Part shown: piece by piece, positions 1-64,000 of the stretch | Numbering within the stretch: position 1 is the stretch's first letter | Layout: every line of letters begins with the position of its first letter | Assembly: GCA_040880975.1 (NCBI GenBank) | Contig: JBBEEC010000029.1 | Coordinates: 31,054 to 95,053 of the forward strand | Reading direction: 5' to 3' | DNA length: 64,000 bases | Source: Bacteroidota bacterium | Lineage (GTDB): Bacteria > Bacteroidota > Ignavibacteria > UBA10030 | The notes under the pieces: model-generated | What the model was told of the DNA's origin: nothing | Database searches by the model: none | What the model saw: the letters and a program-made list of their open reading frames with translations, nothing else | Translations under genes and position numbers: made by a program

Positions 1-305
1 TCTCAGGGATAGGGAACCCGGCCGGTTTTGAGCGCTCCCTGAGGCAATGTCTTGGCAGTCCGTTGGCACTGGAAGTGTTTGAAGATCATTATTGGTATTC
101 GAAATCAGACCTGCATCGGTTGGAACGCGTAGCGAAAAATGCCGGAGCAACGTATCTCGTGACAACGCAAAAGGACGCAGTGAGGCTGGACGGGGTCAAA
201 GGGCTCGCCGAACTTGACAGCCGGATCCCCATCGTTGCATTAATCGTCTCCGTCGAAGTGATCGACGGGGAGGAGCATCTCAAGGAACAGCTGGAGGAAT
301 TGTAG
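1..305 (+). CDS. lpxK: tetraacyldisaccharide 4'-kinase LpxK, 3' end (5' truncated by window edge)
   Basis: The reading frame is open from base 1. The translation ...SGIGNPAGFERS...ATYLVTTQKDAVRL... matches the conserved C-terminal GIGNP and YLVTTEKDAVKL regions of LpxK. The stop is at 303-305. Confidence 0.55.
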   Translation, partial: SGIGNPAGFERSLRQCLGSPLALEVFEDHYWYSKSDLHRLERVAKNAGATYLVTTQKDAVRLDGVKGLAELDSRIPIVALIVSVEVIDGEEHLKEQLEEL

Positions 306-1435
306 TGCCATTATTGTTTCATCCGTCGGAATCAATGACTCTTGGCGTTGAAATGGAGATCCAGGTCCTCGACGCAAAGACAAAGGACCTGACTCCCGGC
401 TCCCCCAAGATCTTTGAAAAACTGGGGGGTGAGAGGTCGAACATCAAAGCCGAGCTTATGCAGGCGATGATCGAGATCAATACCGGAATTTGTGCGAACA
501 TCCAGGAGGTGCAGCGGGATCTGGAGAAACAAATCTCCATTCTTGATTCGGTGGGAAGCGAACTCGGAGTGGAGTTTGCGTCGGCCGGCTCGCATCCGTT
601 CGCACGGTATTCTGATCGTATTCCCTATCCCGCCGAGAGGTACAAATACCTGATCGATCGGAACCGGTGGCTCGCGCGAAGATTGATGATCTTCGGGCTC
701 CATATCCACGTCGGGATGTTCGATGCACACCATGCCATGGCCATGAACAATGCCATGTTGCACTACATGCCGCATTTGCTTGCGCTGTCTGCGAGTTCGC
801 CGTTTTGGCAGGGAAAAGAGACCGGCTTGGCGTCGAGCCGCGTGACGATCTTCGAGGCCCTTCCCACCGGCGGGCATCCGTGCACGTTCCAAACCTGGAA
901 TGAATTTGAACTGTTCTATGATGCCATGATCGCTTCGAAATCGATATCCTCCATCAAGGATATCTGGTGGGATGTGCGGCCGCATCCGGATTTCGGTACA
1001 CTTGAAATTCGCGTCTGTGACGGCATGTCGACCCTCCGCGAGACCGTCGCTCTCGTTGCTTTCACGCAATGCCTTTATGCCTGGTTCAATGAACGCTACC
1101 GCCAGGGAGAGCAGTTCAGCCCGCCTGCTTACTGGATCCTGCGGGAAAACAAATGGAAGGCTTCGCGCTTCGGCCTTGAAGCAGACATTATTCTGAATTC
1201 GAGCGGATCGACCAATCTTCTGCGGGAGGAAATTCATTCTCTTCTTGAGATTCTCAAACCTCACGCGGTCGCGCTTGGATGCGAATCAGAATTATCCGAC
1301 GTCGCAAAAATGATGCACCATGGTCTCGGACACGAGCGTCAAATGCGGGTGTTTGAGAAAGAGGGGACGTTCCTTGCCGTCGCCGAGGCGAATATCCAGG
1401 ATTTCAAGCGCCGCGAACCGCTGTTCTGGGATTGA
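305..1435 (+). CDS. ybdK: carboxylate-amine ligase, glutamate-cysteine ligase family 2 (YbdK-like)
   Basis: A GTG start at 305 overlaps the lpxK stop by 1 nt. The N-terminus MPLLFHPSESMTLGVEMEIQVLD aligns with the GCS2/YbdK N-terminus (MPLPDFHVSEPFTLGIELE...). The 376-aa length is typical. Confidence 0.8.
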   Translation: MPLLFHPSESMTLGVEMEIQVLDAKTKDLTPGSPKIFEKLGGERSNIKAELMQAMIEINTGICANIQEVQRDLEKQISILDSVGSELGVEFASAGSHPFARYSDRIPYPAERYKYLIDRNRWLARRLMIFGLHIHVGMFDAHHAMAMNNAMLHYMPHLLALSASSPFWQGKETGLASSRVTIFEALPTGGHPCTFQTWNEFELFYDAMIASKSISSIKDIWWDVRPHPDFGTLEIRVCDGMSTLRETVALVAFTQCLYAWFNERYRQGEQFSPPAYWILRENKWKASRFGLEADIILNSSGSTNLLREEIHSLLEILKPHAVALGCESELSDVAKMMHHGLGHERQMRVFEKEGTFLAVAEANIQDFKRREPLFWD

Positions 1436-1485
1436 ATTATTGAAGAGTAGTAACGGGGGTTTCAAAGAAAGGAACCTGAACGAGC

Positions 1486-2220
1486 ATGCTGTTGGGAATC
1501 ACTGATAATCTTCGCCCAAAACCGGTTTTTGAAAACTATCTCAAATGGATCCATCGTGTCGACAAATCCGTCGAATTTGTAAAGCTTTCCTACCATCTCA
1601 AGAATGCCGAAAAGGTCAACGAAATTGACGGCTTAATTCTTACGGGAGGGGGCGATGTGCATCCCGGTTTGTACGGTAAGGAAGACCAGATGGACCTCGT
1701 CGAGGAGGTCAACGAAATGCGGGATACCTTCGAGTTTGGTGTGATCGACCAGGCGCTGGAGCGGGAACTCCCGATCTTCGGCATTTGCCGCGGAATGCAG
1801 ATCATGAACGTGTTCCTTGGCGGAACGCTTATCGTGGATTTGCCGACGGCGGGGTACGAGAGCCATGTAGAGCGGGAAACATTTGACAGCAGGCATGATT
1901 TGATCGTCGATCCCAATTCGCTCCTGGGTGCGATCACGGGGAAAAGCTGGAAGAAGGTCAATTCCATTCATCACCAGGCCGTGGATCAGCCCGGGAAGGG
2001 CCTGATGGTGTCGTCCAAATCGGACGATGGAGTTGTAGAATCCCTTGAATGGATCCTCAAGGACCGAATGCCGTTCCTGTTGCTTGTCCAATGGCATCCG
2101 GAGCGAATGGAGGATTTCGACAATCCGTGTTCCGGTTTTATTGCTGAGTATTTTTTGCGTGAAGTTGTCCATTCCATGAACACGAAACGGCACCATCGTA
2201 CTGAACAAGAAACGGAGTAA
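1486..2220 (+). CDS. class I glutamine amidotransferase / peptidase C26 family (gamma-glutamyl-GABA hydrolase-like)
   Basis: [15 protein letters not shown] carries the catalytic Cys motif, and WHPE is present near the C-terminus. Length is 244 aa. Confidence 0.7.
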
Positions 2221-2224
2221 TCTC

Positions 2225-5008
2225 ATGAGTAAGAATCAGAAATACGTCTATTTCTTCGGCAACGGAAAAGCTGAAGGCACTGCTGAAATGAAGGGACTTC
2301 TTGGAGGGAAAGGTGCGAACCTCGCCGAAATGACCAATATCGGCCTTCCGGTTCCTCCGGGATTTACCATGACAACCGAAGTGTGCACCTACTATTATGA
2401 ACATGGCCGGTCTTATCCGCGATCCTTGAAGGGCGAAGTAGAGTCCGCATTGGGCAAGGTCGAAAAATCCATGAAGGCGAAACTCGGAGATCCGCGGAAT
2501 CCCCTCCTCGTTTCCGTTCGCTCCGGCGCACGCGCTTCGATGCCCGGGATGATGGACACCATTCTGAACCTCGGATTGAATGACGAAACAGTCAAGGGCC
2601 TGATCGCCAGAACGAACAACGAACGTTTTGCCTACGATTGCTACAGGCGTTTTGTGCAAATGTACGGCGATGTGGTCATGGGATTGAAGCCGGTGCACAA
2701 GGACGACATCGATCCGTTCGAAGCACTCATTGAAGAAAAAAAGAAGCAAAAAGGAGTGCACCTCGACACCGAGCTGAATGCCGACGATCTGAAAGACCTC
2801 GTCGCGCAGTTCAAAGCCGCCATCAAGAAACACGCAGGCAAGGAATTCCCTCAAAATCCCATGGACCAACTGTGGGGAGCCATCAGTGCGGTGTTCGGGT
2901 CGTGGATGAATGACCGTGCCATCGCGTACCGGCGAATGTACGATATCCCGAGTTCATGGGGTACTGCGGTGAACATTCAGACCATGGTGTTCGGGAACAT
3001 GGGTGAGGACTCGGGAACCGGCGTTGCATTTACGCGCGATCCGGCAACCGGCGAGAACGTTTTTTACGGCGAGTTCCTGATGAACGCCCAGGGCGAAGAC
3101 GTCGTCGCAGGTACCCGGACGCCTCTGCCGATCTCAGAACTCTCAAAACGGGATCCCGCAAGCCTCAAACAACTCGGGAGCATTCGTTCCAAACTCGAGA
3201 AACATTACAAGGATGTCATGGACATCGAGTTCACGATTCAGCAGGGGCAGCTGTACATGCTTCAGTGCCGGGTGGGCAAGCGAACGGCCTTCGCCGCCAT
3301 CAAGATCGCAGTGGATATGGTCCTTGAGAAACTCATCTCAAACAAGGAAGCGCTTCGTCGCATCGAACCCGACCAGCTGAATCAGCTCCTTCGCCCGATC
3401 TTCGACACCGAGCAGAAAACAAAGGCGGTCAAGGACGGAAAATTGCTTGCGAAGGGGCTGAATGCGGGCCCAGGAGCCGCTTCGGGCCGTGTGGTGTTCA
3501 ACGCCGCAGATGCCGAGGAGTGGGCAAAACGCGGTGAACGTGTGATCCTTACGCGCATCGAAACCTCTCCGGAAGACATCAAGGGCATGGACGCGGCGGA
3601 AGGGATCCTCACGGCAAGAGGCGGGATGACGTCGCACGCCGCCTTGGTTGCGCGCCAGATGGGCAAGGTGTGCGTTGCCGGATGCAGTGAGCTCGAGATC
3701 GACTATTCAAGCCATACGATGCGCGTGAACGGCAATGTGGTGAAAGAGGGAGACTGGATCTCCATCGATGGCACCACAGGCGAAGTGGTCCTTGGGAAGC
3801 TCGAAACAAGGCCTTCCGAAGTCCAGCAAGTCCTTATCGACAAGACACTCGATCCAAAGAAAGCCCCGGTGTATCAGGAATTTGCCAGGATCATGTCTTG
3901 GGCGGACGAATACCGGCGGCTGAAGATCCGCACGAACGCAGATCAACCCGACCAATCGGCCAACGCATTGGCGTTTGGTGCCGAGGGGATCGGGTTGTGC
4001 CGCACGGAACACATGTTCTTCGGCGAAGGCAAAATCGGCCCGATGCGCGAGATGATCCTCGCCGACACCGTCGAAGCGCGAAAAGCTGCACTGGCAAGAC
4101 TGCTCCCGCTTCAACGCAAGGATTTCGAAGGCATCTTCGAGGTCATGGACGGCATGCCGGTGACCATCCGGACGATCGACCCGCCGTTGCATGAATTCCT
4201 TCCACATGACGAGAAGTCGCAGCGCGCCCTGGCGGCTGAAATGGGACTTTCGTACGAAAAAGTGAAACAGCGCGTGGAATCGCTGCATGAGTTCAATCCG
4301 ATGCTCGGATTCCGCGGATGCCGCCTTGGCATCATCTTTCCCGAGATCACCGAGATGCAGGCACGCGCCATCTTTGAAGCGGCCGCCATCGTGAAGAAGA
4401 AGGGGAAGGACGTAGAACCGGAGGTTATGATTCCTCTGGTCGGGAATATCCTTGAACTCACGCACCAGGAGAAGATCGTGCGCGAGGTCGCCCAAAGCGT
4501 CATGAAGGAACAGGGTGTCAAGTTCAAATATTTGGTTGGGACGATGATCGAGATCCCGCGCGGAGCTCTCACGGCAGATGAAATTGCCGTGTCGGCGGAG
4601 TTCTTCAGCTTCGGGACCAACGACCTGACGCAAACCACATTAGGCGTGAGCCGTGACGATGCGGGCAAGTTCCTGATCCCGTACGTGGAGAAAGAGATCT
4701 ATGCCAAGGATCCTTTCGAAGCGATCGATCGGGCAGGTGTCGGCGAACTTATGAAGATCGCGGTCCAGAAGGGCCGGTCCGTAAAACCCAACCTTAAGCT
4801 GGGAATTTGCGGAGAGCACGGCGGGGAACCCTCAAGTGTTGAGTTCTGTCATGAGATCGGACTGGACTATGTCAGCTGTTCGCCATTCCGTGTTCCCATT
4901 GCCCGGCTCGCCGCTGCCCGCGCAGCACTGAAGGACGATCGCACCAAAGGAAAGGCCCGCGCGTCCAAAAGATCCAGAACGGCAAAAAAGCGGAAACGCT
5001 CCCGGTAA
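2225..5008 (+). CDS. ppdK: pyruvate, phosphate dikinase
   Basis: N-terminal [10 protein letters not shown], the phospho-His motif [22 protein letters not shown] and C-terminal [10 protein letters not shown] are all present. It is 927 aa and has an unusual Lys/Arg-rich 25-aa C-terminal tail. Confidence 0.92.
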
Positions 5009-5038
5009 ATTATTGTGAACTAAGGAAGGATTTTCTGA

Positions 5039-6076
5039 ATGAAGCTTTCGGACTTTAAATATCCGCTCCCGCGCAACCTCGTTGCCAAACATCCGGCGAA
5101 ACCGAGGGACAAGGCCGGCATGATGGTGCTCAACCGGGCCGACGAGTCCATCGAAGATCGGAAGTTCAGCGAGATCATCGACTACATGAACCGCGGGGAT
5201 TGCCTGGTGGTCAATGAGACAAAGGTCTTCCAGGCCCGTTTGTTCGGCAAAAAGGAAAAAACCAATGCCCGTATCGAGGTGTTTCTTTTGCGGGAACTGA
5301 ATGCGGAAGAAAACATCTGGGACGTCATCGTCGACCCCGCGAGGAAGGTCCGCATCGGGAACAAGATTTTCTTCGATGAAGGCAAACTCTGGTGCGAGGT
5401 GATTGATAATACGACCTCGCGGGGGAGGACGGTGCGGTTTAACCACAAGGGTGATTTTTTCAAGATCATCGAGCGCATTGGCATGACTCCATTGCCGTAC
5501 TACATCAAGCGGGACCCGACGCAAAAGGACAAGGATTCCTATCAGACGGTATATGCCCGTGTCCTCGGAGCTGTTGCGGCACCCACGGCGGGCCTTCATT
5601 TCACGAAACAGCTCTTACGGAAAATCGAGAGCCGCGGCATCAAGATCGTTCCCGTCGTTTTGCATGTCGGGCTCGGGTCCTTTCGTCCGGTCGAAGTGGA
5701 GGACCTCACGAAGCACAAGATGGATTCCGAGTACTACGAGATCAGCGCCGAAGCCGCGTCCACCATCAACAGAACGATCGATTCCCGGCACACGGTGGTG
5801 GTTGTCGGTACGAGTACCTGCCGGGCTTTGGAGTCCAGCGTGACGTCAGACGGTCATTTGAAACCGTCGAAGGGCTGGACGGACAAATTCATTTTTCCGC
5901 CGTATGATTTCAAGATTACCGACCGGCTCATCACGAATTTTCATCTGCCGGAGTCGACGCTCATGATGCTCGTGAGCGCGTTTGCCGGGCATGACTTCAT
6001 GATAAGGGCATACAAGCGCGGGATCAAGGAAGGGTATCGCTTCTATAGCTACGGCGACGCGATGCTCATTGTCTGA
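5039..6076 (+). CDS. queA: S-adenosylmethionine:tRNA ribosyltransferase-isomerase
   Basis: The N-terminus MKLSDFKYPLPRNLVAKHPAKPRD...CLVVNETKV is the characteristic QueA signature. Length is 345 aa. Confidence 0.88.
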   Translation: MKLSDFKYPLPRNLVAKHPAKPRDKAGMMVLNRADESIEDRKFSEIIDYMNRGDCLVVNETKVFQARLFGKKEKTNARIEVFLLRELNAEENIWDVIVDPARKVRIGNKIFFDEGKLWCEVIDNTTSRGRTVRFNHKGDFFKIIERIGMTPLPYYIKRDPTQKDKDSYQTVYARVLGAVAAPTAGLHFTKQLLRKIESRGIKIVPVVLHVGLGSFRPVEVEDLTKHKMDSEYYEISAEAASTINRTIDSRHTVVVVGTSTCRALESSVTSDGHLKPSKGWTDKFIFPPYDFKITDRLITNFHLPESTLMMLVSAFAGHDFMIRAYKRGIKEGYRFYSYGDAMLIV

Positions 6077-6087
6077 GAGAAGGATCA

Positions 6088-6819
6088 ATGGCATTTGACA
6101 TGGAGCAAAGCCGGCCAAAAGTGTATGCGGTCGTCCCCGCCGCCGGCGTTGGATCGCGGATGGGGGGAGGCACAGCCAAGCAGTTTATTGTGCTTGGGCA
6201 AAAACCCCTCCTTGTGCATACGCTGCAGCGCCTGGAGCATTCTCCCGAAGTGGATGAGGTGGGAGTTGCAGTTCCGGAAGAGTTCATTGCCGAGATGGAA
6301 CAATTGGTTTCGAAATACCGCCTGCACAAGGTGAGCAAGGTTGTTGCCGGAGGGCCCCATCGTCAGGATTCCGTGGCGAATGTCCTTCGCTGTTTTTCAT
6401 TCCGCCCCACAGACATCGTCCTCGTCCATGACGGCGTAAGGCCCTTTATCCATCCCAAAAAAATCGCCGAAGTCGTTTTCGCCTGCCGTGAACACGATGC
6501 AGCTGTCCTTGCCGTTCAACCCAAGGATACCATCCGGCGCTCGAACGGCGGAGGGTTTTTCGACCAGACGCTCGACCGATCTGCGCTCTGGCTCGTGCAG
6601 ACGCCTCAGGCGTTCAAGGCTCCCCTCCTCATGAAGGCATTTGAAAAAGCTGCCAAAGACAAATTTACGGCAACGGACGAAGCGTCACTGGTCGAGCGGC
6701 TCGGTGTGAAGGCACGCATCATCCAGGGGAGCTACGATAACATTAAGATCACGACGAGGGAAGATCTGGACTTCGGCGAACGCATTCTGATCCGCTGGAA
6801 TGAAGCAGAACCAGCATGA
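6088..6819 (+). CDS. ispD: 2-C-methyl-D-erythritol 4-phosphate cytidylyltransferase
   Basis: VYAVVPAAGVGSRMG is the N-terminal nucleotide-binding motif of IspD. Length is 243 aa. Confidence 0.85.
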   Translation: MAFDMEQSRPKVYAVVPAAGVGSRMGGGTAKQFIVLGQKPLLVHTLQRLEHSPEVDEVGVAVPEEFIAEMEQLVSKYRLHKVSKVVAGGPHRQDSVANVLRCFSFRPTDIVLVHDGVRPFIHPKKIAEVVFACREHDAAVLAVQPKDTIRRSNGGGFFDQTLDRSALWLVQTPQAFKAPLLMKAFEKAAKDKFTATDEASLVERLGVKARIIQGSYDNIKITTREDLDFGERILIRWNEAEPA

Positions 6820-6835
6820 TGTGAGCCTGAAAGGA

Positions 6836-6908
6836 CGAGTGGTGTCCTCTTTTTCCTGCCGCTCTGCAAGAAGTCGTTGAAACGACTCATGGAATTGGGA
6901 GCGAGCGC
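6836..6908 (-). repeat. ~75-bp MITE/REP-like element with internal hairpin (gtcgttgaaacgac); reverse-complement copy of elements at ~49166-49238 and ~50316-50390
   Basis: Near-identical sequence (agcgctcgctcccaattccatgagtcgtttcaacgacttcttgcagcggcaggaaaaagaggacaccac) recurs at two other loci in the opposite orientation. Confidence 0.7.
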
Positions 6909-7002
6909 TACGAAAGCACGCTTGGTCTTGATTATGTGTGTCGGACTCCGTACTATTACCACGGACGCTTTACCGTAACGCCTCCGGAAGGAACCGCAGA
7001 AT

Positions 7003-7680
7003 ATGATCAATATGGCCATCGTTGTCGTCCTGAGCTATATCCTGGGCTCGATCCCCACGTCCCTCATGCTCTCAAAATGGGTGCATGGGTTCGACATTCG
7101 CACCCGGGGAAGCGGGAACGCGGGCGGCACGAACGTCTTCCGCGTGCTCGGATGGAAGTCGGGCATTTTTGTCATGGTGGCCGATCTGGCCAAGGGGTTC
7201 ATCGCCTGCGTATTCATTGCACGCCTGTTCTGGGATCCGAATCTCCCGTTCTATAACCGCACCCCCTTCGATGACTTCACCATCATTCAAATGATCTGCG
7301 GCGGCGCCGCGATCATCGGGCATATCTGGACCGTGTTTGCAGGATTCAAGGGCGGCAAAGGGATCGCTACGGGGGCCGGAATGCTCCTCGGCATCACGCC
7401 GGTCGAATTCGCCATCTCCGCCGCGGTGTTCTTCATCGTCTTCATGGCCTATAAATACGTTTCCCTCGGCTCCATCAGCGCCGCGGTCGCTTTTCCCGCA
7501 ACTCTCTTTGTTCGCTACAACATTTTCGGCGACCAGATCCACAGCTATAAAACCCTCATTTTTTTCAGTCTCGGTGTTGCCATCCTTCTGATCTATTCTC
7601 ACAGGCAGAATATCAAGCGCCTGCTTGAAGGGACAGAAAAGCGGATATCACAGGCCGCCGGGGAGAAAGCAACAAAGTAG
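7003..7680 (+). CDS. plsY: glycerol-3-phosphate acyltransferase PlsY
   Basis: Carries the GSGNAGGTNVFRVLG PlsY signature in a multi-pass membrane protein of 225 aa. Confidence 0.85.
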   Translation: MINMAIVVVLSYILGSIPTSLMLSKWVHGFDIRTRGSGNAGGTNVFRVLGWKSGIFVMVADLAKGFIACVFIARLFWDPNLPFYNRTPFDDFTIIQMICGGAAIIGHIWTVFAGFKGGKGIATGAGMLLGITPVEFAISAAVFFIVFMAYKYVSLGSISAAVAFPATLFVRYNIFGDQIHSYKTLIFFSLGVAILLIYSHRQNIKRLLEGTEKRISQAAGEKATK

Positions 7681-7704
7681 CCGCAGTTTCGAAACCCTTT
7701 CGGA

Positions 7705-8700
7705 ATGAAAACAACTGTCCTCGGTGCTGGAAGTTGGGGCACAACGCTTGCCCTTGTCCTGTTGGAAAACGGGCACGACGTCAATTTATGGACCTACAAA
7801 GCCGCCCAGGCGCAACGGATGATCGAGAAACACGAGAATCCGGATTTCCTTCCAGGTATTTTTCTTCCTCCCCAACTCAATATCATGACGGACCTGGAAC
7901 GCTCAGCTGTCGACCGGGACCTCATCGTTGCCGCTGTTCCCTCCCAGTTCCTTCGCTCCGTTGTTGAGAGGATTGCGGACCTCGATCTCAAAAAGACCAT
8001 CATCTGCAATGTAGCCAAGGGGATCGAGAACGATACGCTCATGACGATGTCGGAAGTGCTTCTGGATGTCCTGAAGCATGAAAAGAAGGAAAACATCGCC
8101 ATCCTGTCGGGGCCAAGTCATGCCGAAGAGGTTTGCAAAAAAATGCCGACGGCCATCGTCTCGTCCGCCTACCGCATGAAGGCGGCAAAGGTCGTCCAGG
8201 ATGCCTTTATGACGCCGTATTTTCGCGTGTATGTGAATGAAGATATTCGAGGAGTCGAGCTTGGCGGGGCCATCAAGAATGTCATCGCAATCGGCGCCGG
8301 CATCAGCGACGGAGCGGGGTTCGGAGATAACACCAAGGCCGCGATCATGACTCGGGGCGTGTACGAGGTGACGCGGCTCGGAGTGAAAATGGGTGCACAG
8401 CCCAGAACATTCGCCGGACTGTCGGGGATCGGCGACCTGATCGTCACGTGTATGAGCCGCCATAGCCGCAATCGGTATGTCGGAGAGCAAATCGGCAAAG
8501 GACGCCCGCTTGATGCCATTCTGAAGGAAATGCTCATGGTGGCGGAGGGTGTTGCATCAACCCGTTCCGTGCGTGACCTCGCGAAGAAGCATCACGTGGA
8601 AATGCCGATCGTGGAAGCAGTGCACGAAATGCTCTTCGAGGGCAAGAACGCCCATAGGTCAATGTCCGAACTGATGACCAGAGACGCAAAAGGGGAATAG
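7705..8700 (+). CDS. gpsA: NAD(P)H-dependent glycerol-3-phosphate dehydrogenase
   Basis: N-terminal VLGAGSWGTTLA Rossmann motif. The 331-aa protein sits beside plsY as in many bacteria. Confidence 0.88.
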   Translation: MKTTVLGAGSWGTTLALVLLENGHDVNLWTYKAAQAQRMIEKHENPDFLPGIFLPPQLNIMTDLERSAVDRDLIVAAVPSQFLRSVVERIADLDLKKTIICNVAKGIENDTLMTMSEVLLDVLKHEKKENIAILSGPSHAEEVCKKMPTAIVSSAYRMKAAKVVQDAFMTPYFRVYVNEDIRGVELGGAIKNVIAIGAGISDGAGFGDNTKAAIMTRGVYEVTRLGVKMGAQPRTFAGLSGIGDLIVTCMSRHSRNRYVGEQIGKGRPLDAILKEMLMVAEGVASTRSVRDLAKKHHVEMPIVEAVHEMLFEGKNAHRSMSELMTRDAKGE

Positions 8701-8808
8701 GTTCAAAGTTCAAAGTTCAAGGTTTAAGGTTCAAGGTTCAAGGTTCAAGGTTCAAGGTTTAAGGTTCAAGGTTCAAGGTTTAAGGTTCAAAGTTCAAGCT
8801 TCACACTT
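8701..8808. repeat. tandem heptanucleotide repeat (GTTCAAG/GTTTAAG/GTTCAAA) x ~15
   Basis: Read directly from the sequence immediately after the gpsA stop. Confidence 0.9.
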
Positions 8809-8817
8809 CCAGGTTTC

Positions 8818-8985
8818 GCAGTTGAGTCCCTCCCAGACTGACATCTGACTTCCGACTTCCGACCTCCGACCTCTGACTTCCGACCTCCCCGAAAACAGAA
8901 TTCGGGGCAAGCCGACCTCTGACTTCCGACCTCCCCGAAAACAGAATTCGGGGCAAGCCGACTTCCGACCTCCAATTCGTCCCAC
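8818..8985. repeat. tandem heptamers (GACTTCC/GACCTCC/GACCTCT) plus 2 direct copies of a 46-bp unit containing hairpin ccccgaaaacagaattcgggg
   Basis: Direct repeat copies lie at ~8865-8910 and 8911-8956. The minus-strand ORFs here are translations of the repeats. Confidence 0.85.
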
Positions 8986-9564
8986 TCATTTAGGTTTTTC
9001 ATTTTCACCTCCGTCACTGCCTGTGGTGTTCTGTTTGCTCAACATTCTCAGGACCATGATCTTCGTCCTCAACGGCTTGCCAGCAAGTTCATAGGAATCT
9101 GTCCTGCCGGAAGACGATCCAATAATTCCCCCAACAACCAACCCACCGAGGGAGCCGAGGACCCCTCCCCCTATGGCCGAAAGAACACTACCGCTAGGTT
9201 CAAAACCAATGTCCAGTTGAGAGAAGTAGCCGTCGTTTTTTTTTGGTTTTGGCTTCTCGTAAGATGAAGCTCCGATCACGGCCCCGATCACTGCCCCGGC
9301 GGCGGCCCCGTAGGCAGCCCCGTAGGCAGCCCCCGTCCAGAAGTCGCCTTCTGAACGACGGAACACAAGTACCACCGCATCAATGGCAACGGAGTCAATC
9401 CCGTCCTTCGAAATCATGAGCATACCCTCGCTGACGTGAAGGATCGTATAGTCGTAGAGTGTATCGCCGTCGGAAAGGACGAGATTCCACGTTTTCTCGT
9501 CTCCTCTGGCCATCGAAAGGACTGCGAAGAGCAGGAACAGAGTTGCTTTAGTGAAGTGTGTCAT
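8986..9564 (-). CDS. hypothetical secreted/lipoprotein-like protein with glycine-zipper segment
   Basis: Signal peptide MTHFTKATLFLLFAVLSMARG. Contains GAAYGAAYGAAAGAVIGAVIGA and GGGVLGSLGGLVVGGIIG glycine-zipper motifs. The start is chosen at the internal Met of the 208-aa ORF. Confidence 0.5.
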   Translation of the reverse strand: MTHFTKATLFLLFAVLSMARGDEKTWNLVLSDGDTLYDYTILHVSEGMLMISKDGIDSVAIDAVVLVFRRSEGDFWTGAAYGAAYGAAAGAVIGAVIGASSYEKPKPKKNDGYFSQLDIGFEPSGSVLSAIGGGVLGSLGGLVVGGIIGSSSGRTDSYELAGKPLRTKIMVLRMLSKQNTTGSDGGENEKPK

Positions 9565-9762
9565 GGTATCCTCCTTGATAATATTGATACCAAAATACCA
9601 GAGTCCCTGCACATCGTTGTCACGGAATTGTCGGAAAATTATAAAAGGTTTGTTTGATCATGATTTTCTCCCTGCCCATGGCTGCAGTTCGGTGAGATTG
9701 CTTATGCTCCCACTTTTCAGTACTTTTGTCGTAAGAACAAGCCATTTCAGCCAATTTTTCCG

Positions 9763-10377
9763 TTGACCCCTTACATTCTCAGCGCCCTTGGCGGCTATAT
9801 CCTCGGTTCCATCCCGTTAGGCTACCTGCTCGTCAAGTTCCGCGCGCGAGTTGATATCCGGACCTCAGGAAGCGGAAATGTCGGCGCGTACAATGCCGGT
9901 GTGGTAACGGGTTCAACTGCTGTCGGCATTGCCGTCGGACTTCTCGACGCGGGCAAAGGCCTTGCCGCAACAATTGGTGCCTGGCTGCTTTTTGGTACGT
10001 TTTGGCCCGTTGCTCTCGCACTTCTGGGTTCCGTGATAGGCCATATCGCTCCCGTTTGGTTGCGTTGGAAGGGCGGAAGGGGATTGGCGACTGCGTGCGG
10101 CGGATTCTTTGCCGTGGGGCTGGGATTCATCATTGTTTGGTGCACATTGTGGGCGGCCTGCAAATGGCAAAAGCTTTCCATTGTCACTTCCAACGTGATC
10201 GCGACCGTTGCAACTCCGATTGTCCTTGTTCTCATGCCGTCCGGCGTCGTTGAAACGGTGACGACCTCTCAAACGAGTTCCGATGAATTCAGAATCCTCG
10301 CCTTTTGCCTGTCCGCAGTGCTGTTATGGAGTCACAGAGATGTGCTGAAAGAATTTCGAGAGGAGAGAGAATCATGA
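9763..10377 (+). CDS. PlsY-family glycerol-3-phosphate acyltransferase paralog
   Basis: GSGNVGAYNAGVVTG and HIAPVWLRWKGGRGLAT motifs in a membrane protein of 204 aa. This is a second plsY-like gene within 3 kb of the first. Confidence 0.7.
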   Translation: MTPYILSALGGYILGSIPLGYLLVKFRARVDIRTSGSGNVGAYNAGVVTGSTAVGIAVGLLDAGKGLAATIGAWLLFGTFWPVALALLGSVIGHIAPVWLRWKGGRGLATACGGFFAVGLGFIIVWCTLWAACKWQKLSIVTSNVIATVATPIVLVLMPSGVVETVTTSQTSSDEFRILAFCLSAVLLWSHRDVLKEFREERES

Positions 10378-11582
10378 GTGGCCAAATACTTCGCGGAGTT
10401 GTCATACTCCTGGTGCCAATGCTGGTCGGAGTGGGGCTCGGGTATGCCATTCGGCCCGCTGCCTCGGTCGAGCCGGGCGCGGAAGTGAATGCTGAATTCG
10501 ATTCTGCGTTTCCGGGTGCTGAACCCGTTCGTGCCGAAGCGTCCGGTCAGGATGATGTCGCATCGTCACGACAGAATGCGATCACGCGTGCGGTGGCTCG
10601 TGTCAGCCCCGCGGTGGTCGGGATCAACGTGATCGAAATGCGGGAATACCAGGATCCGTTTGGCCGTCTCTTCGGAGATGACCCGTGGATGCGACGGTTC
10701 TTCGGCGATCGAACCTACCGCCAGCAGGTGAAGGGGCTTGGTTCGGGATTCATCATCTCCCCTGACGGCTATATCGTGACCAACGATCACGTGGCAGGAA
10801 ACGCAACTCAAATTACGGTGACTCTCACGAGCGGAGCAAAGCTCGAGGCGAAATTGATAGGATCGGATCCCGTCAGCGACATCGCTCTTCTGAAAGTCGA
10901 AGGAAGAGATTTGCCGAATCTGAACCTCGGCAATTCGGATGAAATTGTCATCGGTGAATGGGCGATCGCTTTCGGCAATCCCTTTGGACTCTTTGAAATC
11001 AACGACAAACCTACAGTCACCGTTGGTGTGGTGAGCTCTGACGGCATGAATCTCGGACGGGTGGAAAACAGGTTCTACCGCGACATGATTGAAACCGATG
11101 CTGCGATCAATGGCGGTAACAGCGGGGGTCCTCTTGTCAATAGCCTGGGGGATGTGATCGGAATGAACACGCTGATCTTCACGGGCGGACAGGGTACGAC
11201 GTTTGTAGGATATGGATTTGCAATTCCCATTAATAAGGTCAAACGCATCGTGGCAGAGCTGAAACGAAGCGGCAAGGTCGCCCGGGACAGCTGGCACGGA
11301 TTTGACTTTCAATCGGTGGATGCGAGGATCGCCCGGTACTTCGGACTCGACCGCGCCGAAGGCGCCATTATCAGCGAGATTGTCAAAGGCGGCCCGGGAG
11401 ATAAAGGCGGGCTCAAAGTCGGCGACATTATTGCAGATGTCAACGGACAGAAGATCATCTCGGAAGACGATCTGTACGTGTTGCTGAGCGATTCGAGGCC
11501 CGGCGATACGCTCACCATGAAGGTCATCCGCGACAAGAAGACGATCACGATCAGTGTGAAATTGGAACGCCGTTCAACCTAA
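10374..11582 (+). CDS. htrA: HtrA/DegP-family trypsin-like serine protease with PDZ domain
   Basis: The ATG at 10374 overlaps the previous stop (ATGA). Catalytic motifs VTNDHV (His) and GNSGGPLV (Ser) are present. The PDZ region is GGPGDKGGLKVGDIIADVNGQKI. Confidence 0.85.
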   Translation: MSGQILRGVVILLVPMLVGVGLGYAIRPAASVEPGAEVNAEFDSAFPGAEPVRAEASGQDDVASSRQNAITRAVARVSPAVVGINVIEMREYQDPFGRLFGDDPWMRRFFGDRTYRQQVKGLGSGFIISPDGYIVTNDHVAGNATQITVTLTSGAKLEAKLIGSDPVSDIALLKVEGRDLPNLNLGNSDEIVIGEWAIAFGNPFGLFEINDKPTVTVGVVSSDGMNLGRVENRFYRDMIETDAAINGGNSGGPLVNSLGDVIGMNTLIFTGGQGTTFVGYGFAIPINKVKRIVAELKRSGKVARDSWHGFDFQSVDARIARYFGLDRAEGAIISEIVKGGPGDKGGLKVGDIIADVNGQKIISEDDLYVLLSDSRPGDTLTMKVIRDKKTITISVKLERRST

Positions 11583-11592
11583 GGAAACATCC

Positions 11593-12891
11593 GTGATTCC
11601 GCGTTACACAAGGCCCGCGATGGGCCGCATCTGGGAAGACGAGAATCGATTCCGCATCTGGCTGGAAATCGAAGTGCTTGCGTGCGAGGCCCAGGCCGAA
11701 CTTGGTGTTATTCCAAAAGAAGCCGTTGCTGCGATCCGCAGTAAGGCCTCCTTCGATGCGAAACGTGTTCTCGAGATCGAAGAAGAGGTGAAGCACGACG
11801 TCATCGCGTTCCTGACGAATGTGGGCGAGTATGTTGGGCCCGAGTCGAGGTTCATACACCTCGGTATGACGTCATCCGACGTTCTCGACACCGCTCTTGC
11901 CGTGCAAATGAAGCAATCGGCAGAACTGCTTCTCGAGGATCTTGAAGGACTGAAGGGCGTTCTTGCCAGGCGGGCGAAAGAGCACAAATTCACGATGATG
12001 ATCGGCCGGACGCATGGTATCCATGCAGAACCGGTCACGTTCGGACTCAAACTGGCTCTTTGGTATGCAGAAACGCTTCGCAATATCGATCGGCTCAAAG
12101 CTGCATTGAAGACCATCTCCGTCGGACAGATCTCCGGCGCGGTTGGTACCTATGCGCATATCGATCCGAATGTCGAAGAACATGTGTGCAAAGCCCTCGG
12201 CTTGTCCCCGGCGCCTATTTCCACGCAGGTGCTTCAAAGGGACCGCCATGCGGAATTCATGAGCACGCTTGCAGTGGTCGGCAGCTCCCTTGAGAAATTC
12301 GCGACAGAAATCCGCCATTTGCAGAAGACAGAAGTGCTGGAAGTGGAGGAGTATTTTTCGAAGGGACAGAAGGGCTCCTCGGCAATGCCTCATAAACGGA
12401 ACCCCATCACCTGCGAGCGCATCGCCGGACTTTCACGAGTGCTCCGTGGAAATGCCATGGCGGCGATGGAAAACGTGGCGCTCTGGCATGAGCGCGATAT
12501 CACCCATTCCTCCGTCGAACGTGTGATCATTCCGGACAGCTGCATTCTTCTGGATTATATGCTGACCCAGCTCACGAAGATCATTGAACAACTGCTGGTT
12601 TATCCTGAGAACATGAAAAAGAATCTGGACAAAACGAGAGGATTGGTGTTTTCGCAATCCGTCCTGCTCGCATTGGCCAAAAAAGGGATGAAAAGGGAGG
12701 ATGCCTACAAAGTCGTCCAGGATCACGCGATGAGGGTGTGGGAGGATGAAAAGCTGAGCTTCGAAGAGAGGATCAAAGGAGATGGGGAGATCGTGAAGTT
12801 TCTGGATAAGAAAGAGTTGGAAGAGATTTTTGATTTGAGGAAGAATGTGAAGCACGTGGACGCGGTGTTTGAAAGATTGGGGTTGAGCTAG
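11593..12891 (+). CDS. purB: adenylosuccinate lyase
   Basis: Carries the fumarate-lyase signature KGSSAMPHKRNP. The 432-aa protein begins MIPRYTRPAMGRIW. Confidence 0.9.
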   Translation: MIPRYTRPAMGRIWEDENRFRIWLEIEVLACEAQAELGVIPKEAVAAIRSKASFDAKRVLEIEEEVKHDVIAFLTNVGEYVGPESRFIHLGMTSSDVLDTALAVQMKQSAELLLEDLEGLKGVLARRAKEHKFTMMIGRTHGIHAEPVTFGLKLALWYAETLRNIDRLKAALKTISVGQISGAVGTYAHIDPNVEEHVCKALGLSPAPISTQVLQRDRHAEFMSTLAVVGSSLEKFATEIRHLQKTEVLEVEEYFSKGQKGSSAMPHKRNPITCERIAGLSRVLRGNAMAAMENVALWHERDITHSSVERVIIPDSCILLDYMLTQLTKIIEQLLVYPENMKKNLDKTRGLVFSQSVLLALAKKGMKREDAYKVVQDHAMRVWEDEKLSFEERIKGDGEIVKFLDKKELEEIFDLRKNVKHVDAVFERLGLS

Positions 12892-13152
12892 GATTAACAA
12901 GCTCTGACCCCGACGGGGTCAAATATATTAGGTCGGGGCAACCTGTCCGCCTTTCTTATTGGCGGACGCCCCGACATTCAGAATCCAACCAGCATTCAAT
13001 ACCCTGAAGGGGTTATATATTTCTCCCCTTCGGGGAGAATTTGTGTTTGGTCCGTTGCGAAATCCGGGGGCGATGCCCCCGGCTAAAATATGATTCCCCT
13101 TCGGGGAATATTCGAATATTGAAAAACTGAACGCCAAGCCAGAGGCCATATC

Positions 13153-14637
13153 ATGCCCCGAAAATATCAAAATCTCATCAACGGCAAATGGGTCGATGCG
13201 AAGTCCGGCAAGACCTTCGAAAATCGCAACCCCGCCAATTGGGACGAGGTGCTTAGCACCTTTCCGCTTTCCGGCAAAGAGGACGTCGACGCGGCAGTAG
13301 CATCGGCACGGAAGGCGTTCGAATCCTGGCGGCTTGTGCCGGCACCGGGTCGCGGAGACATCCTCCGGAAGGTCGGCGATCTCATGACCGCGCACAAGGA
13401 TGACCTCGCAAAAACCATGACCAGGGAAATGGGCAAGGTGCTCCTTGAGACAAAAGGAGATGTGCAGGAAGGGATCGATACCGCGTACTATGCCGCGACG
13501 GAAGGACGGCGGCTCTTCGGGCACACTGTTCCATCCGAACTCCCGAACAAGTTCAACATGGCAATACGGGTGCCTATCGGCGTGGCGGGCATCATCACGC
13601 CGTGGAATTTTCCGATGGCCATCCCCACCTGGAAAATGTTCCCGGCCCTTGTCTGCGGCAATACCATCGTCTTCAAGCCGGCATCCGACACACCGGAAAC
13701 GGCAGCACGGCTCGTCGAGATCCTTATCGAAGCGGGAATACCCGAAGGCGTGGTCAACATCGTACACGGCGGAGGCAGCCAGGTCGGCATGGCGATCGTT
13801 GAACATTCGGATGTTGACCTCGTGAGCTTCACGGGTTCCACCGGAGTCGGCAAAAAGATCTCCGAAGTGGCATCGAAAACGCTGAAGCGCGTCTCACTGG
13901 AGCTCGGCGGCAAGAATGCCCAGATCGTCATGGACGATGCCAGGTTGGACCTCGCGCTCGAAGGTGTCCTCTGGGGCGCCTTTGGCACCACCGGACAGCG
14001 GTGCACCGCCACCAGCCGTCTTATTGTTCACGAGAAGGTCTATGACAAGTTCATGAGCATGCTCGTCGACAGAACAAAGAAACTTCGCCTCGGCGACGGA
14101 TTGCTGGGCACGACAGACGTCGGTCCGCTCGTGAACGAGAATCAGGTGGAAACCGTTGATGGCTACGTCAAGATTGGAACCGGCGAGGGCGCTCAGGTGC
14201 TTGCCGGTGGAAAAAGAGCCAACGGTGACGGACTGGGCAAGGGTTGGTTCTACGAACCGACGATCCTGGGCGGCGTTACTCCGACAATGCGCGTGGCGAC
14301 AGAGGAGATCTTCGGCCCCGTCCTGTCCGTCATCAAGGTGAAGAGCATTTCCGAGGCGATTCAGGTCTCAAACGGCACAAAATACGGCCTTTCTTCGTCG
14401 GTCTATACGCAGGATATCAATAGCGCCTACCAGGCGATCCGTGATATTAAGGCCGGAATAACGTATATTAATGCACCAACCATCGGGGCGGAAGCCCATA
14501 TGCCCTTCGGCGGTGTGAAGGAAACAGGCAACGGGCACAGAGAAGGCGGTTGGACAGTGTATGAGTTCTTCTCTGAGTGGAAAACGGTGTACGTGGACTA
14601 TAGCGGAAAACTCCAGAGAGCGCAGATAGACACTTAG
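13153..14637 (+). CDS. NAD-dependent aldehyde dehydrogenase (likely piperideine-6-carboxylate / aminoadipate-semialdehyde dehydrogenase)
   Basis: ALDH motifs VSLELGGKNA (Glu) and FGTTGQRCTATSRL (Cys) are present. The subfamily is inferred from the adjacent lat gene. Confidence 0.8.
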   Translation: MPRKYQNLINGKWVDAKSGKTFENRNPANWDEVLSTFPLSGKEDVDAAVASARKAFESWRLVPAPGRGDILRKVGDLMTAHKDDLAKTMTREMGKVLLETKGDVQEGIDTAYYAATEGRRLFGHTVPSELPNKFNMAIRVPIGVAGIITPWNFPMAIPTWKMFPALVCGNTIVFKPASDTPETAARLVEILIEAGIPEGVVNIVHGGGSQVGMAIVEHSDVDLVSFTGSTGVGKKISEVASKTLKRVSLELGGKNAQIVMDDARLDLALEGVLWGAFGTTGQRCTATSRLIVHEKVYDKFMSMLVDRTKKLRLGDGLLGTTDVGPLVNENQVETVDGYVKIGTGEGAQVLAGGKRANGDGLGKGWFYEPTILGGVTPTMRVATEEIFGPVLSVIKVKSISEAIQVSNGTKYGLSSSVYTQDINSAYQAIRDIKAGITYINAPTIGAEAHMPFGGVKETGNGHREGGWTVYEFFSEWKTVYVDYSGKLQRAQIDT

Positions 14638-14639
14638 AA

Positions 14640-14692
14640 TTGCCAATTGCCAATTTTCAATTGGAAATTGGCAATCGGAAATTGAAAATCCT
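14640..14692 (+). terminator. inverted repeat / hairpin of CAATTG-containing units downstream of ALDH
   Basis: ttgccaattgccaatttt / aattggaaattggcaa inverted repeat immediately after the stop codon. Confidence 0.45.
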
Positions 14693-14820
14693 CTTATGAC
14701 CGGACGCGTAATCTTCGTCATACAATTTTTCGAACACCAGGAATTCTTCTGAGGTGATCGATGGACCTTGTACCAATATCAACATCGATCATTTCACCCT
14801 TGGAACTCTTGGAGGTGTCT

Positions 14821-16243
14821 CATGTCCGGAACAATACTCGAACTGCACGACAAGAAATCCGCTTCTGAAAAGAAGAACGGACCCGCAGCGTTAGCAAAAC
14901 CTACGACCAAATCTCCCGTCAAGGTTCTCCCCACCGAGGTCCATTCCACGCTCTCAAAGCACATGCTGGTGGATGGCTTTGATCTTGTTGTTGACCTCAA
15001 ACGGTCGCAGGGATCCTATCTGTACGACTCCCGCTACAACAAGAAGTACCTCGATTTCTTCACGTTCTTTGCGTCCAGCTCAGTCGGAATGAACCATCCG
15101 AAGCTGACGGACCCGGCTTTCCTCGAAAAACTCGCTTACACGGCGGTAAACAAGACGTCGAACTCGGACGCCTATACGGTGGAAATGGCGGAGTTCGTGG
15201 AAACCTTCGCCCGCATTGCCATGCCCGACTATCTTCCGTACGTGTTCTTTGTGGACGGCGGAGGACTGGCGGTGGAGAATGCGATCAAGACCGCGTTCGA
15301 TTGGAAGGTTCGCAAGAATTTTGTCAGAGGATACACGGATGAACGGGGATGGCAGGTGATTCACTTTCGCAAAGCCTTCCACGGCCGTACCGGGTATACG
15401 CTTTCGTTGACCAATACCGATCCGGTCAAAACCAATTATTTTCCGAAATTCAAATGGCCGCGTGTTCACAACCCGGTCATAAAATTCCCGCTCAGCGGCA
15501 AGAATCTTGAAGATGTCAAAAAGGAAGAAAACGTTGCCCTCCAGCAGATCAAGCAGGCGGTCATCAGCAATCCCGATGACATCGCGGCGCTGATCATCGA
15601 GCCGATCCAGGGCGAAGGGGGAGATAATCACTTCCGTAAGGAATTCTTCGAAACCCTGCGGGCGATCTGTGATGAGCATGAGATCCTGCTGATCTTTGAC
15701 GAAGTGCAGACCGGCATCGGAATCACCGGCAAAATGTGGGCGCATGAATACTTCGTCAAGCCCGATATGGTCGCGTTTGGCAAGAAGACGCATATTTGCG
15801 GATTCATGTCGAGCACGCGGATCGATGACGTGATGGACAACGTGTTTCACAAGCCGAGCCGTATCAATTCAACGTTCGGCGGAAATCTCGTGGATATGGT
15901 TCGATTCGGACGCGTGTTGGAGATCATCGAAGAGGAAAAGCTTGTCGATCAAGCGAAGGAAACCGGAGTCCATTTGCAACAGAAACTGACAAAGCTGGAA
16001 GAGGAATTCCCAGGGCTCATCAGCAATACGCGCGGAAAAGGGTTGTTCTGCGCCATGGACCTCGACAGCGCTCAAAATCGCGATCAGCTCAGGAGTAAGA
16101 CGTATGAGGGCGGATTGATCCTCATCGGGTGCGGGGATCGGTCCATCAGATTCCGTCCGCCCTTGAATCTCAAGAAGTCAGAGGTTGACGAGGGGATCGG
16201 GATCATCACGAAAGCTCTGAAGGAAATTACCGCCGGCGAGTGA
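14821..16243 (+). CDS. lat: L-lysine 6-transaminase (class III aminotransferase)
   Basis: [17 protein letters not shown] is the LAT-type motif. [17 protein letters not shown] is the class-III aminotransferase motif. The ATG at 14821 (MSGTIL) is preferred over the upstream ORF start. Confidence 0.75.
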
Positions 16244-17103
16244 TGCCGGAAAGAACCATGGAGACACGCACGGAACACGGTCAGGATGCTCTTCTTCTGA
16301 ATCCAAAGCTCGTCCGCGATCTTCTGACGAAATTTCTCCGCGATGAAACATCAGCAGCGGGGTTTTCAAAGCTTGTGGTCGGGTTGTCCGGAGGCGTGGA
16401 TTCTGCCCTTGTGACAGCCTTGGCGGTAGAAGCCCTTGGGGCAAAGAACGTCCTGGCTCTCATCCTGCCGCACCGGATGAGCAATCCGCAGAGTGTGAGT
16501 GATGCGGCCATAGTGGCCAAATCCTTGGGCGTACGGACGGAAACCATTGATATTACGCCAATGGTGGATGCCTACTGCGAGGAGCACAAAGTGCGGGATA
16601 ACATGAGGCGTGGGAATGTCATGGCACGGGCGAGAATGATCGTTCTCTACGACCAGTCCGCCAAAGAGCAGGCGTTGGTGGTCGGTACGAGCAACAAAAC
16701 GGAGATCATGCTGGGGTACGGGACACTCCACGGGGATATGGCTTCTGCGTTGAATCCAATAGGGGATCTTTATAAAACCCAGGTGTGGCAGCTCGCCGAA
16801 GCAATGGGAACTCCGGAATCCATCGTACAAAAGAAGCCAAGTGCGGACTTGTGGAGGGGGCAGACGGACGAAGGGGAGATGGGATTTTCGTACAAAGATG
16901 TCGACCGCCTTCTCTATTATATGATCGATGAGAGAAGGAAGGATGAAGAACTGGTCAAACTCGGATTTTCCCGAGCTTTTATTGATCGCGTCAGAACGAT
17001 GATCCGTAAAAGCCAGTTCAAGCGCCGCCCGCCTGTGATCGCCAAAGTCTCCTACCGCACGGTCAATGTCGATTTCCGGTACGTGAGAGATTGGGGAATT
17101 TGA
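16240..17103 (+). CDS. nadE: NH3-dependent NAD+ synthetase
   Basis: PP-loop motif [13 protein letters not shown]. The 287-aa gene overlaps the lat stop. Confidence 0.88.
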
Positions 17104-17107
17104 TAAT

Positions 17108-17178
17108 TGCCAATTGACCCGCCCGAACGACCGTGATTGAACCATGAAGTTCGGTCGGGCGGGCAATTGGCAATTGGC
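17108..17178 (+). terminator. long imperfect inverted repeat (attgccaattgacccgcccgaacgacc ... ggtcgggcgggcaattggcaat) after nadE
   Basis: A ~20-bp GC-rich stem is seen directly, flanked by CAATTG heptamer-like repeats. Confidence 0.5.
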
Positions 17179-17180
17179 AA

Positions 17181-17870
17181 TTGAAAATCACCTTGCCTGG
17201 AACGCTCTACATAGTTTCCACCCCTATCGGTAATCTCGAAGACATCACCTACCGCGCCGTCAAGGTGCTTGGTGCCGTTGACCTCATCGCCGCCGAAGAT
17301 ACCCGCAAGACAAAGATCCTCCTCGACCACTACGGCATCAGCAAGCCGATGCTGAGCTACTTCAGCTACAACGAGAAACAGCGGACTCCCCAGCTCATTG
17401 AGCAATTGAAAGGCGGAAAGTCCATTGCGTTGGTCTCGGATGCCGGCACACCCGGGATCTCAGACCCGGCACACCGGATCGTCGTTGCGGCCCTTGCAGA
17501 TGCGATCCCGATCATCCCGATTCCCGGTCCCTCGGCGTTTCTTTCGGCCCTCATTGTCAGCGGGCTTCCGACCCATGGATTTGTTTTCGAGGGCTTCCTG
17601 CCGGTCAAGAAAGGCCGCAAGACGAAGCTGGAGGAGTTGAAGAACGAACGGCGCACGGTGGTTCTCTACGAGTCACCGCACCGCATCGTGAAAACTCTGA
17701 CGGAGATCGGAAGTACATTTGGCGAACGTCAGGTTGTTGTGGCAAGGGAACTGACGAAGAAGTTTGAAGAAATCGTGCGTGGCCCCCTTTCCTTTGTCCT
17801 CAAAGAGATAACATCGAAGCCCGCAAGGGGAGAGTACGTGTTGCTTGTTTCCGGAAACCAGGAACGCTAA
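17181..17870 (+). CDS. rsmI: 16S rRNA (cytidine1402-2'-O)-methyltransferase
   Basis: GTLYIVSTPIGNLEDITYRAVKVL is the RsmI N-terminal signature. The start is TTG at 17181 or 17193. Confidence 0.82.
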   Translation: MKITLPGTLYIVSTPIGNLEDITYRAVKVLGAVDLIAAEDTRKTKILLDHYGISKPMLSYFSYNEKQRTPQLIEQLKGGKSIALVSDAGTPGISDPAHRIVVAALADAIPIIPIPGPSAFLSALIVSGLPTHGFVFEGFLPVKKGRKTKLEELKNERRTVVLYESPHRIVKTLTEIGSTFGERQVVVARELTKKFEEIVRGPLSFVLKEITSKPARGEYVLLVSGNQER

Positions 17871-17925
17871 TGCCTGATGGAATCCCCTCGGAGGATCCTC
17901 TCTGGGGATTCCATCAGACCAGACA

Positions 17926-18567
17926 TCACTTCAACAGCATCATCGCCCTTCGAATCACAGTTTGGTTCCCTCCGGCTTCCTCCGCAAGAAGCTCATAGAA
18001 ATACATTCCGCTCGATTGCCTGCCAGCATCCCATAAAGCGCGGTGAGAACCTGCCGGCTGCCGGCCATCGACGAGGAGTCCAATTTCCCGGCCCAGGAGA
18101 TCGTAGATCCGGATCTGCACGGCGCTTTCGGCGGCAAGTTGATACTCGATGGTGGTCGTGGGGTTGAAAGGATTCGGATAATTCTGGAACAACTCAAAGG
18201 ACGTCGGCGGTGCGACGGAGATCAGAAGGTCCTTTTTCCAGGACATCCCTGACGCTGCGCGTACGGTCATCGAGATTCGGTGCTCCTGGCCGACGGAAGC
18301 GGATTGTTCGACCGAAAGAGAAAAGCGGGCACTGGCGATACGGCCGCCGCTGATTTGGCCTATGGTCCTGCTTTGCGGCTCTACCTGGAGCCATGGCGGT
18401 ACGTCCGTCGCGGTGACGGAGACGTCCTCCAGACTGAGAGTGGCGGAGTTTTCGATCGCAAATTCAAGGACATTGTTCCGAGAAGCGAACGGTAATTCAT
18501 GCACGGTCTGGGCAGATGAGCCGAGAGTGCAGAAAACGAAGAGGAAGAGAAAGAAAACGTAGTACAT
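17926..18567 (-). CDS. secreted protein with T9SS (Por) C-terminal sorting domain
   Basis: Signal peptide MYYVFFLFLFVFCTLGSSAQ. The C-terminus NYPNPFNPTTTIEYQL...IRIYDLLGREI...GMYFYEL...LLK is typical of the T9SS type A sorting domain. Confidence 0.75.
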   Translation of the reverse strand: MYYVFFLFLFVFCTLGSSAQTVHELPFASRNNVLEFAIENSATLSLEDVSVTATDVPPWLQVEPQSRTIGQISGGRIASARFSLSVEQSASVGQEHRISMTVRAASGMSWKKDLLISVAPPTSFELFQNYPNPFNPTTTIEYQLAAESAVQIRIYDLLGREIGLLVDGRQPAGSHRALWDAGRQSSGMYFYELLAEEAGGNQTVIRRAMMLLK

Positions 18568-19160
18568 AGATCCCCCACGAGGTGAGTGGTTGAAAGTGCG
18601 GGGGGTGGATGCTTACGATGGTAATAACTTTGGCAGAGAGTGTCAAGTGTGGGTGGTATCTCATTGAAAAAGAGAATCGCAGAGTCGCACCTGCCCGACT
18701 GTGGTTGCCCTAGAATTGGTCAGGCGGGGAGGCCGCAGATCCCAAAGGGACCACTTCGTGGGAATCGCAGAGTGTTCAACAAAAATTGGGGTAATCCTCT
18801 GCGTCACTCCGCGTCCTCTGCGTCTCTGCGTTGATCTTTATTCGGCCGCCCCTACGGGGCTTTTTCGGGTGTCGTGAGGCCTTGCTACCAGAAGGCCGTC
18901 CCTGACGGGACTTGTTGTGCTACACCGGATCACCGGCTCTCCTTACCCATCCTTTTTCGGTCGCCCGGTTGGCTTTCCATTCAGACTTAGCAGGCGCCTA
19001 AAAAAACGGTGAACAGCAAACAGTAAACAGGAAACAGTCCTTCTTTCTATGTCCACTTTTGATCCCATCACCCTTCATTTATCTGACGAAGTCCATTTCC
19101 TGTCAGACGAAGCCGTTTTGTGGCGTAGTCTGACGTGGACGTAGTCAGACCCTTTACTAC

Positions 19161-19214
19161 TTGACAACCACCCCAATTTCTCCTATATTAGCACTCACTC
19201 TCAACGAGTGCTAA
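19161..19214 (+). promoter_or_regulatory. groES promoter (TTGACA-N18-TATATT) overlapping a perfect CIRCE element TTAGCACTC-N9-GAGTGCTAA (HrcA operator, 19188-19214)
   Basis: The exact CIRCE consensus lies ~55 bp upstream of the groES start. The -35 is at 19161-19166 and the -10 at 19185-19190. Confidence 0.85.
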
Positions 19215-19270
19215 TCACCAGATGTCCTTACAAGTCTGTCAAAATCAATTATTTATAAGGAGTTGACGCT

Positions 19271-19567
19271 ATGGCATCTCTCAAGCCTTTGGCTGATCGC
19301 GTTGTGATCAAGCCGTCTCCAGCCGAGGAGAAAACAAAGGGTGGGATCATTGTTCCGGATACGGCGAAGGAAAAGCCGGTTTGGGGCGAGGTCGTTTCCG
19401 CCGGCCCGGGCCGTACCACCGATGAAGGAAAACACATCCCGATGGAAATCAAAGTCGGCGACAAGGTTCTGTACGGAAAATACTCCGGCACGGAGATCAC
19501 CATCGACGGTGAGGAATTGTTGATCATGCGTGAAAGCGACATCTTCGCGCTCATGCCAAAAAAGTAA
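19271..19567 (+). CDS. groES: co-chaperonin GroES
   Basis: The 98-aa protein reads [14 protein letters not shown]...[23 protein letters not shown]. Confidence 0.92.
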
Positions 19568-19584
19568 ACGGAAAAAGGAGCTAA

Positions 19585-21225
<1,641 letters not shown>

Positions 21226-22660
21226 GGCATCAAATTCGAAATTCGAATTTCGAAATTCGAATTTTACCTCACCGCTTCATCCAGGCAACTGGGTGGAGCG
21301 GTTTTTGTTTTTAGCACGCCACCTCTGGTCGGGAGCTCTGCTCCCCACTCATCCCCCCGCCACAAAACACGGCGGGCAAGCCCGCCAAAAATCGCGGCGG
21401 GCCCCGAAGGGGTCCCTTTGGGACAGGCCGTCCCCCTTCTCTCAAGAGAGAAGGGGGGGTGAGCACCACATCTGGTCGGGAGCTCTGTTCCCCACTCATC
21501 CCCCCGCCAAAAATCGCGGCGGGCCCCGAAGGGGTCCCTTTGGGACAGGCCAACCCGGGGGTGAGCACCAACTCTGGCCGGCTCTACTCCTCCTCGTTTC
21601 CATAGGCCAAAAAAAAACAAGGCATGTCATTCTGCCCGCCCCCGCCAGACCGCAGGCGGGCTGGCCGGCTGAAGTTTATTGAAGGCGGGCCGGGGAGTCC
21701 CGCCTTCCACAGCATTTCCAGGCGGGCGGGACGAAGAATCTGAACACCTCCGCTTAACAAAAGCTCGTATCGGCATAAAAGCTCGCTCATTATTCGTTGT
21801 CGGATTTTCTCACCCAACTCTGGTCGGGAGCTCTGCTCTCCACTCATCCCCCCCCGCCAAAAAACGGCGGGGCAGGCCTTCGGGAAAATTTCGGCCTCTT
21901 TCATCGCCCCGGGATACCTGTCCGCCTTTGGCGGAAATCCCGGGGCTAGATGACCTCATGTAGAGCACAATTCCCCTCCCCGATAAAAAGCATCGGGGCA
22001 GGAAAGGGGAATCCAAACCGTAAAACAGAAAACGACAAAGAACAAACTGAAATCAAACAGAGAGAAGAAAACACAAATAAACAGGGGGGGGTGGGATTTC
22101 TGAATAACAATTCCTTCACTGCGCGTGCCGTTTACTCGCCCCTAGCCCCCGAAATTTTGGCGGTGTGCGGTTGGTGACCTTTGGTGCGTTTAAGTCCCGG
22201 CACCGCCTTTTGCTTGAGTTTGCACCTCTCGCCGTGTGCCGGGACTTCGGCTAATCTCCGTTTTATCCTTGGCGGGGGGATATTATTTTGCGGTGTGTTT
22301 CCCCCTAATGGATATTCCATGGAGGGGTCCCTTCGGGAAAATTTCGGAAGAAAGTTCCCCCGCATCAATTCAAAATAGTGATTAAAGAGCGGGGTCCCGC
22401 TTCGCGGGATCTTTGCTACTTTTCCCGCTCTTTGGATCCCGTCATGAGCGGGATCCTGGAAGGCGGGACTCTTTTGAAGAGAAAGTAGGCCTGCGGCAGC
22501 AAAGAGTCGAGATTAATCCAACAGATCGGGCTTATTCCCTCTTGAACATCCTCATCCAAAGTAATTCGCCGAAAGCCCAGAGCCGATCAATGACGCCGGT
22601 ACTTCGTTACTCCACGAGTTAGGCGTCATTTGAGCCTGCGGGGGATAGAATAATGGGGAG
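21226..22660. repeat. ~1.4-kb non-coding repeat mosaic: AATTCGAA tandem repeats, ~100-145-bp tandem duplications (ctctggtcgggagctctgctccccactcatccccccgccaaaaa...), GTCCCTTTGGGAC-type hairpins, an A-rich ~190-bp element and a ~70-bp palindromic element (ctacttttcccgctctttggatcccg...cgggactcttttgaagagaaagtag)
   Basis: The same units recur at 23400-24200, 39560-40200 and 41990-42330. ORFs in this region are translations of the repeats. Confidence 0.8.
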
Positions 22661-22669
22661 TGTGTTACC

Positions 22670-22978
22670 CTACGAAAGCATCTGAGCAAGGTGTTTTCTT
22701 GAAGCGCCCAATGCCAGCAACGACCGAATTAGCAAATCAAGCGACACTGATGGATCGCCAGCTTCCATCTTTGCCACACGAGATTGGCTTGACTTCAATC
22801 GTCGGGCAAGTTCGTGTTGGGTCAGGTTCTTCTTTCGTCGCACCGCTTGGAGATTCTTGCTTAATGCCAACTTCAGTTCAATATAAGCAGCTTCTTCCTC
22901 TGAGAGATTCAGAAACTCCTGAACAGTTCCAAATTTCCAACCTTTGGCTTCAAGCCGACGGCGTTTTGCAGATTTCAT
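22670..22978 (-). CDS. higA: XRE-family HTH antitoxin (HigA-like)
   Basis: Contains the HTH NLTQHELARRLKSSQSRVAKMEAG. It lies 13 bp downstream of the toxin gene on the same strand. Confidence 0.7.
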   Translation of the reverse strand: MKSAKRRRLEAKGWKFGTVQEFLNLSEEEAAYIELKLALSKNLQAVRRKKNLTQHELARRLKSSQSRVAKMEAGDPSVSLDLLIRSLLALGASRKHLAQMLS

Positions 22979-22990
22979 ATTCTTGCTCCT

Positions 22991-23323
22991 TTACGTTGTA
23001 TCGTACATACGCAGACGCTGTTGACAGTTTCGAACTACTTCCTTCGGCGTCTTTTGAGTTTTCTTTTCAAAGATATCCACCACAAGGACTGCATTGTTAT
23101 CGATCCGATATACGATACGCCAGGTTGTCGTTTCATCCACAATCCGAAGTTCGTGGCAACGCTTACCAATCACTGGCATTGGACGTGACTGTGGTAACGA
23201 AAGCTTCTCCCCCATTTGCACCCGACGAAGCAGATAACCAGCTTCAATTCGTGCTTGGCGCGAGAACGGCGGTGTTTTTATTTCACCGTGGAGCCAACCA
23301 ATCTGCTTTGTCGATCTGTCCAT
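22991..23323 (-). CDS. higB: RelE/ParE-superfamily toxin, HigB/phage Gp49-like
   Basis: 110 aa. The motifs ...GKRCHELRIVDETTTWRIVYRIDNNAVLVVDIFEKKTQKTP fit the Gp49-like killer-protein family, which pairs with XRE antitoxins. Confidence 0.65.
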   Translation of the reverse strand: MDRSTKQIGWLHGEIKTPPFSRQARIEAGYLLRRVQMGEKLSLPQSRPMPVIGKRCHELRIVDETTTWRIVYRIDNNAVLVVDIFEKKTQKTPKEVVRNCQQRLRMYDTT

Positions 23324-23399
23324 GCGAGTATAAGATATGTCATTTCTGATATATAGTCAACACGGCGCAAACGAACGTCTAACACGCCCAATCCCGAAG

Positions 23400-24270
23400 G
23401 GATCCCTTCGGGACAACGACGCTCCCTCATTTTATAGGCGATGATGAAAATGATTGCTAGTGCCACTTCTTCTCTCCCGAGAGAAGGGGGGGTGAGCGCC
23501 ACATCTGGTCGGGAGCTCTGCGGTGGAACCTACGCCCACAAAGACATAGCGAAGGGGTCCCTTTGGGACAAGCCAACCCCTTCTCTCCCGAGAGAAGTGG
23601 GGGGTGAGCGGCACCACTGGTCGGATCTCATGTAGCGCGTGCCGTTTACTCGCCCCTAGCCCCCGAAATTTCGTCCTCTTTCATCGCCCCGGAATGAATT
23701 CCGGGGCTAGATTACCTCACGTAGAGCACAATTCCCCTAAAGGGGAATGGGCTTTCTGTCGACGGGACTTACTGCAGTGTGCTTTACCCATGCCCTTAGC
23801 CCCCGAAATCGCCGGCTGTGTGCGGTGGGCGGCTTAATCGTGCGTTTAATTCCGGCACCGTCCAATGGTCGAGTTTGTGATCTCGCCGTGTGCCGGAATT
23901 TCGGCCTATCTCCGTACTATCTAAGGTGCGGTGGGGATGGTTTGACAACGTGCGTTGCGATTTCGGCGCCCTTTTCTTTTCGTCCATTTTCTTTTGGGCG
24001 GGCAAAAGAAAATGGACTCGCCGAAGGCCCAGAGCCGATCAATGACTCTCCCTTGCATCTTTGCCTTCCCCAAGCTACCTTTCCCCAGCCAGCGGTAACC
24101 CAACGGGGACCAATTCCACATCACGTGAACATTTTCAGGGGCGTGGAATGGTCTTTTGAAGGGTGAGAACGGGAGGAACGCGGCAGAATGAACCTCTGGA
24201 TTCGGGTTTCCGATGAAGGAGGTTTTTGTGTTATGGAGTAGTTGAGTAGTGGAGTATGTGAGTATTTGAG
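23400..24270. repeat. repeat mosaic sharing units with 21226-22660 and 39560-40200, including palindrome ccattttcttttgggcgggcaaaagaaaatgg and GAGTAGT-like heptamers at 24230-24280
   Basis: There are several direct matches to other loci: gcgtgccgtttactcgcccctagcccccgaaatt, tagagcacaattcccctaaaggggaat and cccagagccgatcaatgac. Confidence 0.75.
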
Positions 24271-24306
24271 TAATTGTTGGCTTGGCCTTTCCTAATTGGA
24301 GGCAAA

Positions 24307-24618
24307 ATGGACACATCAACGTGGTTTTTATTGGCAGTCATGTCATTCTCTTGTGGATTCTTCACAACGCACGTTGCCAAGCTCAAAGGGTATGAACCAA
24401 TCGGTTGGTTTTTTGCGGGCTTTTTCTTTTGGATAATAGGCTTGATTGCTGTTATTGGGGTGCCCGAAAAACAAAGGGTTGTGCTCTCGAAGAAAGATGA
24501 AGAATGGATTTGTATGATCTGTAATTATGGAAGACGTGGCCGGGGCCTCTGTGGGATCTGCGGCAATGAACCAAAGTTTATTACTTTACCAAAACCGAGT
24601 CACTCTGCGGCCAGGTGA
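24307..24618 (+). CDS. small membrane protein with C-terminal zinc-ribbon (CxxC...CxxC)
   Basis: An SD-like GGAGG precedes the ATG at 24307. There are two hydrophobic helices, then CMICNYGRRGRGLCGICG. Confidence 0.45.
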   Translation: MDTSTWFLLAVMSFSCGFFTTHVAKLKGYEPIGWFFAGFFFWIIGLIAVIGVPEKQRVVLSKKDEEWICMICNYGRRGRGLCGICGNEPKFITLPKPSHSAAR

Positions 24619-24801
24619 CCGGCCGCTAAGCCGACGAAACCATTCACTATCTTCAGAATCTGGCCATCACCGCTTAAACAAGGCCCGCATAGGCATGAAA
24701 GCTTGAAAAACTTGGCAAAGGTCACCGGCGGCGATTCAAAAGCGGGGTTCTTCGTAATTCGAAGATTGTGCGCCGCCACCGGCTTAGAATGAGATAAGTA
24801 A

Positions 24802-25437
24802 ATGACCCAACCGACACCTCCGACAGAGTCCCAACCAAGCGAGCGGCAGAAAAAGAGATATGAGGTTTCGCTCGATACGCGGAAGTTTGAGATCGATCTG
24901 TTTTGGAGGCGTGCTCTCTTCTTCTGGGGGTTCATTGCCTCTGCCTTCGTAGCTTATGCAGCGTTTTCGAAGGATAGACCCGACGGTCCAACGATTTCTC
25001 TGATAATTTCTCTGTTTGGTCTGGTGTGCTCATTCAGTTGGACTCTTGTAAATCGTGGATCCAAATACTGGCAAGAGAACTGGGAATCGCAAGTTGACAA
25101 AGATGAAGATGCCGTCACAGGCCCGCTATTCAAACAACCCGCCGAACGTCAAAAGAAAGGTTGGTTTGGTGCTCAGAAGTTTTCAGTGAGCAAGCTTGCA
25201 ATTGCCTTAAGCGACTATGTTACGCTCGTTTGGGCTCTACTAATACTCCGCAGTGTGAGAGAAATACCCACAGTCAAGCGATTCTTGGAGGCGGACTGTT
25301 GGCCGTTTCATCTTCAAGACGATACCCTTGTTCTTGTCTTTCTTGTGTTCACGCTCGCTTGGTTGATATTTGTATTTATAAAGAGTGGAACAACAGAACG
25401 AACGCCGGGCGCTGGCGGCGCATCAACAACAGTCTAA
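24802..25437 (+). CDS. hypothetical multi-TM protein (possible SLATT-like 2TM effector; unverified)
   Basis: 211 aa. TM helices ALFFWGFIASAFVAYAAF and TISLIISLFGLVCSFSWTLV are followed by KYWQENWE and a C-terminal helix LVLVFLVFTLAWLIFVFI. Confidence 0.5.
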   Translation: MTQPTPPTESQPSERQKKRYEVSLDTRKFEIDLFWRRALFFWGFIASAFVAYAAFSKDRPDGPTISLIISLFGLVCSFSWTLVNRGSKYWQENWESQVDKDEDAVTGPLFKQPAERQKKGWFGAQKFSVSKLAIALSDYVTLVWALLILRSVREIPTVKRFLEADCWPFHLQDDTLVLVFLVFTLAWLIFVFIKSGTTERTPGAGGASTTV

Positions 25438-25448
25438 CCGAGGAGCCT

Positions 25449-26087
25449 TTGCCCGATACACTTTATCAGGAATTTGAGGATCCGACGGAGGCTTTTGCGC
25501 GCGAGCCCCGTGCCTTTTGCTACGATCTTGCCATAGGTCTCATCAATCAAGCTAAAGCGGAAGCAACCCTATCATGGTACACTCAGACAGAGAGCGTCAA
25601 GGCAATTATCCTGCTCCTCTATTGTTGGAATTTTGCAGCACGCGAAACGAAGAGACTCACATTTGATTCCGTTCGAAATGTACTCAGCACAAATGAACAG
25701 AATCTGCGATTATTGGAGCAGTACACACTACTAACGTTCGATGAGACATCTGAACTACCAATCCAAACCGTTTTCTCCCAATTCCGTGAGGCATTTGGAC
25801 AAACTGGAGCGACTAAAGCCTTGAGCTTGCTCAATCCCAGACTTTTTCTAATGTGGGATACGCGCATACGAGCCAGACTCCGAAGGGAACTTGTCCGCGG
25901 GCTCGACAACGGGCAAACCGAAGACCAATACATTCTGTTCTTGCGCAAAGTGCGCGATTATGCTGCTCAATATAATTTCCAGCAGAGGCTCGCACCCAAT
26001 GCAATCCTAGCGAAGAAAATCGATGAGTATCACTATGTCAGGATTGTGATGGCGCAAAGTGTTTTACACGTGCGGGATACCGCCTAA
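25449..26087 (+). CDS. hypothetical protein (start uncertain; TTG 12 nt after previous stop)
   Basis: The long ORF 25161-26087 overlaps the upstream gene. The first plausible start after its stop is TTG 25449. No recognisable motifs. Confidence 0.35.
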   Translation: MPDTLYQEFEDPTEAFAREPRAFCYDLAIGLINQAKAEATLSWYTQTESVKAIILLLYCWNFAARETKRLTFDSVRNVLSTNEQNLRLLEQYTLLTFDETSELPIQTVFSQFREAFGQTGATKALSLLNPRLFLMWDTRIRARLRRELVRGLDNGQTEDQYILFLRKVRDYAAQYNFQQRLAPNAILAKKIDEYHYVRIVMAQSVLHVRDTA

Positions 26088-26170
26088 CAGGCCGCACAAC
26101 GACGTGTGCTCACTTGAAATTGCAAAAATTAAGCTGTGTTAGGAATAACAATGGGAAGCGACGTTCTTGA

Positions 26171-26926
26171 TTGCCGAAAAGATCTATGAATTCAGATTGG
26201 CGTAGTCTATTGCCAAAAGAACTCGGCCCACTGCCATTCGACGGTGTGCTCACCAGAACGGAAGCCAACGGGTCAATTGATGCTCCCGTTACAGTGCTCG
26301 GAGTTTATCCCGCAGCAGTGCAGTGGCGTCATTTTGTTCGTGATGGAGTCAGGTTGAATTTGCCATCGAAAGTCGAAGAGCACTCTTTCGACCCCCTGTC
26401 CAAGTCAGGAAGCGACCTGGACAAACTCTACTTGCAACCTTTAGGTCTTTCTCGCGGGCATATTCTAGCGGTAGATTTAATGCCGTACTTCTTCGCGAAC
26501 ACTGCGAAGGATTCAAAGAGTCACCGCTCGATGTGGGATAATGTGCGGGACTATACCCGAATTACAGGTCGGAAAACTGCGATCGAACCAAGACCGCCAG
26601 AGGATAAACTCCTGCAAAGGTGTTGGTCGTTACCAGGCAATCAATCCCGTCTTCAAGAATATATTGCGCGAAAATCAGCTCGACTTCTTTTCACGCTTGG
26701 CAGAGAAGCAGCTGCATATGTTCGAGGACATAACCGTGCGATTGATGGACAACAGTATCTTTATTCCAAACCCAAAACGCTCGACCTTTTCGACAACTCT
26801 ATTCTCACCGTTCATTTTGTTCATCCAGGGAATCTTCAACGTTCCAATAACGGGAAGTGGAAAACAACCCACATCGATTGGTGCATAGAATCAGGCCGCG
26901 GATTTGTCAAGTCAGTTTTAGGATGA
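26171..26926 (+). CDS. hypothetical protein with uracil-DNA-glycosylase-superfamily-like motifs
   Basis: VTVLGVYPAA resembles UDG motif A (beta-strand + GxxPx, as in GQDPY/GEAPG). ILTVHFVHPGNL resembles motif B (HPSP) near the C-terminus. The ~190-aa spacing fits a UDG fold. Confidence 0.4.
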   Translation: MPKRSMNSDWRSLLPKELGPLPFDGVLTRTEANGSIDAPVTVLGVYPAAVQWRHFVRDGVRLNLPSKVEEHSFDPLSKSGSDLDKLYLQPLGLSRGHILAVDLMPYFFANTAKDSKSHRSMWDNVRDYTRITGRKTAIEPRPPEDKLLQRCWSLPGNQSRLQEYIARKSARLLFTLGREAAAYVRGHNRAIDGQQYLYSKPKTLDLFDNSILTVHFVHPGNLQRSNNGKWKTTHIDWCIESGRGFVKSVLG

Positions 26927-27078
26927 CGAACCCCCCGACACACGTACGCGAGCTGCGCCGACCGGTGTAAAAAAGGCAGACGACAGGCTCTTGTTGGTTC
27001 GCACCGCAATACGCCCGACGTTTGGTACCATGCCCCGCGAGAACTTGTCTTGCTGAACCGACTGGACGGAGAGTGCAA

Positions 27079-27687
27079 ATGATATCACCGACTCCTCAGA
27101 ATATTCCAAATGAAACCACCGTGCAGGATCTATCAAACCACTACCTGCTATCGTCGCTGCACAGTAGGTCGGCGTGGATATATTGCCCGACTCGACAAGA
27201 GGAGATCCGACTAGGTTATGACGCCTCACTCCAAAACGGGAAGACCGTCCTGCTTCAATACAAATCGCTTAGCTATGCGGGACGATATCTCGTTTCAATT
27301 CGTCTTGACCAGAGACAATTAGCGACTCTGCTTACCAATTTTCCCCAACGGACCACTCCGTATCTCTATTATGGGTTTTGCGACTACCGGTCTTATCGAG
27401 AATTAGACAACGATTTTCTGACAGTGGGCTCTCCAGAATTCTTTAGGCACATGTTGTTCATTGACATCCATTCTCTCGCACCGAATACGCATACTATCCG
27501 TCGTCACAACGATGGAAGCATGACCGGCTTCCCGAGCCAGCAGCAGTTGATTCCAGTGCGAGGACCGAGGATTGCTCAGGGAATCAGAACTTGCACGATT
27601 GGTACGCCAAATAGCAAGAATATGCTTCGGACCCTTCGAGACCGTATTCGAGGATTCACATTGTCAGTGTTGCGTTATGTCCCCTAG
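27079..27687 (+). CDS. hypothetical protein
   Basis: Internal Met (MISPTPQNIP) of the 221-aa ORF. No recognisable motifs. It is co-directional with neighbours. Confidence 0.4.
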   Translation: MISPTPQNIPNETTVQDLSNHYLLSSLHSRSAWIYCPTRQEEIRLGYDASLQNGKTVLLQYKSLSYAGRYLVSIRLDQRQLATLLTNFPQRTTPYLYYGFCDYRSYRELDNDFLTVGSPEFFRHMLFIDIHSLAPNTHTIRRHNDGSMTGFPSQQQLIPVRGPRIAQGIRTCTIGTPNSKNMLRTLRDRIRGFTLSVLRYVP

Positions 27688-27956
27688 AAATTGGTAACAC
27701 ATCAGGGTCCGGGAACATGGGCCTTCGCGCGCGGCACGAGCACCTAACAGCCGCAAAAACGGCGGTCACAACTGTGGAACAAACCAATGCATGCTGTTAC
27801 TCACGACCTAGATTTGCGGCGGAACGGAACAAGGTTTTTTTCCAGACCCTAGAGGGTGGCCCCGCGAGGTTAAGGCCTCTTCCTACTCCCAAATCAGCCT
27901 GATTTGTGTTACCTTTGGTTTGCACCCCCACGCATTCAAATCCAGACAAACAGTAA

Positions 27957-30900
27957 ATGAGCGCATTAAGAGACAACTACGCTAAAGGCACTGTCGGAGA
28001 ATTCCTTAAGGAAGTAATCCGACCGGGCTCAAAGCTCTCTTTCGTGTCTGCATACTTCACGATCTATGCCTACCAGCAACTGAAATCCCAACTGGATGGA
28101 ATCGATCATCTTCGATTTCTGTTTGGTGAGCCAAGGTTCATCAACTCGATTGACCCTTCGAAAACCAATCGCCGTGAATTCAGAATCGATGATGATCAAC
28201 TTGTGATTCCGATTGAAAACCGAATGTCACAAAAAGCGACTGCCAAGGAATGTGCCGAATGGATCAGCAAGAAGGTTGCTATCAAGTCGATGGTCAAGCC
28301 GAACTTCCTCCACGGTAAGCTCTATCATTTGGAAAACCCCAACGGAACAAAAGAATCCATCATGGGAAGTTCCAACTTCACTGTGAGCGGCCTCGGATTA
28401 GGTGGAAGGCACAATATTGAATTAAACATGGTCATCCAGGACCGCCGGGATGCAAACGAACTCGAAGAGTGGTTCAACGGCCTCTGGAACAATCAGGATG
28501 GCCTGGTAGAGGATGTTAAAGAACAGGTGCTGAAGTACCTCGATCAGTTTTATGTCGAAAATGAGCCGGAATTCATCTACTACAAGACCCTGTATCACAT
28601 TTTTGAGAAGTTTCTCGGCGAGCAAGACAAGGGGGGCCTCCTCAACAAGCAGATTGGCTTTTTCGAGAGCGAGATCTGGAGCATGCTTTACGACTTCCAG
28701 CAAGATGGCGTGAAGGGTGCGATCAACAAGATCCTGAAACACAACGGTTGCATTATAGCAGACAGCGTCGGTTTGGGAAAAACCTTCGAGGCCCTTGCTG
28801 TCATTCGCTATTTCGAGCTCCTGAACTGCCGAGTGTTGGTTCTGGTCCCGAAAAAACTCTCCAGCAACTGGACAGTATATCAAGCTGCACAAAACAACAT
28901 CCTTAATCCATTTCGCAAGGATCGTTTCAATTACACCGTCTTATATCACACGGACCTTGGCAGAGTACAAGGTGTTTCCGACGCAAACGGGATCGATCTT
29001 GAACGCTTCAACTGGGGTGCTTACGACCTCGTTGTCATAGACGAAAGCCACAACTTCCGCGGCAATCCTACGGAGAGAACAACCGATGACGGGGAAATCC
29101 GATTGAACCGTGCGAAGTGGTTGATGGAAAAGATCATTAAGGAAGGCACCAAAACGAAGGTCCTCCTGCTTTCGGCGACGCCGGTAAACAACAATCTACG
29201 TGACCTTAGAAATCAACTATTGCTCATCACCGAGGGACGCAAGGATGCATTGTTTGAAGCAACCCAGATAAAGGACATTGAACTTGCATTGAAGAATGCT
29301 CAGACCCAGTTCACGAATTGGGCTGACGCCAAGAAAAATCCTGTTCGAACCGTCAAGCAGTTGCTGGAACGGCTTGATTCCTCATTCTTCAAGCTCCTCG
29401 ACGAGATGACTATCGCTAGGAGCCGCAGGCACGTCAAGAGCTTCTACAACATCAAAGCGGTTGGAAGGTTTGCCGATCGATTGAAGCCACACGCTATCTA
29501 TCCGAGCATTGATGTGAAGGATCGATTCTTCACATATGATGCGTTGAATAAGAAGATCCTGGAATACAAGCTGTCCGTCTTCAATCCCTCAGCATATGTT
29601 AAGCCGGAAATGCAAAAGAAGTATGAAGATCTCGGTGCCGGGCAGGTTCTTGCATTCACCCAGAGCGACCGCGAGAATTTCCTCATCGGCATGATGAAGG
29701 TCAACTATCTCAAACGACTCGAAAGTTCGATCGAATCGTTCGAGATTTCTCTTGACCGCACAATTCGTAAGATCGAAGACCTTGAGAAACGCATTGCTGA
29801 ATTCAAGAAAGCGAAGCCAAATGGACAACAGGTGGATATAGGAGCGGCACAGCCTGAAGAAGACGAGTTTGAGGAGAATGCCGATGATCTGGAACAGTGG
29901 CAGGTGGGCAAGAAATTCAAGGTCGATATGGCCGATCTTCTATTGGACGATTGGCTAAGGGACCTCAATGCCGACAAGCAAGCTCTTTCCGTTCTCTATA
30001 ACGGTGCGGTTGCCGTAACTCCCGATCGGGATGCAAAGCTCAAAGAACTGAAAGACCAAATCGAAAAGAAGATTGAGCATCCTTTAAATGGCATCAACGA
30101 CAAGGTGATCGTGTTCACCGCTTTTGCCGATACAGCTGATTACCTGTACGGATGTCTCAAGGACTGGACAAGAAACGACCTGAAGAAACATATTGCCTTG
30201 GTGGCAGGCAGCTTCACAAAGACAACGCTGGGAAGAAATGATTTCGGAAACATTCTCACCAACTTCTCTCCCATTTCAAAGGACCGCGCCCGGCTTTCCG
30301 AAATGCCTCAGGGTGATGAAATTAGTATCCTGATTGCCACAGATTGCATCAGCGAAGGTCAGAATCTGCAGGATTGCGACTATGTGATCAACTATGACAT
30401 CCATTGGAATCCTGTTCGCATCATTCAGCGGTTTGGGCGCGTTGACCGCATAGGAACCAGGAATGAGAAGATTCAGCTTGTCAATTTCTGGCCTACAAAA
30501 GACCTCGACAATTATATCAATCTAAAAGAACGCGTTGAGGCTCGAATGGCCCTGGTGGACGTGACCGCAACCGGCGAAGACAATATCCTCAACACAGATC
30601 AACTTGAAGAACTGATAGAAGAAGACCTTAAGTATAGGAATCAGCAGCTGAAACGGCTGCGGGATGAAGTGCTTGACCTGGAGGATATGAACGAAAGCGT
30701 CACATTGACTGATTTTACGCTCGACGATTTCCGCGTCGAATTGACAAACTATATCGAGAGCAACAGGAAGCGACTCGAGGAAGCCCCGTTTGGTCTATAC
30801 GCGGTTGTCCCATCTCCATCAGGGGAGCATTCCAACGTTTTGGACGTGACTGCCTTCTCTGCGGCGGAAAGGGCAATTATCAAACCGGGTGTCGTGTATT

Positions 30901-31289
30901 GTTTGAAACAAAAAGGCGACACCGATGGCACCGAAGAAGTGAATCCTCTCCAGCCCTACTTCCTTGTCTACATTTGGGATGACGGACAAGTCAGGTTCAA
31001 CTACACCAATGCCAAGCAAATATTGGAGATCTATCGTCTGATGTGCCAGGGGCGAACCGAAGCCTTCCAAGGTCTGTGTGATCTCTTCAATGAAGAAACA
31101 CAACACGGAAAGAATATGTCGGCCTATACCGAGCGCCTGCAGAAAGCAGTGGAGGAGATCGTGCGTGTATTCAAGAAGAAGATGACACAGCGGATTACCA
31201 CAGACCGCGGTGGATTGATCATGCCGAAGTCAAAACAGGTGGATGAAGTCAACAATTTCGAGCTTGTCTCATGGTTGATTATTCGCTGA
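27957..31289 (+). CDS. PLD-family (HKD) nuclease fused to SNF2-family helicase (DISARM DrmD-like with DrmC-like PLD N-terminus)
   Basis: A single HKD motif is present: NFLHGKLYHLENPNGTKESIMGSSNFTVSGLG. SF2/SNF2 motifs I (ADSVGLGKTFEALAV), II (LVVIDESHNFRG), III (LLLSATPVNN) and V/VI (YDIHWNPVRIIQRFGRVDRIG) are also present. Length is 1110 aa. Confidence 0.8.
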   Translation: MSALRDNYAKGTVGEFLKEVIRPGSKLSFVSAYFTIYAYQQLKSQLDGIDHLRFLFGEPRFINSIDPSKTNRREFRIDDDQLVIPIENRMSQKATAKECAEWISKKVAIKSMVKPNFLHGKLYHLENPNGTKESIMGSSNFTVSGLGLGGRHNIELNMVIQDRRDANELEEWFNGLWNNQDGLVEDVKEQVLKYLDQFYVENEPEFIYYKTLYHIFEKFLGEQDKGGLLNKQIGFFESEIWSMLYDFQQDGVKGAINKILKHNGCIIADSVGLGKTFEALAVIRYFELLNCRVLVLVPKKLSSNWTVYQAAQNNILNPFRKDRFNYTVLYHTDLGRVQGVSDANGIDLERFNWGAYDLVVIDESHNFRGNPTERTTDDGEIRLNRAKWLMEKIIKEGTKTKVLLLSATPVNNNLRDLRNQLLLITEGRKDALFEATQIKDIELALKNAQTQFTNWADAKKNPVRTVKQLLERLDSSFFKLLDEMTIARSRRHVKSFYNIKAVGRFADRLKPHAIYPSIDVKDRFFTYDALNKKILEYKLSVFNPSAYVKPEMQKKYEDLGAGQVLAFTQSDRENFLIGMMKVNYLKRLESSIESFEISLDRTIRKIEDLEKRIAEFKKAKPNGQQVDIGAAQPEEDEFEENADDLEQWQVGKKFKVDMADLLLDDWLRDLNADKQALSVLYNGAVAVTPDRDAKLKELKDQIEKKIEHPLNGINDKVIVFTAFADTADYLYGCLKDWTRNDLKKHIALVAGSFTKTTLGRNDFGNILTNFSPISKDRARLSEMPQGDEISILIATDCISEGQNLQDCDYVINYDIHWNPVRIIQRFGRVDRIGTRNEKIQLVNFWPTKDLDNYINLKERVEARMALVDVTATGEDNILNTDQLEELIEEDLKYRNQQLKRLRDEVLDLEDMNESVTLTDFTLDDFRVELTNYIESNRKRLEEAPFGLYAVVPSPSGEHSNVLDVTAFSAAERAIIKPGVVYCLKQKGDTDGTEEVNPLQPYFLVYIWDDGQVRFNYTNAKQILEIYRLMCQGRTEAFQGLCDLFNEETQHGKNMSAYTERLQKAVEEIVRVFKKKMTQRITTDRGGLIMPKSKQVDEVNNFELVSWLIIR

Positions 31290-31296
31290 ATCAAGA

Positions 31297-34200
31297 ATGA
31301 ACGAAGACATCAAGAGAAGAATTGAGCAGTCTCTTAGGTCGTTTGCGCAGGGAGACCTGACCAAGAATTCCATTGGTCTCTTCCAGACGCTCGGGTATGC
31401 AACGGATCGGCAAGCGCCTCTCGACAAACCAACGTACTCAAATTTCAAAGACTCCTTTGTTCAGGTTGACTCTCGATTCAACGAGGAGAAGGCCCAGACA
31501 AAGGAATGGAAGTGCGTTAACCTTCTCTTCCAGCTAACAAAGGACGAAGTCTCCCGGGACAAGTCGTTGTTTGATACGAAGCAGGTTGACCGCACGATTA
31601 TCGAGACATACCTGTTCTTTGTTATCGAACTCGCACGGCCAGAGTACAGCCGGACAGCTCTTAGCCACATCACACGTGAAGTGAACCGGCTTTTTCCGAT
31701 GCCGACATTAGTTCTCTTCAAACATGGCGGCTCGCTAACACTCTCTGTGATTGACCGACGGTTGCACAAGCGGGATGAAGCGAAAGATGTGCTGGAGAAA
31801 GTTACGTTGATCAAAGATATCAACATCACCTCCCCGCATCGCGCACACATTGACATACTGTTTGACCTCTCACTCCCTGAACTCACGCGCCGGCACTCGC
31901 CGACAAACTTCGTTGAACTGCATGGGGCATGGCGGGCAACGCTCAACATATCCGAACTGAACAAGAAATTTTACAGGGAAATCGCTGCGTGGTATTTTTG
32001 GGCTGTTCGGAGTGTCAAATTCCCACTTCCCTCGAAGGCTACAAACGAGAAGGCCAACCGAGAAATCAACGTCATTCGATTGCTCACCCGTCTCATATTC
32101 GCCTGGTTTCTCAAGGAGAAGAATCTTCTGCCAGATGACTTGTTTGACCGAATGGCCTTATCAAAGCTCCTAAGAGAATTCGATCCAACTAGCGGCAAGA
32201 AGTCAGTCTACTACAAGGCAATTCTACAGAACCTCTTCTTCGCCACACTCAACCAGAAGATGAATACGAAGGAGGAGCCGGACAATCGGCGCTTTCGGTC
32301 GAACAAACGTGGCTATCACAACTATTCTGAAGACTACGGTGTCAAGAATCTTTATCGTTATGAAGAATTGTTCTCTGACACCGGGACGGCTTTGAATTTG
32401 TTTTCTTCAGTTCCGTTCCTCAATGGTGGTCTGTTTGATTGCTTGGATAAGGAGGATCCCGACAAGAAAAACCTCATTGTGCACATCGATGGGTTTTCGG
32501 ATGTGCCGGCAAACCAACCAACGGTTCCAGATGAGGTGTTCTTTGGCCAAGAAGGCGAAATCGATCTCAGCGAGGTATACGACGATAGAAGGAAAAAGCA
32601 CGAACGGGTTCGTGGCTTGGTCCACATTCTGAAGGATTATAAGTTCACAATCGCTGAGAACACTCCGGTTGAAGAAGAAATTGCCCTCGATCCGGAATTG
32701 CTTGGCCAGATCTTTGAAAACCTCCTTGCCGAATACGTTCCCGAAACGGGAACAACGGCACGAAAACGGACCGGGAGTTTCTACACACCCCGCGAGATTG
32801 TCAATTATATGGTCGACGAAAGCCTCCTTGCATACTTAAGAGAGAAGATGCTGCGGGAAAATCCCGCGATCCTTGATGTTGGATCTGAACAGAGTGACGC
32901 TTTCGGCAACAAGGCACGCAAGGGACAACTAAGACTTGAACACAAGTTGGAGCCCAACCGTTGGCACAAAATCTCGGAAAAGCTGGACAACGAGTTGCGG
33001 AAGCTCCTCTCGTATACCGATGAATCTCTCGACTTCACAGAGCGGGATACGGAAGCCTTGATAGAAGCAATTCATTCCATGAGAGTGCTTGATCCCGCAT
33101 GTGGCTCGGGTGCCTTTGTCATGGGTGTCCTCCTCAAAGTTGTACACGTGCTTCACAAACTGGACCCTGAGAACAGTCGTTGGAAGGAGCAACAGCTTGC
33201 CGCCGTAAAGGACATGACCGCCGCCGATCTTCGTCGTGGGACCGTTGAGAGAATAGAGGAGGCCTTCAGTGCACAGAACAACTACGCCGACTACAGTCGC
33301 AAGCTCTTCCTGATCGAGGATTGCATCTACGGCGTAGACATCCAACCCATTGCTGTTCAGATTGCCAAGCTCAGATTCTTTATTTCACTGCTTGTTGACC
33401 AAAAGAACAACGATCAGAAACCAAATCGTGGTGTGCTTTCGCTCCCGAACCTTGAGACAAAGTTCGTTGCTGCCAACACACTTGTCAGCCTTGGCGGACA
33501 GGATGTACTCAAGCCCAAGGAGTTTCATGAGTTTGAAGAGAAGCTGAGGCGAGTGCGGCATGAATATTTCAATGCACGGACACGAAAGGACAAGCTGCAC
33601 TGCATCGAGGAGGACCGGAAACTAAGGCTAGTAATAGCGGAAACTCTAAAAAATCTTGGAATGCCCAAAAGTGTCATTGAGCTTCTGGCTCATTGGGACC
33701 CGTACGATCAGAATGGTGTAGCCGGTTTTTTCTCTGCAGATTGGATGTTCAGCCTCGACAAGGGTTTCGACGTTGTTATCGGCAATCCTCCTTACCTTCG
33801 AGTGCAGGGTTTGCAACAAACCCAACCGGAGTTCATTCCATACTACCGCGAGCGATACAAGTCAGCTACCGGCAATTTTGATCTCTATGCACTATTCATC
33901 GAGCGCGGATACGAACTTCTGTCCATAACCGGCATGCTCGCGTACATTGTTCCCCACAAGTTCTTCCAGGCCAGTTTTGGAGAAGGGTTGCGCCGTTTAC
34001 TCACGGCAAAGAAAGCGCTGGCACAAGTGGTTCGCTTCGGCGCCGCGCAAGTGTTTGAGGAATCGACGACGTACACATGCCTTCTCTTCTTGTCAGCAAA
34101 GGAACAAAGGGAGTTTGATCTCCTTGAAGTTAAGAGCCTTGAGAATGGTGAAGAGGTGCTCCAACACGCACGATGGAGGAATCAGCACCCGGAATACGTT

Positions 34201-35325
34201 TTTGAAACTCTACCAGAACCTGAGAAAACTGATTGGGATTTCTCAATCGGGGAATCTGGCCAAATACTGAAGCGAATGCATCAGCATCCAAAGAAGTTGG
34301 GCGAGCTAACTCATAAGATCTTCCAAGGCCTCGCCACCAGTGCGGATAAGCTTTACGTATTGGAAATCCGACATGAGGAAGAAAACACATATCGCTGCTA
34401 CTCAAGATATAATGAAACGGAATTCGAAATTGAGAAAGCTCTCGTGAAGCCGTTTCTAATGGGCAAAGATGTCCACAGGTACGAACCTGCTGTTGCCCGA
34501 AACGTTGTGATTTTTCCATACCATATCGATGAAGATACTCCCAAGCTAATGACCGCCGCATTCCTAAAGAAGGAGGCACCGTTAGGATGGAAATACTTGA
34601 AGGGAAATAGAGACGCCCTTGCCGGACGTGAAAGGGGGAAGATGGACCATGAGGAATTCTATGCCTACATCTATCCCAAGAACCTCACCGCCTTCGAATC
34701 GATCAAGATCATGACACCGGAAATTTCCCTCGGTTGCAACATGACGCTTGACTTCGAGGGGAGGCTCTACCACACCACAAAGGTCTACAGCTTTGTATTC
34801 AAAGACACCAAGAAGACTCCAACAAAGTATATGCTCGGTTTGCTCAACTCGAGAGTCCTATGGTTCTTTCTCATGAAGACGGGGTACGTGTTGCGTGGAG
34901 GGTACTACACTTTCAAAACGGATTACTTAAAACCATTCCCAATCCCAGATTCCAGCAAAGAACATCAGCAATCAATCGAAACACTTGTTGAATACGTCCT
35001 GCATTTAAAGGCAAAACCAGGAAGGGGCCCATCCGAGACGGCTCAAACTGACCTGATGACAGCATTTTTCGAGCAGCTTATCGATGGGATTGTTTACGAG
35101 TTGTACTTCCCAGAGGAATTCAAGAGCCTCGATCGAAGCGTTGCCCGTATGCTGGCTCATAACCCAATGCCCCCCCTTGCAAGCCTCAAAGGAAACAAGA
35201 AGGATGCAATTGAGGGGGTCTTCAAGAATGTGTATGACCGGGAATCAGAAATCAGAAAGGCGTCGTTCTTCATCGAGTCCATTGAATCTGCTCGGATCAT
35301 TGAGAATGCGACACGGAAGAAATGA
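31297..35325 (+). CDS. gamma-class N6-adenine DNA methyltransferase, Eco57I/PglX/DrmMI-like, with long N- and C-terminal (target-recognition?) extensions
   Basis: Motif X FYTPREIV, motif I VLDPACGSGAFV and motif IV VVIGNPPYLRV are present. Length is 1342 aa. The gene starts 8 bp after the helicase stop. Confidence 0.85.
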   Translation: MNEDIKRRIEQSLRSFAQGDLTKNSIGLFQTLGYATDRQAPLDKPTYSNFKDSFVQVDSRFNEEKAQTKEWKCVNLLFQLTKDEVSRDKSLFDTKQVDRTIIETYLFFVIELARPEYSRTALSHITREVNRLFPMPTLVLFKHGGSLTLSVIDRRLHKRDEAKDVLEKVTLIKDINITSPHRAHIDILFDLSLPELTRRHSPTNFVELHGAWRATLNISELNKKFYREIAAWYFWAVRSVKFPLPSKATNEKANREINVIRLLTRLIFAWFLKEKNLLPDDLFDRMALSKLLREFDPTSGKKSVYYKAILQNLFFATLNQKMNTKEEPDNRRFRSNKRGYHNYSEDYGVKNLYRYEELFSDTGTALNLFSSVPFLNGGLFDCLDKEDPDKKNLIVHIDGFSDVPANQPTVPDEVFFGQEGEIDLSEVYDDRRKKHERVRGLVHILKDYKFTIAENTPVEEEIALDPELLGQIFENLLAEYVPETGTTARKRTGSFYTPREIVNYMVDESLLAYLREKMLRENPAILDVGSEQSDAFGNKARKGQLRLEHKLEPNRWHKISEKLDNELRKLLSYTDESLDFTERDTEALIEAIHSMRVLDPACGSGAFVMGVLLKVVHVLHKLDPENSRWKEQQLAAVKDMTAADLRRGTVERIEEAFSAQNNYADYSRKLFLIEDCIYGVDIQPIAVQIAKLRFFISLLVDQKNNDQKPNRGVLSLPNLETKFVAANTLVSLGGQDVLKPKEFHEFEEKLRRVRHEYFNARTRKDKLHCIEEDRKLRLVIAETLKNLGMPKSVIELLAHWDPYDQNGVAGFFSADWMFSLDKGFDVVIGNPPYLRVQGLQQTQPEFIPYYRERYKSATGNFDLYALFIERGYELLSITGMLAYIVPHKFFQASFGEGLRRLLTAKKALAQVVRFGAAQVFEESTTYTCLLFLSAKEQREFDLLEVKSLENGEEVLQHARWRNQHPEYVFETLPEPEKTDWDFSIGESGQILKRMHQHPKKLGELTHKIFQGLATSADKLYVLEIRHEEENTYRCYSRYNETEFEIEKALVKPFLMGKDVHRYEPAVARNVVIFPYHIDEDTPKLMTAAFLKKEAPLGWKYLKGNRDALAGRERGKMDHEEFYAYIYPKNLTAFESIKIMTPEISLGCNMTLDFEGRLYHTTKVYSFVFKDTKKTPTKYMLGLLNSRVLWFFLMKTGYVLRGGYYTFKTDYLKPFPIPDSSKEHQQSIETLVEYVLHLKAKPGRGPSETAQTDLMTAFFEQLIDGIVYELYFPEEFKSLDRSVARMLAHNPMPPLASLKGNKKDAIEGVFKNVYDRESEIRKASFFIESIESARIIENATRKK

Positions 35326-37160
35326 GAATAAAGCAGATCGAAATCAAAGACTTCAAAGCATTTGCTGGTGAATACCCTTCTATCAAGCTTGATGGAAAGA
35401 GTTTGCTGGTATATGGCGAGAACGGGAGCGGCAAATCATCACTTGCACAAGCGCTGGACCAATTTGTAGAAACATCGACTGGAATGTTGAAGTTTGGCGA
35501 CTTCAAGAACATCTTTGCGCATGCTAATGATGGGTTCGTAAAGCTGACTTGCGAAGGCTTCGACGCTGCGGGAAATCCCGATCCAGAGAATGGCATCTAT
35601 GAGTGGTCAGAAACCTCTGATATGGTTGGCCAGGATCTCTTTGTTGACGCCTCCAAGACAAAGGGATTTCTTGACTACAAACGTTCACTCGCTGTCTATT
35701 TGCATCCAAAAGACGCGAATAGGATCGATGTTTTCGACCTCTTGATGCGGAACTTGCTTTCGCGATTTGTGAATCCGGTGAGCCGCTCAACCTTTGGAGA
35801 TGAACTTGGGGTGATGGAGCAACGCGTAAGGGCCTACTGGTATCAAGGCAACCTGAACGTCCTCAAAAGGCATTTGAGAGATTTTAATGCTGGTTTATCA
35901 GCAGTTCTTAAGGAATTGAACACCAAGGCTTCCGACATTCTCACAGAATTCGAAACAGGTGTCACCATCAGATTGGCACCTGCAAGGCTTTCTTATGGGC
36001 GGCCGCCGAAACGCTTGAAGAGGTCGCACATCGGGCTGTTTGTCCAGTACTACGGAAGAAAAATTCATCAACCTCATCTGTTTCTGAACGAAGCCAGATT
36101 ATCGGCTGTTGCCATTTCCATTTTCCTTGGTTCAATGCTGATTCAGCCATCAAGCAAGATCAAACTTCTTATCCTGGATGACATGCTCATCGGGTTGGAT
36201 TTTTCCAACCGAATGCCGTTGTTGAATGTGTTGAAAAAGCACTTCAATGACTACCAAGTGTTTATGTTGACATTTGACAGAAATTGGTTTGAGATCGCAA
36301 AGGCACTTCTGGCAAATGGCTGGGGAGCTTGTGAGATGTACGTGAGCGAACACAAGGAAGGCCCAGTCGGCGCCGAGGTAGTCATCGGTAACAAGCCTCA
36401 AATCGTCCAACCTTCAGACAGCTATCTTGACAAGGCGAAAAAGTACTTTGAAGCATTCGATTATCCAGCTGCGGCAAACTACCTTAGGAAGCGATGTGAA
36501 GAGTTGATCGACGATCTGCTTCCACTCTCCTACAAGATCGAACCGACCAACGGCTTTGGATCGAGGGAAATAACAAAACTGGATGGATTGATTGACAGAT
36601 TAAAGATGCTCTTCGAGGACTGTGAGGAATCAGCACCTCGTGCAGTTGAAAGCTTATTAAGGCTTCTCAAGAAGGCTACACTAAATCCGATGTCGCACCA
36701 CGATCTCGAGAGTCCAATCTACAGGGTTGAAGTTGAGCAGCTCTTTGATCTTGTGGACGAACTTGCCAACTTACCGAGATTGAAAAGACAGATTTGCCTC
36801 AAGGCCGGAAGCAGAGCTGCATATCATTTCACGGATGCCACGCGCGAATACAGCATCGATATAGAGCTAGTTGCAGACCTGCTTGTGATCACTGTGAACG
36901 GCAATAGTCGGTTTAACAAAGCGAAGTGGAAGATAGCAACGTGGGCGCTGAATGGGGTTGAGTTCTCTAGCATGGATCTCGCAAACCATCAGAGGCTAGG
37001 ACCTGATATCATCGAGAAAACGTGCGCCCAAGAGAGGCATCTCGAAGGAATAGCGAATGGTGTGTTTGGACCGCGTGGACTTGCCGTCACCCCACCGCGG
37101 GATGTCTTGGCGGAATTCAAAGTGACGAATGGTGGTACGTTGAGGGACTTGTTAGAGTAA
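35322..37160 (+). CDS. ABC/SMC-like (AAA_15/AAA_21-type) ATPase
   Basis: The N-terminus IEIKDFKAFAGEYPSIKLDGKSLLVYGENGSGKSSLAQAL carries Walker A, and KIKLLILDDMLIGLDFSN carries Walker B plus D-loop. The start ATGA overlaps the methyltransferase stop. Confidence 0.7.
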   Translation: MRIKQIEIKDFKAFAGEYPSIKLDGKSLLVYGENGSGKSSLAQALDQFVETSTGMLKFGDFKNIFAHANDGFVKLTCEGFDAAGNPDPENGIYEWSETSDMVGQDLFVDASKTKGFLDYKRSLAVYLHPKDANRIDVFDLLMRNLLSRFVNPVSRSTFGDELGVMEQRVRAYWYQGNLNVLKRHLRDFNAGLSAVLKELNTKASDILTEFETGVTIRLAPARLSYGRPPKRLKRSHIGLFVQYYGRKIHQPHLFLNEARLSAVAISIFLGSMLIQPSSKIKLLILDDMLIGLDFSNRMPLLNVLKKHFNDYQVFMLTFDRNWFEIAKALLANGWGACEMYVSEHKEGPVGAEVVIGNKPQIVQPSDSYLDKAKKYFEAFDYPAAANYLRKRCEELIDDLLPLSYKIEPTNGFGSREITKLDGLIDRLKMLFEDCEESAPRAVESLLRLLKKATLNPMSHHDLESPIYRVEVEQLFDLVDELANLPRLKRQICLKAGSRAAYHFTDATREYSIDIELVADLLVITVNGNSRFNKAKWKIATWALNGVEFSSMDLANHQRLGPDIIEKTCAQERHLEGIANGVFGPRGLAVTPPRDVLAEFKVTNGGTLRDLLE

Positions 37161-37374
37161 TGGATAGCGAGGGAACCATCGCATTTCGCCTATTGAGTTT
37201 CGCACAGGTGATGGTACCGCAAATAGGGGAAAAGGGCTTCATATCTCGGTGGCAACAATGCCGATGTCACCGAGCGGCTTTGTCCTGAGTGCCAGCGTGG
37301 GATGCCGGGGATAGGGTAGTGGATATGATGGGACTCAATAGTACAAATCGAGAGATCGACCGGATTGTGCACAT

Positions 37375-38658
37375 ATGACAGACAACAAAAAGACGTTCAT
37401 CCACGCCGACGACGAAACGCTGATCATGCTAATCGGCAATGCGCGTCAGCGTTTGGTCTTCATTGCGCCGGGAGTGAGAAAAACGGTAGCTCAAGCCCTT
37501 GCGTCCTCGATGGATGTTGTTCCTGTGGAAGCTATCCACCTGGTCGTTGATGCCGATCCCGAGGTTTGCCGACTCGGGTACGGTAGCTTGAACGGCCTGG
37601 AGCTTCTGCAATTCGCGGCTGGCCAGCACAACCTCGTGTTGAACAATCACCCTGGTATTCGCATAGGCCTTCTCATTGCAGATGAAGCTACACTCATTTA
37701 TAGTCCCACACCGTTGCTTATAGAGGGAGGCTCGCAAACACCGAACAAGCCCAACGCGGTTATATTGGACGCCCAGTTGCCTCAGGCGCTTGCGGATGCT
37801 TGTGCTGCAGGAGAGCGACAGGGTGCGAAATTGGAGGTTGGAAGGGATGTGGTTGACGCTGGGAAACTGGACGCGGTCAAACGGGATTTGCTTGAAAGAC
37901 CTCCCAAAAAGTTCAATGTTGCTCGGGTGGAGCGCGTATTCAATTCCATGTTGCACTACGTCGAGCTGCGGATTGAGGACTACAAACTCACCAGTCGGTC
38001 GCTCGCGCTCGATGCAAAGCTCTTCGGAGTGACGAATCCCGAGGTTGTGCGGCGGTTGCGGAATCGATACACCCTGTTTGCCGATACTGAATCCCTCAAT
38101 GTTGAGATCGAATCGCTCGATGCCGACGGGAAAGCCAATCCGAAAAAGACGAAAGAGAAGTTTGGCCCGCGCAGTATAGACGAGGAGCGTCAACGGATCA
38201 AAAAAAGGTTCATCCTGGAGGCTGGGGATTATGGATTGATCATCCTGCGCAAGGATGTAGAAGAGTTTGAGAAGCAGATCAATGCGCTGAGATCAAAGAT
38301 TGAAGCCTACAAGAAGGCGGTTCAGACGGAGATTGCGCGCCGAACGGATGAGATCGTTATTGAGCTACTCGCAGCTCTAAAGGACGCTCTGAAAGCCAAT
38401 CCACCAGAGCATTGGCGTTCCCGCTACATGGGTGAGACGCCGGCTGACGCCGATATCGAGCGATTGTTTCAAGAGGAGATACGAGCCGAAGTGAAGCGGG
38501 TCAACACAGATTTCAATCCACGCGTGTTTCATGCGTTCAAGGACGTGACATACAAGACATTCAAGGATGAGAAGTTCCGCAAACTTCTAGAAGTCCGGTT
38601 TGGCAAGGACGCCATTGATCGTATATTTTCCGAGCATGATGCAGCACCGGAAGAATAG
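37375..38658 (+). CDS. hypothetical protein, possible Toprim-like N-terminus (speculative), coiled-coil middle
   Basis: 427 aa. The N-terminus FIHADDETLIMLIG...AIHLVVDADPEVCRLGYG is a candidate Toprim E...DxD pattern. No other motifs are recognised. Confidence 0.4.
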   Translation: MTDNKKTFIHADDETLIMLIGNARQRLVFIAPGVRKTVAQALASSMDVVPVEAIHLVVDADPEVCRLGYGSLNGLELLQFAAGQHNLVLNNHPGIRIGLLIADEATLIYSPTPLLIEGGSQTPNKPNAVILDAQLPQALADACAAGERQGAKLEVGRDVVDAGKLDAVKRDLLERPPKKFNVARVERVFNSMLHYVELRIEDYKLTSRSLALDAKLFGVTNPEVVRRLRNRYTLFADTESLNVEIESLDADGKANPKKTKEKFGPRSIDEERQRIKKRFILEAGDYGLIILRKDVEEFEKQINALRSKIEAYKKAVQTEIARRTDEIVIELLAALKDALKANPPEHWRSRYMGETPADADIERLFQEEIRAEVKRVNTDFNPRVFHAFKDVTYKTFKDEKFRKLLEVRFGKDAIDRIFSEHDAAPEE

Positions 38659-38847
38659 CTGGGTAAGAACTACGTTTGTGGATTGTTATACTCAGCCCAT
38701 GATTCGGTCGCGAGCATAGAGATTGACCCTTTGATTTAGGAGCGGTACGGTTAACGCGTAAACTCCCTTACCGTCGCTTGGGTATGCCAGACGTTATTTG
38801 TAATGCCGCCTAAGCTGAGTCGCGCGTAAAAGAACAGAGGAGTCCAC

Positions 38848-39246
38848 ATGCCCCAAGCGGAGATTTCCGGAATATCACCTTTTTTTATCGTGAGCAACGT
38901 GCCGTCGTCGCTTTCGTTCTACCGGGACCGGCTTGGATTTGAAGTCACCTTCCAGGGGCCTTCTCCGGACGATATCTTCTTCGGAATTGTCCGCAGGGGC
39001 GGTGCACAGATCCTGCTCAAAGACGTTGGCGTAGCTCCTCTTCCGAACTATAAGCGAGACGTCGGAAAAGGGTTCGCCCGGTGGGACGCATTCGTTGTCG
39101 TCCCGGATCCTGATGCACTTGCGGCCGAATTTGCCTCGCGCAATGTGGAGTTTTCCGAACCGCTGAATGACACCGAAGACGGCCTGCGTGGTTTCGAGGT
39201 CAAGGACCCCGATGGCTATGTCTTGTTCTTCGGCCGTCCCCGATAA
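38848..39246 (+). CDS. VOC-family glyoxalase/bleomycin-resistance-like protein
   Basis: 132 aa with a glyoxalase-like fold signature. Its 3' half and downstream sequence are duplicated at 41439-41700, and a remnant lies at 40219-40285. Confidence 0.65.
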   Translation: MPQAEISGISPFFIVSNVPSSLSFYRDRLGFEVTFQGPSPDDIFFGIVRRGGAQILLKDVGVAPLPNYKRDVGKGFARWDAFVVVPDPDALAAEFASRNVEFSEPLNDTEDGLRGFEVKDPDGYVLFFGRPR

Positions 39247-39249
39247 ATC

Positions 39250-40700
39250 CGTTCCTACCAGGAAATAGAACACGCCTGCGTGCCGAAACAGTTATTGAAT
39301 CTGGAAGAGTACCAAATCACTCCGGCGTGCCCGCCTGAACGACGTAGTCGGGCAGGCCTCCGGCACGCAGGCAGGGATTGACGCGGATATATCATACGAT
39401 TCCGGCGATTTACCTGTGCACTCCGTGATCCTCCTGTAGTTTGCCTTCTACGCGCCCTGAGCCCCCGTCCCAAAGGGGAGGGGCGAAAATACGAAATCAC
39501 AATATCGAAATACAAAACAATATTAAAATACTAAATCTCAAACATCTCGGTTTTGAGGATTAGACATTAGAATTTGTTTCGCCCGCCCCTTTCTTGCTTG
39601 ACAAGGGCCAGGGAATTTCGTGTTTATGATTTCGGATTTTAATCGCACGGTGGGTGACAGATGGTCTGTTCCCCCTAATGGATATTCCATGGAGGGGTCC
39701 CTTCGGGAAAAATTTCGGCCCCTTTCATCGCCCCGGGATAAATCCCGGGGCTAGATCACCTCACGTAGAGCACAATTCCCCTAAAGGGGAATCCAAACCG
39801 TAAAACAGAAAACGACAAAGAACAAACTGAAATCAAACAGAAAGAAGAAAACAGAAATTAACAGCGGAGGGGGGTGGGATTTCTGAACAACAATTCCTTC
39901 ACTGCGCGTGCCATTTACTCGCCCTGAGCTCCCGAAATTTCGGCGGTGCGGTGAGGTCTTCCCCTGCAGTGCGTTAAATTCCGGCACAGTTTGAACAACT
40001 CTTTCGGTACGGAGACTGTTTAAGTGCCGGAATTTCGGATCAATTAAGCCTTATCCCAGGTGTGCGGTGGGTGACAAATGGTGTGTTAAATTTCGGCGCC
40101 CTTTTCTTTTCGTCCATTTTCTTTTGGGCGAACAAAAGAAAATGGACTCGCCGAAGGCAACTAGCCGAACAAAGGTCCAATCACCAGACTCCCCCTCATC
40201 CAACAACCCCTTTCGAAGGGTCTGCGTGGCTTCGAGGTCAAGGACGCCGACGGCTATGTCTTGTTCTTCGGCCGTCCAAGGTGATGAGCGTCGAGCCAAA
40301 TGGCGTCGAGGACCGCGACTTCTGACTTCTGACCTCCGACGTGTCCCTATTCGGTCGCCCCTACGGGGCTATATCCAGTTATCGTTATACTCTGCTACCA
40401 GAAGGCCGTCCCTAAAGGGACTGTTGTCTGACACACTGACCTCCGAACTCTGACTCGGCCGCTCCTATCCCGAAGGGATCCCTTTGGGACGGAGCTTCCT
40501 GTGTTTGTGTTAGATTCTTTTCTACCAATAGATCGCCCCGCCCGACCGAACAATGCGATAGCTCAAACGGTCGTTCGGGCGGGCCCTACGGGGCTTTTCG
40601 GATTTCCGACCTCTGACCCTTCGCTTCGCTCAGGGCATGCTTCCGACCTCGGACTTCCGACCTCGGACTTCCGACTTCCGACCTCCGATGTGTCCCATAT
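39250..40700. repeat. repeat mosaic (A-rich 190-bp element copy 39750-39960, GACTTCC/GACCTCC heptamer tracts, REP-like hairpins) incl. ~110-nt element with 12-bp terminal stem at 39262-39372
   Basis: Shares long identical stretches with 21930-22170, 23640-23760 and 42350-42530. Confidence 0.75.
40219..40285 (+). pseudogene. remnant of glyoxalase gene 3' end (GLRGFEVKDADGYVLFFGRP*)
   Basis: Near-identical to 39183-39246. Confidence 0.5.
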
Positions 40701-40711
40701 CGAGGATATCA

Positions 40712-41017
40712 TTATGGCGGATCGACCGGCGGACTCTCCGGTTCAAAATCCATAAGCCGCTTGTTTATTTTCTTTGCCGTTTTCTTGTTGGAACAATAGA
40801 ACTGATCCCGACTCATTCCACATTGACGGATCATGCTCGCCATCAGATCAGCCCAGAATTCATCCACCCCCATGTCAACTGTTACAATTCGCCTCTTTCC
40901 GCCAAAATATCCCTCATAATTCTCATGGCTACCCTCATGACTTTTATAGGCAAAACCCCGGGCTTTGAGGATGGCAATTACTTCTTGCGGCGAGAGAGGC
41001 GGGTATTTCTTAGGCAA
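40712..41017 (-). CDS. hicA: HicA-family mRNA interferase toxin
   Basis: The N-terminus MPKKYPPLSPQEVIAILKARGFAYKSHEGSHENY is typical of HicA/YcfA. The gene is adjacent to hicB. Confidence 0.7.
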   Translation of the reverse strand: MPKKYPPLSPQEVIAILKARGFAYKSHEGSHENYEGYFGGKRRIVTVDMGVDEFWADLMASMIRQCGMSRDQFYCSNKKTAKKINKRLMDFEPESPPVDPP

Positions 41018-41327
41018 GATTCAATCGGCGGGATGTGGGGTCGTAATCACCGGAAAAGGTGATCGTATCCCAAGCCCGTGTCATGAATCCGAGAAGCATG
41101 ATAACATTCCACCGCGCACGATGAATCAACGGTGCCTTCCGAATGAACTCTCCCCTCATGATTTCATCGACATCAAATGACTTGAGGTAGACTAAGAGTG
41201 CATCTCTCATCTTGCGCTCAACTTCCGCTAATGAATGCCCCTGTACTGCAATATCTGTTTCAAGGCAAATGGCGAAGAACCCATCTCCACTCTTGCGCCC
41301 TACAATCCTTAAATGGATTGACTGCAT
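41010..41327 (-). CDS. hicB: HicB-family antitoxin (UPF0150)
   Basis: 105 aa with an RNase-H-like HicB N-domain pattern (...FFAICLETDIAVQGHSLAEVERKMRDAL...). It overlaps hicA by 8 nt. Confidence 0.65.
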   Translation of the reverse strand: MQSIHLRIVGRKSGDGFFAICLETDIAVQGHSLAEVERKMRDALLVYLKSFDVDEIMRGEFIRKAPLIHRARWNVIMLLGFMTRAWDTITFSGDYDPTSRRLNLA

Positions 41328-41381
41328 GGGTGACTACTCCTTTAACTTTGGATTCCGGGGAAAATTCCCCCTAAACTGAGT

Positions 41382-41669
41382 GTGTCAAGCATGTTGATCA
41401 CAACGAAGATAAACCTAAAATCGCTGCAAGTCAAGCCACGCAAAGACGTTGGCGTAGCTCCGCTTCCGAACTATAAGCGAGACGTCGGAAAAGGGTTCGC
41501 CCGGTGGGACGCATTCGTTGTCGTCCCGGATCCTGATGCGCTTGCGGCCGAATTTGCCTCGCGCAACGTGGAGTTTTCCGAACCGCTGAAAGACTCCGAA
41601 GACGGCCTGCGCGGTTTCGAGGTGAAGGACACCGATGGCTATGTCTTGTTCTTCGGCCGTCCCCGATAA
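41382..41669 (+). pseudogene. 5'-truncated duplicate of the glyoxalase gene (homology begins at KDVGVAPLPNYKRD)
   Basis: 76 C-terminal residues are ~96% identical to 38848-39246. The 19-aa N-terminus is unrelated. Confidence 0.6.
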
Positions 41670-41699
41670 ATCCGTTCCTGCCAGGAAATAGAACACGGA

Positions 41700-42790
41700 A
41701 AAAGCGGATTAGACGGATTGTTACGGATAACGAATCCTCCAATTCGAGGCAAGGGGAATGGGGAACAAATCCGAAATCACAAATTCCAAATACGAAACAA
41801 TATCTAAGAATAAAATTCTAACGTATGCAATTCCTGTGCCCTAGCCCCGAAATTGTGGCTGTGCGGGGAGGAATTCAATAGCAGTGCGTTAAATTCCGGC
41901 GCAGATTCATCCATGATTGAGAATTGATTCAACGTCGGGCGCCGGAATTTCGGAATGTTTAAGCTCAAACACTGTTGTGCTGAGGGTAACATAAGGTGCG
42001 TTTCAATTTCGGAAGAATGTTCTCTTTGCTACTTTTCCCGCTCTTTGGATCCCGCCATGAGCGGGATCCTGGGAGGCGGGACTCTTTTGAAGAGAAAGTA
42101 GACTAGCGCTAGCAAATGGTCGAGATTAATCCAACAGATCGGGCTTATTCCCTCTTGAACATCCTCATCCAAAGTGCCTCGCCGTAGGCCCAGAGCCGAT
42201 CAATGACTCACCCAGTCTTCCCCTCATCCCCCCGCCAAAAATCGTGTCGGGCAGGCCAACCCCTTTCGAAGAGAAGTAGACCAACGTTCGCAGATGGCTG
42301 AGAATTCACAATGGTCGCAGTCTTATCGACGGGATTTGCAGACCTTACTGCCAGGAAATAGAACACGCCTGCGTGCCGAAACAGTTATTGAATCTGGAAG
42401 ATTACCAAATCACTCCGGCGTGCAGGCACGGAAAAATCGGATTAGACGCCTGCCTGCCGGAGTGCCCGCCTGAACGACGTAGTCGGGCAGGCCTCCGGCA
42501 CGCAGGCAGGGATTGACGCGGATATATCATGAGAATACTCCGACCTCTGACTCGGTCGCCCCTACGGGGCTACGACGGATCGGTTTGTGTTATTCTTTCT
42601 ACCAACAGACCGCCCCTACGGGGCTCAATCCGTGAATCCTTCTTTCTTCTTACTGATTTCTGCCTACCTCCTAAAATGCTTCCCCATCTGACTTCTGACC
42701 TTCCGCCTGCGCCCTACGGGCTTCGGCGGACAGGCCGACCTCTGACCTTGCGCTCGACCTGAATTTAGTCTATATTATGGTCGACCCAAA
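41700..42790. repeat. repeat mosaic incl. copies of the 70-bp palindromic element (42018-42090), ccagagccgatcaatgac unit, the ~110-nt stem element (42350-42530) and GACCTCT heptamer/ccctacgggg hairpin units
   Basis: Direct matches to 22418-22595 and 39259-39420. Confidence 0.75.
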
Positions 42791-42802
42791 CCAGGAGGAC
42801 CC

Positions 42803-43093
42803 GTGAAACTCAGCACTGCCGTGAAACCCATCAGCTATCTTAAAGCTCATGCCTCCCGTATCATCCGTGAGCTTTCCGGCCGCCAGGGGACCCTCATTGT
42901 CACACACAACGGTCAGGCCAAGGCCGTCCTTCAGGATATCCATACCTTTGAACAAACACAGGAAACGTTGGCGTTGCTGAAGATCCTGACACGAAGCCAG
43001 CGGAATGTCCAACGCGGCAAGGTGAAATCCCTCGATACCGCTTTTGCATCGCTCGAACGACGCATCCGGGGCTTCAAGAATGAAAAAACATGA
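42803..43093 (+). CDS. phd: Phd/YefM-family antitoxin
   Basis: ISYLKAHASRIIRELSGRQGTLIVTHNGQAKAVLQDIHTFEQTQETLALLKIL is a typical Phd/YefM fold sequence. Confidence 0.72.
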   Translation: MKLSTAVKPISYLKAHASRIIRELSGRQGTLIVTHNGQAKAVLQDIHTFEQTQETLALLKILTRSQRNVQRGKVKSLDTAFASLERRIRGFKNEKT

Positions 43094-43406
43094 CGTCCAA
43101 CTCGATGTTGATGCCGAAGAGGACCTCTTTGAAATCTACCGGTACGTTGCCCTGAACGATTCCATCCAACAGGCAGATCGTTTGTTCGAGGCTCTCAAAC
43201 GGGCTTGTTCCTCGCTCCGCACTCTGCCTCGCCGGGGCCACCTCCCCCCAGAGTTGCAGGATATCGGCGTGTCGCAGTTCAGAGAAATCCGTTTCAAGCC
43301 CTACAGGATCTTCTATAGCATCGACCGTGCGACCGTCACAGTCCATTGCGTGTTGGATGGTCGACGGGATATGCAGACCCTACTGCAAGAACGCTTGTTG
43401 CGCTAA
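43080..43406 (+). CDS. parE: ParE/RelE-family toxin
   Basis: The internal Met (MKKHDVQLDVDAEEDLFEIYRYVA...) overlaps the phd stop. The C-terminal RIFYSIDRATVTVHCVLDGRRD is ParE-like. Confidence 0.68.
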   Translation: MKKHDVQLDVDAEEDLFEIYRYVALNDSIQQADRLFEALKRACSSLRTLPRRGHLPPELQDIGVSQFREIRFKPYRIFYSIDRATVTVHCVLDGRRDMQTLLQERLLR

Positions 43407-43620
43407 TTCAGACGATCAGGCATCAAATAAACTCCTTTTAATCCCCGCCACATAGCGCGGCGGGCAGGCGTTCCTTTTCCGTTTTATCTGATTTTTCCGT
43501 GTCCCATATCGGAGGATATCAAGCAAAAGGTCAATTAGAAGGTGTTTTGCTGCACAACTATTCACCCTGGACAGTGGTCTAATCTGGATACCCAACAACA
43601 AAACCATCCGTGAGGTATCC

Positions 43621-45300
43621 ATGACAAGGATCATCAGTCTCCTGCTGCTAAATTTAACGCTGAGCGCCACTGCGCAAACCGGCAAGCCATCGGTATCTGT
43701 CGTTGATAAGGTTGATAAAGCCGAGGCCGGAAAATGGCGTGAGGACTTGCGCTTTATGGCGCAGGAGATGCCGAAGCGGCACAAGAACCTCTTTCACACG
43801 ATGACCCGTCAGCAGTTCGATGATGCCGTGGGAAAGCTTGATGAGCGAATCCCATCGCTCGCCCGGCATCAGATCATCGTCGATCTGGCTCGCATCGTCG
43901 CTGCGGTGGGAGATGGTCACACAGGTATTGGCTTCCTTTACAGCCCTACAGTCGGATTCCGCTACTACCCTCTCGCGCTCTATCTCTTCAAGGATGGCCT
44001 CTTCGTCTACGCTGCTGACCCCCAATATCGAAGCATTGTCGGAGGCCGGGTTATCACCATCGGCAACGCCACGGCAGGACAAGCCATTGAGGCAGTCAGG
44101 GATTTGATTCATCGGGACAACGATATGACGGTGAAGGAAAGAGTGCCGCTGATCTTAACGACACCGGAGGTGCTGCACGCACTCGGCCTCATCAACGATA
44201 TGGAGGAGGCGCGGTTTGTGGTGGAGCAAAACGGCCGGCAGACGGCGGTTGAAATCAGACCCGTTGCGGGCCCGCGGCCGAACAGGAACAACTGGGCTCT
44301 GGGCCAGAGATTTTCCAAACTGCCGGATTGGATTGATGCGCGAGCCGGCTCAGACGGCGTCACACCCCTGTGGCTCGAACAGCCCGAGGACTATTTCCGG
44401 TTTACCTATCTTGATCATTCCCAAACCATGTATGTGCAGTTTAACGACGTGGCAAACAAGGACACCGAGACCGTCGCTGATTTTGCCAGGCGGGTGTTCG
44501 CGTTTGCGGATTCACACCCTGTTGACCGCTTCGTCCTCGATCTTCGTTGGAACACCGGCGGCAACAACTACCTCAACAAGCCGCTTCTGTTGGGGATCAT
44601 CAAGTCGAACAAGATCGATCAGCGCGGCAGGCTCTTTGCCATCATTGGCCGACGTACCTTTTCGGCGGCGCAGAACCTGGTCAACGATCTGGAGAAGTAC
44701 ACGAACGTGATGTTTGTGGGCGAGCCAACCGCTGGGAATCCAAACTTCTACGGCGACCCCACCAGTATTATCCTGCCCAACAGCGGGATCGTTGTGCGCG
44801 TCTCTACGCTTTGGTGGCAGGATCTGGATTCGCGGGACACACGTCAGTGGACCGGGCCTCACATCGCCGTTGAACTGGCCTCGGAGGATTATCGCACCAA
44901 CCGGGATCCTGTGCTGAGGACGATCCTTGACTACGTTCCGAAGAAGGACCTGGCAGAAATACTGATGGACGCGCTAACGGCGAACGATGTGCCGTCGGCG
45001 GTCAGGGTGCACCGGGAATTCAAAGCCGATCCAACCAACGCGTACGTCAACACGGAAGGTGCCATGAACAATCTCGGATATCGACTGATGGGCATGAAGC
45101 GTCTGGAGAACGCCATCGAGGTGTTTAAGCTGAATGTTGCATCGTACCCGAAATCGGCGAACGCCTATGACAGCCTCGCCGAGGCGTACATGGTGAATGG
45201 AAACAAAGAACTGGCTATCACAAACTACGAGAGATCACTGGAGCTTAATCCGGCGAATTCTAATGCAGTCGAGATGCTGACGCGATTGAAGCAGAAGTAG
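43621..45300 (+). CDS. S41-family (C-terminal processing-like) peptidase with C-terminal TPR repeats, secreted
   Basis: Signal peptide, then the S41 motif VLDLRWNTGGN, then C-terminal TPR-like repeats (...AYDSLAEAYMVNGNKELAITNYERSLELNP). Confidence 0.65.
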   Translation: MTRIISLLLLNLTLSATAQTGKPSVSVVDKVDKAEAGKWREDLRFMAQEMPKRHKNLFHTMTRQQFDDAVGKLDERIPSLARHQIIVDLARIVAAVGDGHTGIGFLYSPTVGFRYYPLALYLFKDGLFVYAADPQYRSIVGGRVITIGNATAGQAIEAVRDLIHRDNDMTVKERVPLILTTPEVLHALGLINDMEEARFVVEQNGRQTAVEIRPVAGPRPNRNNWALGQRFSKLPDWIDARAGSDGVTPLWLEQPEDYFRFTYLDHSQTMYVQFNDVANKDTETVADFARRVFAFADSHPVDRFVLDLRWNTGGNNYLNKPLLLGIIKSNKIDQRGRLFAIIGRRTFSAAQNLVNDLEKYTNVMFVGEPTAGNPNFYGDPTSIILPNSGIVVRVSTLWWQDLDSRDTRQWTGPHIAVELASEDYRTNRDPVLRTILDYVPKKDLAEILMDALTANDVPSAVRVHREFKADPTNAYVNTEGAMNNLGYRLMGMKRLENAIEVFKLNVASYPKSANAYDSLAEAYMVNGNKELAITNYERSLELNPANSNAVEMLTRLKQK

Positions 45301-45563
45301 AGCCGGGGTTTGTTTTTTTCTAGCCTTTTGGGTTTAATTTGAAATTTTCCCGAAGGTCTGCCCGCCTTCGTTGAGCATTGAAGCTAGGCGGGGCTCTTCG
45401 GAGGAACTTGGGATTTGCTTTTTTCCCTGCTTCTTGGTGTTTGCTTTTTCCCGCTTTTTGTCCTTTGCTATTTCATTTGAACTTTGAACTTGGGATTTGC
45501 TTTTTTTCCCGCTTCCCCATTCCTTGATTGTCCTTTGCTATTTGGCTACATTATCCCTCCCCC

Positions 45564-47471
45564 ATGCGCATTCCTGACCAAAAAATCGATGAAATCCGGT
45601 CCTCGAGCGACATTGTCGATGTCATTTCTGCCGTCGTTCGGCTGAAGAAGCGGGGGAAGAGCTACATCGGATTGTGCCCATTTCACCAGGAAAAAACCCC
45701 CTCGTTTACCGTGAGCGCCGAGAAGCAGATGTTCCACTGTTTCGGATGCGCGAAAGGGGGGAATGTCTTTACGTTCGTCATGGAGATCGAACACGTCTCG
45801 TTTGTCGAAGCAGTTCGAAGCCTGGCGGAACGTGCCGGGATCGTCCTGACGACCGAATCCGGCCAGAGCCAGAAGCAAACGGAATTCGAAGAGCTTTTTG
45901 CAGCGTGCAAGTTCGCCGCTCAGCATTTCTACAAGAATCTTGATACTCCTGATGGCCCGGTAGGAAAGAGCGCTCTCGAATACTTTCACTCCCGGGGCTT
46001 CTCCGACGCTACCATTAACTCATTCGGATTGGGATACTCGAAAAATTCATGGGATGGCTTGTTGACCGCGGCTCAGCAGGAGGGAATTCCCGTAGCGCAC
46101 CTCGTGAAGGCAGGGCTTGTGAGGGCCCGCGATGACGGAAGCGGCCATTATGACTATTTCCGCGGCCGCGCTATGTTTCCGATCTTCTCAGCCACCGGCC
46201 GCGTGATCGCTTTCGGCGCCCGCAAAATGCGCGAGGACGATCCGATCCAGGGCAAGTATATCAATTCACCCGAAACGCCGGTTTATAACAAATCCCGCGT
46301 TCTCTTCGGGCTCTTTCAATCCAAGGAAGCGATCCGGGCCGAAGAAACTGCGCTCATGGTCGAAGGATATGCGGATCTCATTTCGCTGTTTCAAGCCGGC
46401 GTTCAGAACGTCGTGGCTTCAAGCGGAACGGCTCTGACCGAGGAGCAGGTCAAACTCGTGGGCAAATACGCGAGAACGATCGTGCTTGTCTATGATGCCG
46501 ACTCGGCCGGTTCGCAGGCGGCTGTGCGCGGACTTGACATCGCTCTCGAGCAGGGTCTCGACGTCCACATCGCCTCTCTGCCCCCGGGGCATGATCCGGA
46601 TTCCTTTGTCCGAAAGCAGGGCGCGAAGGAGTTTCGGACCCTCGTTGAACAGGCCGTCTCGTTCATCGATTTCAAGGCGGGCATGTTTGCAGCCCGCGGA
46701 CGATTTGCCACGCCCGAAGGGAAAACAGAGGCCGTCCGCTCGATTGTCCAATCGATTGCAAAAATCAACGACGAGCTGAAGCGGAACTTCTTTGTGAAAG
46801 CTGTTGCCGACAAGTACCAGATCTACGAGTCTGTCTTGTATCGCGAGCTCGAACGCTGGGTGGCGCGCGACAAACCCCCGATACGCGGAAGCTCTTTCCA
46901 GGACCGCCGCGCCGCCGCAGGTACCAGCCAGGCCCCATCTGCTGTATCACTGCCCACCGCCGAGCGGGAGATTCTGCGGATTGTCTGCGAGAACCGGACC
47001 GCATTGATCAACGAGATATTCTCGGCGATCTCGGTGGACGACCTGAGCGATGCCCGTGTGCGGAAACTAGTGCAGATCGTGCTTGAGCGGATTGAAAACA
47101 CCGGGTCAGTGGACTCGACAGCCCTCGTGAATGAACTCGAAGACCCCGACCTGAAGAGTGTCTATACTGATGTGATGCTGAGCCGGTACGATCTCAGCAA
47201 GGGTTGGCAGGAAATGGAAGTCGAGATCGAAGAGCCGGATCCCGCTAAGATCGCGAAAGCCGCCGTGGCGGCCATCAAACGAAAGGCTCTGCGGACGGAG
47301 ATCGAGCAGAATCATAACCTCATGAGTGCAGCGAAGCAACGAGGCGAAGAAACCAGGCCCTTCATCGAGCGCCACCAGGAACTCAGTCGCACATTGCGGA
47401 ATCTTGAAAGCGTAAACTCGAAATCCGAAATCCAAAATCCGAAACAAGAAAACCAAAACCCGAAATTCTAA
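45564..47471 (+). CDS. dnaG: DNA primase
   Basis: CHC2 zinc finger CPFHQEKTPSFTVSAEKQMFHCFGC. Toprim motifs EGYADLIS and VLVYDADSAG. The start Met (MRIPDQKIDEI) is internal to the ORF-track ORF. The 3' end runs into heptamer repeats. Confidence 0.88.
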   Translation: MRIPDQKIDEIRSSSDIVDVISAVVRLKKRGKSYIGLCPFHQEKTPSFTVSAEKQMFHCFGCAKGGNVFTFVMEIEHVSFVEAVRSLAERAGIVLTTESGQSQKQTEFEELFAACKFAAQHFYKNLDTPDGPVGKSALEYFHSRGFSDATINSFGLGYSKNSWDGLLTAAQQEGIPVAHLVKAGLVRARDDGSGHYDYFRGRAMFPIFSATGRVIAFGARKMREDDPIQGKYINSPETPVYNKSRVLFGLFQSKEAIRAEETALMVEGYADLISLFQAGVQNVVASSGTALTEEQVKLVGKYARTIVLVYDADSAGSQAAVRGLDIALEQGLDVHIASLPPGHDPDSFVRKQGAKEFRTLVEQAVSFIDFKAGMFAARGRFATPEGKTEAVRSIVQSIAKINDELKRNFFVKAVADKYQIYESVLYRELERWVARDKPPIRGSSFQDRRAAAGTSQAPSAVSLPTAEREILRIVCENRTALINEIFSAISVDDLSDARVRKLVQIVLERIENTGSVDSTALVNELEDPDLKSVYTDVMLSRYDLSKGWQEMEVEIEEPDPAKIAKAAVAAIKRKALRTEIEQNHNLMSAAKQRGEETRPFIERHQELSRTLRNLESVNSKSEIQNPKQENQNPKF

Positions 47472-47524
47472 ACCCGAACTTCGAACCTCGAACTTCGAAC
47501 TTCGAACTTCAAACTTCAAACCCC

Positions 47525-47755
47525 ATGCCAGTCAACCAGCCTCTGATGATCCACATCGTTCCCGGCAAATGCGACTACTGCGGTTGCTGTGTCGGCGTTT
47601 GTCCCGAAGATGCCATCGAACTCATGGAATCGAAGATCGAGATCATCGAGGAACGGTGCACGAATTGCAAAAAATGCGTCTGGGCGTGCCCGTGGGAAGT
47701 GATTGAGTTTCATCGAGAAGGAGTTGAAGATCTGCCGAAAGAGATCACTTTGTGA
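47525..47755 (+). CDS. 2x[4Fe-4S] ferredoxin
   Basis: Carries the two cluster motifs CDYCGCCVGVCP and CTNCKKCVWACP. Confidence 0.75.
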   Translation: MPVNQPLMIHIVPGKCDYCGCCVGVCPEDAIELMESKIEIIEERCTNCKKCVWACPWEVIEFHREGVEDLPKEITL

Positions 47756-47882
47756 AATTCGAAATCCAAAATTCGAAGCTCGAAACAAATTCTAATGTCA
47801 GAATCCGAAGTGGATGGCTTTTAGTGCTTAGGATTTGTTTCGAATTTTGTTTTTAGTATTTCGAAATTTCAACAAAGGTCTG

Positions 47883-49049
47883 ATGAAGGAATCGTACGAT
47901 ATTATTGTAGTTGGCGCTGGTCCCGCGGGGGCTACCGCAGCCCGTTACGCCGCGGCCGGGGGCGCTTCCGTCCTGATGCTCGAAAAGGACCGCGATGTCG
48001 GCTATCCGGTCCGCTGCGGAGAGGCCGTGAGCCACGAGGGCGTCATTCAGTTCATTGAACCCGATCCGAAATGGATCGCGTCAACCGTCACAAGATTCCG
48101 GCTCGTCGCTCCGAACGGCAATGAGGTCATTCCGAGACTCGACGGCCTGGGATACGTGCTCGAACGGCGCATTTTCGACTACGAGGTCGCCAAACTCGCC
48201 GCGGCGGAAGGGGCGGAAGTGGTGACCAAGGCGTATGTGTACGATCTCCTGAAACCTGATGGAAAAGCGGAAGGAGTCAAGGTCCTTCTGAAGGATGAGA
48301 AGATCGAGATCAGGGGAAAGGTTGTTATTGCAGCGGACGGCGTGGAGAGCCGTGTAGGCAAGTGGGCAGGCATCGATACCACGTGTCACATCAGGGATAT
48401 GGAAAGCTGTGCGCAGATGACGATTGCGGGAATTGACGTGGAGGACGATGTTCTGGATTTCTACTTCGGCGATGACGTGTCCCCAGGTGGGTACCTTTGG
48501 GTGTTCCCCAAGGGGAAGCATACGGCCAATGTCGGCTTGGGGGTGAGTGTCGAGTCGGCAAAGAAAAAATCAGCCATCCGCTTTCTTCTCGAGTTTGTGG
48601 AAAAAAAATTTCCCAACGCAGCAGTTCTGACGCAAATCGCCGGGGGAGTTCCATGCGCGAAAACCTGTGACACAATCGTGAAGAACAACGTTTTGCTTGT
48701 GGGCGATGCGGCTCACCAGGTGAACCCGACGTCCGGTGGGGGGATCATTAGCGGAATGATAGGCGGGATGATTGCCGGGCAGGTGGCCGCGGAAGCGATC
48801 AAGAAACAAGATCTCTCCCACCTCACCGAATATCAGAAGCGATGGCACAAACGGTTGGGCTGGCGGCATGAAGTGTTCTATACGATCAAAGAGGCGATTT
48901 CCGATTTCAGCGATGAGACGCTGAATCAGATTGCTGCCGGTGCGCTGAAGTTGCCCGAAAACAAAAGAACCCTCGGTGGAATATTCCGCACCGCCCTCTG
49001 GAACAAGCCCTCCCTCCTCATCGATGTCGCAAAAGTATTCGTTTCCTGA
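47883..49049 (+). CDS. geranylgeranyl reductase-family FAD-dependent oxidoreductase
   Basis: The N-terminus YDIIVVGAGPAGATAARYAA is an FAD-binding GxGxxG motif. The length and motif spacing match the geranylgeranyl reductase family. Confidence 0.75.
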   Translation: MKESYDIIVVGAGPAGATAARYAAAGGASVLMLEKDRDVGYPVRCGEAVSHEGVIQFIEPDPKWIASTVTRFRLVAPNGNEVIPRLDGLGYVLERRIFDYEVAKLAAAEGAEVVTKAYVYDLLKPDGKAEGVKVLLKDEKIEIRGKVVIAADGVESRVGKWAGIDTTCHIRDMESCAQMTIAGIDVEDDVLDFYFGDDVSPGGYLWVFPKGKHTANVGLGVSVESAKKKSAIRFLLEFVEKKFPNAAVLTQIAGGVPCAKTCDTIVKNNVLLVGDAAHQVNPTSGGGIISGMIGGMIAGQVAAEAIKKQDLSHLTEYQKRWHKRLGWRHEVFYTIKEAISDFSDETLNQIAAGALKLPENKRTLGGIFRTALWNKPSLLIDVAKVFVS

Positions 49050-49252
49050 CCTCCCAACAGGAAACCGTTAAAACGGTTCCTGGTCACATTGTGCTGGTTG
49101 TATTTCCCCCAACTTTCCGCCTGCGTGCATACAGCGCACTTCGGCGGACAGGAAGTTGGGGGAAATACCCACTCGCTCCCAATTCCATGAGTCGTTTCAA
49201 CGACTTCTTGCAGCGCGGTAGACAAAAGAGGACACCACCTTCTGCGGGTAGT
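49008..49252 (+). repeat. direct repeat copy A (~245 bp) flanking the brnTA cassette; includes last ~40 bp of the reductase gene, a long hairpin (cccccaactttccgcc...ggcggacaggaagttggggg) and the 75-bp MITE-like core
   Basis: ~95% identical to 50172-50412. Confidence 0.85.
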
Positions 49253-49504
49253 GGGTCAGTGTGAATTAAAGATAAACGCAGAGACCGGGAGGACGTCCCG
49301 CTATCCCGCCAAGAAGAGGCGGGACACAAAAAGCGTGAAGGCGGCGGGATAAACAGAGAATTGCAGAGGAACTGCCCATTTTGCTTGATCCCTCTGCGTC
49401 CCTCTGCGCTCTCTGCGACTCTGCGATTTTCTTTACAACGGAAATTGACCCACTACCCTTTTTGCTTTTGTTGACAATGTATATCATTTGTAATATATTG
49501 AGTT

Positions 49505-49774
49505 GTGGATATTCTCTGGGACGAGGCAAAGAATAACAAACTCAAAGAACCCCGCGGCGTCTCGTTTGAAGATGTCTGCCAGATTATTCTTGACAAGAAA
49601 TATCTTGCTGTGCTTGAGAATACGGCACATCCCGGGCAGAACATCTTCGTCGTAGGTTACAAGGGATACACGTACATCGTTCCGTTCATCATTGATGCTG
49701 ACGACAATATCGTCCTCAAGACAGTATTTCCGAGCAGGAAGTTTCACAAATTGTATGGAGAGAAGATGCGATGA
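49505..49774 (+). CDS. brnT: BrnT-family toxin (DUF497)
   Basis: 89 aa. ILWDEAKNNKLKEPRGVSFEDV...VVGYKGYTYIVPFIIDADDNIVLKTVFPSRKF matches the BrnT pattern. Confidence 0.7.
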   Translation: MDILWDEAKNNKLKEPRGVSFEDVCQIILDKKYLAVLENTAHPGQNIFVVGYKGYTYIVPFIIDADDNIVLKTVFPSRKFHKLYGEKMR

Positions 49775-50070
49775 AAGCAAAACTTGATTCCTTCGAGCGG
49801 CAGATTGAACGTGCCGCGGGTTCGTATCGTCCGCTCTCCCAAAAAAGGAGGCAGAAGGTGGAAGCTCTTCTTGACCGCGTACGCAAGAGCCGGACGATCA
49901 GCATACGAATTGCCGAGAGCGTCCTGGAGGAACTGAAACGTCGATCCCAGGAAGAAGGGCTGCCGTACCAGACATTGATCTCGAGCATCTTGCATAAGTA
50001 TGTCACGAATCGTCTCGTTGACGAGAAAGCAATCCGCAAGTCTCTTCAGATGATGCAGCAGATTGATTAA
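49771..50070 (+). CDS. brnA: BrnA-family antitoxin (RHH/CopG-like)
   Basis: 99 aa. It overlaps the brnT stop. ISIRIAESVLEELKRRSQEEGLPYQTLISSILHKYV is typical of BrnA. Confidence 0.7.
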   Translation: MKAKLDSFERQIERAAGSYRPLSQKRRQKVEALLDRVRKSRTISIRIAESVLEELKRRSQEEGLPYQTLISSILHKYVTNRLVDEKAIRKSLQMMQQID

Positions 50071-50171
50071 CCTGAGGTTGGGACACAGAGGGCACGGAGA
50101 ATCACAGAGTTCACAGAGTTCACAGAGAAAAAAAATGGTGAATCGTAAAGAGCAAACCGTAAAATCAAAAA

Positions 50172-50412
50172 CCCTCCCTCCTCATCGATGTCGCAAAAGT
50201 ATTCGTTTCCTGACCTCACAACAGGAAATCGTTAAAACGGTTCCTGGTCACATTGTGCTGGTTGTATTCCCCCCAACTTTCCGCCTGCGTGCATACAGCG
50301 CACTTCGGCGGACAGGAAGTTGGGGGGAATACCCGCTCGCTCCCAATTCCATGAGTCGTTTCAACGACTTCTTGCAGCGCGGTAGACAAAAGAGGACACC
50401 ACCTTCCTGCGG
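50172..50412 (+). repeat. direct repeat copy B flanking brnTA
   Basis: See copy A. It is preceded by a CACAGAG heptamer tract at 50085-50140. Confidence 0.85.
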
Positions 50413-50456
50413 CATTCATTGCAACTCTCTCAGTTGAATCGTATATTGTCTCAAAG

Positions 50457-51524
50457 ATGAGCAGCGATTCCACCTTTCCTCAAAAGATTCTCATCGTTCG
50501 CACCGACCGCATTGGTGATGTTGTCCTTTCCCTTCCCATGATCGCTGCCCTGAGATCACTTGCGCCGGGGGCCCTTGTTGCGTTCCTGCTGCGGTCGTAC
50601 ACAAAGGATCTTGTCAGGGACCAGCAGGGATTGGACCAGATCCTGTTGTATGACCGGGGGGGAGTGCGAAAAAAATTCAGGGAGATGCTCTCAGAAATCC
50701 GGTCAAACCGCTTTGATGCCGTGATCGTGACCTATCCCACATTGCGACTGGGGCTTCTTGCGTTCTTTGCTCGGATCCCCTGGCGGATCGGAACGGGATT
50801 CCGATGGTATTCGTTTCTCTTCAATAAGAAGGTCTTTGAGCACCGGAAAACCGCTGAAAAGCATGAAGCCGAGTATAACCTCTCGTTGCTGCGCGTCTTC
50901 GGCGATGTTGTCGAAAAGAACGCCTTGCCGAAGTTGATGGTGACGAAAGAGAATGAGAGAGAGGCAATGGAAGTCCTTCATGAAATGAGCATGACAGAAA
51001 ACAGCCCGTTCGTGATCCTCCATCCTGGAAGCGGCGGTTCGGCGAGGGATTGGCGGCCTGAGTCGTTTGGGAAGCTCGGAGCTCGTCTCGCAGAACGGGG
51101 GCTGAACGTCGTGGTAACGGGAGGGCCGGCAGAGGAGAGATTGAAAGACACTGTTGTGCAGCATTCCAAGAGCACCGCAAAGGCCCTTCCGCGGGCGTTG
51201 CCACTTTTGACGCTTGCTGCGCTGATCCGTAAAGCCGCTGTGTTTGTTTCCAACTCGACGGGTCCGCTCCATATCGCCGCAGCCGTCGGCACACCGGTTG
51301 TTGCGTTCTATCCACCCATCCGCCAATGCAGCCCGACGCGCTGGGGCCCCTTAACGGACCGGAAGGTCATCTTTGAACCCCGGGCGGCCGATTGTCCCAG
51401 GTGCAAAGGAGGACCATGCGAATCCAATGTTTGCATGGATCTGATCACAGTTGAAGCCGTGGAAAAGGCCGTGAATTCCTTGCTGGCCAAGACTGAATCT
51501 CACCCGGTGGAGGTTAGGCGATGA
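50457..51524 (+). CDS. glycosyltransferase family 9 (LPS heptosyltransferase-like)
   Basis: The N-terminus KILIVRTDRIGDVVLSLPMIAAL is GT9-type. Length is 355 aa. Confidence 0.75.
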   Translation: MSSDSTFPQKILIVRTDRIGDVVLSLPMIAALRSLAPGALVAFLLRSYTKDLVRDQQGLDQILLYDRGGVRKKFREMLSEIRSNRFDAVIVTYPTLRLGLLAFFARIPWRIGTGFRWYSFLFNKKVFEHRKTAEKHEAEYNLSLLRVFGDVVEKNALPKLMVTKENEREAMEVLHEMSMTENSPFVILHPGSGGSARDWRPESFGKLGARLAERGLNVVVTGGPAEERLKDTVVQHSKSTAKALPRALPLLTLAALIRKAAVFVSNSTGPLHIAAAVGTPVVAFYPPIRQCSPTRWGPLTDRKVIFEPRAADCPRCKGGPCESNVCMDLITVEAVEKAVNSLLAKTESHPVEVRR

Positions 51525-52363
51525 CCATCCTTCGAAACCTGATGCTCATTCTTCTGGTGGCCCGGGGGGCATCAGCTCAGATCCCCGACAGCACCGCTCC
51601 CATGCCGGTCGACTCGATGGCTGTTCCGGATACGGTAAAGCCTGAACCGGAATTCCGAACCATTCCGCAAACAGCGTTCACGGTGGGGGAGCGGTTGGTT
51701 TTTGACGTGGGATACAGTTTCATCACCGCCGGCGAAGCCGTGATGACAATTCCGCGTATTGACACCGTGGAAGGCCGGCCTTGTTACCAGGTACTCTTCA
51801 CGGTAAACTCCACTCCATCATTTTCCTGGATCTTTAAAGTGGAGGACCGGTACGAGACCATGGTGGATGTCGATGCTTTGTTTCCCTGGCGGTTCTCCCA
51901 AAAGATCCGGGAAGGCAAGTTCTCGCGCGATTTTGAGGCGACGCTCGATCATCGGCGCGGAATAGCGGTCGTCGGCGACAAGCAATATCCCATTCCGCCC
52001 AACGTTCACGATATTGTCTCAGCTTTTTATTTTGCCCGGACTCTGGATTACTCCAAGATGAAGCCCGGCCAAAGAACCAACCTTGCGAATTTTTACAAGG
52101 ACAGCACGTATACGCTCGCCATCAAATTTCTCGGGCATCAGCGGATTGATGTGGATGCGGGAAAATTTGACTGTGTCGTGGTCGAACCGCTGATTTCCGA
52201 AGGCGGACTCTTTAAGGCAGAAGGACGCATTATCATCTGGATGACAAATGATGACCGGAAAATTCCTGTGAAAGTGAGCACGAAGGTGGCCGTGGGGTCG
52301 ATCGACACGGAACTGCGGGAATATTCCGGCATCAATGGCGAAATTCGTGCGAAGGTGAAGTAA
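51521..52363 (+). CDS. secreted hypothetical protein (DUF3108-like)
   Basis: Signal peptide MTILRNLMLILLVARGASAQ. The domain family call is weak. Confidence 0.45.
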   Translation: MTILRNLMLILLVARGASAQIPDSTAPMPVDSMAVPDTVKPEPEFRTIPQTAFTVGERLVFDVGYSFITAGEAVMTIPRIDTVEGRPCYQVLFTVNSTPSFSWIFKVEDRYETMVDVDALFPWRFSQKIREGKFSRDFEATLDHRRGIAVVGDKQYPIPPNVHDIVSAFYFARTLDYSKMKPGQRTNLANFYKDSTYTLAIKFLGHQRIDVDAGKFDCVVVEPLISEGGLFKAEGRIIIWMTNDDRKIPVKVSTKVAVGSIDTELREYSGINGEIRAKVK

Positions 52364-52365
52364 CC

Positions 52366-53340
52366 ATGCCCCGTTACCAGCAAGCGGACCTGTCCGGCAT
52401 CAAAACGATTTCCATCAAATCACGCAAGAGCAAAGTCACTCCTGCGGATTTTGCCAAAGTTCTGAAGAACCCTTCGGCCGCCCGTGTGAAGGACCTTGTG
52501 GATTCCCTTCCGAAGATTCTGGCGGCGAACGAACTGCGCGATCTTGTGAATGATGTGGTTCGATCACGCCGGAAAAAGAAGCCTGTCATCCTCATGATGG
52601 GTGCTCATGTGGTCAAAGTGGGCCTCTCGCCGATCATCATTGACCTCGTGAAGCGCGGAGTTGTAACGCACGTTGCCATGAACAGCGCGGCGGCTATTCA
52701 CGACGTTGAAACGGCAATGTGGGGACACACTTCCGAGGACGTTGCCGTCAATCTGATGGACGGAACTTTTGGGATGTCCAGAGAGACGGGGGAATTTATC
52801 AACCGGGGACTCACGGTGGCCATGCGAACTTCCAGCGGGGGTTTTGGTGAGGCGATGGCCAGAAAACTTCAGGACCAGAAGGCACGGTTGCAGGCGAACA
52901 GCATATTGGTTCAGTGTTATAACGAAGGCGTGCCGGTGACGGTGCATGCTGCCATCGGAACAGATATCGTCCATCAACAGCCCACGATGGATGGGTCCGC
53001 CACCGGTGAGTTGAGTTTCCGTGATTTCAAGGTGCTTGCGAATTCCATCAAGGGCCTTACCGGCGGCGGCGTGGTGATCAACATCGGTTCCGCTGTCATC
53101 CTCCCGGAAGTGTTCCTGAAAGCACTGACGGTGGCAAGGAATCTCGGACACAAAGCGAAGGGATTTTCCACGGCAAACTTTGACATGATTCGCCATTATC
53201 GCCCGACAGTGAATGTGGTTGAACGGCCGACACAACGGCACGGTCGGGGATACCAATTCACCGGCCATCATGAGATCATGATCCCCTTGCTTGCCGTGAT
53301 GATCAATCTTCAACGCGGCACTGGGCGTGCCCGCCGATGA
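52366..53340 (+). CDS. deoxyhypusine synthase-like family protein (tentative)
   Basis: GAHVVKVGLSPIIIDLVKRGVVTHVAMNSAAAIHD resembles the DHS region ...[32 protein letters not shown]. Length is 324 aa. Confidence 0.4.
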   Translation: MPRYQQADLSGIKTISIKSRKSKVTPADFAKVLKNPSAARVKDLVDSLPKILAANELRDLVNDVVRSRRKKKPVILMMGAHVVKVGLSPIIIDLVKRGVVTHVAMNSAAAIHDVETAMWGHTSEDVAVNLMDGTFGMSRETGEFINRGLTVAMRTSSGGFGEAMARKLQDQKARLQANSILVQCYNEGVPVTVHAAIGTDIVHQQPTMDGSATGELSFRDFKVLANSIKGLTGGGVVINIGSAVILPEVFLKALTVARNLGHKAKGFSTANFDMIRHYRPTVNVVERPTQRHGRGYQFTGHHEIMIPLLAVMINLQRGTGRARR

Positions 53341-54275
53341 CGCTTCCCCCGATCGACTCTTCCGGCGGAAAGCCCGAAGAATCAAGCTTCGTTGATCGCC
53401 ATCATGTCCACCCGATCGTTTTTGCGGCATTGTCGTTGTTCGTGGTTTTTGTTCTCTACCAGCTTGTTGCCGGGACAGTGACGTTTTTCATTGTGGGGAG
53501 CAGCACCGTGACCCGCGAAAACGTCACAGAGATCCGGCTTCTCACCATGGTAGGCCAGTTGATCTGCATTCTCCTGCCCACGCTCTTCCTCGCCCGGCTC
53601 CTTTCAACCAGAATCTCCTCGGTCTTCGGGTGGCGTATTCCGTCGGTGGCGGAGACGATCTATGCCATCCTCGGCCTGTTCTTCCTTCAGCAGATCTTCC
53701 AGATTTACCTGTTTTTCCAGGACCTCATCCCCCTTCCTGATGCCGTCCGCAATATTCTCGATCCGTTCAAGAAAATGATCGAGGAGATGTTCCGCGCATT
53801 GGTCCAGGTGGAGAGTCTTCCGGAATTGTTCTTTGTCGTCCTTGTGGTGGCCTTCGTCCCGGCGATTGTCGAGGAACTTCTGTTCCGGGGTCTCATTCAG
53901 AAATCCCTGGAGAAAAGCCTCCCGGGGATACAGGCAGCCGTTCTCGCCGGAACGATTTTCGGACTCTATCACTTCAACCCTTTTGCGGTGATTCCCCTGG
54001 TGGGCCTCGGTTGCTATTTTGGGTTTCTGCGGTTCCGATCGGAAAGCATCGTCATCGCCATGACGGCGCATTTTGTGAATAACGCTCTCGCGACCATTGC
54101 TGTGTACTTCCAGATGGAATCGGAAATGATCATCGGGGCCAAGGAAGCCGCCGATCAGGACATCGGGGCGGTCGTGATCCAACTGTTCCTTTACTCCAGT
54201 CTGTTCCTCCTTGCGTTCTTTGCGTACTTGCGGTCGACGGTGCACCTCTCCGGAAAAACCCATGACCAGGTGTGA
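53337..54275 (+). CDS. CPBP-family (CAAX) intramembrane metalloprotease
   Basis: Motifs EELLFRGLIQ, FGLYHF and HFVNN are present. Confidence 0.75.
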   Translation: MTLPPIDSSGGKPEESSFVDRHHVHPIVFAALSLFVVFVLYQLVAGTVTFFIVGSSTVTRENVTEIRLLTMVGQLICILLPTLFLARLLSTRISSVFGWRIPSVAETIYAILGLFFLQQIFQIYLFFQDLIPLPDAVRNILDPFKKMIEEMFRALVQVESLPELFFVVLVVAFVPAIVEELLFRGLIQKSLEKSLPGIQAAVLAGTIFGLYHFNPFAVIPLVGLGCYFGFLRFRSESIVIAMTAHFVNNALATIAVYFQMESEMIIGAKEAADQDIGAVVIQLFLYSSLFLLAFFAYLRSTVHLSGKTHDQV

Positions 54276-54711
54276 CCGCTGTGGACAGTCCCTCGTTTCA
54301 CCGGAGGTCGACTGCGCGTTCTGCGGCCGGCTGGGGCCAAATGGGAACGGCGTGGGTTGCGAATTGCACGAAGGCGCAGACGCGGTGGCTCTTTGTTTTG
54401 TCTGTGGAAAACCCATGTGCGGGGATTGCGCCGTCTGGGCCGGCTCGAAGTTCCTCTGTGACCTGCCGGCTCACCGTGAAATTGCCGGGGCCTGGGAAGT
54501 CATTGCACGATACTCTTCAATTTTTGAAGCCGATATGATTGCGAAAAACCTCGAGCAGGGGGGACTCAGGTCCATCGTGTTCTCTCCGGGAGATTTTACC
54601 GCCTCGTTTTGGCATCCCGGGTTATCTTCGGCCCGCGTGTTTGTTCGAAAAGAAGACGCCGAAATGGCCGGGGGACTTCTGGAATCTCTTGCGCTCTTGG
54701 GGAAACCATGA
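54262..54711 (+). CDS. zinc-ribbon protein with DUF2007-like C-terminal domain
   Basis: CDRCG...CAFCG...CFVCG...CGDC cysteine pairs. The start is at the internal Met. Confidence 0.45.
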   Translation: MTRCDRCGQSLVSPEVDCAFCGRLGPNGNGVGCELHEGADAVALCFVCGKPMCGDCAVWAGSKFLCDLPAHREIAGAWEVIARYSSIFEADMIAKNLEQGGLRSIVFSPGDFTASFWHPGLSSARVFVRKEDAEMAGGLLESLALLGKP

Positions 54712-54729
54712 CCAGGAAAGGACCGAACC

Positions 54730-55683
54730 GTGTCTACCCGCTTTGAGCGTTTACCGACGAGAGTCATCGTTGCCGTTGTCGCAATCCCGTTGATCGTCTT
54801 CGCCATCTTCGAAGGCGGCTATGTGTTCTTTGGCCTCATCGGAGTGATCTCGGCGATCGCATTGCACGAGTTCTATGCGATGGTGCGCCCAAAAGGAGCA
54901 GAACCGCTTATGGGATTGGGAATCGCGGCAGGAATCCTCGTCAACGCGGCCTTTCTCTATGAGAGATTCCAGATCGAACTCTATGCCTTTTTCGCCGAGA
55001 GGGGCTATCAACTGAAATTATTTTCCCAACTGCAGTTCCTGCTGGTCGTTCTTATTGTGTTCGTTCTGATCGTCCTCGGCATCGAGCTGTTTCGCCGAAA
55101 AGGGTCACCGCTTCTGAACGTCAGTACAACGCTCGCAGGGGTGCTTGTGATTTCACTTTGCTTTGGGCTCCTCATCGGCCTCCGCGAGCTCTATGGGCAC
55201 GGATTCCCCTTTCATAAGTTCATGGGCGGGTCCTTGCTTGCCGGTGACAAGGAACTCGCAACTGTTCGTGCGTGGGGAGGATGGACCGTGCTTTCCATCG
55301 TTGTCGCGATCTGGTTTTGCGATACGGCGGCGTATTTTGTTGGGAGTGTCTTTGGCAGGCATAAATTATTTCCCCGTGTCAGTCCCGGCAAGACCTGGGA
55401 GGGTGCGATCGCGGGGTTCGTCGGGGCGGTTGCTGTGATGGTGGTGGGAAGAGAGCTCTTCTTGCCGTACCTGACTCTGATGGATGGCATTTTCCTTGGT
55501 GTGATTGTTGGAGTCTTTGGTCAGATGGGAGACCTCGTTGAGTCGAGGTTCAAGCGGGATGCGGGCATCAAGGATTCATCGGCGCTCATTCCCGGACACG
55601 GCGGCATGTATGATCGCTTCGACAGCTTGGTATTTATCGCGCCGTTTGTGTATCTTTATATCGATTTCATAGTGTTATCATGA
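54730..55683 (+). CDS. cdsA: phosphatidate cytidylyltransferase
   Basis: Carries the C-terminal CdsA signature SRFKRDAGIKDSSALIPGHGGMYDRFDS. Confidence 0.85.
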   Translation: MSTRFERLPTRVIVAVVAIPLIVFAIFEGGYVFFGLIGVISAIALHEFYAMVRPKGAEPLMGLGIAAGILVNAAFLYERFQIELYAFFAERGYQLKLFSQLQFLLVVLIVFVLIVLGIELFRRKGSPLLNVSTTLAGVLVISLCFGLLIGLRELYGHGFPFHKFMGGSLLAGDKELATVRAWGGWTVLSIVVAIWFCDTAAYFVGSVFGRHKLFPRVSPGKTWEGAIAGFVGAVAVMVVGRELFLPYLTLMDGIFLGVIVGVFGQMGDLVESRFKRDAGIKDSSALIPGHGGMYDRFDSLVFIAPFVYLYIDFIVLS

Positions 55684-56996
55684 GAGCGGATCTCAAAAAA
55701 CCAAAAATCAACATTATCACCCTGGGTTGCTCCAAGAACATCGTCGACAGCGAGCAGCTCCTGGGCCAATTGAAACTGAGCGGCGCGTCTGTTGTCGATG
55801 ACGTCGATCAGGCGGACATCGCGGTTATCAATACGTGCGGGTTTATCGACGCCGCCAAGCAGGAATCCATCGACGCGATCGTCGAAGCGGTGGAACAGAA
55901 ACAGGGAGGCAAGCTCAAGAAGGTCGTGGTGATGGGCTGTCTCTCGGAACGCTATCGAGCGGACCTGCAGAAGGAACTCCCGGGCGTGGACGCGTTCTTC
56001 GGTTCCAACCAGCTTCAGGACGTTGTGGTCGAGCTGGGAGTCGATTACCGTCGTGAGCTGCTGGGGGAACGGGTACTGACCACACCAGGCCATTTTGCCT
56101 ATCTGAAGATCTCGGAAGGGTGCGACCGGCCCTGTTCATTCTGCGCCATTCCTCTCATGCGCGGGAATCACCGCAGCAAACCCATGGAGCAGATTGTGGC
56201 GGAAGCGGGCTCGCTGGCGGACAAAGGCGTCAAGGAACTCATCCTCATCGGGCAGGATACCACCTTCTACGGACTGGATCTCTACGGCAAGCGGCGGCTT
56301 GCCGAGGTGCTTGAAACCATGGCGCACCAGAAAGGAATAGAGTGGATTCGCCTGATGTACGCCTATCCCTCCGGTTTTCCACGCGAGATCATCCCGGTCA
56401 TGCGGGACAATCGCGCAATCTGCAAGTACATCGATCTGCCCCTCCAGCACATTTCCGACCCTGTGCTGAATTCCATGCGGCGCGGCATTACGGCAAAGGC
56501 GACAAGAGAACTCCTCGATGATCTTCGCTCGGGGATACCGGAACTCGCCCTTCGCACCACTTTCATCGTCGGCTATCCCAACGAGTCGGAGCGTGACTTT
56601 CAGGAGCTTTACGATTTTGTCCGCGAGGCCAAATTTCACCGATTGGGGGTCTTTCCCTATTCCCACGAAGAGGGCACTGCAGCAGAAAACCTCGGCGACC
56701 CGATCCCAAAGAACGTGAAGCAGGAGCGCCTTTCGGCGCTGATGGAGCTTCAAAAGGAGATCTCGGAAGAGAGAAATCAGCGGCTCATCGGTACAACCGT
56801 CAGGGTGCTTGTTGACCGCAGGGATGGTGAATTCGCTGTGGGGAGGACCCAATGGGACGCGCCTGAGATAGACCAGGAAGTCTATATAAAGAACGCAGAG
56901 CCGGTACAAAGTGGCAACTTTTTCACCGCAACCGTTGTTGATGCTGTTGAGTACGATTTGTTTGCTGATGCCTCATTGCTGGGGAGGACCTCATGA
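55680..56996 (+). CDS. rimO: ribosomal protein S12 methylthiotransferase (MiaB-like radical SAM)
   Basis: MTTase N-domain (INIITLGCSKN...VINTCGFI). Radical-SAM CDRPCSFCAIP. C-terminal TRAM domain. Length is 438 aa. Confidence 0.75.
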   Translation: MRADLKKPKINIITLGCSKNIVDSEQLLGQLKLSGASVVDDVDQADIAVINTCGFIDAAKQESIDAIVEAVEQKQGGKLKKVVVMGCLSERYRADLQKELPGVDAFFGSNQLQDVVVELGVDYRRELLGERVLTTPGHFAYLKISEGCDRPCSFCAIPLMRGNHRSKPMEQIVAEAGSLADKGVKELILIGQDTTFYGLDLYGKRRLAEVLETMAHQKGIEWIRLMYAYPSGFPREIIPVMRDNRAICKYIDLPLQHISDPVLNSMRRGITAKATRELLDDLRSGIPELALRTTFIVGYPNESERDFQELYDFVREAKFHRLGVFPYSHEEGTAAENLGDPIPKNVKQERLSALMELQKEISEERNQRLIGTTVRVLVDRRDGEFAVGRTQWDAPEIDQEVYIKNAEPVQSGNFFTATVVDAVEYDLFADASLLGRTS

Positions 56997-58270
56997 AACG
57001 CATTCAATCCATATTGCTTGCAGGACTGCTTCTGCTCTGTTCCCAGAGAGCAGACGCCCAGGCGGCGGAGCTGAAACCCTCACAAGCCGAGCCAGCGGTG
57101 CTGTTTTTCTTCGATGCCATTTCCTATGCATCGAGTGTGCCCGGTAAATCGAGGATCGAGGTTTTCATTCAGGTCCCGTATGAGCAACTGCGGTTTGTCA
57201 AGGATGGTGAAACCTTCTCGGCAAACTACGACGTTGTTCTGACCGTCGAGAAGCCTTCGCATCAGATCCTGCAGGAGCGAAGCTGGAGCGTCGACGTTCG
57301 CTTGCCGGAGTTTGCGCGAACGGTGTCCAGGAACTCCGCGAGCCTGTCCCAGAAGGCGATCGAAATTGAGCCCGGGGAGTATCATCTGATCGTTCTGGTG
57401 AAGGATACGGATTCCAAGAAGACCGGGAAGATCCAACGCAGCGTCCTGGTGACGGATTTTGCAAAGGATTCGCTGAGCCTGTCAGACATCATGCTGGTTT
57501 CGCGATTGACGACGGAAGGGAACAAAAGGAAAATTGTGCCCAACATCTCCGGAATGGTCTCTTCTTCAGGCGATGGATTCTTTCTGTTCTTTGAGGTGTA
57601 CGGCGGCACGCCGGATGATTCCATTACATTCACCTGGAAGATTTTCAACCAGGAAAAGAAAGAAGTGTCAAGCAGAGTCCAGGCGGAGCCCACGCCGACT
57701 TCTCAAACGCAAGTGTTCGTGAAGGTCGAAGATCTCCTTCTGCCCATTGGCACCTACCTCGTTACCGTTGAAACAGAGGTCCCGATGAAGGCGACGACAT
57801 CCAGGACGTTCACCGTACGCTGGGCCGACCTCCCCCCGTCGATCAAGGATCTGAGTAAAGCGGTCGATCAATTAAGGTACATCGCGCAGCCGACGGAATA
57901 CGATCACATTCGAAAAGCGGAAACCGATGAGGAAGTGCGAAAACGGTTTCTCGAATTCTGGACGAAGCGCGATCCTGATCCGCAGACCCAACGGAACGAA
58001 CTGATGGAGGAATACTATCAGCGGGTGGAATACGCCAACAAGACCTTCAGTCATTATATGGAGGGATGGCGGACGGATCGCGGAATGGTGTTCATCCGGT
58101 TCGGCACGCCCGACAATATTGAGCGGCATCCCTTCGATATGAACTCCAAGCCGTATGAGGTATGGTACTATTACGAGGTAGAACGTCAGTTTGTCTTCGT
58201 GGACGAAACAGGTTTCGGCGACTACCGATTGCGGTACCCGACCACAGACCTGTGGGGGAGAATCCGCTGA
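56993..58270 (+). CDS. GWxTD-domain secreted protein
   Basis: Signal peptide. C-terminal GWRTDRGMVFIRFGTPD...YEVWYY motif. Confidence 0.7.
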   Translation: MKRIQSILLAGLLLLCSQRADAQAAELKPSQAEPAVLFFFDAISYASSVPGKSRIEVFIQVPYEQLRFVKDGETFSANYDVVLTVEKPSHQILQERSWSVDVRLPEFARTVSRNSASLSQKAIEIEPGEYHLIVLVKDTDSKKTGKIQRSVLVTDFAKDSLSLSDIMLVSRLTTEGNKRKIVPNISGMVSSSGDGFFLFFEVYGGTPDDSITFTWKIFNQEKKEVSSRVQAEPTPTSQTQVFVKVEDLLLPIGTYLVTVETEVPMKATTSRTFTVRWADLPPSIKDLSKAVDQLRYIAQPTEYDHIRKAETDEEVRKRFLEFWTKRDPDPQTQRNELMEEYYQRVEYANKTFSHYMEGWRTDRGMVFIRFGTPDNIERHPFDMNSKPYEVWYYYEVERQFVFVDETGFGDYRLRYPTTDLWGRIR

Positions 58271-58287
58271 GTCATTCGTTCCAAACC

Positions 58288-60030
58288 ATGTCCGAGAAAG
58301 CCAGTCCCCGCTTTGTGTGGCCTGGCTTTTTCTGTTTCATGGTGCTCATCACCTGGACGGGTACCGCACAGCGACAGGACATTCCGACGATTGGCTCGAT
58401 TACCTTCGAAGGAAATCACGCGATCTCGACAAATGAACTTCGCGCCGCTGCGGAACTGCGGGTGGGCCAATCGGGAGATTCGGCGGTGTGCGCCCTCGGT
58501 GCCGAACGTGTCGAGGCGTTCTATCGGGAACAGGGATTCCTGTATGCCAGGGCAACGGTAAACCTGCAGCAAGAGGGCCGGGTGATTCAAGTCGTGGTGT
58601 CCATCGATGAAGGCCTCCTCGCCGTTATTCATTCGATGACGTTTGTGGGGAATCATGACCTGGCCGTTGATGATCTCCATTCCGTTCTGGAGACCCGGCC
58701 GGGGGACACGTTCGTCGAGAAAACAATTGAGCGGGATGTCAATGCCGTCCTCGCCCTCTATGAAAAGCGGGGATTCCCGACAGCGCGGATCTCGGTGATC
58801 GCCCTCGATGCCGGAAGGGACGCGGCAAGGGCGTTCTTGAATGTCCAAATTGAAGCGAAGGAAGGTGTGAAAGCGTCAATATCGGAAATTCTGCTCGAGG
58901 GGAACAAGACGACAAAGGATGAGGTCATCCTCCGTGAGGTCAGGAGCCGGCAGACGGACCTCTTCACCGATGCCTCCGCGGAAAGGATCCGGCGTGCCTT
59001 GGAACGTCTTCGACTGTTCACGTCGGTCGAAGCTCCACAATTCTATGTGGCCGGGGAGAACAAGGGCGTCATGGTGATCAGGGTTCGGGAGGGGGATCCG
59101 AACCGATTCGATGGAATGATCGGCTACAATCCGCTGCCTCAGGGAGGCGGAATCGTCACCGGCCTGGCGGACGTCCGGTTTGGCAATCTCTTTGGAACGG
59201 GCCGACGACTTTCCGTACGATGGATGAGGGAATCATCCGCCTCACAGGACCTTGCGCTCCGGTACTATGAACCCTGGGTCGCGTCTCTTCCGATCCATGC
59301 TGAAGTCGGATTTCTGCAGCGAAAACAGGATTCAACGTTCATTACCCGCACATACCAGGCCGATGTATCCATCAATCTGGCAGACGATGTTGCGGGAGCA
59401 GTCTCTGTCGAACAGTCCCAGACCGTGCCCGGAGAAAGGATCCAGAATTCCATATCATCGAATACCCAGTGGAGTTTGGGCGCCTCACTTTCGTATGACA
59501 CGCGGAATCATCCCGTAACTCCTACCGAAGGTATTCTGTACAAGACCGGGTACGAATTTGGCCGAAAATCGTCCGCAGGAACTTCCAGCGAAACAAGAAG
59601 ACTGACGTTTGAACTTGAAGCATACTATGCACTGGGAGCAAGGCAGGTCTTCATGGCCTCCGTGCGGGGGAAAAGCTTCTCTTCTTCTTTGATGGGGCAG
59701 AGCGACCTCTTTCGCCTGGGCGGGGCCACCACGCTGAGGGGATATCGGGAAAATCAGTTTCAGGGAGCGCGCGTCGGATGGGCGAGTCTCGAGTACCGGT
59801 TTCTCACCGGCGGCAATTCGTACTTCTACGGATTCCTCGACGGTGGATACATCTCCGTTCCTGATCGCCCCGCGGCAGGATTGACCCCGTCCGAGATTAC
59901 CAGGTTCGGGTACGGCACAGGCGCCCGTGTGGAAACTGCCCTCGGGTTGATCACAGTCGGACTTGCCTTTGGGGAAGGGGACACGTTCCGAACAGCCAAA
60001 CTTCATTTGCGGCTTTCCAATGAGTTCTGA
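58288..60030 (+). CDS. bamA: BamA/Omp85-family outer-membrane protein assembly factor
   Basis: Signal peptide and POTRA-like repeats. C-terminal beta-barrel ending in F (…LRLSNEF). Confidence 0.75.
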   Translation: MSEKASPRFVWPGFFCFMVLITWTGTAQRQDIPTIGSITFEGNHAISTNELRAAAELRVGQSGDSAVCALGAERVEAFYREQGFLYARATVNLQQEGRVIQVVVSIDEGLLAVIHSMTFVGNHDLAVDDLHSVLETRPGDTFVEKTIERDVNAVLALYEKRGFPTARISVIALDAGRDAARAFLNVQIEAKEGVKASISEILLEGNKTTKDEVILREVRSRQTDLFTDASAERIRRALERLRLFTSVEAPQFYVAGENKGVMVIRVREGDPNRFDGMIGYNPLPQGGGIVTGLADVRFGNLFGTGRRLSVRWMRESSASQDLALRYYEPWVASLPIHAEVGFLQRKQDSTFITRTYQADVSINLADDVAGAVSVEQSQTVPGERIQNSISSNTQWSLGASLSYDTRNHPVTPTEGILYKTGYEFGRKSSAGTSSETRRLTFELEAYYALGARQVFMASVRGKSFSSSLMGQSDLFRLGGATTLRGYRENQFQGARVGWASLEYRFLTGGNSYFYGFLDGGYISVPDRPAAGLTPSEITRFGYGTGARVETALGLITVGLAFGEGDTFRTAKLHLRLSNEF

Positions 60031-60868
60031 AAAGATCAAAGCATTGATTCAGCTTCTTCGGCCGCTCAACGTGGCCATCATGATGCTTGTGACTTCTGCC
60101 GCCGCCCTCTTTGCAGGAGGTACCGAAGTTTCACGCTTGAGTGTGATCCTCGGAGGCCTCGCCGCCGGGCTCATCGGAGGTGCGGCAAACGCGATCAACG
60201 ATTATTTTGATGTCGCCATCGATCGTGTGAACAGGCCAAGTCGTCCGCTCCCTCGCGGGGCTGTGAGCCCCGGGGTCGCAGTCATTCTCTGGGCCGTTCT
60301 TTCCATTGCTGGAATTTCCCTCAATCTTTTTCTAAATTCATCTGCCTTTTGGATCGCGGTCTCTGCCGTTGCGGTGCTGTTTGCGTACTCCGCACGGCTC
60401 AAACGAACGGTACTGATCGGCAATATTGTCGTGGCCGGAATGACCGGCATGGCGTTTGTCTACGGTGCAGTGGTTGCCGGAGCCCCGGGAAAGGCATTGT
60501 TTCCCTTTTTGTTTGCCTTTCTGATCAATCTCGGCCGGGAGATTCTCAAGGACATTGAGGATATGGCGGGAGACCTGCGCGACGGTGCCACATCACTGCC
60601 CCTGAAACATGGAACTCCCGTTGCCCTTGTCGTTGCCACTGCCGTATTCATCGTTTTGATCGCTGCAACCATTGTCCCCTTTTCGCTGGGAACATTCGGT
60701 ACGGCGTATCTCATGATCGTAAGCGTGGTGAATCTCCTTCTCGGTTTTGTGATCGTTTCGATGTGGACCAACAGGACGACGGCGAATCTGCGGCGGCTGA
60801 ATGGAGTTCTGAAGGCCGGCATGATCATCGGGCTGATTGCCATGGCGTTTGGCGCGCAGCAAGTATGA
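60020..60868 (+). CDS. UbiA-family prenyltransferase
   Basis: NAINDYFDVAIDRVN is the NxxxDxxxD motif. It is a multi-TM protein. Confidence 0.75.
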   Translation: MSSEKIKALIQLLRPLNVAIMMLVTSAAALFAGGTEVSRLSVILGGLAAGLIGGAANAINDYFDVAIDRVNRPSRPLPRGAVSPGVAVILWAVLSIAGISLNLFLNSSAFWIAVSAVAVLFAYSARLKRTVLIGNIVVAGMTGMAFVYGAVVAGAPGKALFPFLFAFLINLGREILKDIEDMAGDLRDGATSLPLKHGTPVALVVATAVFIVLIAATIVPFSLGTFGTAYLMIVSVVNLLLGFVIVSMWTNRTTANLRRLNGVLKAGMIIGLIAMAFGAQQV

Positions 60869-61494
60869 CCCTCGATGTTGAGCAAACATACTGGAGTCAG
60901 GGCTTTACGCGCATCGCCGGTGTGGACGAGGCAGGCCGCGGCCCGCTGGCCGGCCCCGTGGTTGCAGCGGCTGTCATCTTTCCCATGGGCCGCATGATCG
61001 AGGGCGTGGATGACTCGAAGAGGCTCGCGCAAAAGAAACGCGAGGAATTGTTTGCGGAAATCGAACGCGAAGCATTGAGCGTCGGCATCGGGGTCGTCGA
61101 TCACCTGACCATCGACAAACTCAACATTCTTCAGGCGACGAATCTTGCCATGCAAACCGCTCTGGGAAATCTTTCCGTCAAACCCGAGCTGGCTCTGGTT
61201 GACGGAAATTCGTTTCGCCATAACAGCCTTCGGTTTGAGAATATCATTGACGGGGATGCGTTGTGCTTTTCCATCGCCGCCGCGTCGATCGTGGCAAAAG
61301 TGACCCGGGACCGCCTGATGGTTGAACTGGATCAGCAGTTTCCGCAGTACGGATTTGCAAGGCACAAGGGATACTGCACGCGGGAGCATGTGGAAGCTAT
61401 CCGGCAATTCGGGTATTGCGACATTCACCGAAAATCCTTCCGGCTTGCAGATCTGGATCAGCTGGAAATGGTTTTTGAAGCGGTGGAAGATTGA
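60865..61494 (+). CDS. rnhB: ribonuclease HII
   Basis: Carries the GVDEAGRGPLAGPVV motif. The start ATGA overlaps the previous stop. Confidence 0.88.
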   Translation: MTLDVEQTYWSQGFTRIAGVDEAGRGPLAGPVVAAAVIFPMGRMIEGVDDSKRLAQKKREELFAEIEREALSVGIGVVDHLTIDKLNILQATNLAMQTALGNLSVKPELALVDGNSFRHNSLRFENIIDGDALCFSIAAASIVAKVTRDRLMVELDQQFPQYGFARHKGYCTREHVEAIRQFGYCDIHRKSFRLADLDQLEMVFEAVED

Positions 61495-61515
61495 TTTAAG
61501 GGAATTGGGGGGGCG

Positions 61516-61866
61516 ATGGACACAAAACAAAGGGGGGACGTGGGTGAGGACCTGGCCGCGGAGTTTCTTGGAGAGGCCGGATTGCGCGTCCTCGAACGGA
61601 ATTACCGCTACGGACGGGCAGAGATCGACATCGTGGCCGAAGAGTCCGACGAACTGGTCTTTGTTGAGGTCAAGGCGAGGAATTCACTTCAGTTTGGTGA
61701 ACCGGAAGAGTCAGTCGGCACGGCAAAAGAGGCAAATCTTCGGAGGGCCGCAGAAGGGTACTGTCTCGAACGCGGAATGACCGAACGGTTTTATCGCTTC
61801 GACATTGTTGCAATACGTTCTCACAAGGGCGTCACAGTTGTCAAACACATCCGGAATGCGTTCTGA
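61516..61866 (+). CDS. yraN: YraN-family (UPF0102) endonuclease
   Basis: GEDLAAEFL...YRYGRAEIDIVA...VFVEVKAR. Confidence 0.8.
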   Translation: MDTKQRGDVGEDLAAEFLGEAGLRVLERNYRYGRAEIDIVAEESDELVFVEVKARNSLQFGEPEESVGTAKEANLRRAAEGYCLERGMTERFYRFDIVAIRSHKGVTVVKHIRNAF

Positions 61867-61868
61867 AA

Positions 61869-63296
61869 ATGGCTTTGCTCGATAAACACGCCGGTCTCTA
61901 TACGGATTATTACGAGTTCACGATGGCGCAGGCTTTTTACCTTTCCGGAAAAGCCGACATACCCGCCACCTTTGACTACTTCTTTCGCGAAAACCCGTTC
62001 GGAGGCGGTTATGTGATCTTCGCCGGATTGAGCGACCTTCTGGCAATCCTTCAGAAATTCCGCTTCGACGACGAAGACATCCGTTTCCTTGGCGACCGCG
62101 GTCTTCACCCCAAATTCCTCGATTTTCTCAAATCGTTTCGCTTCAAAGGCACCCTGACTTCCGTCAAGGAAGGCGAAGTTATTTTTCCGCTCGAGACGAT
62201 TCTCCGTGTGGACGGAACGATCATCGAAACGCAGATCATCGAAACGCTTCTTCTCAATCTGATCAATTTTGAATCCCTGGTGGCGACGAAAGCGTCGCGG
62301 ATTCGTATGATTGCCGGAACCAGACGGGTGGTGGATTTTGGTTTGCGGCGCGCACAAGGGTACGGCGGCATCCAGGCAAGCAAGGCCGCCATGATTGGCG
62401 GATTCGATGCGACCTCCAATGTCTACGCGGCCTATCACTTTGGGCTCGAGACCACCGGCACCCAGGCCCATTCCTGGATCCAGAGTTTCGATGACGAGTT
62501 GGCCGCATTTAGGAAATTTGCCGAGATCTTCCCCGATCAATGCGTTCTCCTTGTCGATACGTATAACACGCTCAAGAGCGGCGTTCCGAACGCCATGACG
62601 GTTGCCCACGAGCTCGAGGCAAAAGGCCACAAAATGTCCGGCATTCGACTGGACAGCGGCGACCTTGCGTATCTGAGCCGCCGTGCGCGGACCATGCTCG
62701 ATGAAGCCGGATTGAACTATGTCAGGATCATTGCTTCGAATCAGCTTGATGAGTACGTCATCAAGAGTCTGCTGGAGCAGGATGCGCCCATCGACGCTTT
62801 CGGTGTCGGCACGAAACTCGTCACCGGCCAGGTGACCGCGGCTCTCGATGGGGTTTACAAACTGAGCATGTGCGATGGCAAGCCGCGTCTCAAATTTTCG
62901 GAAAACTTCGGCAAGATCAGCCTGCCGGGCAGAAAAAAAGTGATGCGGTATATCGGAAGGGACGGGATGTTCTACGGTGATGCCCTGGCGCTCGAAGAGG
63001 AGAAGAACCTGGATTGGATGTTCCATCCGTTGTTCCCGGAAAACCGCAGTCCGCTCTCGCGGATGAAGCATGAGGAGCTGATGGAGGTCGTGATGCATCG
63101 GGGTGAAGTGAAGAAGGAATGGTCCATCAAGGAATCCGCCGCATACGCACAGGAGCGGCTCAAGACGCTCGCGCAGGAACATAAACGGTTTGAAAATCCG
63201 CATGTGTACAAAGTCGGGATCAGTCAGGGCATCATGCAGCTGCGTTCAAAATTGATCGATGCGTTTCATGAGACGTTGTCGAAGGGAGGGAAGTGA
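61869..63296 (+). CDS. pncB: nicotinate phosphoribosyltransferase
   Basis: N-terminal TDYYEFTMAQAF. Length is 475 aa. Confidence 0.85.
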   Translation: MALLDKHAGLYTDYYEFTMAQAFYLSGKADIPATFDYFFRENPFGGGYVIFAGLSDLLAILQKFRFDDEDIRFLGDRGLHPKFLDFLKSFRFKGTLTSVKEGEVIFPLETILRVDGTIIETQIIETLLLNLINFESLVATKASRIRMIAGTRRVVDFGLRRAQGYGGIQASKAAMIGGFDATSNVYAAYHFGLETTGTQAHSWIQSFDDELAAFRKFAEIFPDQCVLLVDTYNTLKSGVPNAMTVAHELEAKGHKMSGIRLDSGDLAYLSRRARTMLDEAGLNYVRIIASNQLDEYVIKSLLEQDAPIDAFGVGTKLVTGQVTAALDGVYKLSMCDGKPRLKFSENFGKISLPGRKKVMRYIGRDGMFYGDALALEEEKNLDWMFHPLFPENRSPLSRMKHEELMEVVMHRGEVKKEWSIKESAAYAQERLKTLAQEHKRFENPHVYKVGISQGIMQLRSKLIDAFHETLSKGGK

Positions 63297-63838
63297 TGAA
63301 GGCGTTGCTGGTTGTCGATGTGCAGAATGATTTCTGTCCGGGCGGCTCTCTCGCCGTTCCCGACGGAGACAAGGTGGTCCCGGTGATCAACGAACTGATG
63401 AACCAGTTTCCGCTCGTGGTGGCTTCGAAGGACTGGCACCCCCGAAAAACCGTTCACTTTGAAAAATGGCCGGTCCACTGCGTGCATAATTCCAAAGGGG
63501 CCGAGTTTCACCCGGCACTGGTGAGCGAGCGCATTCAGCAGGTGTTTTTGAAAGGCACCGGGAACCGCGATGACGGCTACTCGGCCTATGAAGCCACAAA
63601 CCTGGACCTGAACCAGTTTCTCAAAGAGCATGACGTCACGGAAATCTATGTTGCCGGCCTCGCGACGGATTACTGCGTTCGCGCATCGGCGCTCGATTCC
63701 GTGAAAAACGGATTCCAAACATGCGTCGTGACGGACGCCATTGCTGCCGTGAATCTTCAAGCCGATGATGGAACAAAAGCCCTCGAAGAACTCCGGTCTG
63801 CCGGAGTGACGCTGGTTCCCTCGACAAATCTTTCATAA
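63293..63838 (+). CDS. pncA: nicotinamidase/pyrazinamidase (isochorismatase family)
   Basis: LLVVDVQNDFCPGGSL. Catalytic Cys context YVAGLATDYCV. Confidence 0.82.
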   Translation: MMKALLVVDVQNDFCPGGSLAVPDGDKVVPVINELMNQFPLVVASKDWHPRKTVHFEKWPVHCVHNSKGAEFHPALVSERIQQVFLKGTGNRDDGYSAYEATNLDLNQFLKEHDVTEIYVAGLATDYCVRASALDSVKNGFQTCVVTDAIAAVNLQADDGTKALEELRSAGVTLVPSTNLS

Positions 63839-63856
63839 CCACTCTAAGGTGATTTC

Positions 63857-64000
63857 GTGAATGCTCTTCCGCTCATCATTGTGGCTTTGTGTGTGATGGC
63901 GATCGCTTATCGGTACTACAGTGCGTTCATCGCGGCTAAGGTCCTCACTCTGAATGATGACCATGTCACCCCTGCCCACGAGCTCAATGATGGCCAGAAT
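63857..64000 (+). CDS. cstA: CstA/BtsT-family carbon-starvation / pyruvate transporter, 5' end (3' truncated by window edge)
   Basis: The translation [48 protein letters not shown] matches the BtsT/CstA N-terminus (…VAYRYYSLYIAQKVMKLDPTRATPAVINNDGLNY…). Confidence 0.6.

Follow-up and report, generated by a model that had tools for sequence, protein, structure and literature searches.

The window, which is the whole 64-kb stretch of DNA analyzed here, contains a 285-bp spacer (8701-8985) that lies between two convergent genes and is wholly occupied by repeats. The left neighbor is gpsA, on the + strand, with its stop codon at 8698-8700, and the right neighbor is a small gene for a Gly-zipper lipoprotein on the - strand (8986-9564). 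A direct array of 15 GGTTCAA units (8699-8803, no strand assigned) was visible in the sequence and was called by TRF as AGGTTCA x15.0 with 88% matches, confirming the GTTCAAG x15 previously proposed at 8701-8808. Beginning at the stop codon of gpsA (TAG|GTTCAAA), it includes variant units (GTTCAAA and GTTTAAG) and has a degenerate 3′ edge. A unique, non-repeated linker of 36 nt (8804-8839) separates it from a second direct array of seven GACYTCY units (8840-8888, no strand assigned; repeat family D7, TRF call GACCTCC x6 at 8847-8888), which reads GGARGTC on the - strand. This array passes into a 46-nt composite unit present in 2.3 copies (8866-8973, no strand assigned; TRF, repeat family D18), each copy being made of three GACYTCY heptamers, the hairpin CCCCGAAAACAGAATTCGGGG and CAAG, in this order. 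The hairpin is found at 8887-8907 and 8933-8953 (two matches in a hairpin search versus 0 expected), and the composite repeat stops 12 nt short of the stop codon of the lipoprotein gene. The GACTTCC/GACCTCC array had been placed at 8818-8985; heptamers do occur at 8840-8888 and within the composite repeat up to 8973, whereas 8804-8839 is the unique linker.

No structure was predicted for either direct array of this spacer (fold z = -0.46 for the GGTTCAA array and 0.05 for the GACYTCY array at 8840-8888), and an inverted partner arm of the x15 array is absent. Scanning 8500-9200 for promoters and terminators gave no site within the spacer; the sole terminator-like match (9012-9028) sits within the neighboring gene. 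All short-read contigs reaching the spacer break inside it, at 8737 or at ~8933, and contigs L001-L003 terminate within the GGTTCAA array. Because of these breaks, the independent confirmation covers the edges of the array, which are identical in three other assemblies, and not the copy count of 15.

The window as a whole is rich in repeats of this period. TRF detected 12 period-7 arrays of at least three copies, versus 8 for all other periods. A strict scan of periods 4-15 found four arrays at period 7, one at period 14 and none elsewhere, and no period-7 array in 20 order-3 Markov shuffles, whereas a lenient scan found eight period-7 arrays (344 nt) versus 0-1 for each other period. Self-matching of intergenic sequence peaked at lags 7 (0.285) and 14 (0.282) versus ~0.258, and the same lag scan of coding sequence showed period 3 only. 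Thus, the excess at period 7 that had been expected of the genome is present in the 64-kb window. The occurrence of several unit types in tandem was likewise borne out: at least seven could be distinguished, TRF reporting GGTTCAA, GACYTCC, AATTGCC, AAATTCG, CGAAATC, CGAACTT, AAACAGT and CAAATCC. Many of these differ from one another by one or two substitutions, and gradients between them occur inside single arrays. The units GGTTCAA, TTCGAA and CGAAATCC presumably resemble the tRNA T-arm, a likeness on which we base no claim. An Rfam scan of the window gave no matches at the gathering threshold and no tRNAs, and an exact-protein look-up of the window GroEL gave no match on record.

Of the 28 spacers that are 40 nt or longer, 8 had arrays, which fill them starting from the stop codon. 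None was found within the ORFs of the window, with the exception of the tail of dnaG (last ~18 codons), according to an ORF-based gene map that was partly checked against called genes. As 7 is not divisible by 3, such arrays survive solely outside ORFs, in agreement with the earlier view that they are unlikely to be coding.

Several of the other arrays are palindromic or inverted; the four described next are assigned to the + strand. AATTGCC (2-3 copies) followed by AATTGGM (3-4 copies) forms a palindromic array at 14638-14689 (TRF, fold), directly 3′ of the stop codon of an aldehyde dehydrogenase gene. The spacer from nadE to the TP_methylase gene is spanned by 17104-17183, where two AATTGCC units (17104-17116), a REP-like GC hairpin (17118-17163) and three GGCAATT units (17162-17183; both sub-arrays by TRF) together make one long hairpin (fold). 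These are the CCAATTG arrays that had been reported at 14640-14690 and 17108-17180. A self-complementary array of 4.3 AAATTCG units, i.e., TTCGAA+A, occupies 21232-21264 (TRF, fold); it begins 6 nt past the stop codon of groEL, and a canonical terminator (~21271-21312) comes next. It had been taken for 8-mers at 21226-21262, but its TRF period is 7. The spacer between fdx and a geranylgeranyl-reductase gene (GGR) contains a long imperfect hairpin (47754-47870, fold) with GAAATYC-type units in its 5′ arm and GRATTTC units in its 3′ arm. Upstream of fdx, the graded + strand array CGAAATC to CGAACTT to CAAACTT (47414-47521, TRF) takes in the last ~18 dnaG codons and ends 3 nt 5′ of the fdx ATG, so that the GAACTTC/TTCGAAC array said to run into the end of dnaG is confirmed.

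The remaining arrays, none of which has an assigned strand, were called by TRF. Five AAACAGT units (19004-19038) lie 233 nt upstream of groES, and 3.7 CAAATCC units lie at 41766-41791. A degenerate AAACAGA-type array (39783-39874; also repeat family D14) is within a 92-nt module whose second copy, at 22003-22094, is 93% identical. Further GACTTCC/GACCTCC arrays had been proposed at three sites: two were recovered, as GACTTCT x2 plus GACCTCC at 40317-40339 (also family D7) and as (CTTCCGA/CCTCGGA)x7 with a 14-nt super-period at 40640-40688, 23 nt beyond the stop codon of a HicA-like gene on the - strand, whereas 42680-42760 has just two patches of two units each, which fall short of the TRF threshold. 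Other arrays that had been described as heptamers proved to have longer periods. Two CTCTGCG arrays of four copies keep the 7-nt core, but at periods 8-10: one at 18795-18831 (TRF period 9, motif map), with variable spacers of 1-3 nt and inverted CGCAGAG copies nearby at 18678 and 18766, and one at 49389-49426, to the left of a BrnT/BrnA cassette. To the right of this cassette, and inverted relative to the 49389 array, five copies of a CACAGAG core recur at periods 9-10 (50084-50127). The supposed GAGTAGT-like array is (GAGTAGTT)x5 at 24236-24276, with period 8.

The arrays fall into two structural classes, namely unstructured direct arrays and inverted or palindromic arrays with stems of 15-40 bp. 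Folding energies in the second class were -44.4 kcal/mol (z = -6.43) for 17104-17183, -19.9 kcal/mol (z = -3.98) for 14638-14689 and -37 kcal/mol (z = -3.74) for 47754-47870; the self-complementary array at 21232-21264 is a fourth structured case. Array hairpins of the window and its relatives had z scores from -3.7 to -6.7. The nadE-TP_methylase hairpin is found at the orthologous spacer in four species (that of the window, L228, L230 and L234), and its arms consist of four different units among these four species: CAATTGS in the window and L228, GGTTTCA/TGAAACC in L230 (z = -6.7) and a GCAGAAT type in L234. The fdx-GGR hairpin contains one compensatory pair and is common to the window and two relatives (L004 and L017), and GAATCC-type arms are conserved between species at 67% DnaG identity. 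No T-run follows the stems at 17104-17183 and 47754-47870, which therefore do not qualify as intrinsic terminators, and TTTTT follows the fdx-GGR stem in L004 alone. Because hairpins are retained at orthologous spacers while their units turn over, the stems are probably kept, we infer, as REP-like RNA 3′-end or intercistronic (or DNA) stem-loops. In addition, the REP-like GC hairpin has three copies (17118-17163 in the window, 7567-7613 in L228, and 40537-40583), the first two inside CAATTG arrays of different spacers and the third outside such an array. Many arrays are hairpin arms that are retained spacer by spacer while the unit is replaced; this architecture, together with the polarity of inverted pairs, is all that extends past earlier descriptions.

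Sister species were retrieved via GpsA homologs, and all DnaG and GpsA relatives were MAGs of Ignavibacteria, Ignavibacteriales or Bacteroidota. In L228, the nearest of them (92% GpsA identity), a degenerate GGTTYMA array of ~5 units is found right at the gpsA stop codon (TAA|GGTTTAA AGTTCCG GGTTCCA TGTTTCA GGTTCCA), where it serves as the 5′ arm of a hairpin (3′ arm (ACCTTAA)x3.4, z = -4.2). At this position no array was present in L230 (87% GpsA identity) or L234 (80%). Thus, the 15 GGTTCAA units of the window are a species-specific expansion of the ~5-unit array of its nearest relative. The species with 87% GpsA identity was represented by four samples, in which 16.6 kb of sequence showed 197 substitution columns; the lone internal indel of more than 1 nt was one 7-nt unit (CTGTAAA), located inside an array (L230:16119-16125). 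Whole-unit slippage is supported by this observation. Slippage had been suggested as the generator of the arrays, and the one-unit indel, the degenerate array edges and the expansion from ~5 to 15 units all make it plausible. Turnover was also evident next to fdx, where relatives have NNNCAAT, ATCANNN, CTACTGA and period-8 TGAGNNNN units, the last after fdx in L007, and no array around fdx where the genes abut.

Within the species of the window, a Logan contig (L050, run SRR27977658) was 100% identical over 12466-19932, arrays included. Assembly GCA_040901785.1 represents a second strain, of which contigs L049 and L051 cover 45844-47913 and 49724-61524 at ~99.6% identity. Three arrays (47414-47521, 47757-47800 and 50084-50127) were of equal length in this strain; 47414-47521 differed by one substitution in L049 and 50084-50127 had no indel in L051. 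As no length change was seen in three arrays of two strains, the arrays are not hypermutable on that scale. The expected copy-number variation was found as a 7-nt polymorphism in a sister species but not between these two strains in the three arrays compared. We also considered constraint on the arrays, given that they diverge less than dnaG in L049; this idea was rejected, since the rest of the genome is likewise ~99.6% identical and it is dnaG that is the outlier.

The original prediction regarded the arrays as a lineage-specific slippage signature or as protein-binding arrays, and lineage specificity was not supported. In 45 dnaG neighborhoods from diverse phyla (740 kb), period 7 was the commonest, shared by 36 of the 81 arrays with three or more copies, and dnaG loci of Omnitrophota were especially array-rich. 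The preference for 7 nt is thus a general bacterial property, although the density of arrays is ~4-fold higher in the window (~0.19 per kb) than in the 45-locus sample (0.05 per kb). A search for (GGTTYAA)x4 gave at least 120 metagenome contigs, with GC contents of 0.34-0.71 among the matches listed; eukaryotic contigs with TTTAGGG-type telomeres, pulled in by the degenerate Y, were excluded. At least 79 of these contigs had true GGTTCAA arrays, and many had other heptamer arrays as well. In viral contigs, x4 arrays numbered 11 for GGTTCAA, 7 for GACCTCC, 32 for TAACTGA and 5 for a control heptamer, a composition-matched permutation of GGTTCAA. Since the permuted control forms arrays too, any heptamer can do so. 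The idea that GGTTCAA is a special, selected unit was abandoned, given that its permutation reaches about half its frequency (5 vs 11) and that TAACTGA is commoner (32).

Among the listed matches, 12 of 76 metagenome GGTTCAA arrays had an inverted partner within 400 nt. In all 12 of these listed cases the TTGAACC arm was 3′ of the GGTTCAA arm (12:0), and the control unit gave no pairs. Since such a pair looks identical whichever strand is read, the asymmetry is genuine, and it is unexpected from a symmetric slippage or mutational process. The arms usually begin a few nucleotides from the stop codons of convergent genes (matches listed), and the loops between them are mostly unrelated in sequence, L128 and L138 being the exception. 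In pairs built from other units, the 5′ arm had G>C in 14 cases and C>G in 3; the CAATTG and GAAATCC hairpins of the window are exceptions to the G-rich 5′ arm. Stop codons cannot account for the polarity, because TGA appears in all frames of (TTGAACC)n whereas (GGTTCAA)n is free of stops, which would favor the opposite order. Two further ideas were dismissed, namely a rule that arrays after stop codons are G-rich in the sense strand, which was split about 4 to 4 within the window, and a strand-specific RNA role for solitary GGTTCAA arrays, whose orientation to the neighboring gene was 25:23 among the matches listed.

Heptamer repeats have reportedly been noted in bacteria since 1990. The STRR heptanucleotides of heterocystous cyanobacteria are said to have been described by Mazel et al. 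in 1990, with the units CCCCAGT, TTGGTCA and CAACAGT. Like them, the arrays of the window consist of intergenic, head-to-tail units of 7 nt with several types per genome, and a single substitution separates the unit of the AAACAGT x5 array at 19004 from STRR3. However, the window belongs to the MAG of an uncultured, Ignavibacteriales-type member of Bacteroidota, many of its arrays are hairpin arms, and no tandem CCCCAGT, TTGGTCA or CAACAGT was found in it, so that these are not STRR in the strict sense. STRR sequences are also mentioned in PMC4692102. As cited there and in PMC4679880, Mrázek, Guo & Shah (2007) found period 7 to be the most abundant among repeats of 5-11 nt, and described long SSRs as non-coding and proposed slippage as their generator. 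The same abundance of period 7 is seen in the window and in the 45-genome sample. In the account given by these two papers, long SSRs are a statistical category without a defined function, to which the window adds density and a hairpin architecture.

Two other reports concern individual heptamers. MacGregor (2015, PMC4679880) described direct repeats of TAACTGA, most of them a short way 5′ of start codons, in Beggiatoaceae, Cyanobacteria and some Bacteroidetes. They share with the present arrays an intergenic location often a few nucleotides from starts, mixed heptamers in Bacteroidetes and contigs that end inside the repeats; however, a single unit dominates there, whereas the window has many. 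TAACTGA itself has 0 occurrences in the window, and L008 was the only relative with CTACTGA/CAACTGA units before a start codon. Rehm et al. (2015, PMC4692102) described GGGAATC and GGGGAYT in Xanthomonas and Nostoc; these repeats are similar in being intergenic, in turning over in length and sequence between closely related species at matching gene pairs, and in forming inverted pairs in convergent arrangement. In contrast to the window units, which lack G-runs, they are G-rich and G-quadruplex-capable.

REP/BIME elements of enterobacteria are a single family with one conserved palindrome of ~35 nt, mobilized by RAYT transposases. The stems of the window would resemble them as stable stem-loops located after stop codons or between cistrons without a U-tract, but they are locally amplified heptamers that differ in sequence from locus to locus and so do not constitute a single family. 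The separate GC hairpin, with its three copies, does behave as a dispersed family. Contingency-locus SSRs of Haemophilus and Neisseria are perfect 1-5 nt tracts in surface and restriction-modification genes, within either the ORF or the promoter. They too are short tandem repeats that change by whole units, whereas the window has imperfect 7-nt arrays between the stop codons of housekeeping genes, and its main array lies between convergent stops in a region without a promoter-like site, i.e., in neither an ORF nor a promoter. Overall, the arrays of the window are tandem repeats of 7 nt in at least three copies, above chance, non-coding and with several units, as in long SSRs and STRR. The finding is genuine, and it belongs to an already known class of bacterial microsatellites and is not new in kind.

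We consider, with a probability of about 70%, that these are heptanucleotide simple-sequence arrays of the STRR/long-SSR kind that were made by slippage, with a hairpin class that has been retained. A short seed in a non-coding spacer would be amplified and trimmed by whole 7-nt units, through slipped-strand mispairing during replication or repair or through unequal exchange, and point mutations would create variant units that may be amplified in turn; some of these steps are directly seen and we infer the others. The 12:0 polarity of the inverted GGTTCAA/TTGAACC pairs (matches listed), the GAATCC-type arms conserved at 67% DnaG identity and the equal length of three arrays in two strains are points against this account. 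The CTCTGCG and CACAGAG arrays count against pure slippage, as they combine a constant 7-nt core with variable spacers of 1-3 nt. The same constant core and varying spacing are consistent with an alternative to which we assign a low probability, namely that the arrays are functional cis-elements, i.e., reiterated sites where a protein would bind RNA or DNA and thereby adjust how the flanking genes are transcribed or translated, or how stable their mRNA is. Such a protein might be of the CsrA or cold-shock type, or it might be S1, in line with MacGregor's proposal for TAACTGA. Such a role could also explain why arrays adjoin the start or stop of genes (several begin at the stop codon, and one reaches to within 3 nt of the fdx ATG), why GAAATCC units are kept after fdx in three species and why GGTTCAA recurs in many unrelated contigs, and a preprint (bioRxiv 10.1101/2022.06.06.494920) offers reporter data in its favor for Nostoc heptamer repeats. 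However, at least seven different units occur within 64 kb, orthologous spacers of relatives have different units, the orientation of GGTTCAA to genes is random (25:23, matches listed), and an arbitrary permuted heptamer also makes arrays.

An origin of the arrays from small MITE- or REP-like mobile elements, as their footprints or terminal repeats, appears improbable. Insertion and excision might duplicate a 7-bp target, or the elements might carry reiterated subterminal repeats, and several features are compatible with this: the REP-like GC hairpin is embedded in CAATTG arrays at different spacers of the window (17118-17163) and L228 (7567-7613), copies of the direct repeat TCTGACCTT border a hairpin at 42683-42750, the BrnT/BrnA cassette has inverted arrays and a 238-nt duplication at its flanks, the array-bearing 92-nt module (D14) is duplicated, and a 12:0 polarity (matches listed) is the pattern of terminal inverted repeats. 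On the other hand, the third GC hairpin copy (40537-40583) is outside a CAATTG array, the loops between GGTTCAA arms are unrelated except in L128 and L138, no transposase is linked to the arrays within the 64-kb window, and arrays of at least 15 units with smooth gradients between units suit slippage better. Copy-number switching of adjacent genes by phase variation, as at contingency loci, had also been suggested. Although tandem repeats are slippage-prone, a sister species shows a 7-nt polymorphism and one array overlaps the dnaG 3′ end, the location of the main array between two convergent stop codons and its housekeeping surroundings leave this suggestion unsupported. The arrays are also imperfect and interrupted (88% matches), none is located within an ORF or separates promoter elements, neighbors elsewhere are housekeeping genes as well (groEL, dnaG and nadE, besides gpsA), and three arrays were of equal length between strains; we regard such switches as very improbable. 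An assembly artefact from mis-assembled low-complexity reads, to which the contig breaks at 8737 and ~8933 might point, is hardly credible, because the array edges match in three other assemblies, the arrays at 14638-19038, 47414-47870 and 50084-50127 recur in independent contigs and relatives show the same architecture.

In practical terms, heptamer arrays break short-read MAG assemblies exactly at gene ends. For the class itself, the window adds a new lineage, in which heptamer arrays are dense, and, together with its sister species, direct evidence for gain and loss of whole units and for the birth and expansion of one array. It also adds hairpin-arm arrays with a polarity that is not predicted by a neutral process. 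A further reading, speculative and on balance unlikely, is that inverted arrays of fixed polarity constitute a widespread, undescribed class of stem-loops that act as bidirectional 3′-ends or terminators without a U-tract, built by slippage and kept by selection. Such elements may have the form 5′-(GGTTCAA)n-loop-(TTGAACC)m-3′, in which the G-rich arm leads on either strand, and would begin within a few nucleotides of convergent stops. Selection on the RNA, or by a polar DNA-binding factor, would then maintain orientation and pairing while the sequence drifts.

Among the 76 metagenome GGTTCAA arrays, 12 have an inverted TTGAACC partner within 400 nt, and in every one of these pairs the GGTTCAA arm lies 5' (12:0; contigs L077, L089, L103, L105, L112, L114, L120, L121, L122, L126, L128 and L138). 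The pairs are mostly positioned between the ends of convergent genes, and, apart from those of L128 and L138, their loops show no sequence relation to each other.

A T(T/C)C(G/A)A core, in the form TTCAA, TTCGA or TCCGA, is common to most units of the period-7 arrays in the window, and several units are palindromes of 6 nt extended by a single base (TTCGAA+N, CAATTG+N). One array (47414-47521) passes gradually between two unit types along its length. Density of period-7 arrays was far higher in two metagenome contigs, L054 (18 arrays in 6 kb) and L065 (22 in 13 kb), than in the window; their units are numerous and include AACATAG, AACATTG, AACCTAG and AACGTTC. Three dispersed copies of a GC hairpin of the REP-like type, CCCGCCCGAMCGAMC-loop-GKTCGKTCGGGCGGG, were also detected (window 17118-17163 and 40537-40583, and 7567-7613 in L228, a sister species); their stems are kept and their loops differ. 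CAATTG heptamer arrays enclose two of the three copies, and the spacer in which this occurs is not the same one in the window species and in L228.

The dnaG ORF enters a CGAAATC array for approximately 18 codons (47419-47471), resulting in a tail that ends in VNSKSEIQNPKQENQNPKF; DnaG proteins of relatives end about 20 residues sooner. The ORF likewise extends into the array in a second strain of the species, L049. Between the two strains, the dnaG coding region (45844-47400) differs by ~4.6%, in addition to a 9-nt indel at 45953-45961, compared to ~99.6% identity elsewhere, and this region is probably a recombined tract.

A BrnT/BrnA-like toxin-antitoxin cassette (49505-50070) lies inside a 1.4-kb spacer (49005-50460) that is only ~90 nt long in the relatives L004 and L017. 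To the left of the cassette is a CTCTGCG-core array, and to its right a CACAGAG-core array in inverted orientation; the cassette is also accompanied by a 238-nt duplication (49005-49242 and 50169-50406, 97% identical).

Two mosaic repeat regions (21300-24300 and 39250-42800) are composed of small GC hairpin modules (e.g., CGCCCCTACGGGGC, GGGTCCCTTTGGGAC and CCCCGCCAAAAATCGCGGCGGG), heptamer arrays and toxin-antitoxin genes, the latter being HigB/HigA-like (22670-23323), HicAB-like (40712-41327) and Phd/ParE-like (42803-43406). Three 3'-terminal copies of a glyoxalase-like gene are also present in these regions. In addition, GC content is 0.47-0.49 at ~24000-38000, versus 0.54 elsewhere. This low-GC stretch is a probable defence island, and its genes include those for a PLD+SNF2 helicase (27957-31289), an Eco57I/MmeI-type methyltransferase (31297-35325) and an SMC/AAA ATPase (35322-37160).

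Follow-up and report, generated by a model that had tools for sequence, protein, structure and literature searches.

What occupies the spacer between groEL and dnaG in this uncultured Ignavibacteriota/Bacteroidota bacterium (Ignavibacteria-like), and how did it get there? The window, that is, the whole stretch of 64,000 nucleotides analysed here, is part of a metagenome-assembled contig. Aligning it at the nucleotide level to the closest relative, L060, revealed an inserted segment of 24,209 bp at 21312–45520: blastn pairs L060 positions 5820–7967 with 19159–21311, where the alignment stops, and positions 8026–9878 with 45521–47383, where it restarts. The borders and the last gene inside them are as follows.

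21271–21311, forward: intrinsic terminator of groEL (14-bp stem and T-run; top match of the terminator scan), the left border
43621–45300, forward: S41-like peptidase with C-terminal TPR (Pfam Peptidase_S41 2e-7, TPR; GC3 0.689)
45301–45520, unstranded: right end, without coding sequence; contains a tandem repeat of 24 nt and duplicates part of the dnaG promoter region
45521–45566, forward: dnaG promoter-like motif TCCTTGATTGTCC and dnaG start (true start codon ATG at 45564), the right flank

The terminator and the promoter-like motif are both kept in L003, L016, L060, and L061. In five relatives (L060, L061, L003/L062, L016, and L067), groES–groEL is followed directly by dnaG at a spacing of 58–580 bp with otherwise collinear flanks; their groEL identity is 88–98.7% (98.7% in amino acids for L060). 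L005 and L065 carry other small cargo at the junction, which in L005 consists of two ORFs that, judged solely by translation, are S9-type peptidase-like and deaminase-like. Thus, the closest relatives have an empty spacer and the more distant ones a spacer with different small cargo, so that it behaves as an insertion hotspot. The segment 21312–45520 is a real insertion of foreign-looking DNA that starts right after the groEL terminator and stops at the dnaG promoter, and a "defence island" of an ordinary kind. The first-pass annotation had described a variable accessory island at 21226–43620 with the S41 peptidase gene as a flank. The variable island stands and its limits move: with the dnaG promoter as the right border, the S41/TPR gene falls inside the insertion, and it is absent between groEL and dnaG in the loci of all relatives.

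The defence and accessory character proposed for the cargo was mostly borne out by its domains. Surrounding a restriction-like core are the following genes.

22670–22978, reverse: HTH_3 (Xre-type) antitoxin, HigA-like (Pfam HTH_3 3.3e-9; GC3 0.447)
22991–23323, reverse: Gp49/HigB-like RelE-fold toxin (Pfam Gp49 5.4e-11, 42.8 bits against a cut-off of 23.9; GC3 0.459)
24274–24618, forward: small 114-aa protein, read by eye as TM segments plus a Cys-rich zinc-ribbon-like tail (GC3 0.470)
24802–25437, forward: 8xMP family membrane protein (Pfam PF24838 4.6e-34; GC3 0.476)
25440–26087, forward: protein of about 200 aa, start uncertain, the listed ORF overlapping the 8xMP gene (GC3 0.495)
26171–26926, forward: divergent UDG-superfamily protein of a rare family (AF2 pLDDT 91.2)
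27022–27687, forward: 221-aa ORF, a doubtful gene with no family match
38848–39246, forward: glyoxalase/bleomycin-resistance family protein (glx), intact copy (Pfam Glyoxalase 1.3e-10; GC3 0.617)
40712–41017, reverse: HicA-like toxin, borderline (Pfam HicA_toxin 8e-6, 26.3 bits against a cut-off of 27)
41010–41327, reverse: presumed antitoxin upstream of the HicA-like gene, overlapping it by 8 nt
42803–43093, forward: Phd/YefM antitoxin (Pfam 6.3e-12), the pair being present also on the independent short contig L001
43044–43406, forward: ParE toxin (Pfam ParE_toxin 6.6e-18)

Three of the four toxin-antitoxin pairs counted in the first-pass annotation lie inside the island (Gp49/HigB-like with HTH, HicA-like with its partner, and Phd with ParE), while BrnT/BrnA (49505–50070) belongs to another insertion, of 1.36 kb, beyond the island; on either side of brnTA stand the copies of a 244-bp direct repeat (97%), which takes in the 3' end of the gene upstream. 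The HicA-like partner has no Pfam match, its sole match being phrog_12841 at 3e-7. The true ParE start is likely near 43080, giving the 108 aa of the gene call on L001. Among the small genes, the 114-aa protein matches only phrog_8436 (6e-6), the 8xMP protein has no PADLOC match, and the protein of about 200 aa has no match in Pfam, PHROGs, or PDB. The 221-aa ORF bears no NCBI tag, as the numbering from WEF53_04000 (UDG-like) to WEF53_04020 (the 427-aa gene described below) leaves none for it. For the UDG-like gene, the early assignment agrees with the predicted structure: the pattern of Foldseek matches to UdgX and family-4 UDGs (E 8e-8, TM 0.53–0.65) points to a UDG fold, with a Pfam match under threshold (18.7 against 24.3 bits). 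Only seven homologues were found in 5.8e9 proteins, and the G-x-Y-P-A and H-P-G motifs are conserved. This protein may be a glycosylase directed against modified phage DNA. Brig1, an antiviral DNA glycosylase, reportedly shows a UDG-superfamily fold in a defence context, and the likeness drawn here is one of fold and context, for a tiny family with seven members found.

The restriction-modification-like operon and membrane proteins noticed at first pass were recovered by domain searches, the latter as 8xMP. The operon and its neighbour comprise four genes.

27957–31289, forward: HKD (PLD) nuclease–SNF2 helicase fusion, putative restriction effector (Pfam PLDc_2, SNF2-rel_dom, Helicase_C)
31297–35325, forward: gamma-class N6-adenine DNA methyltransferase, 1342 aa (Pfam Eco57I 1.9e-37, TaqI_C 5e-11)
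35322–37160, forward: Rad50/SMC-like ABC ATPase (Pfam SMC_N 7e-15; PDB matches to Rad50/SMC heads)
37375–38658, forward: 427-aa protein, accessory gene (N-terminal Nuc-like PLD fold and long helical C-terminal half)

The fusion protein matches the PADLOC "HKD+Snf2" model, a helicase model that stems from surveying type III CRISPR neighbours, over its full length (5e-131), retains intact motifs (H119-x-K...GSSN, GLGKT, and DESH), and is 55–62% identical to orthologues in L055–L057. The methyltransferase contains the DPACGSG and NPPY motifs and a TaqI_C domain for target recognition. Its long N-terminal extension matches DUF4391 weakly, a match that is likewise weak or faint in its orthologues; its nearest solved relatives are CamA, BseCI, and TaqI. 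The ATPase, with Walker A and B present, has a start that overlaps the methyltransferase stop (ATGA) and lies 3' of the methyltransferase in all four homologous loci sampled. The helicase–methyltransferase–ATPase order is also seen in Desulfonema magnum, Mesotoga, an ENA contig, and L048 (26% identity), while the fourth gene varies, being a further AAA ATPase gene, TIR, or ORFs that lack annotation and have Mrr some way beyond them. Judged from sequence, the triad is a putative conserved ATP-dependent restriction-like system and would form the functional core of the island. The methyltransferase, with its own TaqI_C recognition domain, would mark host DNA; the HKD-SNF2 helicase-nuclease would translocate on and cut unmarked DNA; and the translationally coupled ABC ATPase might, by analogy, act as a loader or regulator, the role of the DUF499 AAA+ ATPase in MANTIS (bioRxiv 10.64898/2026.09.23.753747; PMC12839542).

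No PADLOC system model covers the triad, the 427-aa gene, or the UDG-fold protein, and comparison with described systems revealed resemblance to MANTIS/Gao_RL and DISARM without their defining genes. As in MANTIS/Gao_RL/BREX-related type 2, the putative effector joins an N-terminal HKD nuclease to an SF2/SNF2 helicase-like ATPase, and its operon also encodes a large N6-adenine methyltransferase with its own recognition domain and a second ATPase; here, however, this second ATPase is of the Rad50/SMC-type ABC class instead of the DUF499 ORC/Cdc6-clade AAA+ class, the DUF3780 gene is missing, and the order is helicase–methyltransferase–ATPase. With DISARM class 1 the triad shares an SNF2 helicase (weak DrmD matches; NCBIfam DrmD score 145.8 against a cut-off of 610), a long Eco57I-type methyltransferase (weak DrmMI matches), and the PLD nuclease domain known from DrmC, but DrmA and DrmB (DUF1998) are missing and the PLD domain is fused to the helicase. 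SauUSI and Type I/III-like restriction-modification systems likewise pair a PLD nuclease with a helicase motor and keep the methyltransferase separate. SauUSI, however, is a stand-alone Type IV enzyme cutting modified DNA, whereas the triad helicase is linked to a methyltransferase and an ABC ATPase and has no recognised target-recognition domain. Homologues of the 427-aa gene occur elsewhere within or beside unrelated restriction-modification loci, including Type I and Type III-like ones, and the closest (79%, L048) accompanies a distant triad on an element with a D5_N primase and a large serine recombinase. The PLD-fold protein is a putative accessory travelling with restriction-modification loci of any type. 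Together with the UDG-fold protein, 8xMP, and the three type II toxin-antitoxin pairs, it would be one of several independent add-ons around the triad.

Analysis of base composition indicated that the island is heterogeneous. The GC content of 22–37 kb is 0.486 ± 0.015 against 0.544 ± 0.022 in the flanks (1-kb windows; Mann-Whitney p = 6.7e-8), the tetranucleotide correlation with the flanks is 0.70–0.86 in the island against at least 0.90, and GC3 of the lower-GC island genes is 0.44–0.59 against 0.657 ± 0.039 for syntenic core genes. The island had been called AT-richer as a whole; sliding-window GC and codon usage uphold this for about 22.6–38.7 kb plus hicAB, the right-hand third (glyoxalase, phd/parE, and S41) being native-like in GC3. 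At least three GC3 classes emerge, with values that are noisy for short genes: 0.44–0.50 from higBA through 27.7 kb, 0.53–0.59 for the triad and the 427-aa gene, and a native-like 0.61–0.69 for glx, phd/parE, and S41. Such heterogeneity suggests that the island probably grew by stepwise accretion rather than through a single insertion. As neither a donor nor an intermediate state was seen, composition is what speaks for this history.

Much of the remaining DNA consists of repeats, located as follows.

21312–22669, unstranded: repeat mosaic A, non-coding, with short GC-rich hairpin units
23324–24273, unstranded: repeat mosaic B, whose 29-nt motif at 24018–24046 repeats 22566–22594 and 42178–42213
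39247–40711, unstranded: repeat mosaic C, with a 64-nt fragment of the glyoxalase 3' end (40214–40277) and heptamer tandem repeats (40640–40688)
41382–41697, forward: partial glyoxalase duplicate (last 75 codons and 28 nt downstream)
41698–42802, unstranded: repeat mosaic D, in which a 23-nt direct repeat (41675–41697 and 42345–42367) brackets 41698–42350

Blocks of mosaic A recur at 23.4–24.0, 39.7–39.95, and 42.0–42.26 kb; its ORFs have no Pfam match, and DNA folding of 21300–21600 gives z = -3.3 against shuffles. As the first-pass annotation had stated, the mosaics at both ends share units, reaching 293 bp (79% identity) and 185 bp (92% identity) between 21.3–24.1 and 39.2–42.6 kb, but some of these are not island-specific, occurring in other intergenic regions of the window (6839–6907, 8840–8957, and 18839–18918). 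The duplicated gene fragments reported there are also present: the glyoxalase 3' end at 39018–39274 returns at 41441–41697 with 96.5% identity and in part at 40214–40277, so that copies flank hicAB. The suggestion that these repeats mediate recombination is plausible in view of the nested gene 3'-end duplications flanking hicAB and brnTA; recombination among hairpin repeats and duplicated 3' ends may have shuffled and added small cassettes. The units resemble REP/BIME elements in being short, GC-rich, hairpin-forming, and arranged in intergenic mosaics with copies at several unrelated intergenic sites. Unlike those, the mosaics are unusually long (1–1.5 kb), and the window contains no RAYT-type transposase; we know of no sequence relationship between the two.

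How the island was assembled admits several explanations. The absence of an integrase, transposase, or tRNA, already noted at first pass, was confirmed: tRNA/tmRNA and Rfam searches of the island were empty, no scanned island ORF carries an integrase or transposase domain, and the island is now passive DNA without mobility genes. That one integrative element, be it a genomic island, an ICE remnant, or a satellite, entered just downstream of groEL through a site-specific recombinase, then lost that gene and decayed, is unlikely, no recombinase gene or fragment having been detected. The recombinase-bearing element of L048 lends this explanation some weight, as does an 11-nt match, AGGCATCAAAT, found directly after the groEL stop (21225–21235) and after the parE stop (43418–43428), which could be an att-like remnant delimiting 21.2–43.4 kb. 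The 11-mer is short, however, with about 0.25 such matches expected between the two regions compared (placement at the junctions being less likely), the three or more compositional classes speak against one donor, and S41 stays unexplained. An integron-like cassette array (CALIN) with the repeats as attC sites is the least credible reading. Toxin-antitoxin pairs and glyoxalase genes are common integron cargo, and here small promoterless-looking cassettes of both kinds are spaced by hairpin-forming repeats; yet a search for R''(RYYYAAC)...R'(GTTRRRY) pairs whose inner stem is paired gave no island match and one in the whole window against 0.8 in shuffles, intI is missing, and the cassettes lie on both strands.

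Improbable too is an assembly artefact, in which the contig is a chimera joined at shared repeats, all or part of the island lying elsewhere than beside groEL. Repeat units of 185–293 bp with 79–98% identity do stand at both island ends, the other assembly has no record of the exact groEL protein, and the independent short-read contigs end at or near repeat blocks: L001 begins 90 nt before phd, and L054 stops in glx about 95 nt before its duplicated part. These contigs cover only parE–S41–dnaG (L001) and methyltransferase-to-glx (L054); the left junction, like the way in which segments between repeats follow one another, is represented by the single metagenome-assembled contig. On L001, however, parE–S41–dnaG is contiguous with both spacers 100% identical, so an insertion upstream of dnaG exists regardless of chimerism; moreover, behind an intact groEL terminator come repeat units like those elsewhere in the island, and the conserved dnaG promoter is kept right at the border. 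That the region is ancestral and was deleted in relatives is highly improbable. Deletions between repeats are easy in principle, but nothing specific favours them, and the direct adjacency in the five relatives, which differ in their distance and share the terminator and promoter elements, would need repeated precise deletions; the atypical composition of 22.6–38.7 kb also argues against this origin.

We therefore consider it likely that 21312–45520 is a lineage-specific accessory/defence island that accumulated, probably stepwise, in the groEL–dnaG spacer, with acquisition perhaps proceeding by homologous exchange via the conserved flanks or via the repeats. Like hotspot defence islands, it is absent from syntenic relatives, lies between conserved core genes, is atypical in composition, and clusters restriction-modification-like, toxin-antitoxin, and other defence-type genes at a junction whose cargo differs among related genomes. 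Unlike them, it has no integrase, tRNA, or transposase, and about 5 kb of it is a non-coding hairpin-repeat mosaic. Its S41, glyoxalase, and phd/parE genes also depart from that pattern in being native in composition, and they could be relocated residents instead of acquisitions.

Comparison of the groEL-dnaG region with the corresponding loci of relatives, collected with 10 kb of context by a DnaG scan of species-representative genomes and JGI metagenomes, revealed a large insertion in the window. In five relatives, groES-groEL is followed directly by dnaG at a distance of 58–580 bp, with collinear genes on both sides.

Relatives in which groEL directly adjoins dnaG, with identities to the window
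L060: groEL 98.7% (amino acids), dnaG 82%
L061: groEL 94.5%, dnaG 75%
L003 (same as L062): groEL 94.5%, dnaG 67%
L016: groEL 94.3%, dnaG 67%
L067: groEL 88%, dnaG 56%

Alignment with blastn matched L060 5820-7967 to 19159-21311 of the window and L060 8026-9878 to 45521-47383; the gap between the two blocks therefore corresponds to 24,209 bp in the window (21312-45520) versus 58 bp in L060. The insertion is bounded on the left by the T-run of the groEL terminator, the top-scoring terminator of the region, which is kept in relatives. The right border is a conserved promoter-like motif, TCCTTGATTGTCC, at 45521, located 43 nt 5' of the true dnaG start. The longest dnaG ORF begins at a TTG at 45528, and conservation with four relatives places the true start at the ATG at 45564 (MRIPD...). 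Since the insertion spans to 45520, the S41/TPR peptidase gene lies inside the inserted segment, and no homologue of it was found in any relative's fetched groEL-dnaG locus. The first-pass annotation had proposed an accessory and defence island at a variable site (21226-43620), flanked on its right by the S41 peptidase. Its interpretation is essentially right, as this is a genuine, well-delimited defence/accessory island of a familiar kind, with the right border moved to the dnaG promoter-like motif.

In two relatives that are more distant, the junction is occupied by other cargo. That of L005 comprises 3.7 kb (6380-10000) with three genes named from ORF translations: one like an S9-type peptidase, one of 181 aa and, on the opposite strand, one like a deaminase. 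That of L065 comprises 1.4 kb of unrelated cargo (8600-10000). The groEL-dnaG junction thus behaves as an insertion hotspot. The nearest genomes to the window are Ignavibacteriota/'Bacteroidetes' MAGs, and short contigs from an assembly of run SRR27977658 contain parts of the window (locus tags WEF53_*, annotated 'Bacteroidota bacterium'). The genes in the flanks have ordinary core functions. From left to right, the region is arranged as follows.

Features of the island and its flanks
Upstream flank: HtrA-type protease, adenylosuccinate lyase, aldehyde dehydrogenase, class-III aminotransferase, NAD synthase, TP_methylase-family methyltransferase, groES/groEL
21312-22669: mosaic A, a non-coding spacer filled with hairpin repeats (as are mosaics B to D)
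Between mosaics A and B, minus strand: Gp49/HigB-like toxin and HTH antitoxin
23324-24273: mosaic B
After mosaic B: small protein reading as membrane segments with a zinc-ribbon-like tail; 8xMP membrane protein (PF24838, 4.6e-34); protein of ~200 aa
26171-26926, plus strand: protein with a predicted UDG fold
27022-27687: doubtful 221-aa ORF
27957-31289, plus strand: HKD-SNF2 helicase-nuclease
31297-35325, plus strand: N6-adenine methyltransferase (MTase)
35322-37160, plus strand: ABC ATPase
37375-38658, plus strand: 427-aa protein
After the 427-aa gene: intact glyoxalase-family gene; mosaic C
After mosaic C, minus strand: HicA-like gene with an upstream partner
After the HicA-like pair: copy of the last 75 glyoxalase codons; mosaic D; phd/parE; S41/TPR peptidase gene
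Downstream flank: dnaG, geranylgeranyl-reductase-like protein, heptosyltransferase, DUF3108 and others

The island clusters genes of defence type, namely a restriction-modification (R-M)-like triad, three toxin-antitoxin (TA) pairs, an R-M-linked protein of PLD fold and a UDG-fold protein. The TA pairs number three and not the four counted earlier. In the HigBA-like pair, the Gp49 (42.8 bits, cut-off 23.9) and HTH_3 (37.1, cut-off 23) genes lie on the same strand with a 12-nt gap, and in the Phd/ParE pair the genes overlap (PhdYeFM 45.5 bits, cut-off 29.8; ParE 65.5, cut-off 23). The HicA-like gene scores 26.3 bits, below the Pfam cut-off of 27, and its partner matches no Pfam family. Ten further ORFs in the spacers and mosaics have no Pfam match, and a literature search on 8xMP/PF24838 and DUF4391 returned nothing relevant. 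The 221-aa ORF just 5' of the helicase gene matches no homologue or family; it may be no gene at all, because the locus-tag numbering suggests that the NCBI annotation skipped 27022-27687.

Analysis of the base composition indicated that the island consists of distinct compositional classes. In 1-kb windows, the GC content at 22–37 kb is 0.486±0.015 versus 0.544±0.022 in the flanks (Mann-Whitney p=6.7e-8), and that of 37–45.5 kb is 0.526, only slightly below the flanks. The correlation of tetranucleotide usage with that of the flanks is reduced at 20–46 kb, from ≥0.90 to 0.70–0.86. Relative to the GC3 of the syntenic core genes (0.657±0.039), the values are 0.44–0.50 from higA through the ORF at 27.0 kb, 0.50–0.52 for hicAB, 0.53–0.58 for the helicase, MTase and ATPase genes and 0.59 for the 427-aa gene, and they are native-like, 0.61–0.69, for the glyoxalase, phd, parE and S41 genes. 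The earlier description of the island as AT-richer therefore holds for about 22.6–38.7 kb and for hicAB and fails for the part with the glyoxalase, phd/parE and S41 genes, where the composition resembles that of the host.

The operon of helicase, MTase and ATPase forms the core of the island. The helicase (1110 aa) comprises PLDc_2, SNF2 and Helicase_C domains with intact motifs (H119-x-K...GSSN, GLGKT and DESH), and matches the PADLOC 'HKD+Snf2' model end to end (5e-131); the only source found for the name of this model, C3a139, is a survey of CRISPR type III neighbours. The MTase gene starts 7 nt 3' of the helicase gene, and its product (1342 aa) combines a TaqI_C recognition domain with Eco57I-type N6-adenine motifs (DPACGSG, NPPY). 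The N-terminal extension of 580 aa shows only a weak DUF4391 match and no nuclease domain, and the PADLOC Type IIG models cover only residues ~460–1270, corresponding to the MTase and TRD part. The closest solved relatives of the MTase are CamA, BseCI and TaqI, with BrxX far behind. The start of the ATPase gene overlaps the MTase stop. Its product (612 aa) is of the ABC type, with Walker A and Walker B present, matches SMC_N/AAA_15, and has the Rad50 and SMC heads as its closest solved relatives; the family is large, with 3442 matches at E≤1e-3. A plasmid search with the ATPase returned only a remnant in a Nostoc plasmid.

The same gene order was observed in three other sequences.

Loci with the same gene order, with identities to the window proteins
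Desulfonema magnum CP061800: helicase 60%, MTase 41%, ATPase 34%
Mesotoga MAG: helicase 62%, MTase 52%, ATPase 39%
2.7-Mb ENA contig: helicase 55%, MTase 34%, ATPase 37%

The gene 3' of the ATPase varies, being the 427-aa protein in the window, a TIR protein in locus L056, another AAA ATPase gene in L055 and, in L057, unannotated ORFs upstream of an Mrr nuclease. Since this fourth gene is variable, the triad is the conserved unit. None of the genes in the left-hand part of the island adjoins the triad in L055–L057 or the homologues of the UDG-like gene, and these genes were rejected as members of the triad system. A version of the triad at 26% identity is found in L048 (GCA_031402435.1, JANNSJ010000070.1), together with a 79%-identical 427-aa gene, and the same segment encodes a large serine recombinase and a D5_N/DUF5906 primase, so an integrative element can carry the system. 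By analogy, the MTase would mark self DNA, the HKD-SNF2 protein would translocate on and cut unmarked DNA, and the translationally coupled ABC ATPase may load or regulate the MTase or the helicase.

Among named systems, the nearest to the triad is MANTIS (Gao_RL, BREX-related type 2), in which the HKD-SF2 helicase-nuclease MtsD restricts, the N6-MTase MtsC hemimethylates, and the DUF499 AAA+ ATPase MtsA together with the small DUF3780 protein MtsB loads and activates the MTase (bioRxiv 10.64898/2026.09.23.753747; PMC12839542). The likeness lies in the effector, which joins an HKD nuclease to an SNF2 helicase (PLDc_2, SNF2 and Helicase_C), and in the N6-adenine MTase, as judged from domains and motifs. 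The triad is nevertheless not a member of MANTIS, Gao_RL or BR type 2, because its ATPase is of the ABC type and Pfam detected DUF499 in no ORF scanned and DUF3780 in no island ORF. DISARM class 1 was rejected as well, with DrmA and DrmB (DUF1998) absent from the island and the DrmD equivalog model at 145.8 versus a cut-off of 610, as was BREX, with PglZ and BrxC absent and the PglX models at 77–80 bits versus cut-offs of 400–500. The PADLOC system Hma combines a helicase with an m5C methyltransferase and a DUF499 ATPase, whereas the triad has an N6-adenine MTase (NPPY) and an ABC-type ATPase; these defining genes are absent, and the HmaA match is only partial (8e-22).

The 427-aa protein matches no Pfam, NCBIfam or PADLOC family. 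A search identified 540 homologues, the top 120 at 55–79% identity and one of them source-annotated as Verrucomicrobiota, and at E≤1e-3 the family comprises 995 representatives of 50%-identity clusters, almost all of full length. In the Type I locus L050, a homologue has hsdS on one side and, on the other, a Fic/RhuM-domain gene with hsdR after it. In the Type III-like locus L052, the neighbours are ResIII/SLFN-AlbA genes on one side and an N6_N4 MTase on the other, and in L048 a homologue adjoins an Mrr-domain gene. The protein is best described as an independent accessory gene tied to R-M loci, and the family is a candidate 'embedded' defence gene, in or beside Type I, Type III-like and Mrr loci of unrelated bacteria. 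The 427-aa protein has a predicted Nuc-like PLD fold, and nuclease activity is uncertain because the conserved motif is H-x-G-x-R...D instead of HxK...D or HxK(x)4D.

The product of 26171-26926 is predicted to have a UDG-superfamily fold. Its Pfam score of 18.7 bits is below the cut-off of 24.3, and an AF2 model built from the seven known family members (pLDDT 91.2) matched UdgX and family-4 UDGs in Foldseek (E 8e-8, TM 0.53–0.65). The motifs are divergent (GVYPAA, a motif A without the usual acidic residue, and HPG). The family is very rare, with seven proteins among 5.8 billion clustered proteins, all metagenomic, and the neighbours of its homologues elsewhere are unannotated and unrelated to the window genes.

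Non-coding DNA of short GC-rich hairpins and heptamer tandem repeats makes up about 5 kb of the island. The hairpin units include CCCGCC-N9-GGCGGG, GTCCCTTTGGGAC, CTTCTCTC-N4-GAGAGAAG and GCCCCTACGGGGC, and further repeat units include CCACATCTGGTCGGGAGCTCTG, GTCGCCCCTACGGGGC and a 185-bp unit at 22410-22594. The stretch at 21.3–21.6 kb folds better than 100 of 100 shuffles (z = -3.3), and other stretches are less extreme. As had been noticed from the sequence, the two ends of the island have repeat units in common, in four block pairs at 79–93% identity.

Repeat blocks shared by the two island ends
21877-22165 and 39700-39948, 79%
22410-22594 and 42023-42207, 92%
23666-23748 and 39710-39792, 93%
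23960-24042 and 40090-40172, 92%

Some units also lie outside the island (6839-6907, 8840-8957 and 18839-18918), and relatives likewise carry heptamer repeats after the groEL stop; at least some units therefore belong to the intergenic DNA of the genome rather than to imported island ends. Within the relatives' loci, the repeat units were limited to these heptamers and to short matches of ~30–50 nt. Heptanucleotide tandem repeats (AGGTTCA, GACCTCC/GACTTCC, AAATTCG and CGAACTT) fill 8699-8973, 21232-21264, 40640-40688 and 47414-47521, and it is the AAATTCG-type run after the groEL stop that is conserved in relatives.

Duplicated gene ends were observed around hicAB. A copy of the terminal 229 nt of the glyoxalase gene and of 28 nt downstream lies at 41441-41697 (96.5%), and a 64-nt piece of the gene recurs at 40214-40277, so that hicAB is bracketed by direct copies of the gene's 3' end; 41698-42350 is in turn bracketed by a 23-nt direct repeat. 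Outside the island, the window has a 1362-bp insertion relative to L060 (49050-50411; 24 bp in L060) with BrnT/BrnA (49505-49774, 49771-50070). Direct repeats of 244 bp at 97% identity (49005-49247, 50169-50412) bracket this insertion. The final 45 nt of the upstream geranylgeranyl-reductase-like gene are part of the repeat, and a 67-nt piece of it is present inverted at 6839-6907. The occurrence of two independent TA cassettes with duplicated 3' ends suggests recombination via short homologies, for example of a circle inserted by a single crossover.

In line with the first-pass annotation, which saw no integrase, transposase or tRNA at either border, the island shows no tRNA or tmRNA (ARAGORN, 0 genes) and no integrase or transposase, with no recombinase domain among the island ORFs scanned. 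An Rfam scan matched no family. A search for the long terminal inverted repeats of IS or MITE elements yielded a sole pair, which is one 36-nt hairpin unit in two copies, and the integron/CALIN candidate was rejected, with no attC-like R''/R' pair in the island and no IntI integrase. The search for att-like direct repeats at the island ends returned only a weak 11-mer, AGGCATCAAAT, at 21225-21235 right after the groEL stop and at 43418-43428 right after the parE stop, with a hairpin following each; it may be an att-like remnant delimiting 21.2–43.4 kb, or chance.

For the history of the island, we infer, as the preferred reading, that it grew in several steps within a permissive spacer bounded by a strong terminator and the promoter that follows. 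Homologous exchange through the conserved flanks may have brought in pieces (the groEL DNA is 87% identical to that of L060), and the repeats may have served to add or shuffle small cassettes. The main rival is a single decayed integrative element, as suggested by the serine recombinase and primase beside the L048 relative of the triad and by the 11-nt match after the groEL and parE stops; the heterogeneous composition of the island and the lack of a recombinase remnant argue against it. An assembly chimera at the left junction is a much less likely alternative. The exact groEL protein is not on record in the other assembly, and independent short contigs (L001 and L054) back the right junction and the stretch from the MTase to the glyoxalase gene.

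In addition to stepwise accretion, a joint reading of the triad and the TA cassettes is possible, though doubtful. The triad would represent a distinct, uncharacterised family of ATP-dependent methylation-based defence, in which the Rad50/SMC-like ABC ATPase serves as loader or regulator, as the DUF499 AAA+ ATPase does in MANTIS/BR. The variable fourth slot would recruit accessory effectors, the PLD-fold 427-aa protein here and TIR or other proteins elsewhere, with Mrr nearby in two loci. The TA cassettes would move as circles, excised and re-inserted via duplicated gene 3' ends and the interspersed hairpin repeats, which would explain an island without an integrase.

Current concepts are unchanged by the island or its contents. 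Judged from sequence, the novelty appears to lie in the components, namely an unnamed MANTIS-like triad with an ABC ATPase, an R-M-associated PLD-fold family and a rare UDG-fold protein, and also in the integrase-free, repeat-rich architecture. The island provides a base-resolved, integrase-free defence hotspot between two near-universal genes in a poorly studied phylum, with empty-site relatives. The triad is widespread, unnamed and restriction-like, joining an ATPase of the ABC type to an HKD-SNF2 effector and an MTase that resemble those of MANTIS. It would broaden the emerging rule by which defences based on methylation depend on an accessory ATPase.

A further variable spacer was observed upstream of the island, between the TP_methylase-family (rsmI-like) gene and groES, where ~1.4 kb in the window (17871-19270) corresponds to ~230 bp in L003 and L016. 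It contains a minus-strand ORF of 213 aa (17926-18567), whose product has a C-terminal sorting domain of the T9SS (Por_Secre_tail, 1.8e-7), and ~700 bp of non-coding DNA, in which one repeat unit is common to 40348-40427. At the same site, L060 carries a different filling of 2.3 kb.

Follow-up and report, generated by a model that had tools for sequence, protein, structure and literature searches.

A non-coding repeat mosaic resembling recombination scaffolding beside defence genes in a groEL–dnaG island

Shuffled arrays of short extragenic repeats are known as BIMEs in E. coli and as NIMEs in Neisseria, and the non-coding DNA described here may be read as a mosaic of this kind. NIMEs are defined as arrays of diverse 50-150-bp units that a single conserved short inverted repeat delimits; they consist of dRS3 inverted repeats flanking RS units and have been proposed to promote the exchange of adjacent genes via recombination with incoming DNA (PMC1797815). 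The arrays studied here share with NIMEs a long non-coding structure of many short repeat families that is dynamic between strains and lies by variable genes, and one of their hairpins, ATTCCCC-TAAA-GGGGAAT, resembles dRS3 (ATTCCC-N8-GGGAAT). Within the window (the whole 64-kb stretch that was analysed) arrays were found only in a strain-specific island and at a second variable site at 18.7-18.9 kb, and the relatives are without them, which corresponds to the strain variability of NIMEs. In contrast to NIMEs, no single 20-bp separator bounds all units, the modules are of greater size (65-450 bp) and share one orientation, and the neighbours are toxin-antitoxin (TA) and defence genes instead of surface-antigen genes. 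The two systems also belong to different phyla and have no sequence relationship.

REP sequences carry an unpaired GTAG (or CGTC) tetranucleotide at one stem end (PMC3733652). With the RAYT-mobilised REP, BIME and REPIN elements of Proteobacteria our locus shares short GC-rich extragenic palindromes that cluster with further motifs into mosaics, frequently located directly 3' of a gene, and that form sub-families differing by complementary stem changes (PMC3733652; PMC3116915). As in REP/REPIN systems, short (20-40 nt) imperfect palindromes in recurrent families were found in extragenic DNA. However, no consistent GTAG/CGTC tag was visible by eye (CGTC, where present, overlaps the stem, GTCCC/GGGAC), there are no inverted dimers, and no RAYT gene was found in the window. 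A REP/REPIN system would also comprise a cognate RAYT gene that the repeats flank, and tens to thousands of copies in the genome. The copies found here are confined to variable regions, whereas REPs are spread throughout intergenic DNA, and nothing among REPs corresponds to the larger modules.

Integron arrays and CALINs (attC clusters without an integron integrase) likewise place small, often promoterless or selfish cargo between structured repeats that are better conserved in fold than in sequence. Unlike in these arrays, a heuristic scan of our locus revealed no attC architecture, and the scanned island ORFs include no IntI, which a complete integron requires. The spacers are ten times the length of attC, and the direct repeats at the junctions vary in length. 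Minimal mobile elements, described for Neisseria, consist of cassette replacement between conserved flanking genes. The accessory block analysed here similarly lies between the core genes groEL and dnaG, is missing in close relatives and has no integrase among its scanned ORFs, but all recovered relatives have only an empty site at this position, not alternative cassettes.

The groEL-dnaG junction and its cargo

Because groEL abuts dnaG in seven contigs of relatives, with a gap of about 180-280 bp, we interpret 21313-45520 as a strain-specific island in an Ignavibacteria-like genome. The seven contigs represent four distinct GroEL variants that are 94-99% identical to the GroEL of the window, and alignment similarity to these relatives ends at 21311 and restarts at 45521. 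The original prediction had treated all of 21226-24270 as a mosaic lacking coding capacity. Its first 87 positions turned out to be native groEL flank conserved in relatives, and the segment as a whole forms the left-hand array of a pair, each ~3 kb long, with the defence-gene cluster between them. In each array, small cargo (TA and other small genes) alternates with ~1-1.5-kb non-coding stretches of modules. Features of the junction and its genes are as follows.

21226-21312, + strand: native groEL 3' flank, with a heptamer tandem repeat (21232-21264) and an intrinsic terminator (21271-21302), conserved in L002, L003, L007 and L008
21313-45520, no strand: island of ~24.2 kb specific to this strain, inserted after the groEL terminator and ahead of the dnaG promoter; relatives are without the insert
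22670-23323, - strand: HigB/HigA-like TA pair; HTH (HigA-like) antitoxin 22670-22978, Gp49/HigB-type toxin 22991-23323
24802-38658, + strand: cargo between both repeat/TA arrays (Pfam; PADLOC; composition)
within 24802-38658, + strand: 8xMP membrane protein (Pfam)
27957-31289, + strand: HKD+Snf2 helicase, island cargo
31297-35325, + strand: type IIG-like methyltransferase, island cargo
35322-37160, + strand: SMC-like ATPase, island cargo
37375-38658, + strand: protein without assigned function, island cargo
40712-41017 and 41010-41327, - strand: HicA toxin and upstream partner ORF, respectively; cargo of an insert bounded by a 378-bp duplication
42803-43406, + strand: Phd/YefM antitoxin and ParE toxin pair (Pfam 6e-12 and 7e-18)

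Since the HigB/HigA-like pair occupies 22670-23323, the segment 21226-24270 is not wholly non-coding. Both genes have Pfam matches (HTH_3, 3.3e-9; Gp49, 5.4e-11), and a promoter-like site lies beside them on the minus strand (23360-23332). The cargo of the two arrays comprises HigBA, HicA with its partner ORF, Phd/ParE and a glyoxalase gene with its fragments, and can be described as small selfish cargo. HicA scored just under the gathering cut-off (HicA_toxin, 8e-6, 26.3 bits; cut-off 27), and the partner ORF had no Pfam match. The central cargo gave PADLOC matches to C3a139 (5e-131) and REase_MTase_IIG (2e-91), and its GC content is 47-50% versus 52-58% in the flanks. No recombinase or transposase domain was detected in the scanned island ORFs, including tyrosine recombinases and Y1 transposases.

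Composition and folding of the non-coding modules

All units quoted in the original prediction were present where it had placed them, and all recur. In a self-comparison, coverage by repeat matches was 67%, 54%, 67% and 61% for the four non-coding blocks, while the TA and defence genes had none (0%); single-copy sequence makes up one third to one half of each block. The modules of the 21226-24270 blocks are common to 39.2-42.8 kb and to one contig outside this genome (L001). They fall into three families: a unit-A array, a long element (LE) of ~450 bp with an optional A-rich segment, and a 185-bp element. Every non-palindromic match between module copies is direct, and all copies are co-oriented. 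Repeats and duplications of the island are as follows.

21313-21600, + strand: unit-A array with a period of about 122-147 nt (repeat families D9, D11 and D6; self-blastn; hairpin list)
21405-21434 and 21527-21556, + strand: twin hairpin CCCCGAAGGGGTCCCTTTGGGAC, in the unit-A array
21432-21457, + strand: hairpin CCCCCTTCTCT/AGAGAAGGGGG, in the unit-A array
21805-21878, + strand: third copy of unit A, with the A-loop hairpin CCCCGCC-A6C-GGCGGGG at its end
21877-22400, + strand: LEa, with a 5' hairpin module (21877-22010), A-rich segment (22003-22094) and ~200-nt core (22111-22350); nhmmer E = 3.9e-46
22410-22594, + strand: 185-bp module copy 1, with a ~70-bp composite palindrome at the 5' end; its last 28 nt (22567-22594) are the terminal motif CGCCGAARGCCCAGAGCCGATCAATGAC
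23386-23634, + strand: fragmentary unit-A array of hairpins and two unit-A copies cut after the 5' half
23635-24046, + strand: LEb, permuted and without A-rich segment; core 23767-23967; nhmmer E = 8e-47
39018-39395, + strand: left copy of the 378-bp direct duplication, containing the glyoxalase gene 3' end and downstream flank (families D2, D15 and D20; alignment)
39609-40172, + strand: LEc, with A-rich segment (39783-39874), core (39894-40096) and hairpin (40112-40147); nhmmer E = 2.5e-57
40348-40437, + strand: small hairpin pair (GCCCCTACGGGGC and GTCCCTAAAGGGAC); the same pair recurs beyond the island limits at 18839-18925 (81% identical over 81 nt)
41441-42530, + strand: right copy of the 378-bp duplication, interrupted by 648-bp and 42-bp inserts
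41819-42015, + strand: core of LEd, within the 648-bp insert
42220-42257, + strand: unit-A 3' piece, within the 648-bp insert

Full copies of unit A lie at 21319-21383, 21466-21530 and 21814-21878 and truncated copies at 23497 and 42220, and GTCCCTTTGGGAC-type hairpins occur at 21405, 21527, 23395, 23550 and 40471. The window holds four LE copies (LEa to LEd), of which LEa is 93% identical to L001 over 168 nt. LEb carries a 15-bp-stem hairpin at 23982-24017 followed by the terminal motif at 24019-24046; the same 36-nt hairpin recurs in LEc at 40112-40147, and downstream of LEc there is a 3' fragment of the glyoxalase gene (40214-40277). The second copy of the 185-bp module (42023-42207) is 92% identical to the first, and the two form direct repeats 19.6 kb apart.

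Two pieces previously listed as elements in their own right proved to be parts of larger units. What had been listed as an "A-rich ~190-bp element" belongs to the interior of the LE, where it may be present or missing; it is 93% identical between 22003-22094 and 39783-39874, and 57 of its nt are invariant among three copies, with flanks at 77-93% identity. The 185-bp module, in turn, contains the "70-bp palindromic element" as its 5' part. The 28-nt terminal motif occurs three times, each time followed by different sequence; a mobile-element end would have such a sharp and reproducible 3' boundary. We compared by eye the termini of the 185-bp module, of the LE and of its A-rich segment, between copies and with the copy that is without the A-rich segment; neither terminal inverted repeats (TIRs) nor target-site duplications (TSDs) of fixed length were seen. 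Together with the co-orientation of the copies and the incorporation of the A-rich and palindromic pieces in larger units, this disfavours the earlier suggestion of a "MITE graveyard".

The non-coding blocks are rich in secondary structure. Their predicted folding energy was far below that of shuffled sequences (z about -4 to -11); on the + strand, z was -8.4, -4.0, -7.7 and -4.6 for the four blocks against dinucleotide-preserving shuffles, compared with -0.6 to +0.9 for three coding controls. Folding of whole blocks had no strand preference. Perfect hairpins (stem >=7) occurred at 4.4 and 6.3 per kb in the two 21226-24270 blocks versus 0.7-1.2 per kb elsewhere, and numbered 6, 6 and 3 in blocks 1-3 versus about 1 expected from shuffles. 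Many hairpin loops read as UUCG or UACG type, and some small hairpins have apparently been inserted into the loops of older ones.

Five copies of the LE core could be aligned. In this small set, from whose sequences the structure was itself derived, 90.9% of cells were paired versus 36-51% when the partners were slid, and ten pairs displayed compensatory changes, a level reached by 0/500 shuffles. The compensatory changes keep a central stem (CAC/GTG, CGC/GCG, GCCGC/GCGGC) and other helices; the module hairpins are kept by such changes. The LE consensus folded at -34.2 kcal/mol on the + strand and -24.7 kcal/mol on the minus strand, with many G-U pairs, whereas single copies gave z of only -0.1 to -2.75. 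Assigning the element to the + strand from its G-U pairs was rejected: the signal is compositional, and the strand difference vanishes once composition is controlled.

A palindromic CCGAAATTTCGG-like motif recurs in the LE, with 7 of its 9 window matches within the blocks, and is not above chance window-wide. The candidate separator CGAAATTTCG occurred 9 times in the window (6.2 expected), 7 of them in the blocks, and does not bound every unit. A further motif, GGTGYGTTAAAT, resembles half a dif arm; dif/Xer sites were dismissed because, by eye, no palindromic partner was seen.

The modules are non-coding. Indels between copies are not multiples of three, and no reading frame is common to the copies. 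A 1703-aa concatenate of 17 stop-free module translations, meant to catch spurious ORFs called on such repeats elsewhere, matched nothing at E <= 1e-3 among 5.8 billion proteins, which speaks against an origin of the modules as remnants of known genes. In three copies, the A-rich segment reads ...FDFSLFFVVFCFTVWIPL on its minus strand; a type I toxin, a small hydrophobic peptide, was rejected for this reading because start, frame and stop are not conserved between copies, and the peptide had no protein match. Counted by reading the copies, this reading has four amino-acid-changing differences and no synonymous ones. Likewise rejected was a type III (ToxI-like) antitoxin RNA: Tandem Repeats Finder detected no ~34-49-nt tandem array next to any toxin gene, only periods of 7-25 nt elsewhere. 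Promoter-like and terminator-like sites were no more numerous than in shuffles, so intrinsic terminators or promoters were also dismissed as the reason for the hairpins.

Insertion scars, distribution and origin of the mosaic

Inserts are flanked by direct repeats of 9, 20, 29, 238 and 378 bp. The 378-bp repeats enclose the HicA-containing insert, and two inserts interrupt the right copy itself. One, of 648 bp (41697-42344), has a 20-nt direct repeat at its borders and holds LEd, the second 185-bp module and the unit-A 3' piece; the other, of 42 bp (42424-42465), lies between 9-nt direct repeats. HigBA plus LEb is bounded by a 29-nt repeat. Outside the island, a BrnT/BrnA cassette at 49.2-50.2 kb lies between 238-bp direct repeats (97% identical) and is missing in the relative L002.

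The units are not unique to this locus. Copies were also found at 18.7-18.9 kb and on L001, a 3.5-kb contig of another assembly, which carries the same module families in the same internal order around different cargo (Fic/Doc+HTH, KilA-N and HicAB). Modules therefore flank different cargo at different loci. Beyond this they are extremely rare in public data and lineage-restricted: L001 was the only outside contig among 185,579 GTDB species genomes scanned, and no copy was found in ~100 kb of close relatives, two JGI metagenome scans, two viral scans, or plasmid and phage BLAST. Exact-protein look-ups of GroEL, glyoxalase and HigB also returned no match. All known copies come from the 64 kb of this genome and the one 3.5-kb contig.

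Overall, the repeats look like recombination scaffolding and not like jumping elements or known RNAs. We give roughly even odds to a 24.2-kb island whose intergenic mosaic was spread by duplicative recombination and supplies portable homology for cassette gain and loss. Judging from the scars, copies would have spread by duplicative homologous or microhomology-mediated recombination, for example by single-crossover entry of circles or template switching at hairpins, and no dedicated transposase or integrase would be needed. Once present, the modules could act as portable homology tracts for the insertion, swap or deletion of TA and defence cassettes, the 185-bp repeats on either side of the defence cluster being an example. 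The original prediction had the repeat blocks flanking the defence genes, and the modules do lie as direct repeats on both sides of the cluster. Its proposal of recombination substrates for cassette exchange best fits the architecture, given these flanking repeats, the nested inserts with variable repeats and the other cargo on L001; exchange itself is suggested by structure.

Several observations would also suit mobile elements of a non-autonomous kind (REP/REPIN-like, or descended from single-strand transposons of the IS200/IS605 type) that were mobilised by an enzyme encoded elsewhere and piled up in dispensable DNA. Extragenic DNA here is dense in short GC-rich hairpins, some seemingly inserted in older hairpin loops; strict co-orientation fits strand-biased single-strand transposition; the 28-nt motif gives a sharp, repeated 3' boundary before three different right flanks; two inserts have identical first 18 nt after CACG; and Chlorobi and Bacteroidetes are reported to contain related classes of repeats (PMC3733652). 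We nevertheless find this origin doubtful. By eye, no stem has the adjacent GTAG/CGTC tag that defines REPs (PMC3733652), head-to-head or tail-to-tail dimers do not occur because all copies are direct, and the flanking repeats range from 9 to 378 bp without TIRs or a constant TSD. The scanned island ORFs include no Y1 or other transposase, and the modules are absent from the ~100 kb of close relatives, from both JGI scans and from all but one contig of the species genomes. Different in kind is the suggestion, originally phrased as loci producing structured sRNAs, that the mosaic might act at the RNA level, with the LE core a structured non-coding RNA from the + strand and the small hairpins insulating or stabilising transcripts between opposed TA cassettes. 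The compensated stems, the stronger + strand consensus fold with its G-U pairs, the UUCG/UACG loops and the invariant 57 nt of the A-rich segment are in line with such a role, which we consider unlikely: no Rfam 15 family matched in the window at its gathering score, the sole match at E <= 1 reaching 19.7 bits against a threshold of 80, and promoter- and terminator-like sites do not exceed shuffles. Moreover, single copies fold weakly, the strand difference is lost upon composition control, whole blocks have no strand preference, modules have no consistent position relative to TA genes, and the covariation comes from five copies that also defined the structure.

Two further explanations appear far less probable. 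A site-specific cassette system of the integron/attC or Xer/dif-module type, with the modules as recombination sites, would account for cargo typical of integron cassettes (TA pairs, glyoxalase, gene fragments), for each "cassette" ending in a structured module with a defined 3' end, and for the palindromic LE motif concentrated in the blocks. Against it, a heuristic scan of the island for RYYYAAC ... GTTRRRY cores 50-160 nt apart with complementary arms returned 12 core pairs, none with such arms; the best arm score, 2 of 24, was not exceptional beside the few candidates found elsewhere in the window. No tyrosine recombinase was found among the island ORFs scanned, the 1-1.5 kb non-coding spacers far exceed attC sites, and the motif's 9 matches compare with 6.2 +/- 2.1 expected window-wide; we regard this system as extremely unlikely. 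Equally little credence is due to part of the mosaic being an assembly artefact in which near-identical segments of co-occurring strains were joined in series. The cassette-bounding direct repeats are 92-97% identical, the divergence expected between strains; those of 96-97% identity might equally stem from two strains assembled into a chimera. Very close relatives coexist in at least one public sample (GroEL variants of 98% and 99% identity come from the same ENA assembly). However, L001 repeats the families and their internal order on an independent contig, copies differ by indels and nested inserts and not just by point differences, and hairpin enrichment and covariation are independent of the long duplications.

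If recombination scaffolding is the correct reading, the locus would be an example outside Proteobacteria of an intergenic mosaic serving as scaffold for a defence/TA island. The 9-378 bp direct-repeat scars would point to integrase-free cassette entry by homologous or microhomology-mediated recombination, which would be relevant to the assembly of defence islands at junctions of core genes where a lineage shows no mobile-element machinery. Practical value is limited by the confinement of the modules to one window and one 3.5-kb contig in the public data searched. A more speculative idea, which we hold to be very unlikely, is that the ~450-bp LE, whose ~200-nt core of several helices is conserved and whose 28-nt 3' end is sharp, might be the boundary site of an undescribed integrase-less cassette system. 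As folded DNA, or as a guide or scaffold RNA, it would move TA and defence genes into islands of Ignavibacteria-like bacteria, with the insert-edge motif GAAAAANCGGATTAGACG marking the reaction. The insert edges do share a start: both the 648-bp and the 42-bp insert begin with GAAAAA[G/T]CGGATTAGACG, and the same first 18 nt in two independent inserts, right after CACG, looks more like a site-preferring process than the generic recombination favoured above.

Composition of the repeat mosaic

The stretch at 21226-24270 is the left of two arrays of repeats and toxin-antitoxin (TA) genes in an island between groEL and dnaG. Reading of 20800-24700 together with repeat searches confirmed every unit quoted in the original prediction. 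In the four non-coding blocks of the two arrays, the share covered by repeat matches was 67%, 54%, 67% and 61%; in the TA and defence genes it was zero.

Repeat units of the island arrays
21319-21383, 21466-21530, 21814-21878, truncated copies at 23497 and 42220: unit A, ~65 nt (CTGGTCGGGAGCTCTG..CCACTCATCCCCCCGCC); sequence reading and repeat searches
21405, 21527, 23395, 23550, 40471: twin hairpin CCCCGAAGGGGTCCCTTTGGGAC; sequence reading and repeat searches
23982-24017, 40112-40147: hairpin with 15-bp stem; sequence reading and repeat searches
22003-22094, 39783-39874: A-rich segment; copies 93% identical
22410-22594, 42023-42207: 185-bp element; copies 92% identical
21877-22400 (LEa), 23635-24046 (LEb), 39609-40172 (LEc), core 41819-42015 (LEd): long element (LE)

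Copy alignment indicated that the A-rich element and the 70-bp palindrome, initially listed as separate units, are not independent. LE spans ~450 bp and comprises, in order, a 5' hairpin module, an optional A-rich segment, a ~200-nt core, a variable hairpin and a 28-nt terminal motif (CGCCGAARGCCCAGAGCCGATCAATGAC). The A-rich segment is present in LEa, LEc and the copy on L001, a 3.5-kb contig from another assembly, and absent from LEb. On its 3' side LE can alternatively be extended by the 185-bp element, which ends in the same terminal motif, and the sequence to the right of this motif is different in each of its three copies. Copies of unit A, together with the hairpins that accompany them, make up short, degenerate arrays repeating every 122-147 nt. 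Using nhmmer we detected exactly four LE cores in the window, one on L001 and one additional fragment, and none in ~100 kb of relatives' DNA.

The region had been described as lacking coding capacity, which overlooked the HTH antitoxin and Gp49/HigB-type toxin encoded on the minus strand at 22670-23323. Indels between module copies are not multiples of three in length, copy comparison revealed no common open frame, and the concatenated stop-free module translations had no match among 5.8 billion proteins. Therefore the modules are genuinely non-coding. The leftmost part, 21226-21312, belongs to groEL itself and consists of this gene's native heptamer repeat and its terminator, which relatives also have.

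Within the A-rich segment, a run of approximately 57 nt is the same in all three copies (22004-22060, 39784-39840; L001 3055-3111), with just 77-93% identity in the flanking element parts. A minus-strand hydrophobic peptide was considered as the cause of this conservation and rejected.

Folding of the modules

Compared with dinucleotide-preserving shuffles, the plus strands of the four blocks gave folding z-scores of -8.4, -4.0, -7.7 and -4.6; three coding controls ranged from -0.6 to +0.9 on the same strand. Perfect hairpins (stem of at least 7 bp) were four- to sixfold denser in the two blocks at 21226-24270 than in the rest of the window. Several hairpins carry two-sided changes that maintain pairing, as read directly from the sequence for GCCCCGGGAT/ATCCCGGGGC versus GCCCCGGAAT/ATTCCGGGGC and for CCCCGCC/GGCGGGG versus CCCCGAT/ATCGGGG. 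The central stem of the LE core likewise occurs as CAC/GTG, CGC/GCG and GCCGC/GCGGC in the copy alignment.

In the LE core consensus fold, derived from the same five sequences on which it was scored, 90.9% of cells were paired as compared with 36-51% when partners were slid, and compensatory changes in 10 pairs were matched by 0 of 500 shuffles. Single LE copies displayed folding z-scores of only -0.1 to -2.75, and their apparent plus-strand preference is compositional. Rfam returned no family matches, and promoter-like and terminator-like sites were not enriched.

The groEL-dnaG island

The best GroEL matches have 94-99% identity, and those with a name come from Ignavibacterium or Ignavibacteriales metagenome-assembled genomes; by this protein, the source organism belongs among Ignavibacteria-like bacteria. 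Seven contigs were recovered, with four distinct GroEL variants close to that of the window, and in every one dnaG comes next after groEL, across a gap of ~180-280 bp. Similarity of the window to these contigs ends at 21311 and starts again at 45521; thus 21313-45520 constitutes a ~24.2-kb strain-specific island. On each side of its defence centre lies a ~3-kb array in which small cargo alternates with the repeat mosaic. No integrase or transposase domains were found in the island ORFs scanned.

Gene content of the island
24.8-38.7 kb: centre, GC 47-50%; HKD+Snf2 helicase, type IIG-like methyltransferase, SMC-like ATPase, proteins of unknown function
Left array: HigBA
Right array: glyoxalase, HicA toxin with partner ORF, glyoxalase fragment, Phd/ParE

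The defence cluster (24802-38658) had no clean match to any one named PADLOC system. Its SMC-like ATPase gave weak mad3 and LmuB matches, and its unannotated proteins include 37375-38658 (427 aa). At the right island edge, directly upstream of the dnaG promoter, a GGGATTTGCTTTTTTCCCGCTT-like repeat with a ~24-nt period (45404-45515) also occurs on L001 (3141-3192) and, weakly, in relatives; the promoter-proximal 16 nt TTGTCCTTTGCTATTT are present twice (45459 and 45526). The motif GTGTCCCATATCG(G)AGGATATCA has two island sites (40691-40712 and 43501-43522) and three tandem relatives upstream of an aldehyde dehydrogenase gene on a relative's contig (L002 2391-2604), and could be a regulatory motif or repeat present throughout the lineage. 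Upstream of groES we noted a CIRCE-type operator, TTAGCACTC-N9-GAGTGCTAA (19187-19215), and a sigma-70-like promoter, TTGACA / TATATT, so the organism uses standard -35/-10 promoters.

Modules were found in four places: both island arrays, 18.7-18.9 kb and L001, on which the cargo they flank is not that of the island (Fic/Doc+HTH, KilA-N and HicAB). The site at 18.7-18.9 kb lies within a second variable site, 18568-19250, which has no gene in the window and contains hairpin modules common to the island (18839-18925, matching 40348-40437, and 18727-18761); between the Por_Secre_tail gene and groES, relatives encode a 307-aa gene, a 370-aa gene or none. The modules were absent from relatives' syntenic DNA, JGI metagenomes (two pattern scans), viral contigs, and plasmids and phages.

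Direct duplications and the origin of the mosaic

All non-palindromic matches between copies are direct, and the direct repeats that frame insertions vary widely in length. The glyoxalase 3' end and its flank, a segment of 378 bp (39018-39395), recur at 41441-42530, with a ~2-kb insert containing LEc and the HicA pair between these copies. Two further inserts interrupt the right copy: one of 648 bp, with LEd, the 185-bp module and a piece of unit A, has a 20-nt repeat at its borders, and one of 42 bp has a 9-nt repeat. A copy of the 28-nt terminal motif stands on either side of HigBA and LEb. Outside the island, a BrnT/BrnA-like pair (49505-49774 and 49771-50070) is located between 97% identical 238-bp direct repeats (49005-49242 and 50169-50406), the first of which takes in the last ~45 nt of the upstream geranylgeranyl reductase gene; L002 lacks this cassette and has a 73-bp spacer instead. 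BrnT scored 28.3 bits, below the Pfam cut-off of 34.5, and BrnA and CopG_antitoxin passed. This recurring scar, a TA cassette flanked by long direct duplications, and the definition of the groEL-dnaG island are the most useful by-products of the analysis.

Such variable-length flanking duplications fit single-crossover entry of circles or slippage/template switching, not a transposase or integrase. Pointing the other way, the 648-bp and 42-bp inserts share their first 18 nt, GAAAAA[G/T]CGGATTAGACG, directly after CACG (41698-41715 and 42431-42448; 0.18 matches expected by chance). Together with sharp ends and co-orientation, this common insert edge would suit REP- or IS200-like elements mobilized in trans, but no tags, TIRs or target-site duplications were seen by eye, dimers are missing, and no such enzyme was found in the island ORFs scanned; we regard such an origin as unlikely. 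Slightly less probable still is a function at the RNA level, for which covariation is the sole point in favour. Site-specific cassette sites are very improbable, as a heuristic attC scan of the island found no attC site and the island ORFs scanned gave no recombinase; equally implausible is assembly chimerism of part of the mosaic, given that the modules recur on the independent contig L001.

The best-supported reading, to which we assign roughly even odds, is an intergenic mosaic comparable to the NIMEs of Neisseria (PMC1797815) and the BIMEs/REP clusters of Proteobacteria (PMC3733652), serving as a recombination scaffold for cassettes. Lineage-restricted structured repeats would build up in dispensable DNA, spread via duplicative recombination and offer stretches of homology on either side of TA and defence cassettes; the 92% identical 185-bp direct repeats, which enclose the entire defence cluster at a distance of 19.6 kb from each other, could be one such pair. 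We infer this recombination role from architecture. The feature is real and fairly ordinary in kind, a new member of the class of intergenic mosaics with a very narrow distribution.

The window also contains other repeat families. A dispersed 69-nt repeat with the hairpin GAGTCGTT-TCA-AACGACTTC lies downstream of three genes outside the island (6839-6907, 49172-49238 and 50334-50402), the 6.8-kb copy having the opposite orientation to the others. Tandem heptanucleotide repeats (AGGTTCA, GACCTCC, AATTGCC, AAATTCG, CGAAATC and others) directly follow stop codons in many intergenic spacers, and relatives (L002, L007 and L008) also have one after groEL, with different heptamers. They are reminiscent of cyanobacterial STRR repeats.

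Tandem heptanucleotide repeats
8699-8803
8840-8973
14638-14689
17162-17183
21232-21264
40640-40688
47414-47521
47754-47785

Follow-up and report, generated by a model that had tools for sequence, protein, structure and literature searches.

The window analysed here, a stretch of 64,000 nucleotides from a Bacteroidota MAG, contains a gene for a 246-aa protein that is a divergent member of the UDG superfamily, belonging to a very rare and uncharacterised lineage; the gene is part of a defence island acquired by horizontal transfer. The reading we favour, with a probability of roughly 0.5, is that the protein acts as a stand-alone, monofunctional glycosylase, and that its gene would be a single-gene antiviral module directed, by analogy with the Brig proteins, against a modified cytosine-type base. 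This is the most likely reading in view of pocket residues that are under selection, of the rarity of the family, of the lack of fixed partner genes and of the recurrence of defence or mobile settings around the homologues. Several observations count against it, namely the missing matches in PADLOC, NCBIfam and PHROG, a homologue located between repair genes in one locus, and loci where only anonymous genes are found.

Gene, fold and distribution of the family

The open reading frame described in the earlier note is real: it spans 26171..26926 on the plus strand and gives 251 aa from a TTG start, the stop codon being included in the span. The ATG at 26186 is the start in the NCBI gene model (P0001, named "MAG: hypothetical protein, Bacteroidota bacterium"), in an independent gene call and in all homologues, and residues are counted from it. 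Scans for sigma-70 promoters and terminators around the gene gave counts equal to or lower than the shuffle expectation; Bacteroidota promoters lie outside the model used. The positions of the gene, of its motifs and of the surrounding genes are collected in Table 1.

Table 1. Positions, within the window, of the gene, of its predicted functional segments and of its neighbours.
Feature	Position	Strand	Remarks
Cpn60 gene	19591-21225		one border of the island
Low-G+C island holding the UDG-like gene	22000..42000	.	composition; Pfam and PADLOC matches
8xMP membrane protein (PF24838)	24802-25437	+	
Uncharacterised gene, 212 aa	between 8xMP and UDG-like gene	+	98-bp gap before UDG-like gene
UDG-fold protein CDS	26186..26926	+	246 aa, stop codon included in the span; ATG start, begins MNSDW
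Motif A equivalent, G39-V-Y-P-A43 (in VTVLG-VYPA)	26300..26314	+	after core strand beta1, residues 35-39
Beta-hairpin insertion, residues 45-63, family-specific	26318..26374	+	DSSP strands 45-52 and 55-63; absent from the aligned family-4 segment
E64...F68 segment	26375..26389	+	profile-to-PDB alignment with 4zbx
D97-L-M-P-Y-F-F-A-N105, end of strand beta2	26474..26500	+	alignments to 4zbx and 1ui0
R114-S-M-W-D-N119	26525..26542	+	family alignments; model helix 116-127
Motif B equivalent, V-H210-F-V-H213-P-G-N-L217, residues 209-217	26810..26836	+	after strand 204-211; aligned to 1ui0 "mfHPAYLLRN"
Uncharacterised gene, 202 aa	after UDG-like gene	+	152-bp gap after UDG-like gene
HKD+Snf2	27957-31289	+	270-bp gap after the 202-aa gene; PADLOC C3a139, 437 bits, E 5e-131
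Eco57I/type IIG-like N6-adenine methyltransferase	31297-35325	+	
SMC-like/AAA ATPase	35322-37160	+	
Uncharacterised gene, 427 aa	after SMC-like ATPase	+	
Glyoxalase-family gene	38848-39246		other border of the island

Taken alone, the sequence evidence for the UDG fold is weak, and it is the predicted structure that decides. The Pfam UDG profile (PF03167) scores the protein at 18.7 bits (E 0.0019), against a gathering threshold of 24.3 bits; the alignment runs over residues 34-227 of the 251-aa translation from the TTG and over profile positions 4-126 of 141, and spans both motifs. Relatives of the protein are above the same cut-off (P0070 with 41.6 bits, P0072 with 35.5, P0058 with 31.5, P0066 with 31.4 and P0019 with 29.9). 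A sequence search of the PDB returned nothing for the single protein and, for a profile of seven sequences, only non-significant matches to unrelated proteins (E >= 0.14); the protein has no match in PADLOC or PHROG, and none in NCBIfam at E <= 0.1. The AlphaFold2 model, obtained with seven homologues as input, has a mean pLDDT of 91.2 and a pTM of 0.88, and displays an alpha/beta fold with a central parallel sheet, as in the solved UDGs. In the earlier note a lack of similarity to the UDG fold had been named as the outcome that would speak against its proposal; the Foldseek comparison with the PDB gave the opposite, with a probability of 1.00 and with all the 36 matches at E <= 1e-3 being family-4 UDGs or UdgX, while MUG, TDG and SMUG come next in the structural matching of the model. 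No Brig3 entry is found among the PDB matches listed. That the protein has the UDG fold can be considered almost certain, and the assignment to the superfamily, originally made from the letters of the sequence, is sustained both by this match and by the relatives that pass the Pfam threshold.

Members of this family are found very seldom. Searches of 5.8 billion proteins retrieved 7 clusters, or 18 when a profile served as the query; when 1.84 billion representatives were searched exhaustively with a profile, 157 proteins had E <= 1e-3. The 35 representatives with E <= 1e-30 constitute the close family, and the remainder of the 157 falls into two sister subfamilies, whose members are about 250 aa long. 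Carriers amount to 3 of 185,579 species-representative genomes, all of them Myxococcota MAGs, to which the present gene of a Bacteroidota MAG and five additional metagenome loci with homologues are to be added. Every source names the family members as "hypothetical protein" only.

Almost all representatives of the close family (34 of about 35) are stand-alone proteins. P0020 is a genuine fusion, seen on three contigs, of the UDG-like domain with a domain of 335 aa, in which a PD-(D/E)xK-like motif was spotted by eye. This C-terminal domain has no match in Pfam, PDB or PADLOC, and no UDG-like genes were found beside its stand-alone homologues.

The distribution also bears on an origin of the gene from phages, either as a phage-derived gene or as the anti-defence remnant that had been proposed in the earlier note. 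Phages encode family-4-like UDGs and polymerases with UDG-like domains, and these provide the best structural matches in BFVD; the matches are limited to family-4 UDGs of a generic kind and to UDG domains fused to polymerases, with 9-18% identity. Against this origin, no relatives of the family were found in IMG/VR, among the INPHARED phages or among the PLSDB plasmids; neither the gene nor its neighbours have a PHROG match, phage structural or integrase genes are not present nearby and the window contains no tRNA. This origin is regarded as extremely improbable, and the proposal of a phage remnant finds no support in these collections.

Active-site motifs and predicted base specificity

Residue conservation was counted on 22 close family members, which share 32-60% identity, and on a wider alignment of 41 sequences; the profile of these 41 was aligned to the S. 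tokodaii and T. thermophilus family-4 UDGs, and the correspondences were confirmed via the member P0070. The two motifs GVYPA and VHFVHPGNL, pointed out in the earlier note, are both found in the translation at the positions given there, and their assignment to motifs A and B is correct, each lying directly after a core strand, at the UDG motif positions.

Motif A has the family consensus G-(V/L)-(Y/H/F)-P-(A/T/G). G39 is conserved in 21 of the 22 members and P42 in all of them; position 40 is V, L, T or A in 22/22, and the following Tyr, found in 18 members, is replaced by His in two and by Phe in two, so that the residue before the Pro is Y, H or F also in 41/41 sequences of the wider alignment. 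The Tyr stands at the position occupied by the catalytic Asp in family 1 and by Asn in MUG, SMUG, Brig1 and Brig3, the Val at that of the Glu of family 4 and UdgX. Since motif A is devoid of every polar catalytic residue of families 1-4, Brig1 and Brig3, catalysis is not assured.

The other residues of the predicted pocket are strongly conserved. E64 is present in 22/22 members and aligns with E51 of the S. tokodaii enzyme (StoUDG), an alignment that makes it a candidate for a catalytic role; it is not retained in the sister subfamilies. F68, found in 22/22 and in 41/41 sequences, aligns with the base-stacking Phe, F55, of StoUDG. D97 (21/22) occupies the position of StoUDG N82, the uracil-reading Asn of the "ITN" segment, and one sister subfamily retains Asn here, in "ITNLVK". 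P100 (22/22) and Y101 (21/22) follow in the same segment. In motif B, H213 (21/22) lines up with the His that family 4 has in this motif, and H210 and P214 are conserved in 22/22; S72, R155, T170 and W225 are invariant too. The loop after motif B is a probable DNA-intercalating wedge, by analogy with Leu272 of UNG and N225 of Brig3. Further elements are specific to the family: an N-terminal extension of 34 residues and an insertion of about 30 residues (105-135), where the helix opened by RSMWDN, the most conserved family-specific motif, is located.

Family-4 UDGs (T. maritima 1L9G, T. thermophilus 1UI0, S. tokodaii 4ZBX) have the same strand order and the same motif positions, and the PF stacking Phe, the "RP..E" segment, the TLG strand and the motif-B His are aligned. 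Indeed, S74-G75 corresponds to their (S/A)G helix cap, written (A)AG in the profile alignment, and the TLG-E-A segment to their third core strand. Identity is only 13-15%, and there are several differences: GE(A/G)PG is replaced by GVYPA, the uracil-reading Asn by Asp97, the four-Cys 4Fe-4S cluster of family 4 is missing, and the N-terminal 34 residues, the hairpin 45-63 and the insertion 105-135 are extra in the present protein. The latter has two Cys, and the family has from none to eight, none of them conserved, so that the Fe-S cysteine set is missing. Membership of family 4 was rejected, as neither TIGR00758 nor NF040953 is matched and the motif-A Glu, the Cys set and the Asn of ITN are all missing.

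In family-5 UDGs motif A is GLAPA and has no polar catalytic residue. The T. thermophilus enzyme (2D3Y) shares with the present protein such a non-polar motif (GVYPA in the latter); it differs in having kept the Fe-S cluster and the Asn, and sequence identity is 12%. Family-5 identity was rejected for the absent Fe-S cysteine set and for the replacement of the uracil-reading Asn by D97, and family-1 UNG membership for the absence of the GQDPY and HPSPLS motifs. Judged from these alignments, the family is set apart from every classical UDG family by its motif A, by Asp in place of Asn and by the absence of the Fe-S cysteines.

These comparisons have a bearing on a first alternative, a horizontally acquired repair glycosylase that would rid the host's own DNA of uracil or of a damaged base and have no dedicated immune role. 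Among solved structures, the nearest are those of repair UDGs, of families 4 and 5, and the protein retains both the stacking Phe and the His of motif B; conversely, the Asp found instead of the uracil-reading Asn, the loss of the motif-A Glu and of the Fe-S cysteines, and the lack of a match to any NCBIfam UDG family model are at odds with it, as is the extremely sparse and patchy distribution.

UdgX from M. smegmatis (6AIL) has, like the present protein, an insertion after strand beta2, and the family insertion 105-135 sits where UdgX has its KRRIH loop. This loop, which bears the cross-linking His109, and the Glu of GEQPG are both absent here, and TIGR03914 gives no match, on which grounds UdgX membership was rejected. 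H109 falls on E134, a position that is variable in the family (E in 7, R in 4, L in 3, others including Q), and therefore a covalent mechanism of the UdgX type is unlikely.

A family-specific insertion at the site of a cross-linking loop, together with a motif A devoid of polar catalytic residues, is also compatible with a catalytically dead or very slow reader of modified bases, which, in analogy to UdgX, would bind to foreign DNA or be trapped on it, and so block replication directly or mark the DNA for a nuclease such as HKD-Snf2. The fusion of P0020 to a domain with a PD-(D/E)xK-like motif goes in the same direction, and a glycosylase fold is used as a sensor in the END nucleases, which contain inactivated EndoIII sensor domains (PMC12191111). 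However, the stand-alone members, which are nearly the whole family, have no fixed partner, and a pure sensor would then have no effector; the residue at the His109 position is not conserved (E/R/L/Q), HKD-Snf2 is missing from every homologous locus, and the invariant E64 and near-invariant D97 resemble an active pocket. A reader of this kind is considered improbable.

Returning to the glycosylase that we favour, the residue at position 97 offers an indication about its target. In Brig1 the equivalent of StoUDG N82 is E147, which is essential and has been proposed to bond the Watson-Crick face of glucosyl-hmC, and the equivalent of the base-stacking F55 is Y121 (PMC11078745). An Asp in the wall of the 5hmC pocket of Brig3, D127, is likewise indispensable (Mejia-Pitta et al. 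2026 preprint). Moreover, replacement of Asn with Asp in the human, E. coli and HHV1 UNG (N204D, N123D and N147D, respectively) gives cytosine-excising enzymes (PMC11289083). Since an acid is found at the N82 position in Brig1, Brig3 and UNG N204D, D97 would point to a cytosine-type base and not to uracil or thymine; as far as the alignment can tell, the specificity residue argues against plain uracil. Excision of ordinary cytosine would be lethal, and thus the target is presumably a modified cytosine-type base, for example 5hmC or a glycosyl-hmC-like base, provided that the geometry of the pocket leaves room for a C5 substituent.

Relation to defence glycosylases and genomic setting

Protection against phages whose DNA carries modified C or T can be conferred by single genes of the UDG superfamily. 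Brig1, Brig2 and Brig3 are stand-alone proteins of this superfamily, encoded in defence islands or integrons: Brig1 is an alpha-glucosyl-5hmC DNA glycosylase that protects against T-even phages, rare (42 homologues), located in defence islands and closest to the S. tokodaii family-4 enzyme (Hossain et al. 2024, PMC11078745); Brig2 is a defence glycosylase against modified thymidines; Brig3, whose sequence has the GenBank accession PX942695, is a 5hmC DNA glycosylase with a partner, BapA, which is ASCH-like (Mejia-Pitta et al. 2026 preprint). In the study of Getz et al., only one of the seven UDG-like proteins tested from integrons gave protection from the phages used, which counts against the reading favoured here.

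The present protein resembles Brig1 in being a stand-alone UDG-superfamily gene product of about 250 aa, in its rarity and in its location in a defence island, as well as in the aromatic stacker (Y121 in Brig1, F68 here) and in the acid at the N82 position (E147 and D97, respectively), where a local similarity is also evident between E-L-Y-P-W of Brig1 and D-L-M-P-Y. Brig1 differs in its motif A, GLNPG with Asn, and in having homologues mostly in Actinobacteria. With the Brig1 sequence taken from the supplement of PMC11078745, hhalign gave a probability of 0.3%, aligning only 25 columns around motif A, and BLASTP an E of 0.95; membership of the Brig1 family was rejected. With Brig3 the protein shares the divergent UDG-superfamily character, the Asp of the predicted pocket, an aromatic lining of this pocket and, probably, a wedge residue in a C-terminal loop. 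Brig3 has in motif A N50-P51-S52 followed by E55, against Y/H/F-P-A/T/G with no conserved Glu three residues further on in the present family, a comparison based on published residue numbers only; in addition, it has an overlapping partner gene, whereas none is conserved beside the present family. By analogy, the protein would be Brig-like in its action, and it is not a demonstrated member of a Brig family.

The genomic setting is that of an island with a G+C content of 0.47-0.51 between about 22 and 42 kb, compared with 0.53-0.56 in the flanks. The defence context recognised in the earlier note is thereby corroborated, both by this lower G+C and by the HKD+Snf2, N6-adenine methyltransferase and SMC/AAA ATPase genes found downstream. 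From 24802 to 38658 every gene is on the plus strand. The name 8xMP, given to the membrane protein encoded upstream, retrieved only unrelated PDB codes from the literature.

The proximity of these genes raises the question of whether the protein could be an accessory subunit of a restriction-like system formed by the adjacent HKD-Snf2, methyltransferase and ATPase. The genes share the same strand and one island, and the UDG-like gene lies within 1 kb of that for HKD-Snf2; however, another gene and a 270-bp gap separate it from the HKD-Snf2 operon, and no gene of this system is found beside any homologue. Indeed, tblastn with 17 proteins of the window and all-against-all tblastx over 12 independent loci revealed no conserved neighbour, the UDG gene being the only one in common, and the idea of an operon partner or accessory subunit was rejected on this basis; the probability left to it is very small. 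With no neighbour in common, the UDG-like gene would seem to be a mobile module of one gene that moves independently.

The surroundings of the homologues are diverse, and only about six of the loci are on contigs longer than 15 kb, a sample below the size needed for enrichment statistics. In the Sandaracinus locus (L003), a GmrSD_N-SLFN protein and a type I HsdR are encoded within 5 kb of the homologue; L021 has a WYL-WCX regulator, two AAA+ proteins, a caspase-like protease and a PDC-S02/YhcG nuclease; L013 contains genes for a MkoA-like helicase and REase-ARP, HD and IetA-like proteins. Transposases are found in L005 and L015, and only small anonymous genes in L010 and L012. In L013 the homologue is directly between addAB-like and sbcCD-like genes, and the same arrangement is found in L014, which are the two loci in favour of the repair glycosylase considered above; against it stand the location of the present gene in a low-G+C island amid defence genes and the lack of a conserved neighbourhood. 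Taken as a whole, the pattern of loci is more in keeping with an accessory gene for defence than with a core gene for repair, and a role in repair of host DNA, though possible, is unlikely.

Proposed mechanism and significance

From the pocket residues and the genomic settings we infer catalytic activity, a cytosine-type substrate and an antiviral role for the protein. In the mechanism that we propose, it would scan DNA, extrude a non-canonical pyrimidine from the helix and take it up in its pocket, where F68 would stack on the flipped base and the carboxylate of D97 would read the Watson-Crick face, accepting the 4-amino group of a cytosine-type base in preference to uracil or thymine. H213 and the motif-B loop would clasp the backbone and occupy the space that the flipped base has vacated. 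The N-glycosidic bond would then be hydrolysed; as no polar residue is available in motif A (GVYPA), the invariant E64 is the best candidate for the positioning of the water molecule. The resulting abasic sites in phage DNA would block phage replication, while the DNA of the host would be spared because the modification is absent from it; the methyltransferase of the island is of the N6-adenine type.

A more far-reaching version of this proposal, which we hold only tentatively and consider unlikely in its entirety, is that with this family the UDG fold has been recruited for immunity a fourth time, independently and with a chemistry of its own, characterized by a tyrosine-based G-x-Y-P-A motif A, where Asp, Asn or Glu is absent as a catalyst, and by an Asp as specificity residue. 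It would excise a cytosine hypermodification outside the range of Brig1 and Brig3, for example a beta-glucosyl, an arabinosyl or another C5- or N4-substituted cytosine; in the lineages with P0020, it would be wired to a nuclease-like domain, giving a glycosylase-guided, modification-dependent restriction enzyme.

Defence by base excision has been recognised only since 2024, with Brig1 and then with the Brig2, Brig3 and Dag families, and each newly found defence glycosylase has led to a different targeted modification of phage DNA. The concept is already established, and more such families are expected; were the protein an ordinary repair enzyme, the finding would be a minor one. What is new here is a family distinct from Brig1 by sequence and without the motif-A residues reported for Brig3, in which an uncommon motif A with Tyr goes together with an Asp at the specificity position, and whose hosts are environmental Bacteroidota and Myxococcota, bacteria whose phages and DNA modifications are almost unexplored; these features make the protein a reasonable candidate for biochemistry. 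If active, the protein would widen the range of modified bases known to be sensed by bacteria and would provide a compact enzyme of 246 aa for the mapping or editing of modified cytosines; furthermore, it would show whether the switch from Asn to an acid can generally be used, throughout the UDG superfamily, to predict cytosine-type specificity.

Neighbouring genes in the island

Downstream of the UDG-like gene lies an apparent operon of four genes. The first encodes a protein with HKD (PLD) and Snf2 helicase domains, corresponding to the PADLOC candidate C3a139, and the second a 1342-aa Eco57I/type IIG-like N6-adenine methyltransferase that carries a TaqI-like specificity domain; these are followed by an SMC/AAA ATPase, with weak mad3/LmuB-like matches, and by a 427-aa protein of no assigned family. 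This is apparently a restriction-type system resembling DISARM and BREX.

The island also contains a gene for an 8xMP protein ("octameric membrane protein"; PF24838, E 5e-34), followed 11 bp on by a 212-aa gene; the two possibly constitute a membrane module. Searches of Pfam, PADLOC, NCBIfam and PHROGs gave no match for the 212-aa gene, nor for the island genes of 229, 139 and 202 aa.

Coordinates of the genes discussed
Feature	Location	Details
Cpn60-family gene	window 19591-21225	5 kb upstream of UDG-like gene
Island gene	window 22660-23349	229 aa
Island gene	window 23747-24166	139 aa
8xMP gene and 212-aa gene	window 24802-26087	
Island gene	window 27079-27687	202 aa
HKD-Snf2 operon	window 27957-38658	four genes
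GmrSD-Schlafen gene	L003:12990-15278 (-)	762 aa; Sandaracinus
UDG homologue and two genes of no assigned family	L013:9405-11512	178 and 264 aa (the two genes)
Cpn60 gene	L015:6357-7937 (GCA_038231075.1)	1.2 kb from UDG homologue
P0020 gene	L021:8001-9773; L022:122-1894	590 aa
P0168	L017:6001-6987	stand-alone C-terminal-domain homologue
P0241	L019:6001-7008	stand-alone C-terminal-domain homologue
P0176	L020:6001-6945	stand-alone C-terminal-domain homologue

Homologues and their genomic contexts

A Cpn60 gene accompanies a UDG-like gene twice, in the window and in L015. The two contigs are unrelated, the Cpn60 proteins are 61% identical and the UDG homologue 33%, and the arrangement of the genes is not alike; the recurrence could reflect coincidence or a common insertion hotspot. 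In L013, the UDG homologue and its two companions are flanked by addAB-like genes on one side and sbcCD-like genes on the other; among the contexts, this alone would fit a role in repair. The UDG homologue of the Sandaracinus locus has, at a distance of 2 kb, a gene whose product combines a GmrSD N-terminal domain with a Schlafen AlbA_2 domain and which adjoins a type I HsdR; GmrSD performs type IV restriction of glucosyl-hmC DNA.

More distant relatives (P0058, P0066-P0070, P0073, P0075, P0083 and P0088) form a sister subfamily of UDG-fold proteins of about 250 aa, with the motifs GAYP(S/T), ITNLVKVFLFK, in which the Asn is kept, and HLAHPGI. They score above the Pfam UDG threshold and weakly match the NCBIfam family-4 and UdgX models; they may represent a uracil- or thymine-type counterpart.

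The fusion protein P0020

P0020, a family member found on three contigs from separate samples, is a true fusion of the UDG-like domain with a 335-aa C-terminal domain that has no match in Pfam, PDB or PADLOC. This domain also occurs alone, in more than 243 clusters of about 310-350 aa forming a family without annotation. In all three contexts examined, the stand-alone homologue adjoins a gene of metallo-beta-lactamase/RMMBL (beta-CASP-like) fold (about 420-450 aa), with REase-ARP, HNH or resolvase genes close by; the pair may be a new two-gene module.

The C-terminal domain of P0020 contains the stretch HSDIDLWGF...LFELKK, similar by eye to a PD-(D/E)xK nuclease motif. The protein would thus join a glycosylase fold to a putative nuclease, a layout that recalls modification-dependent restriction enzymes.
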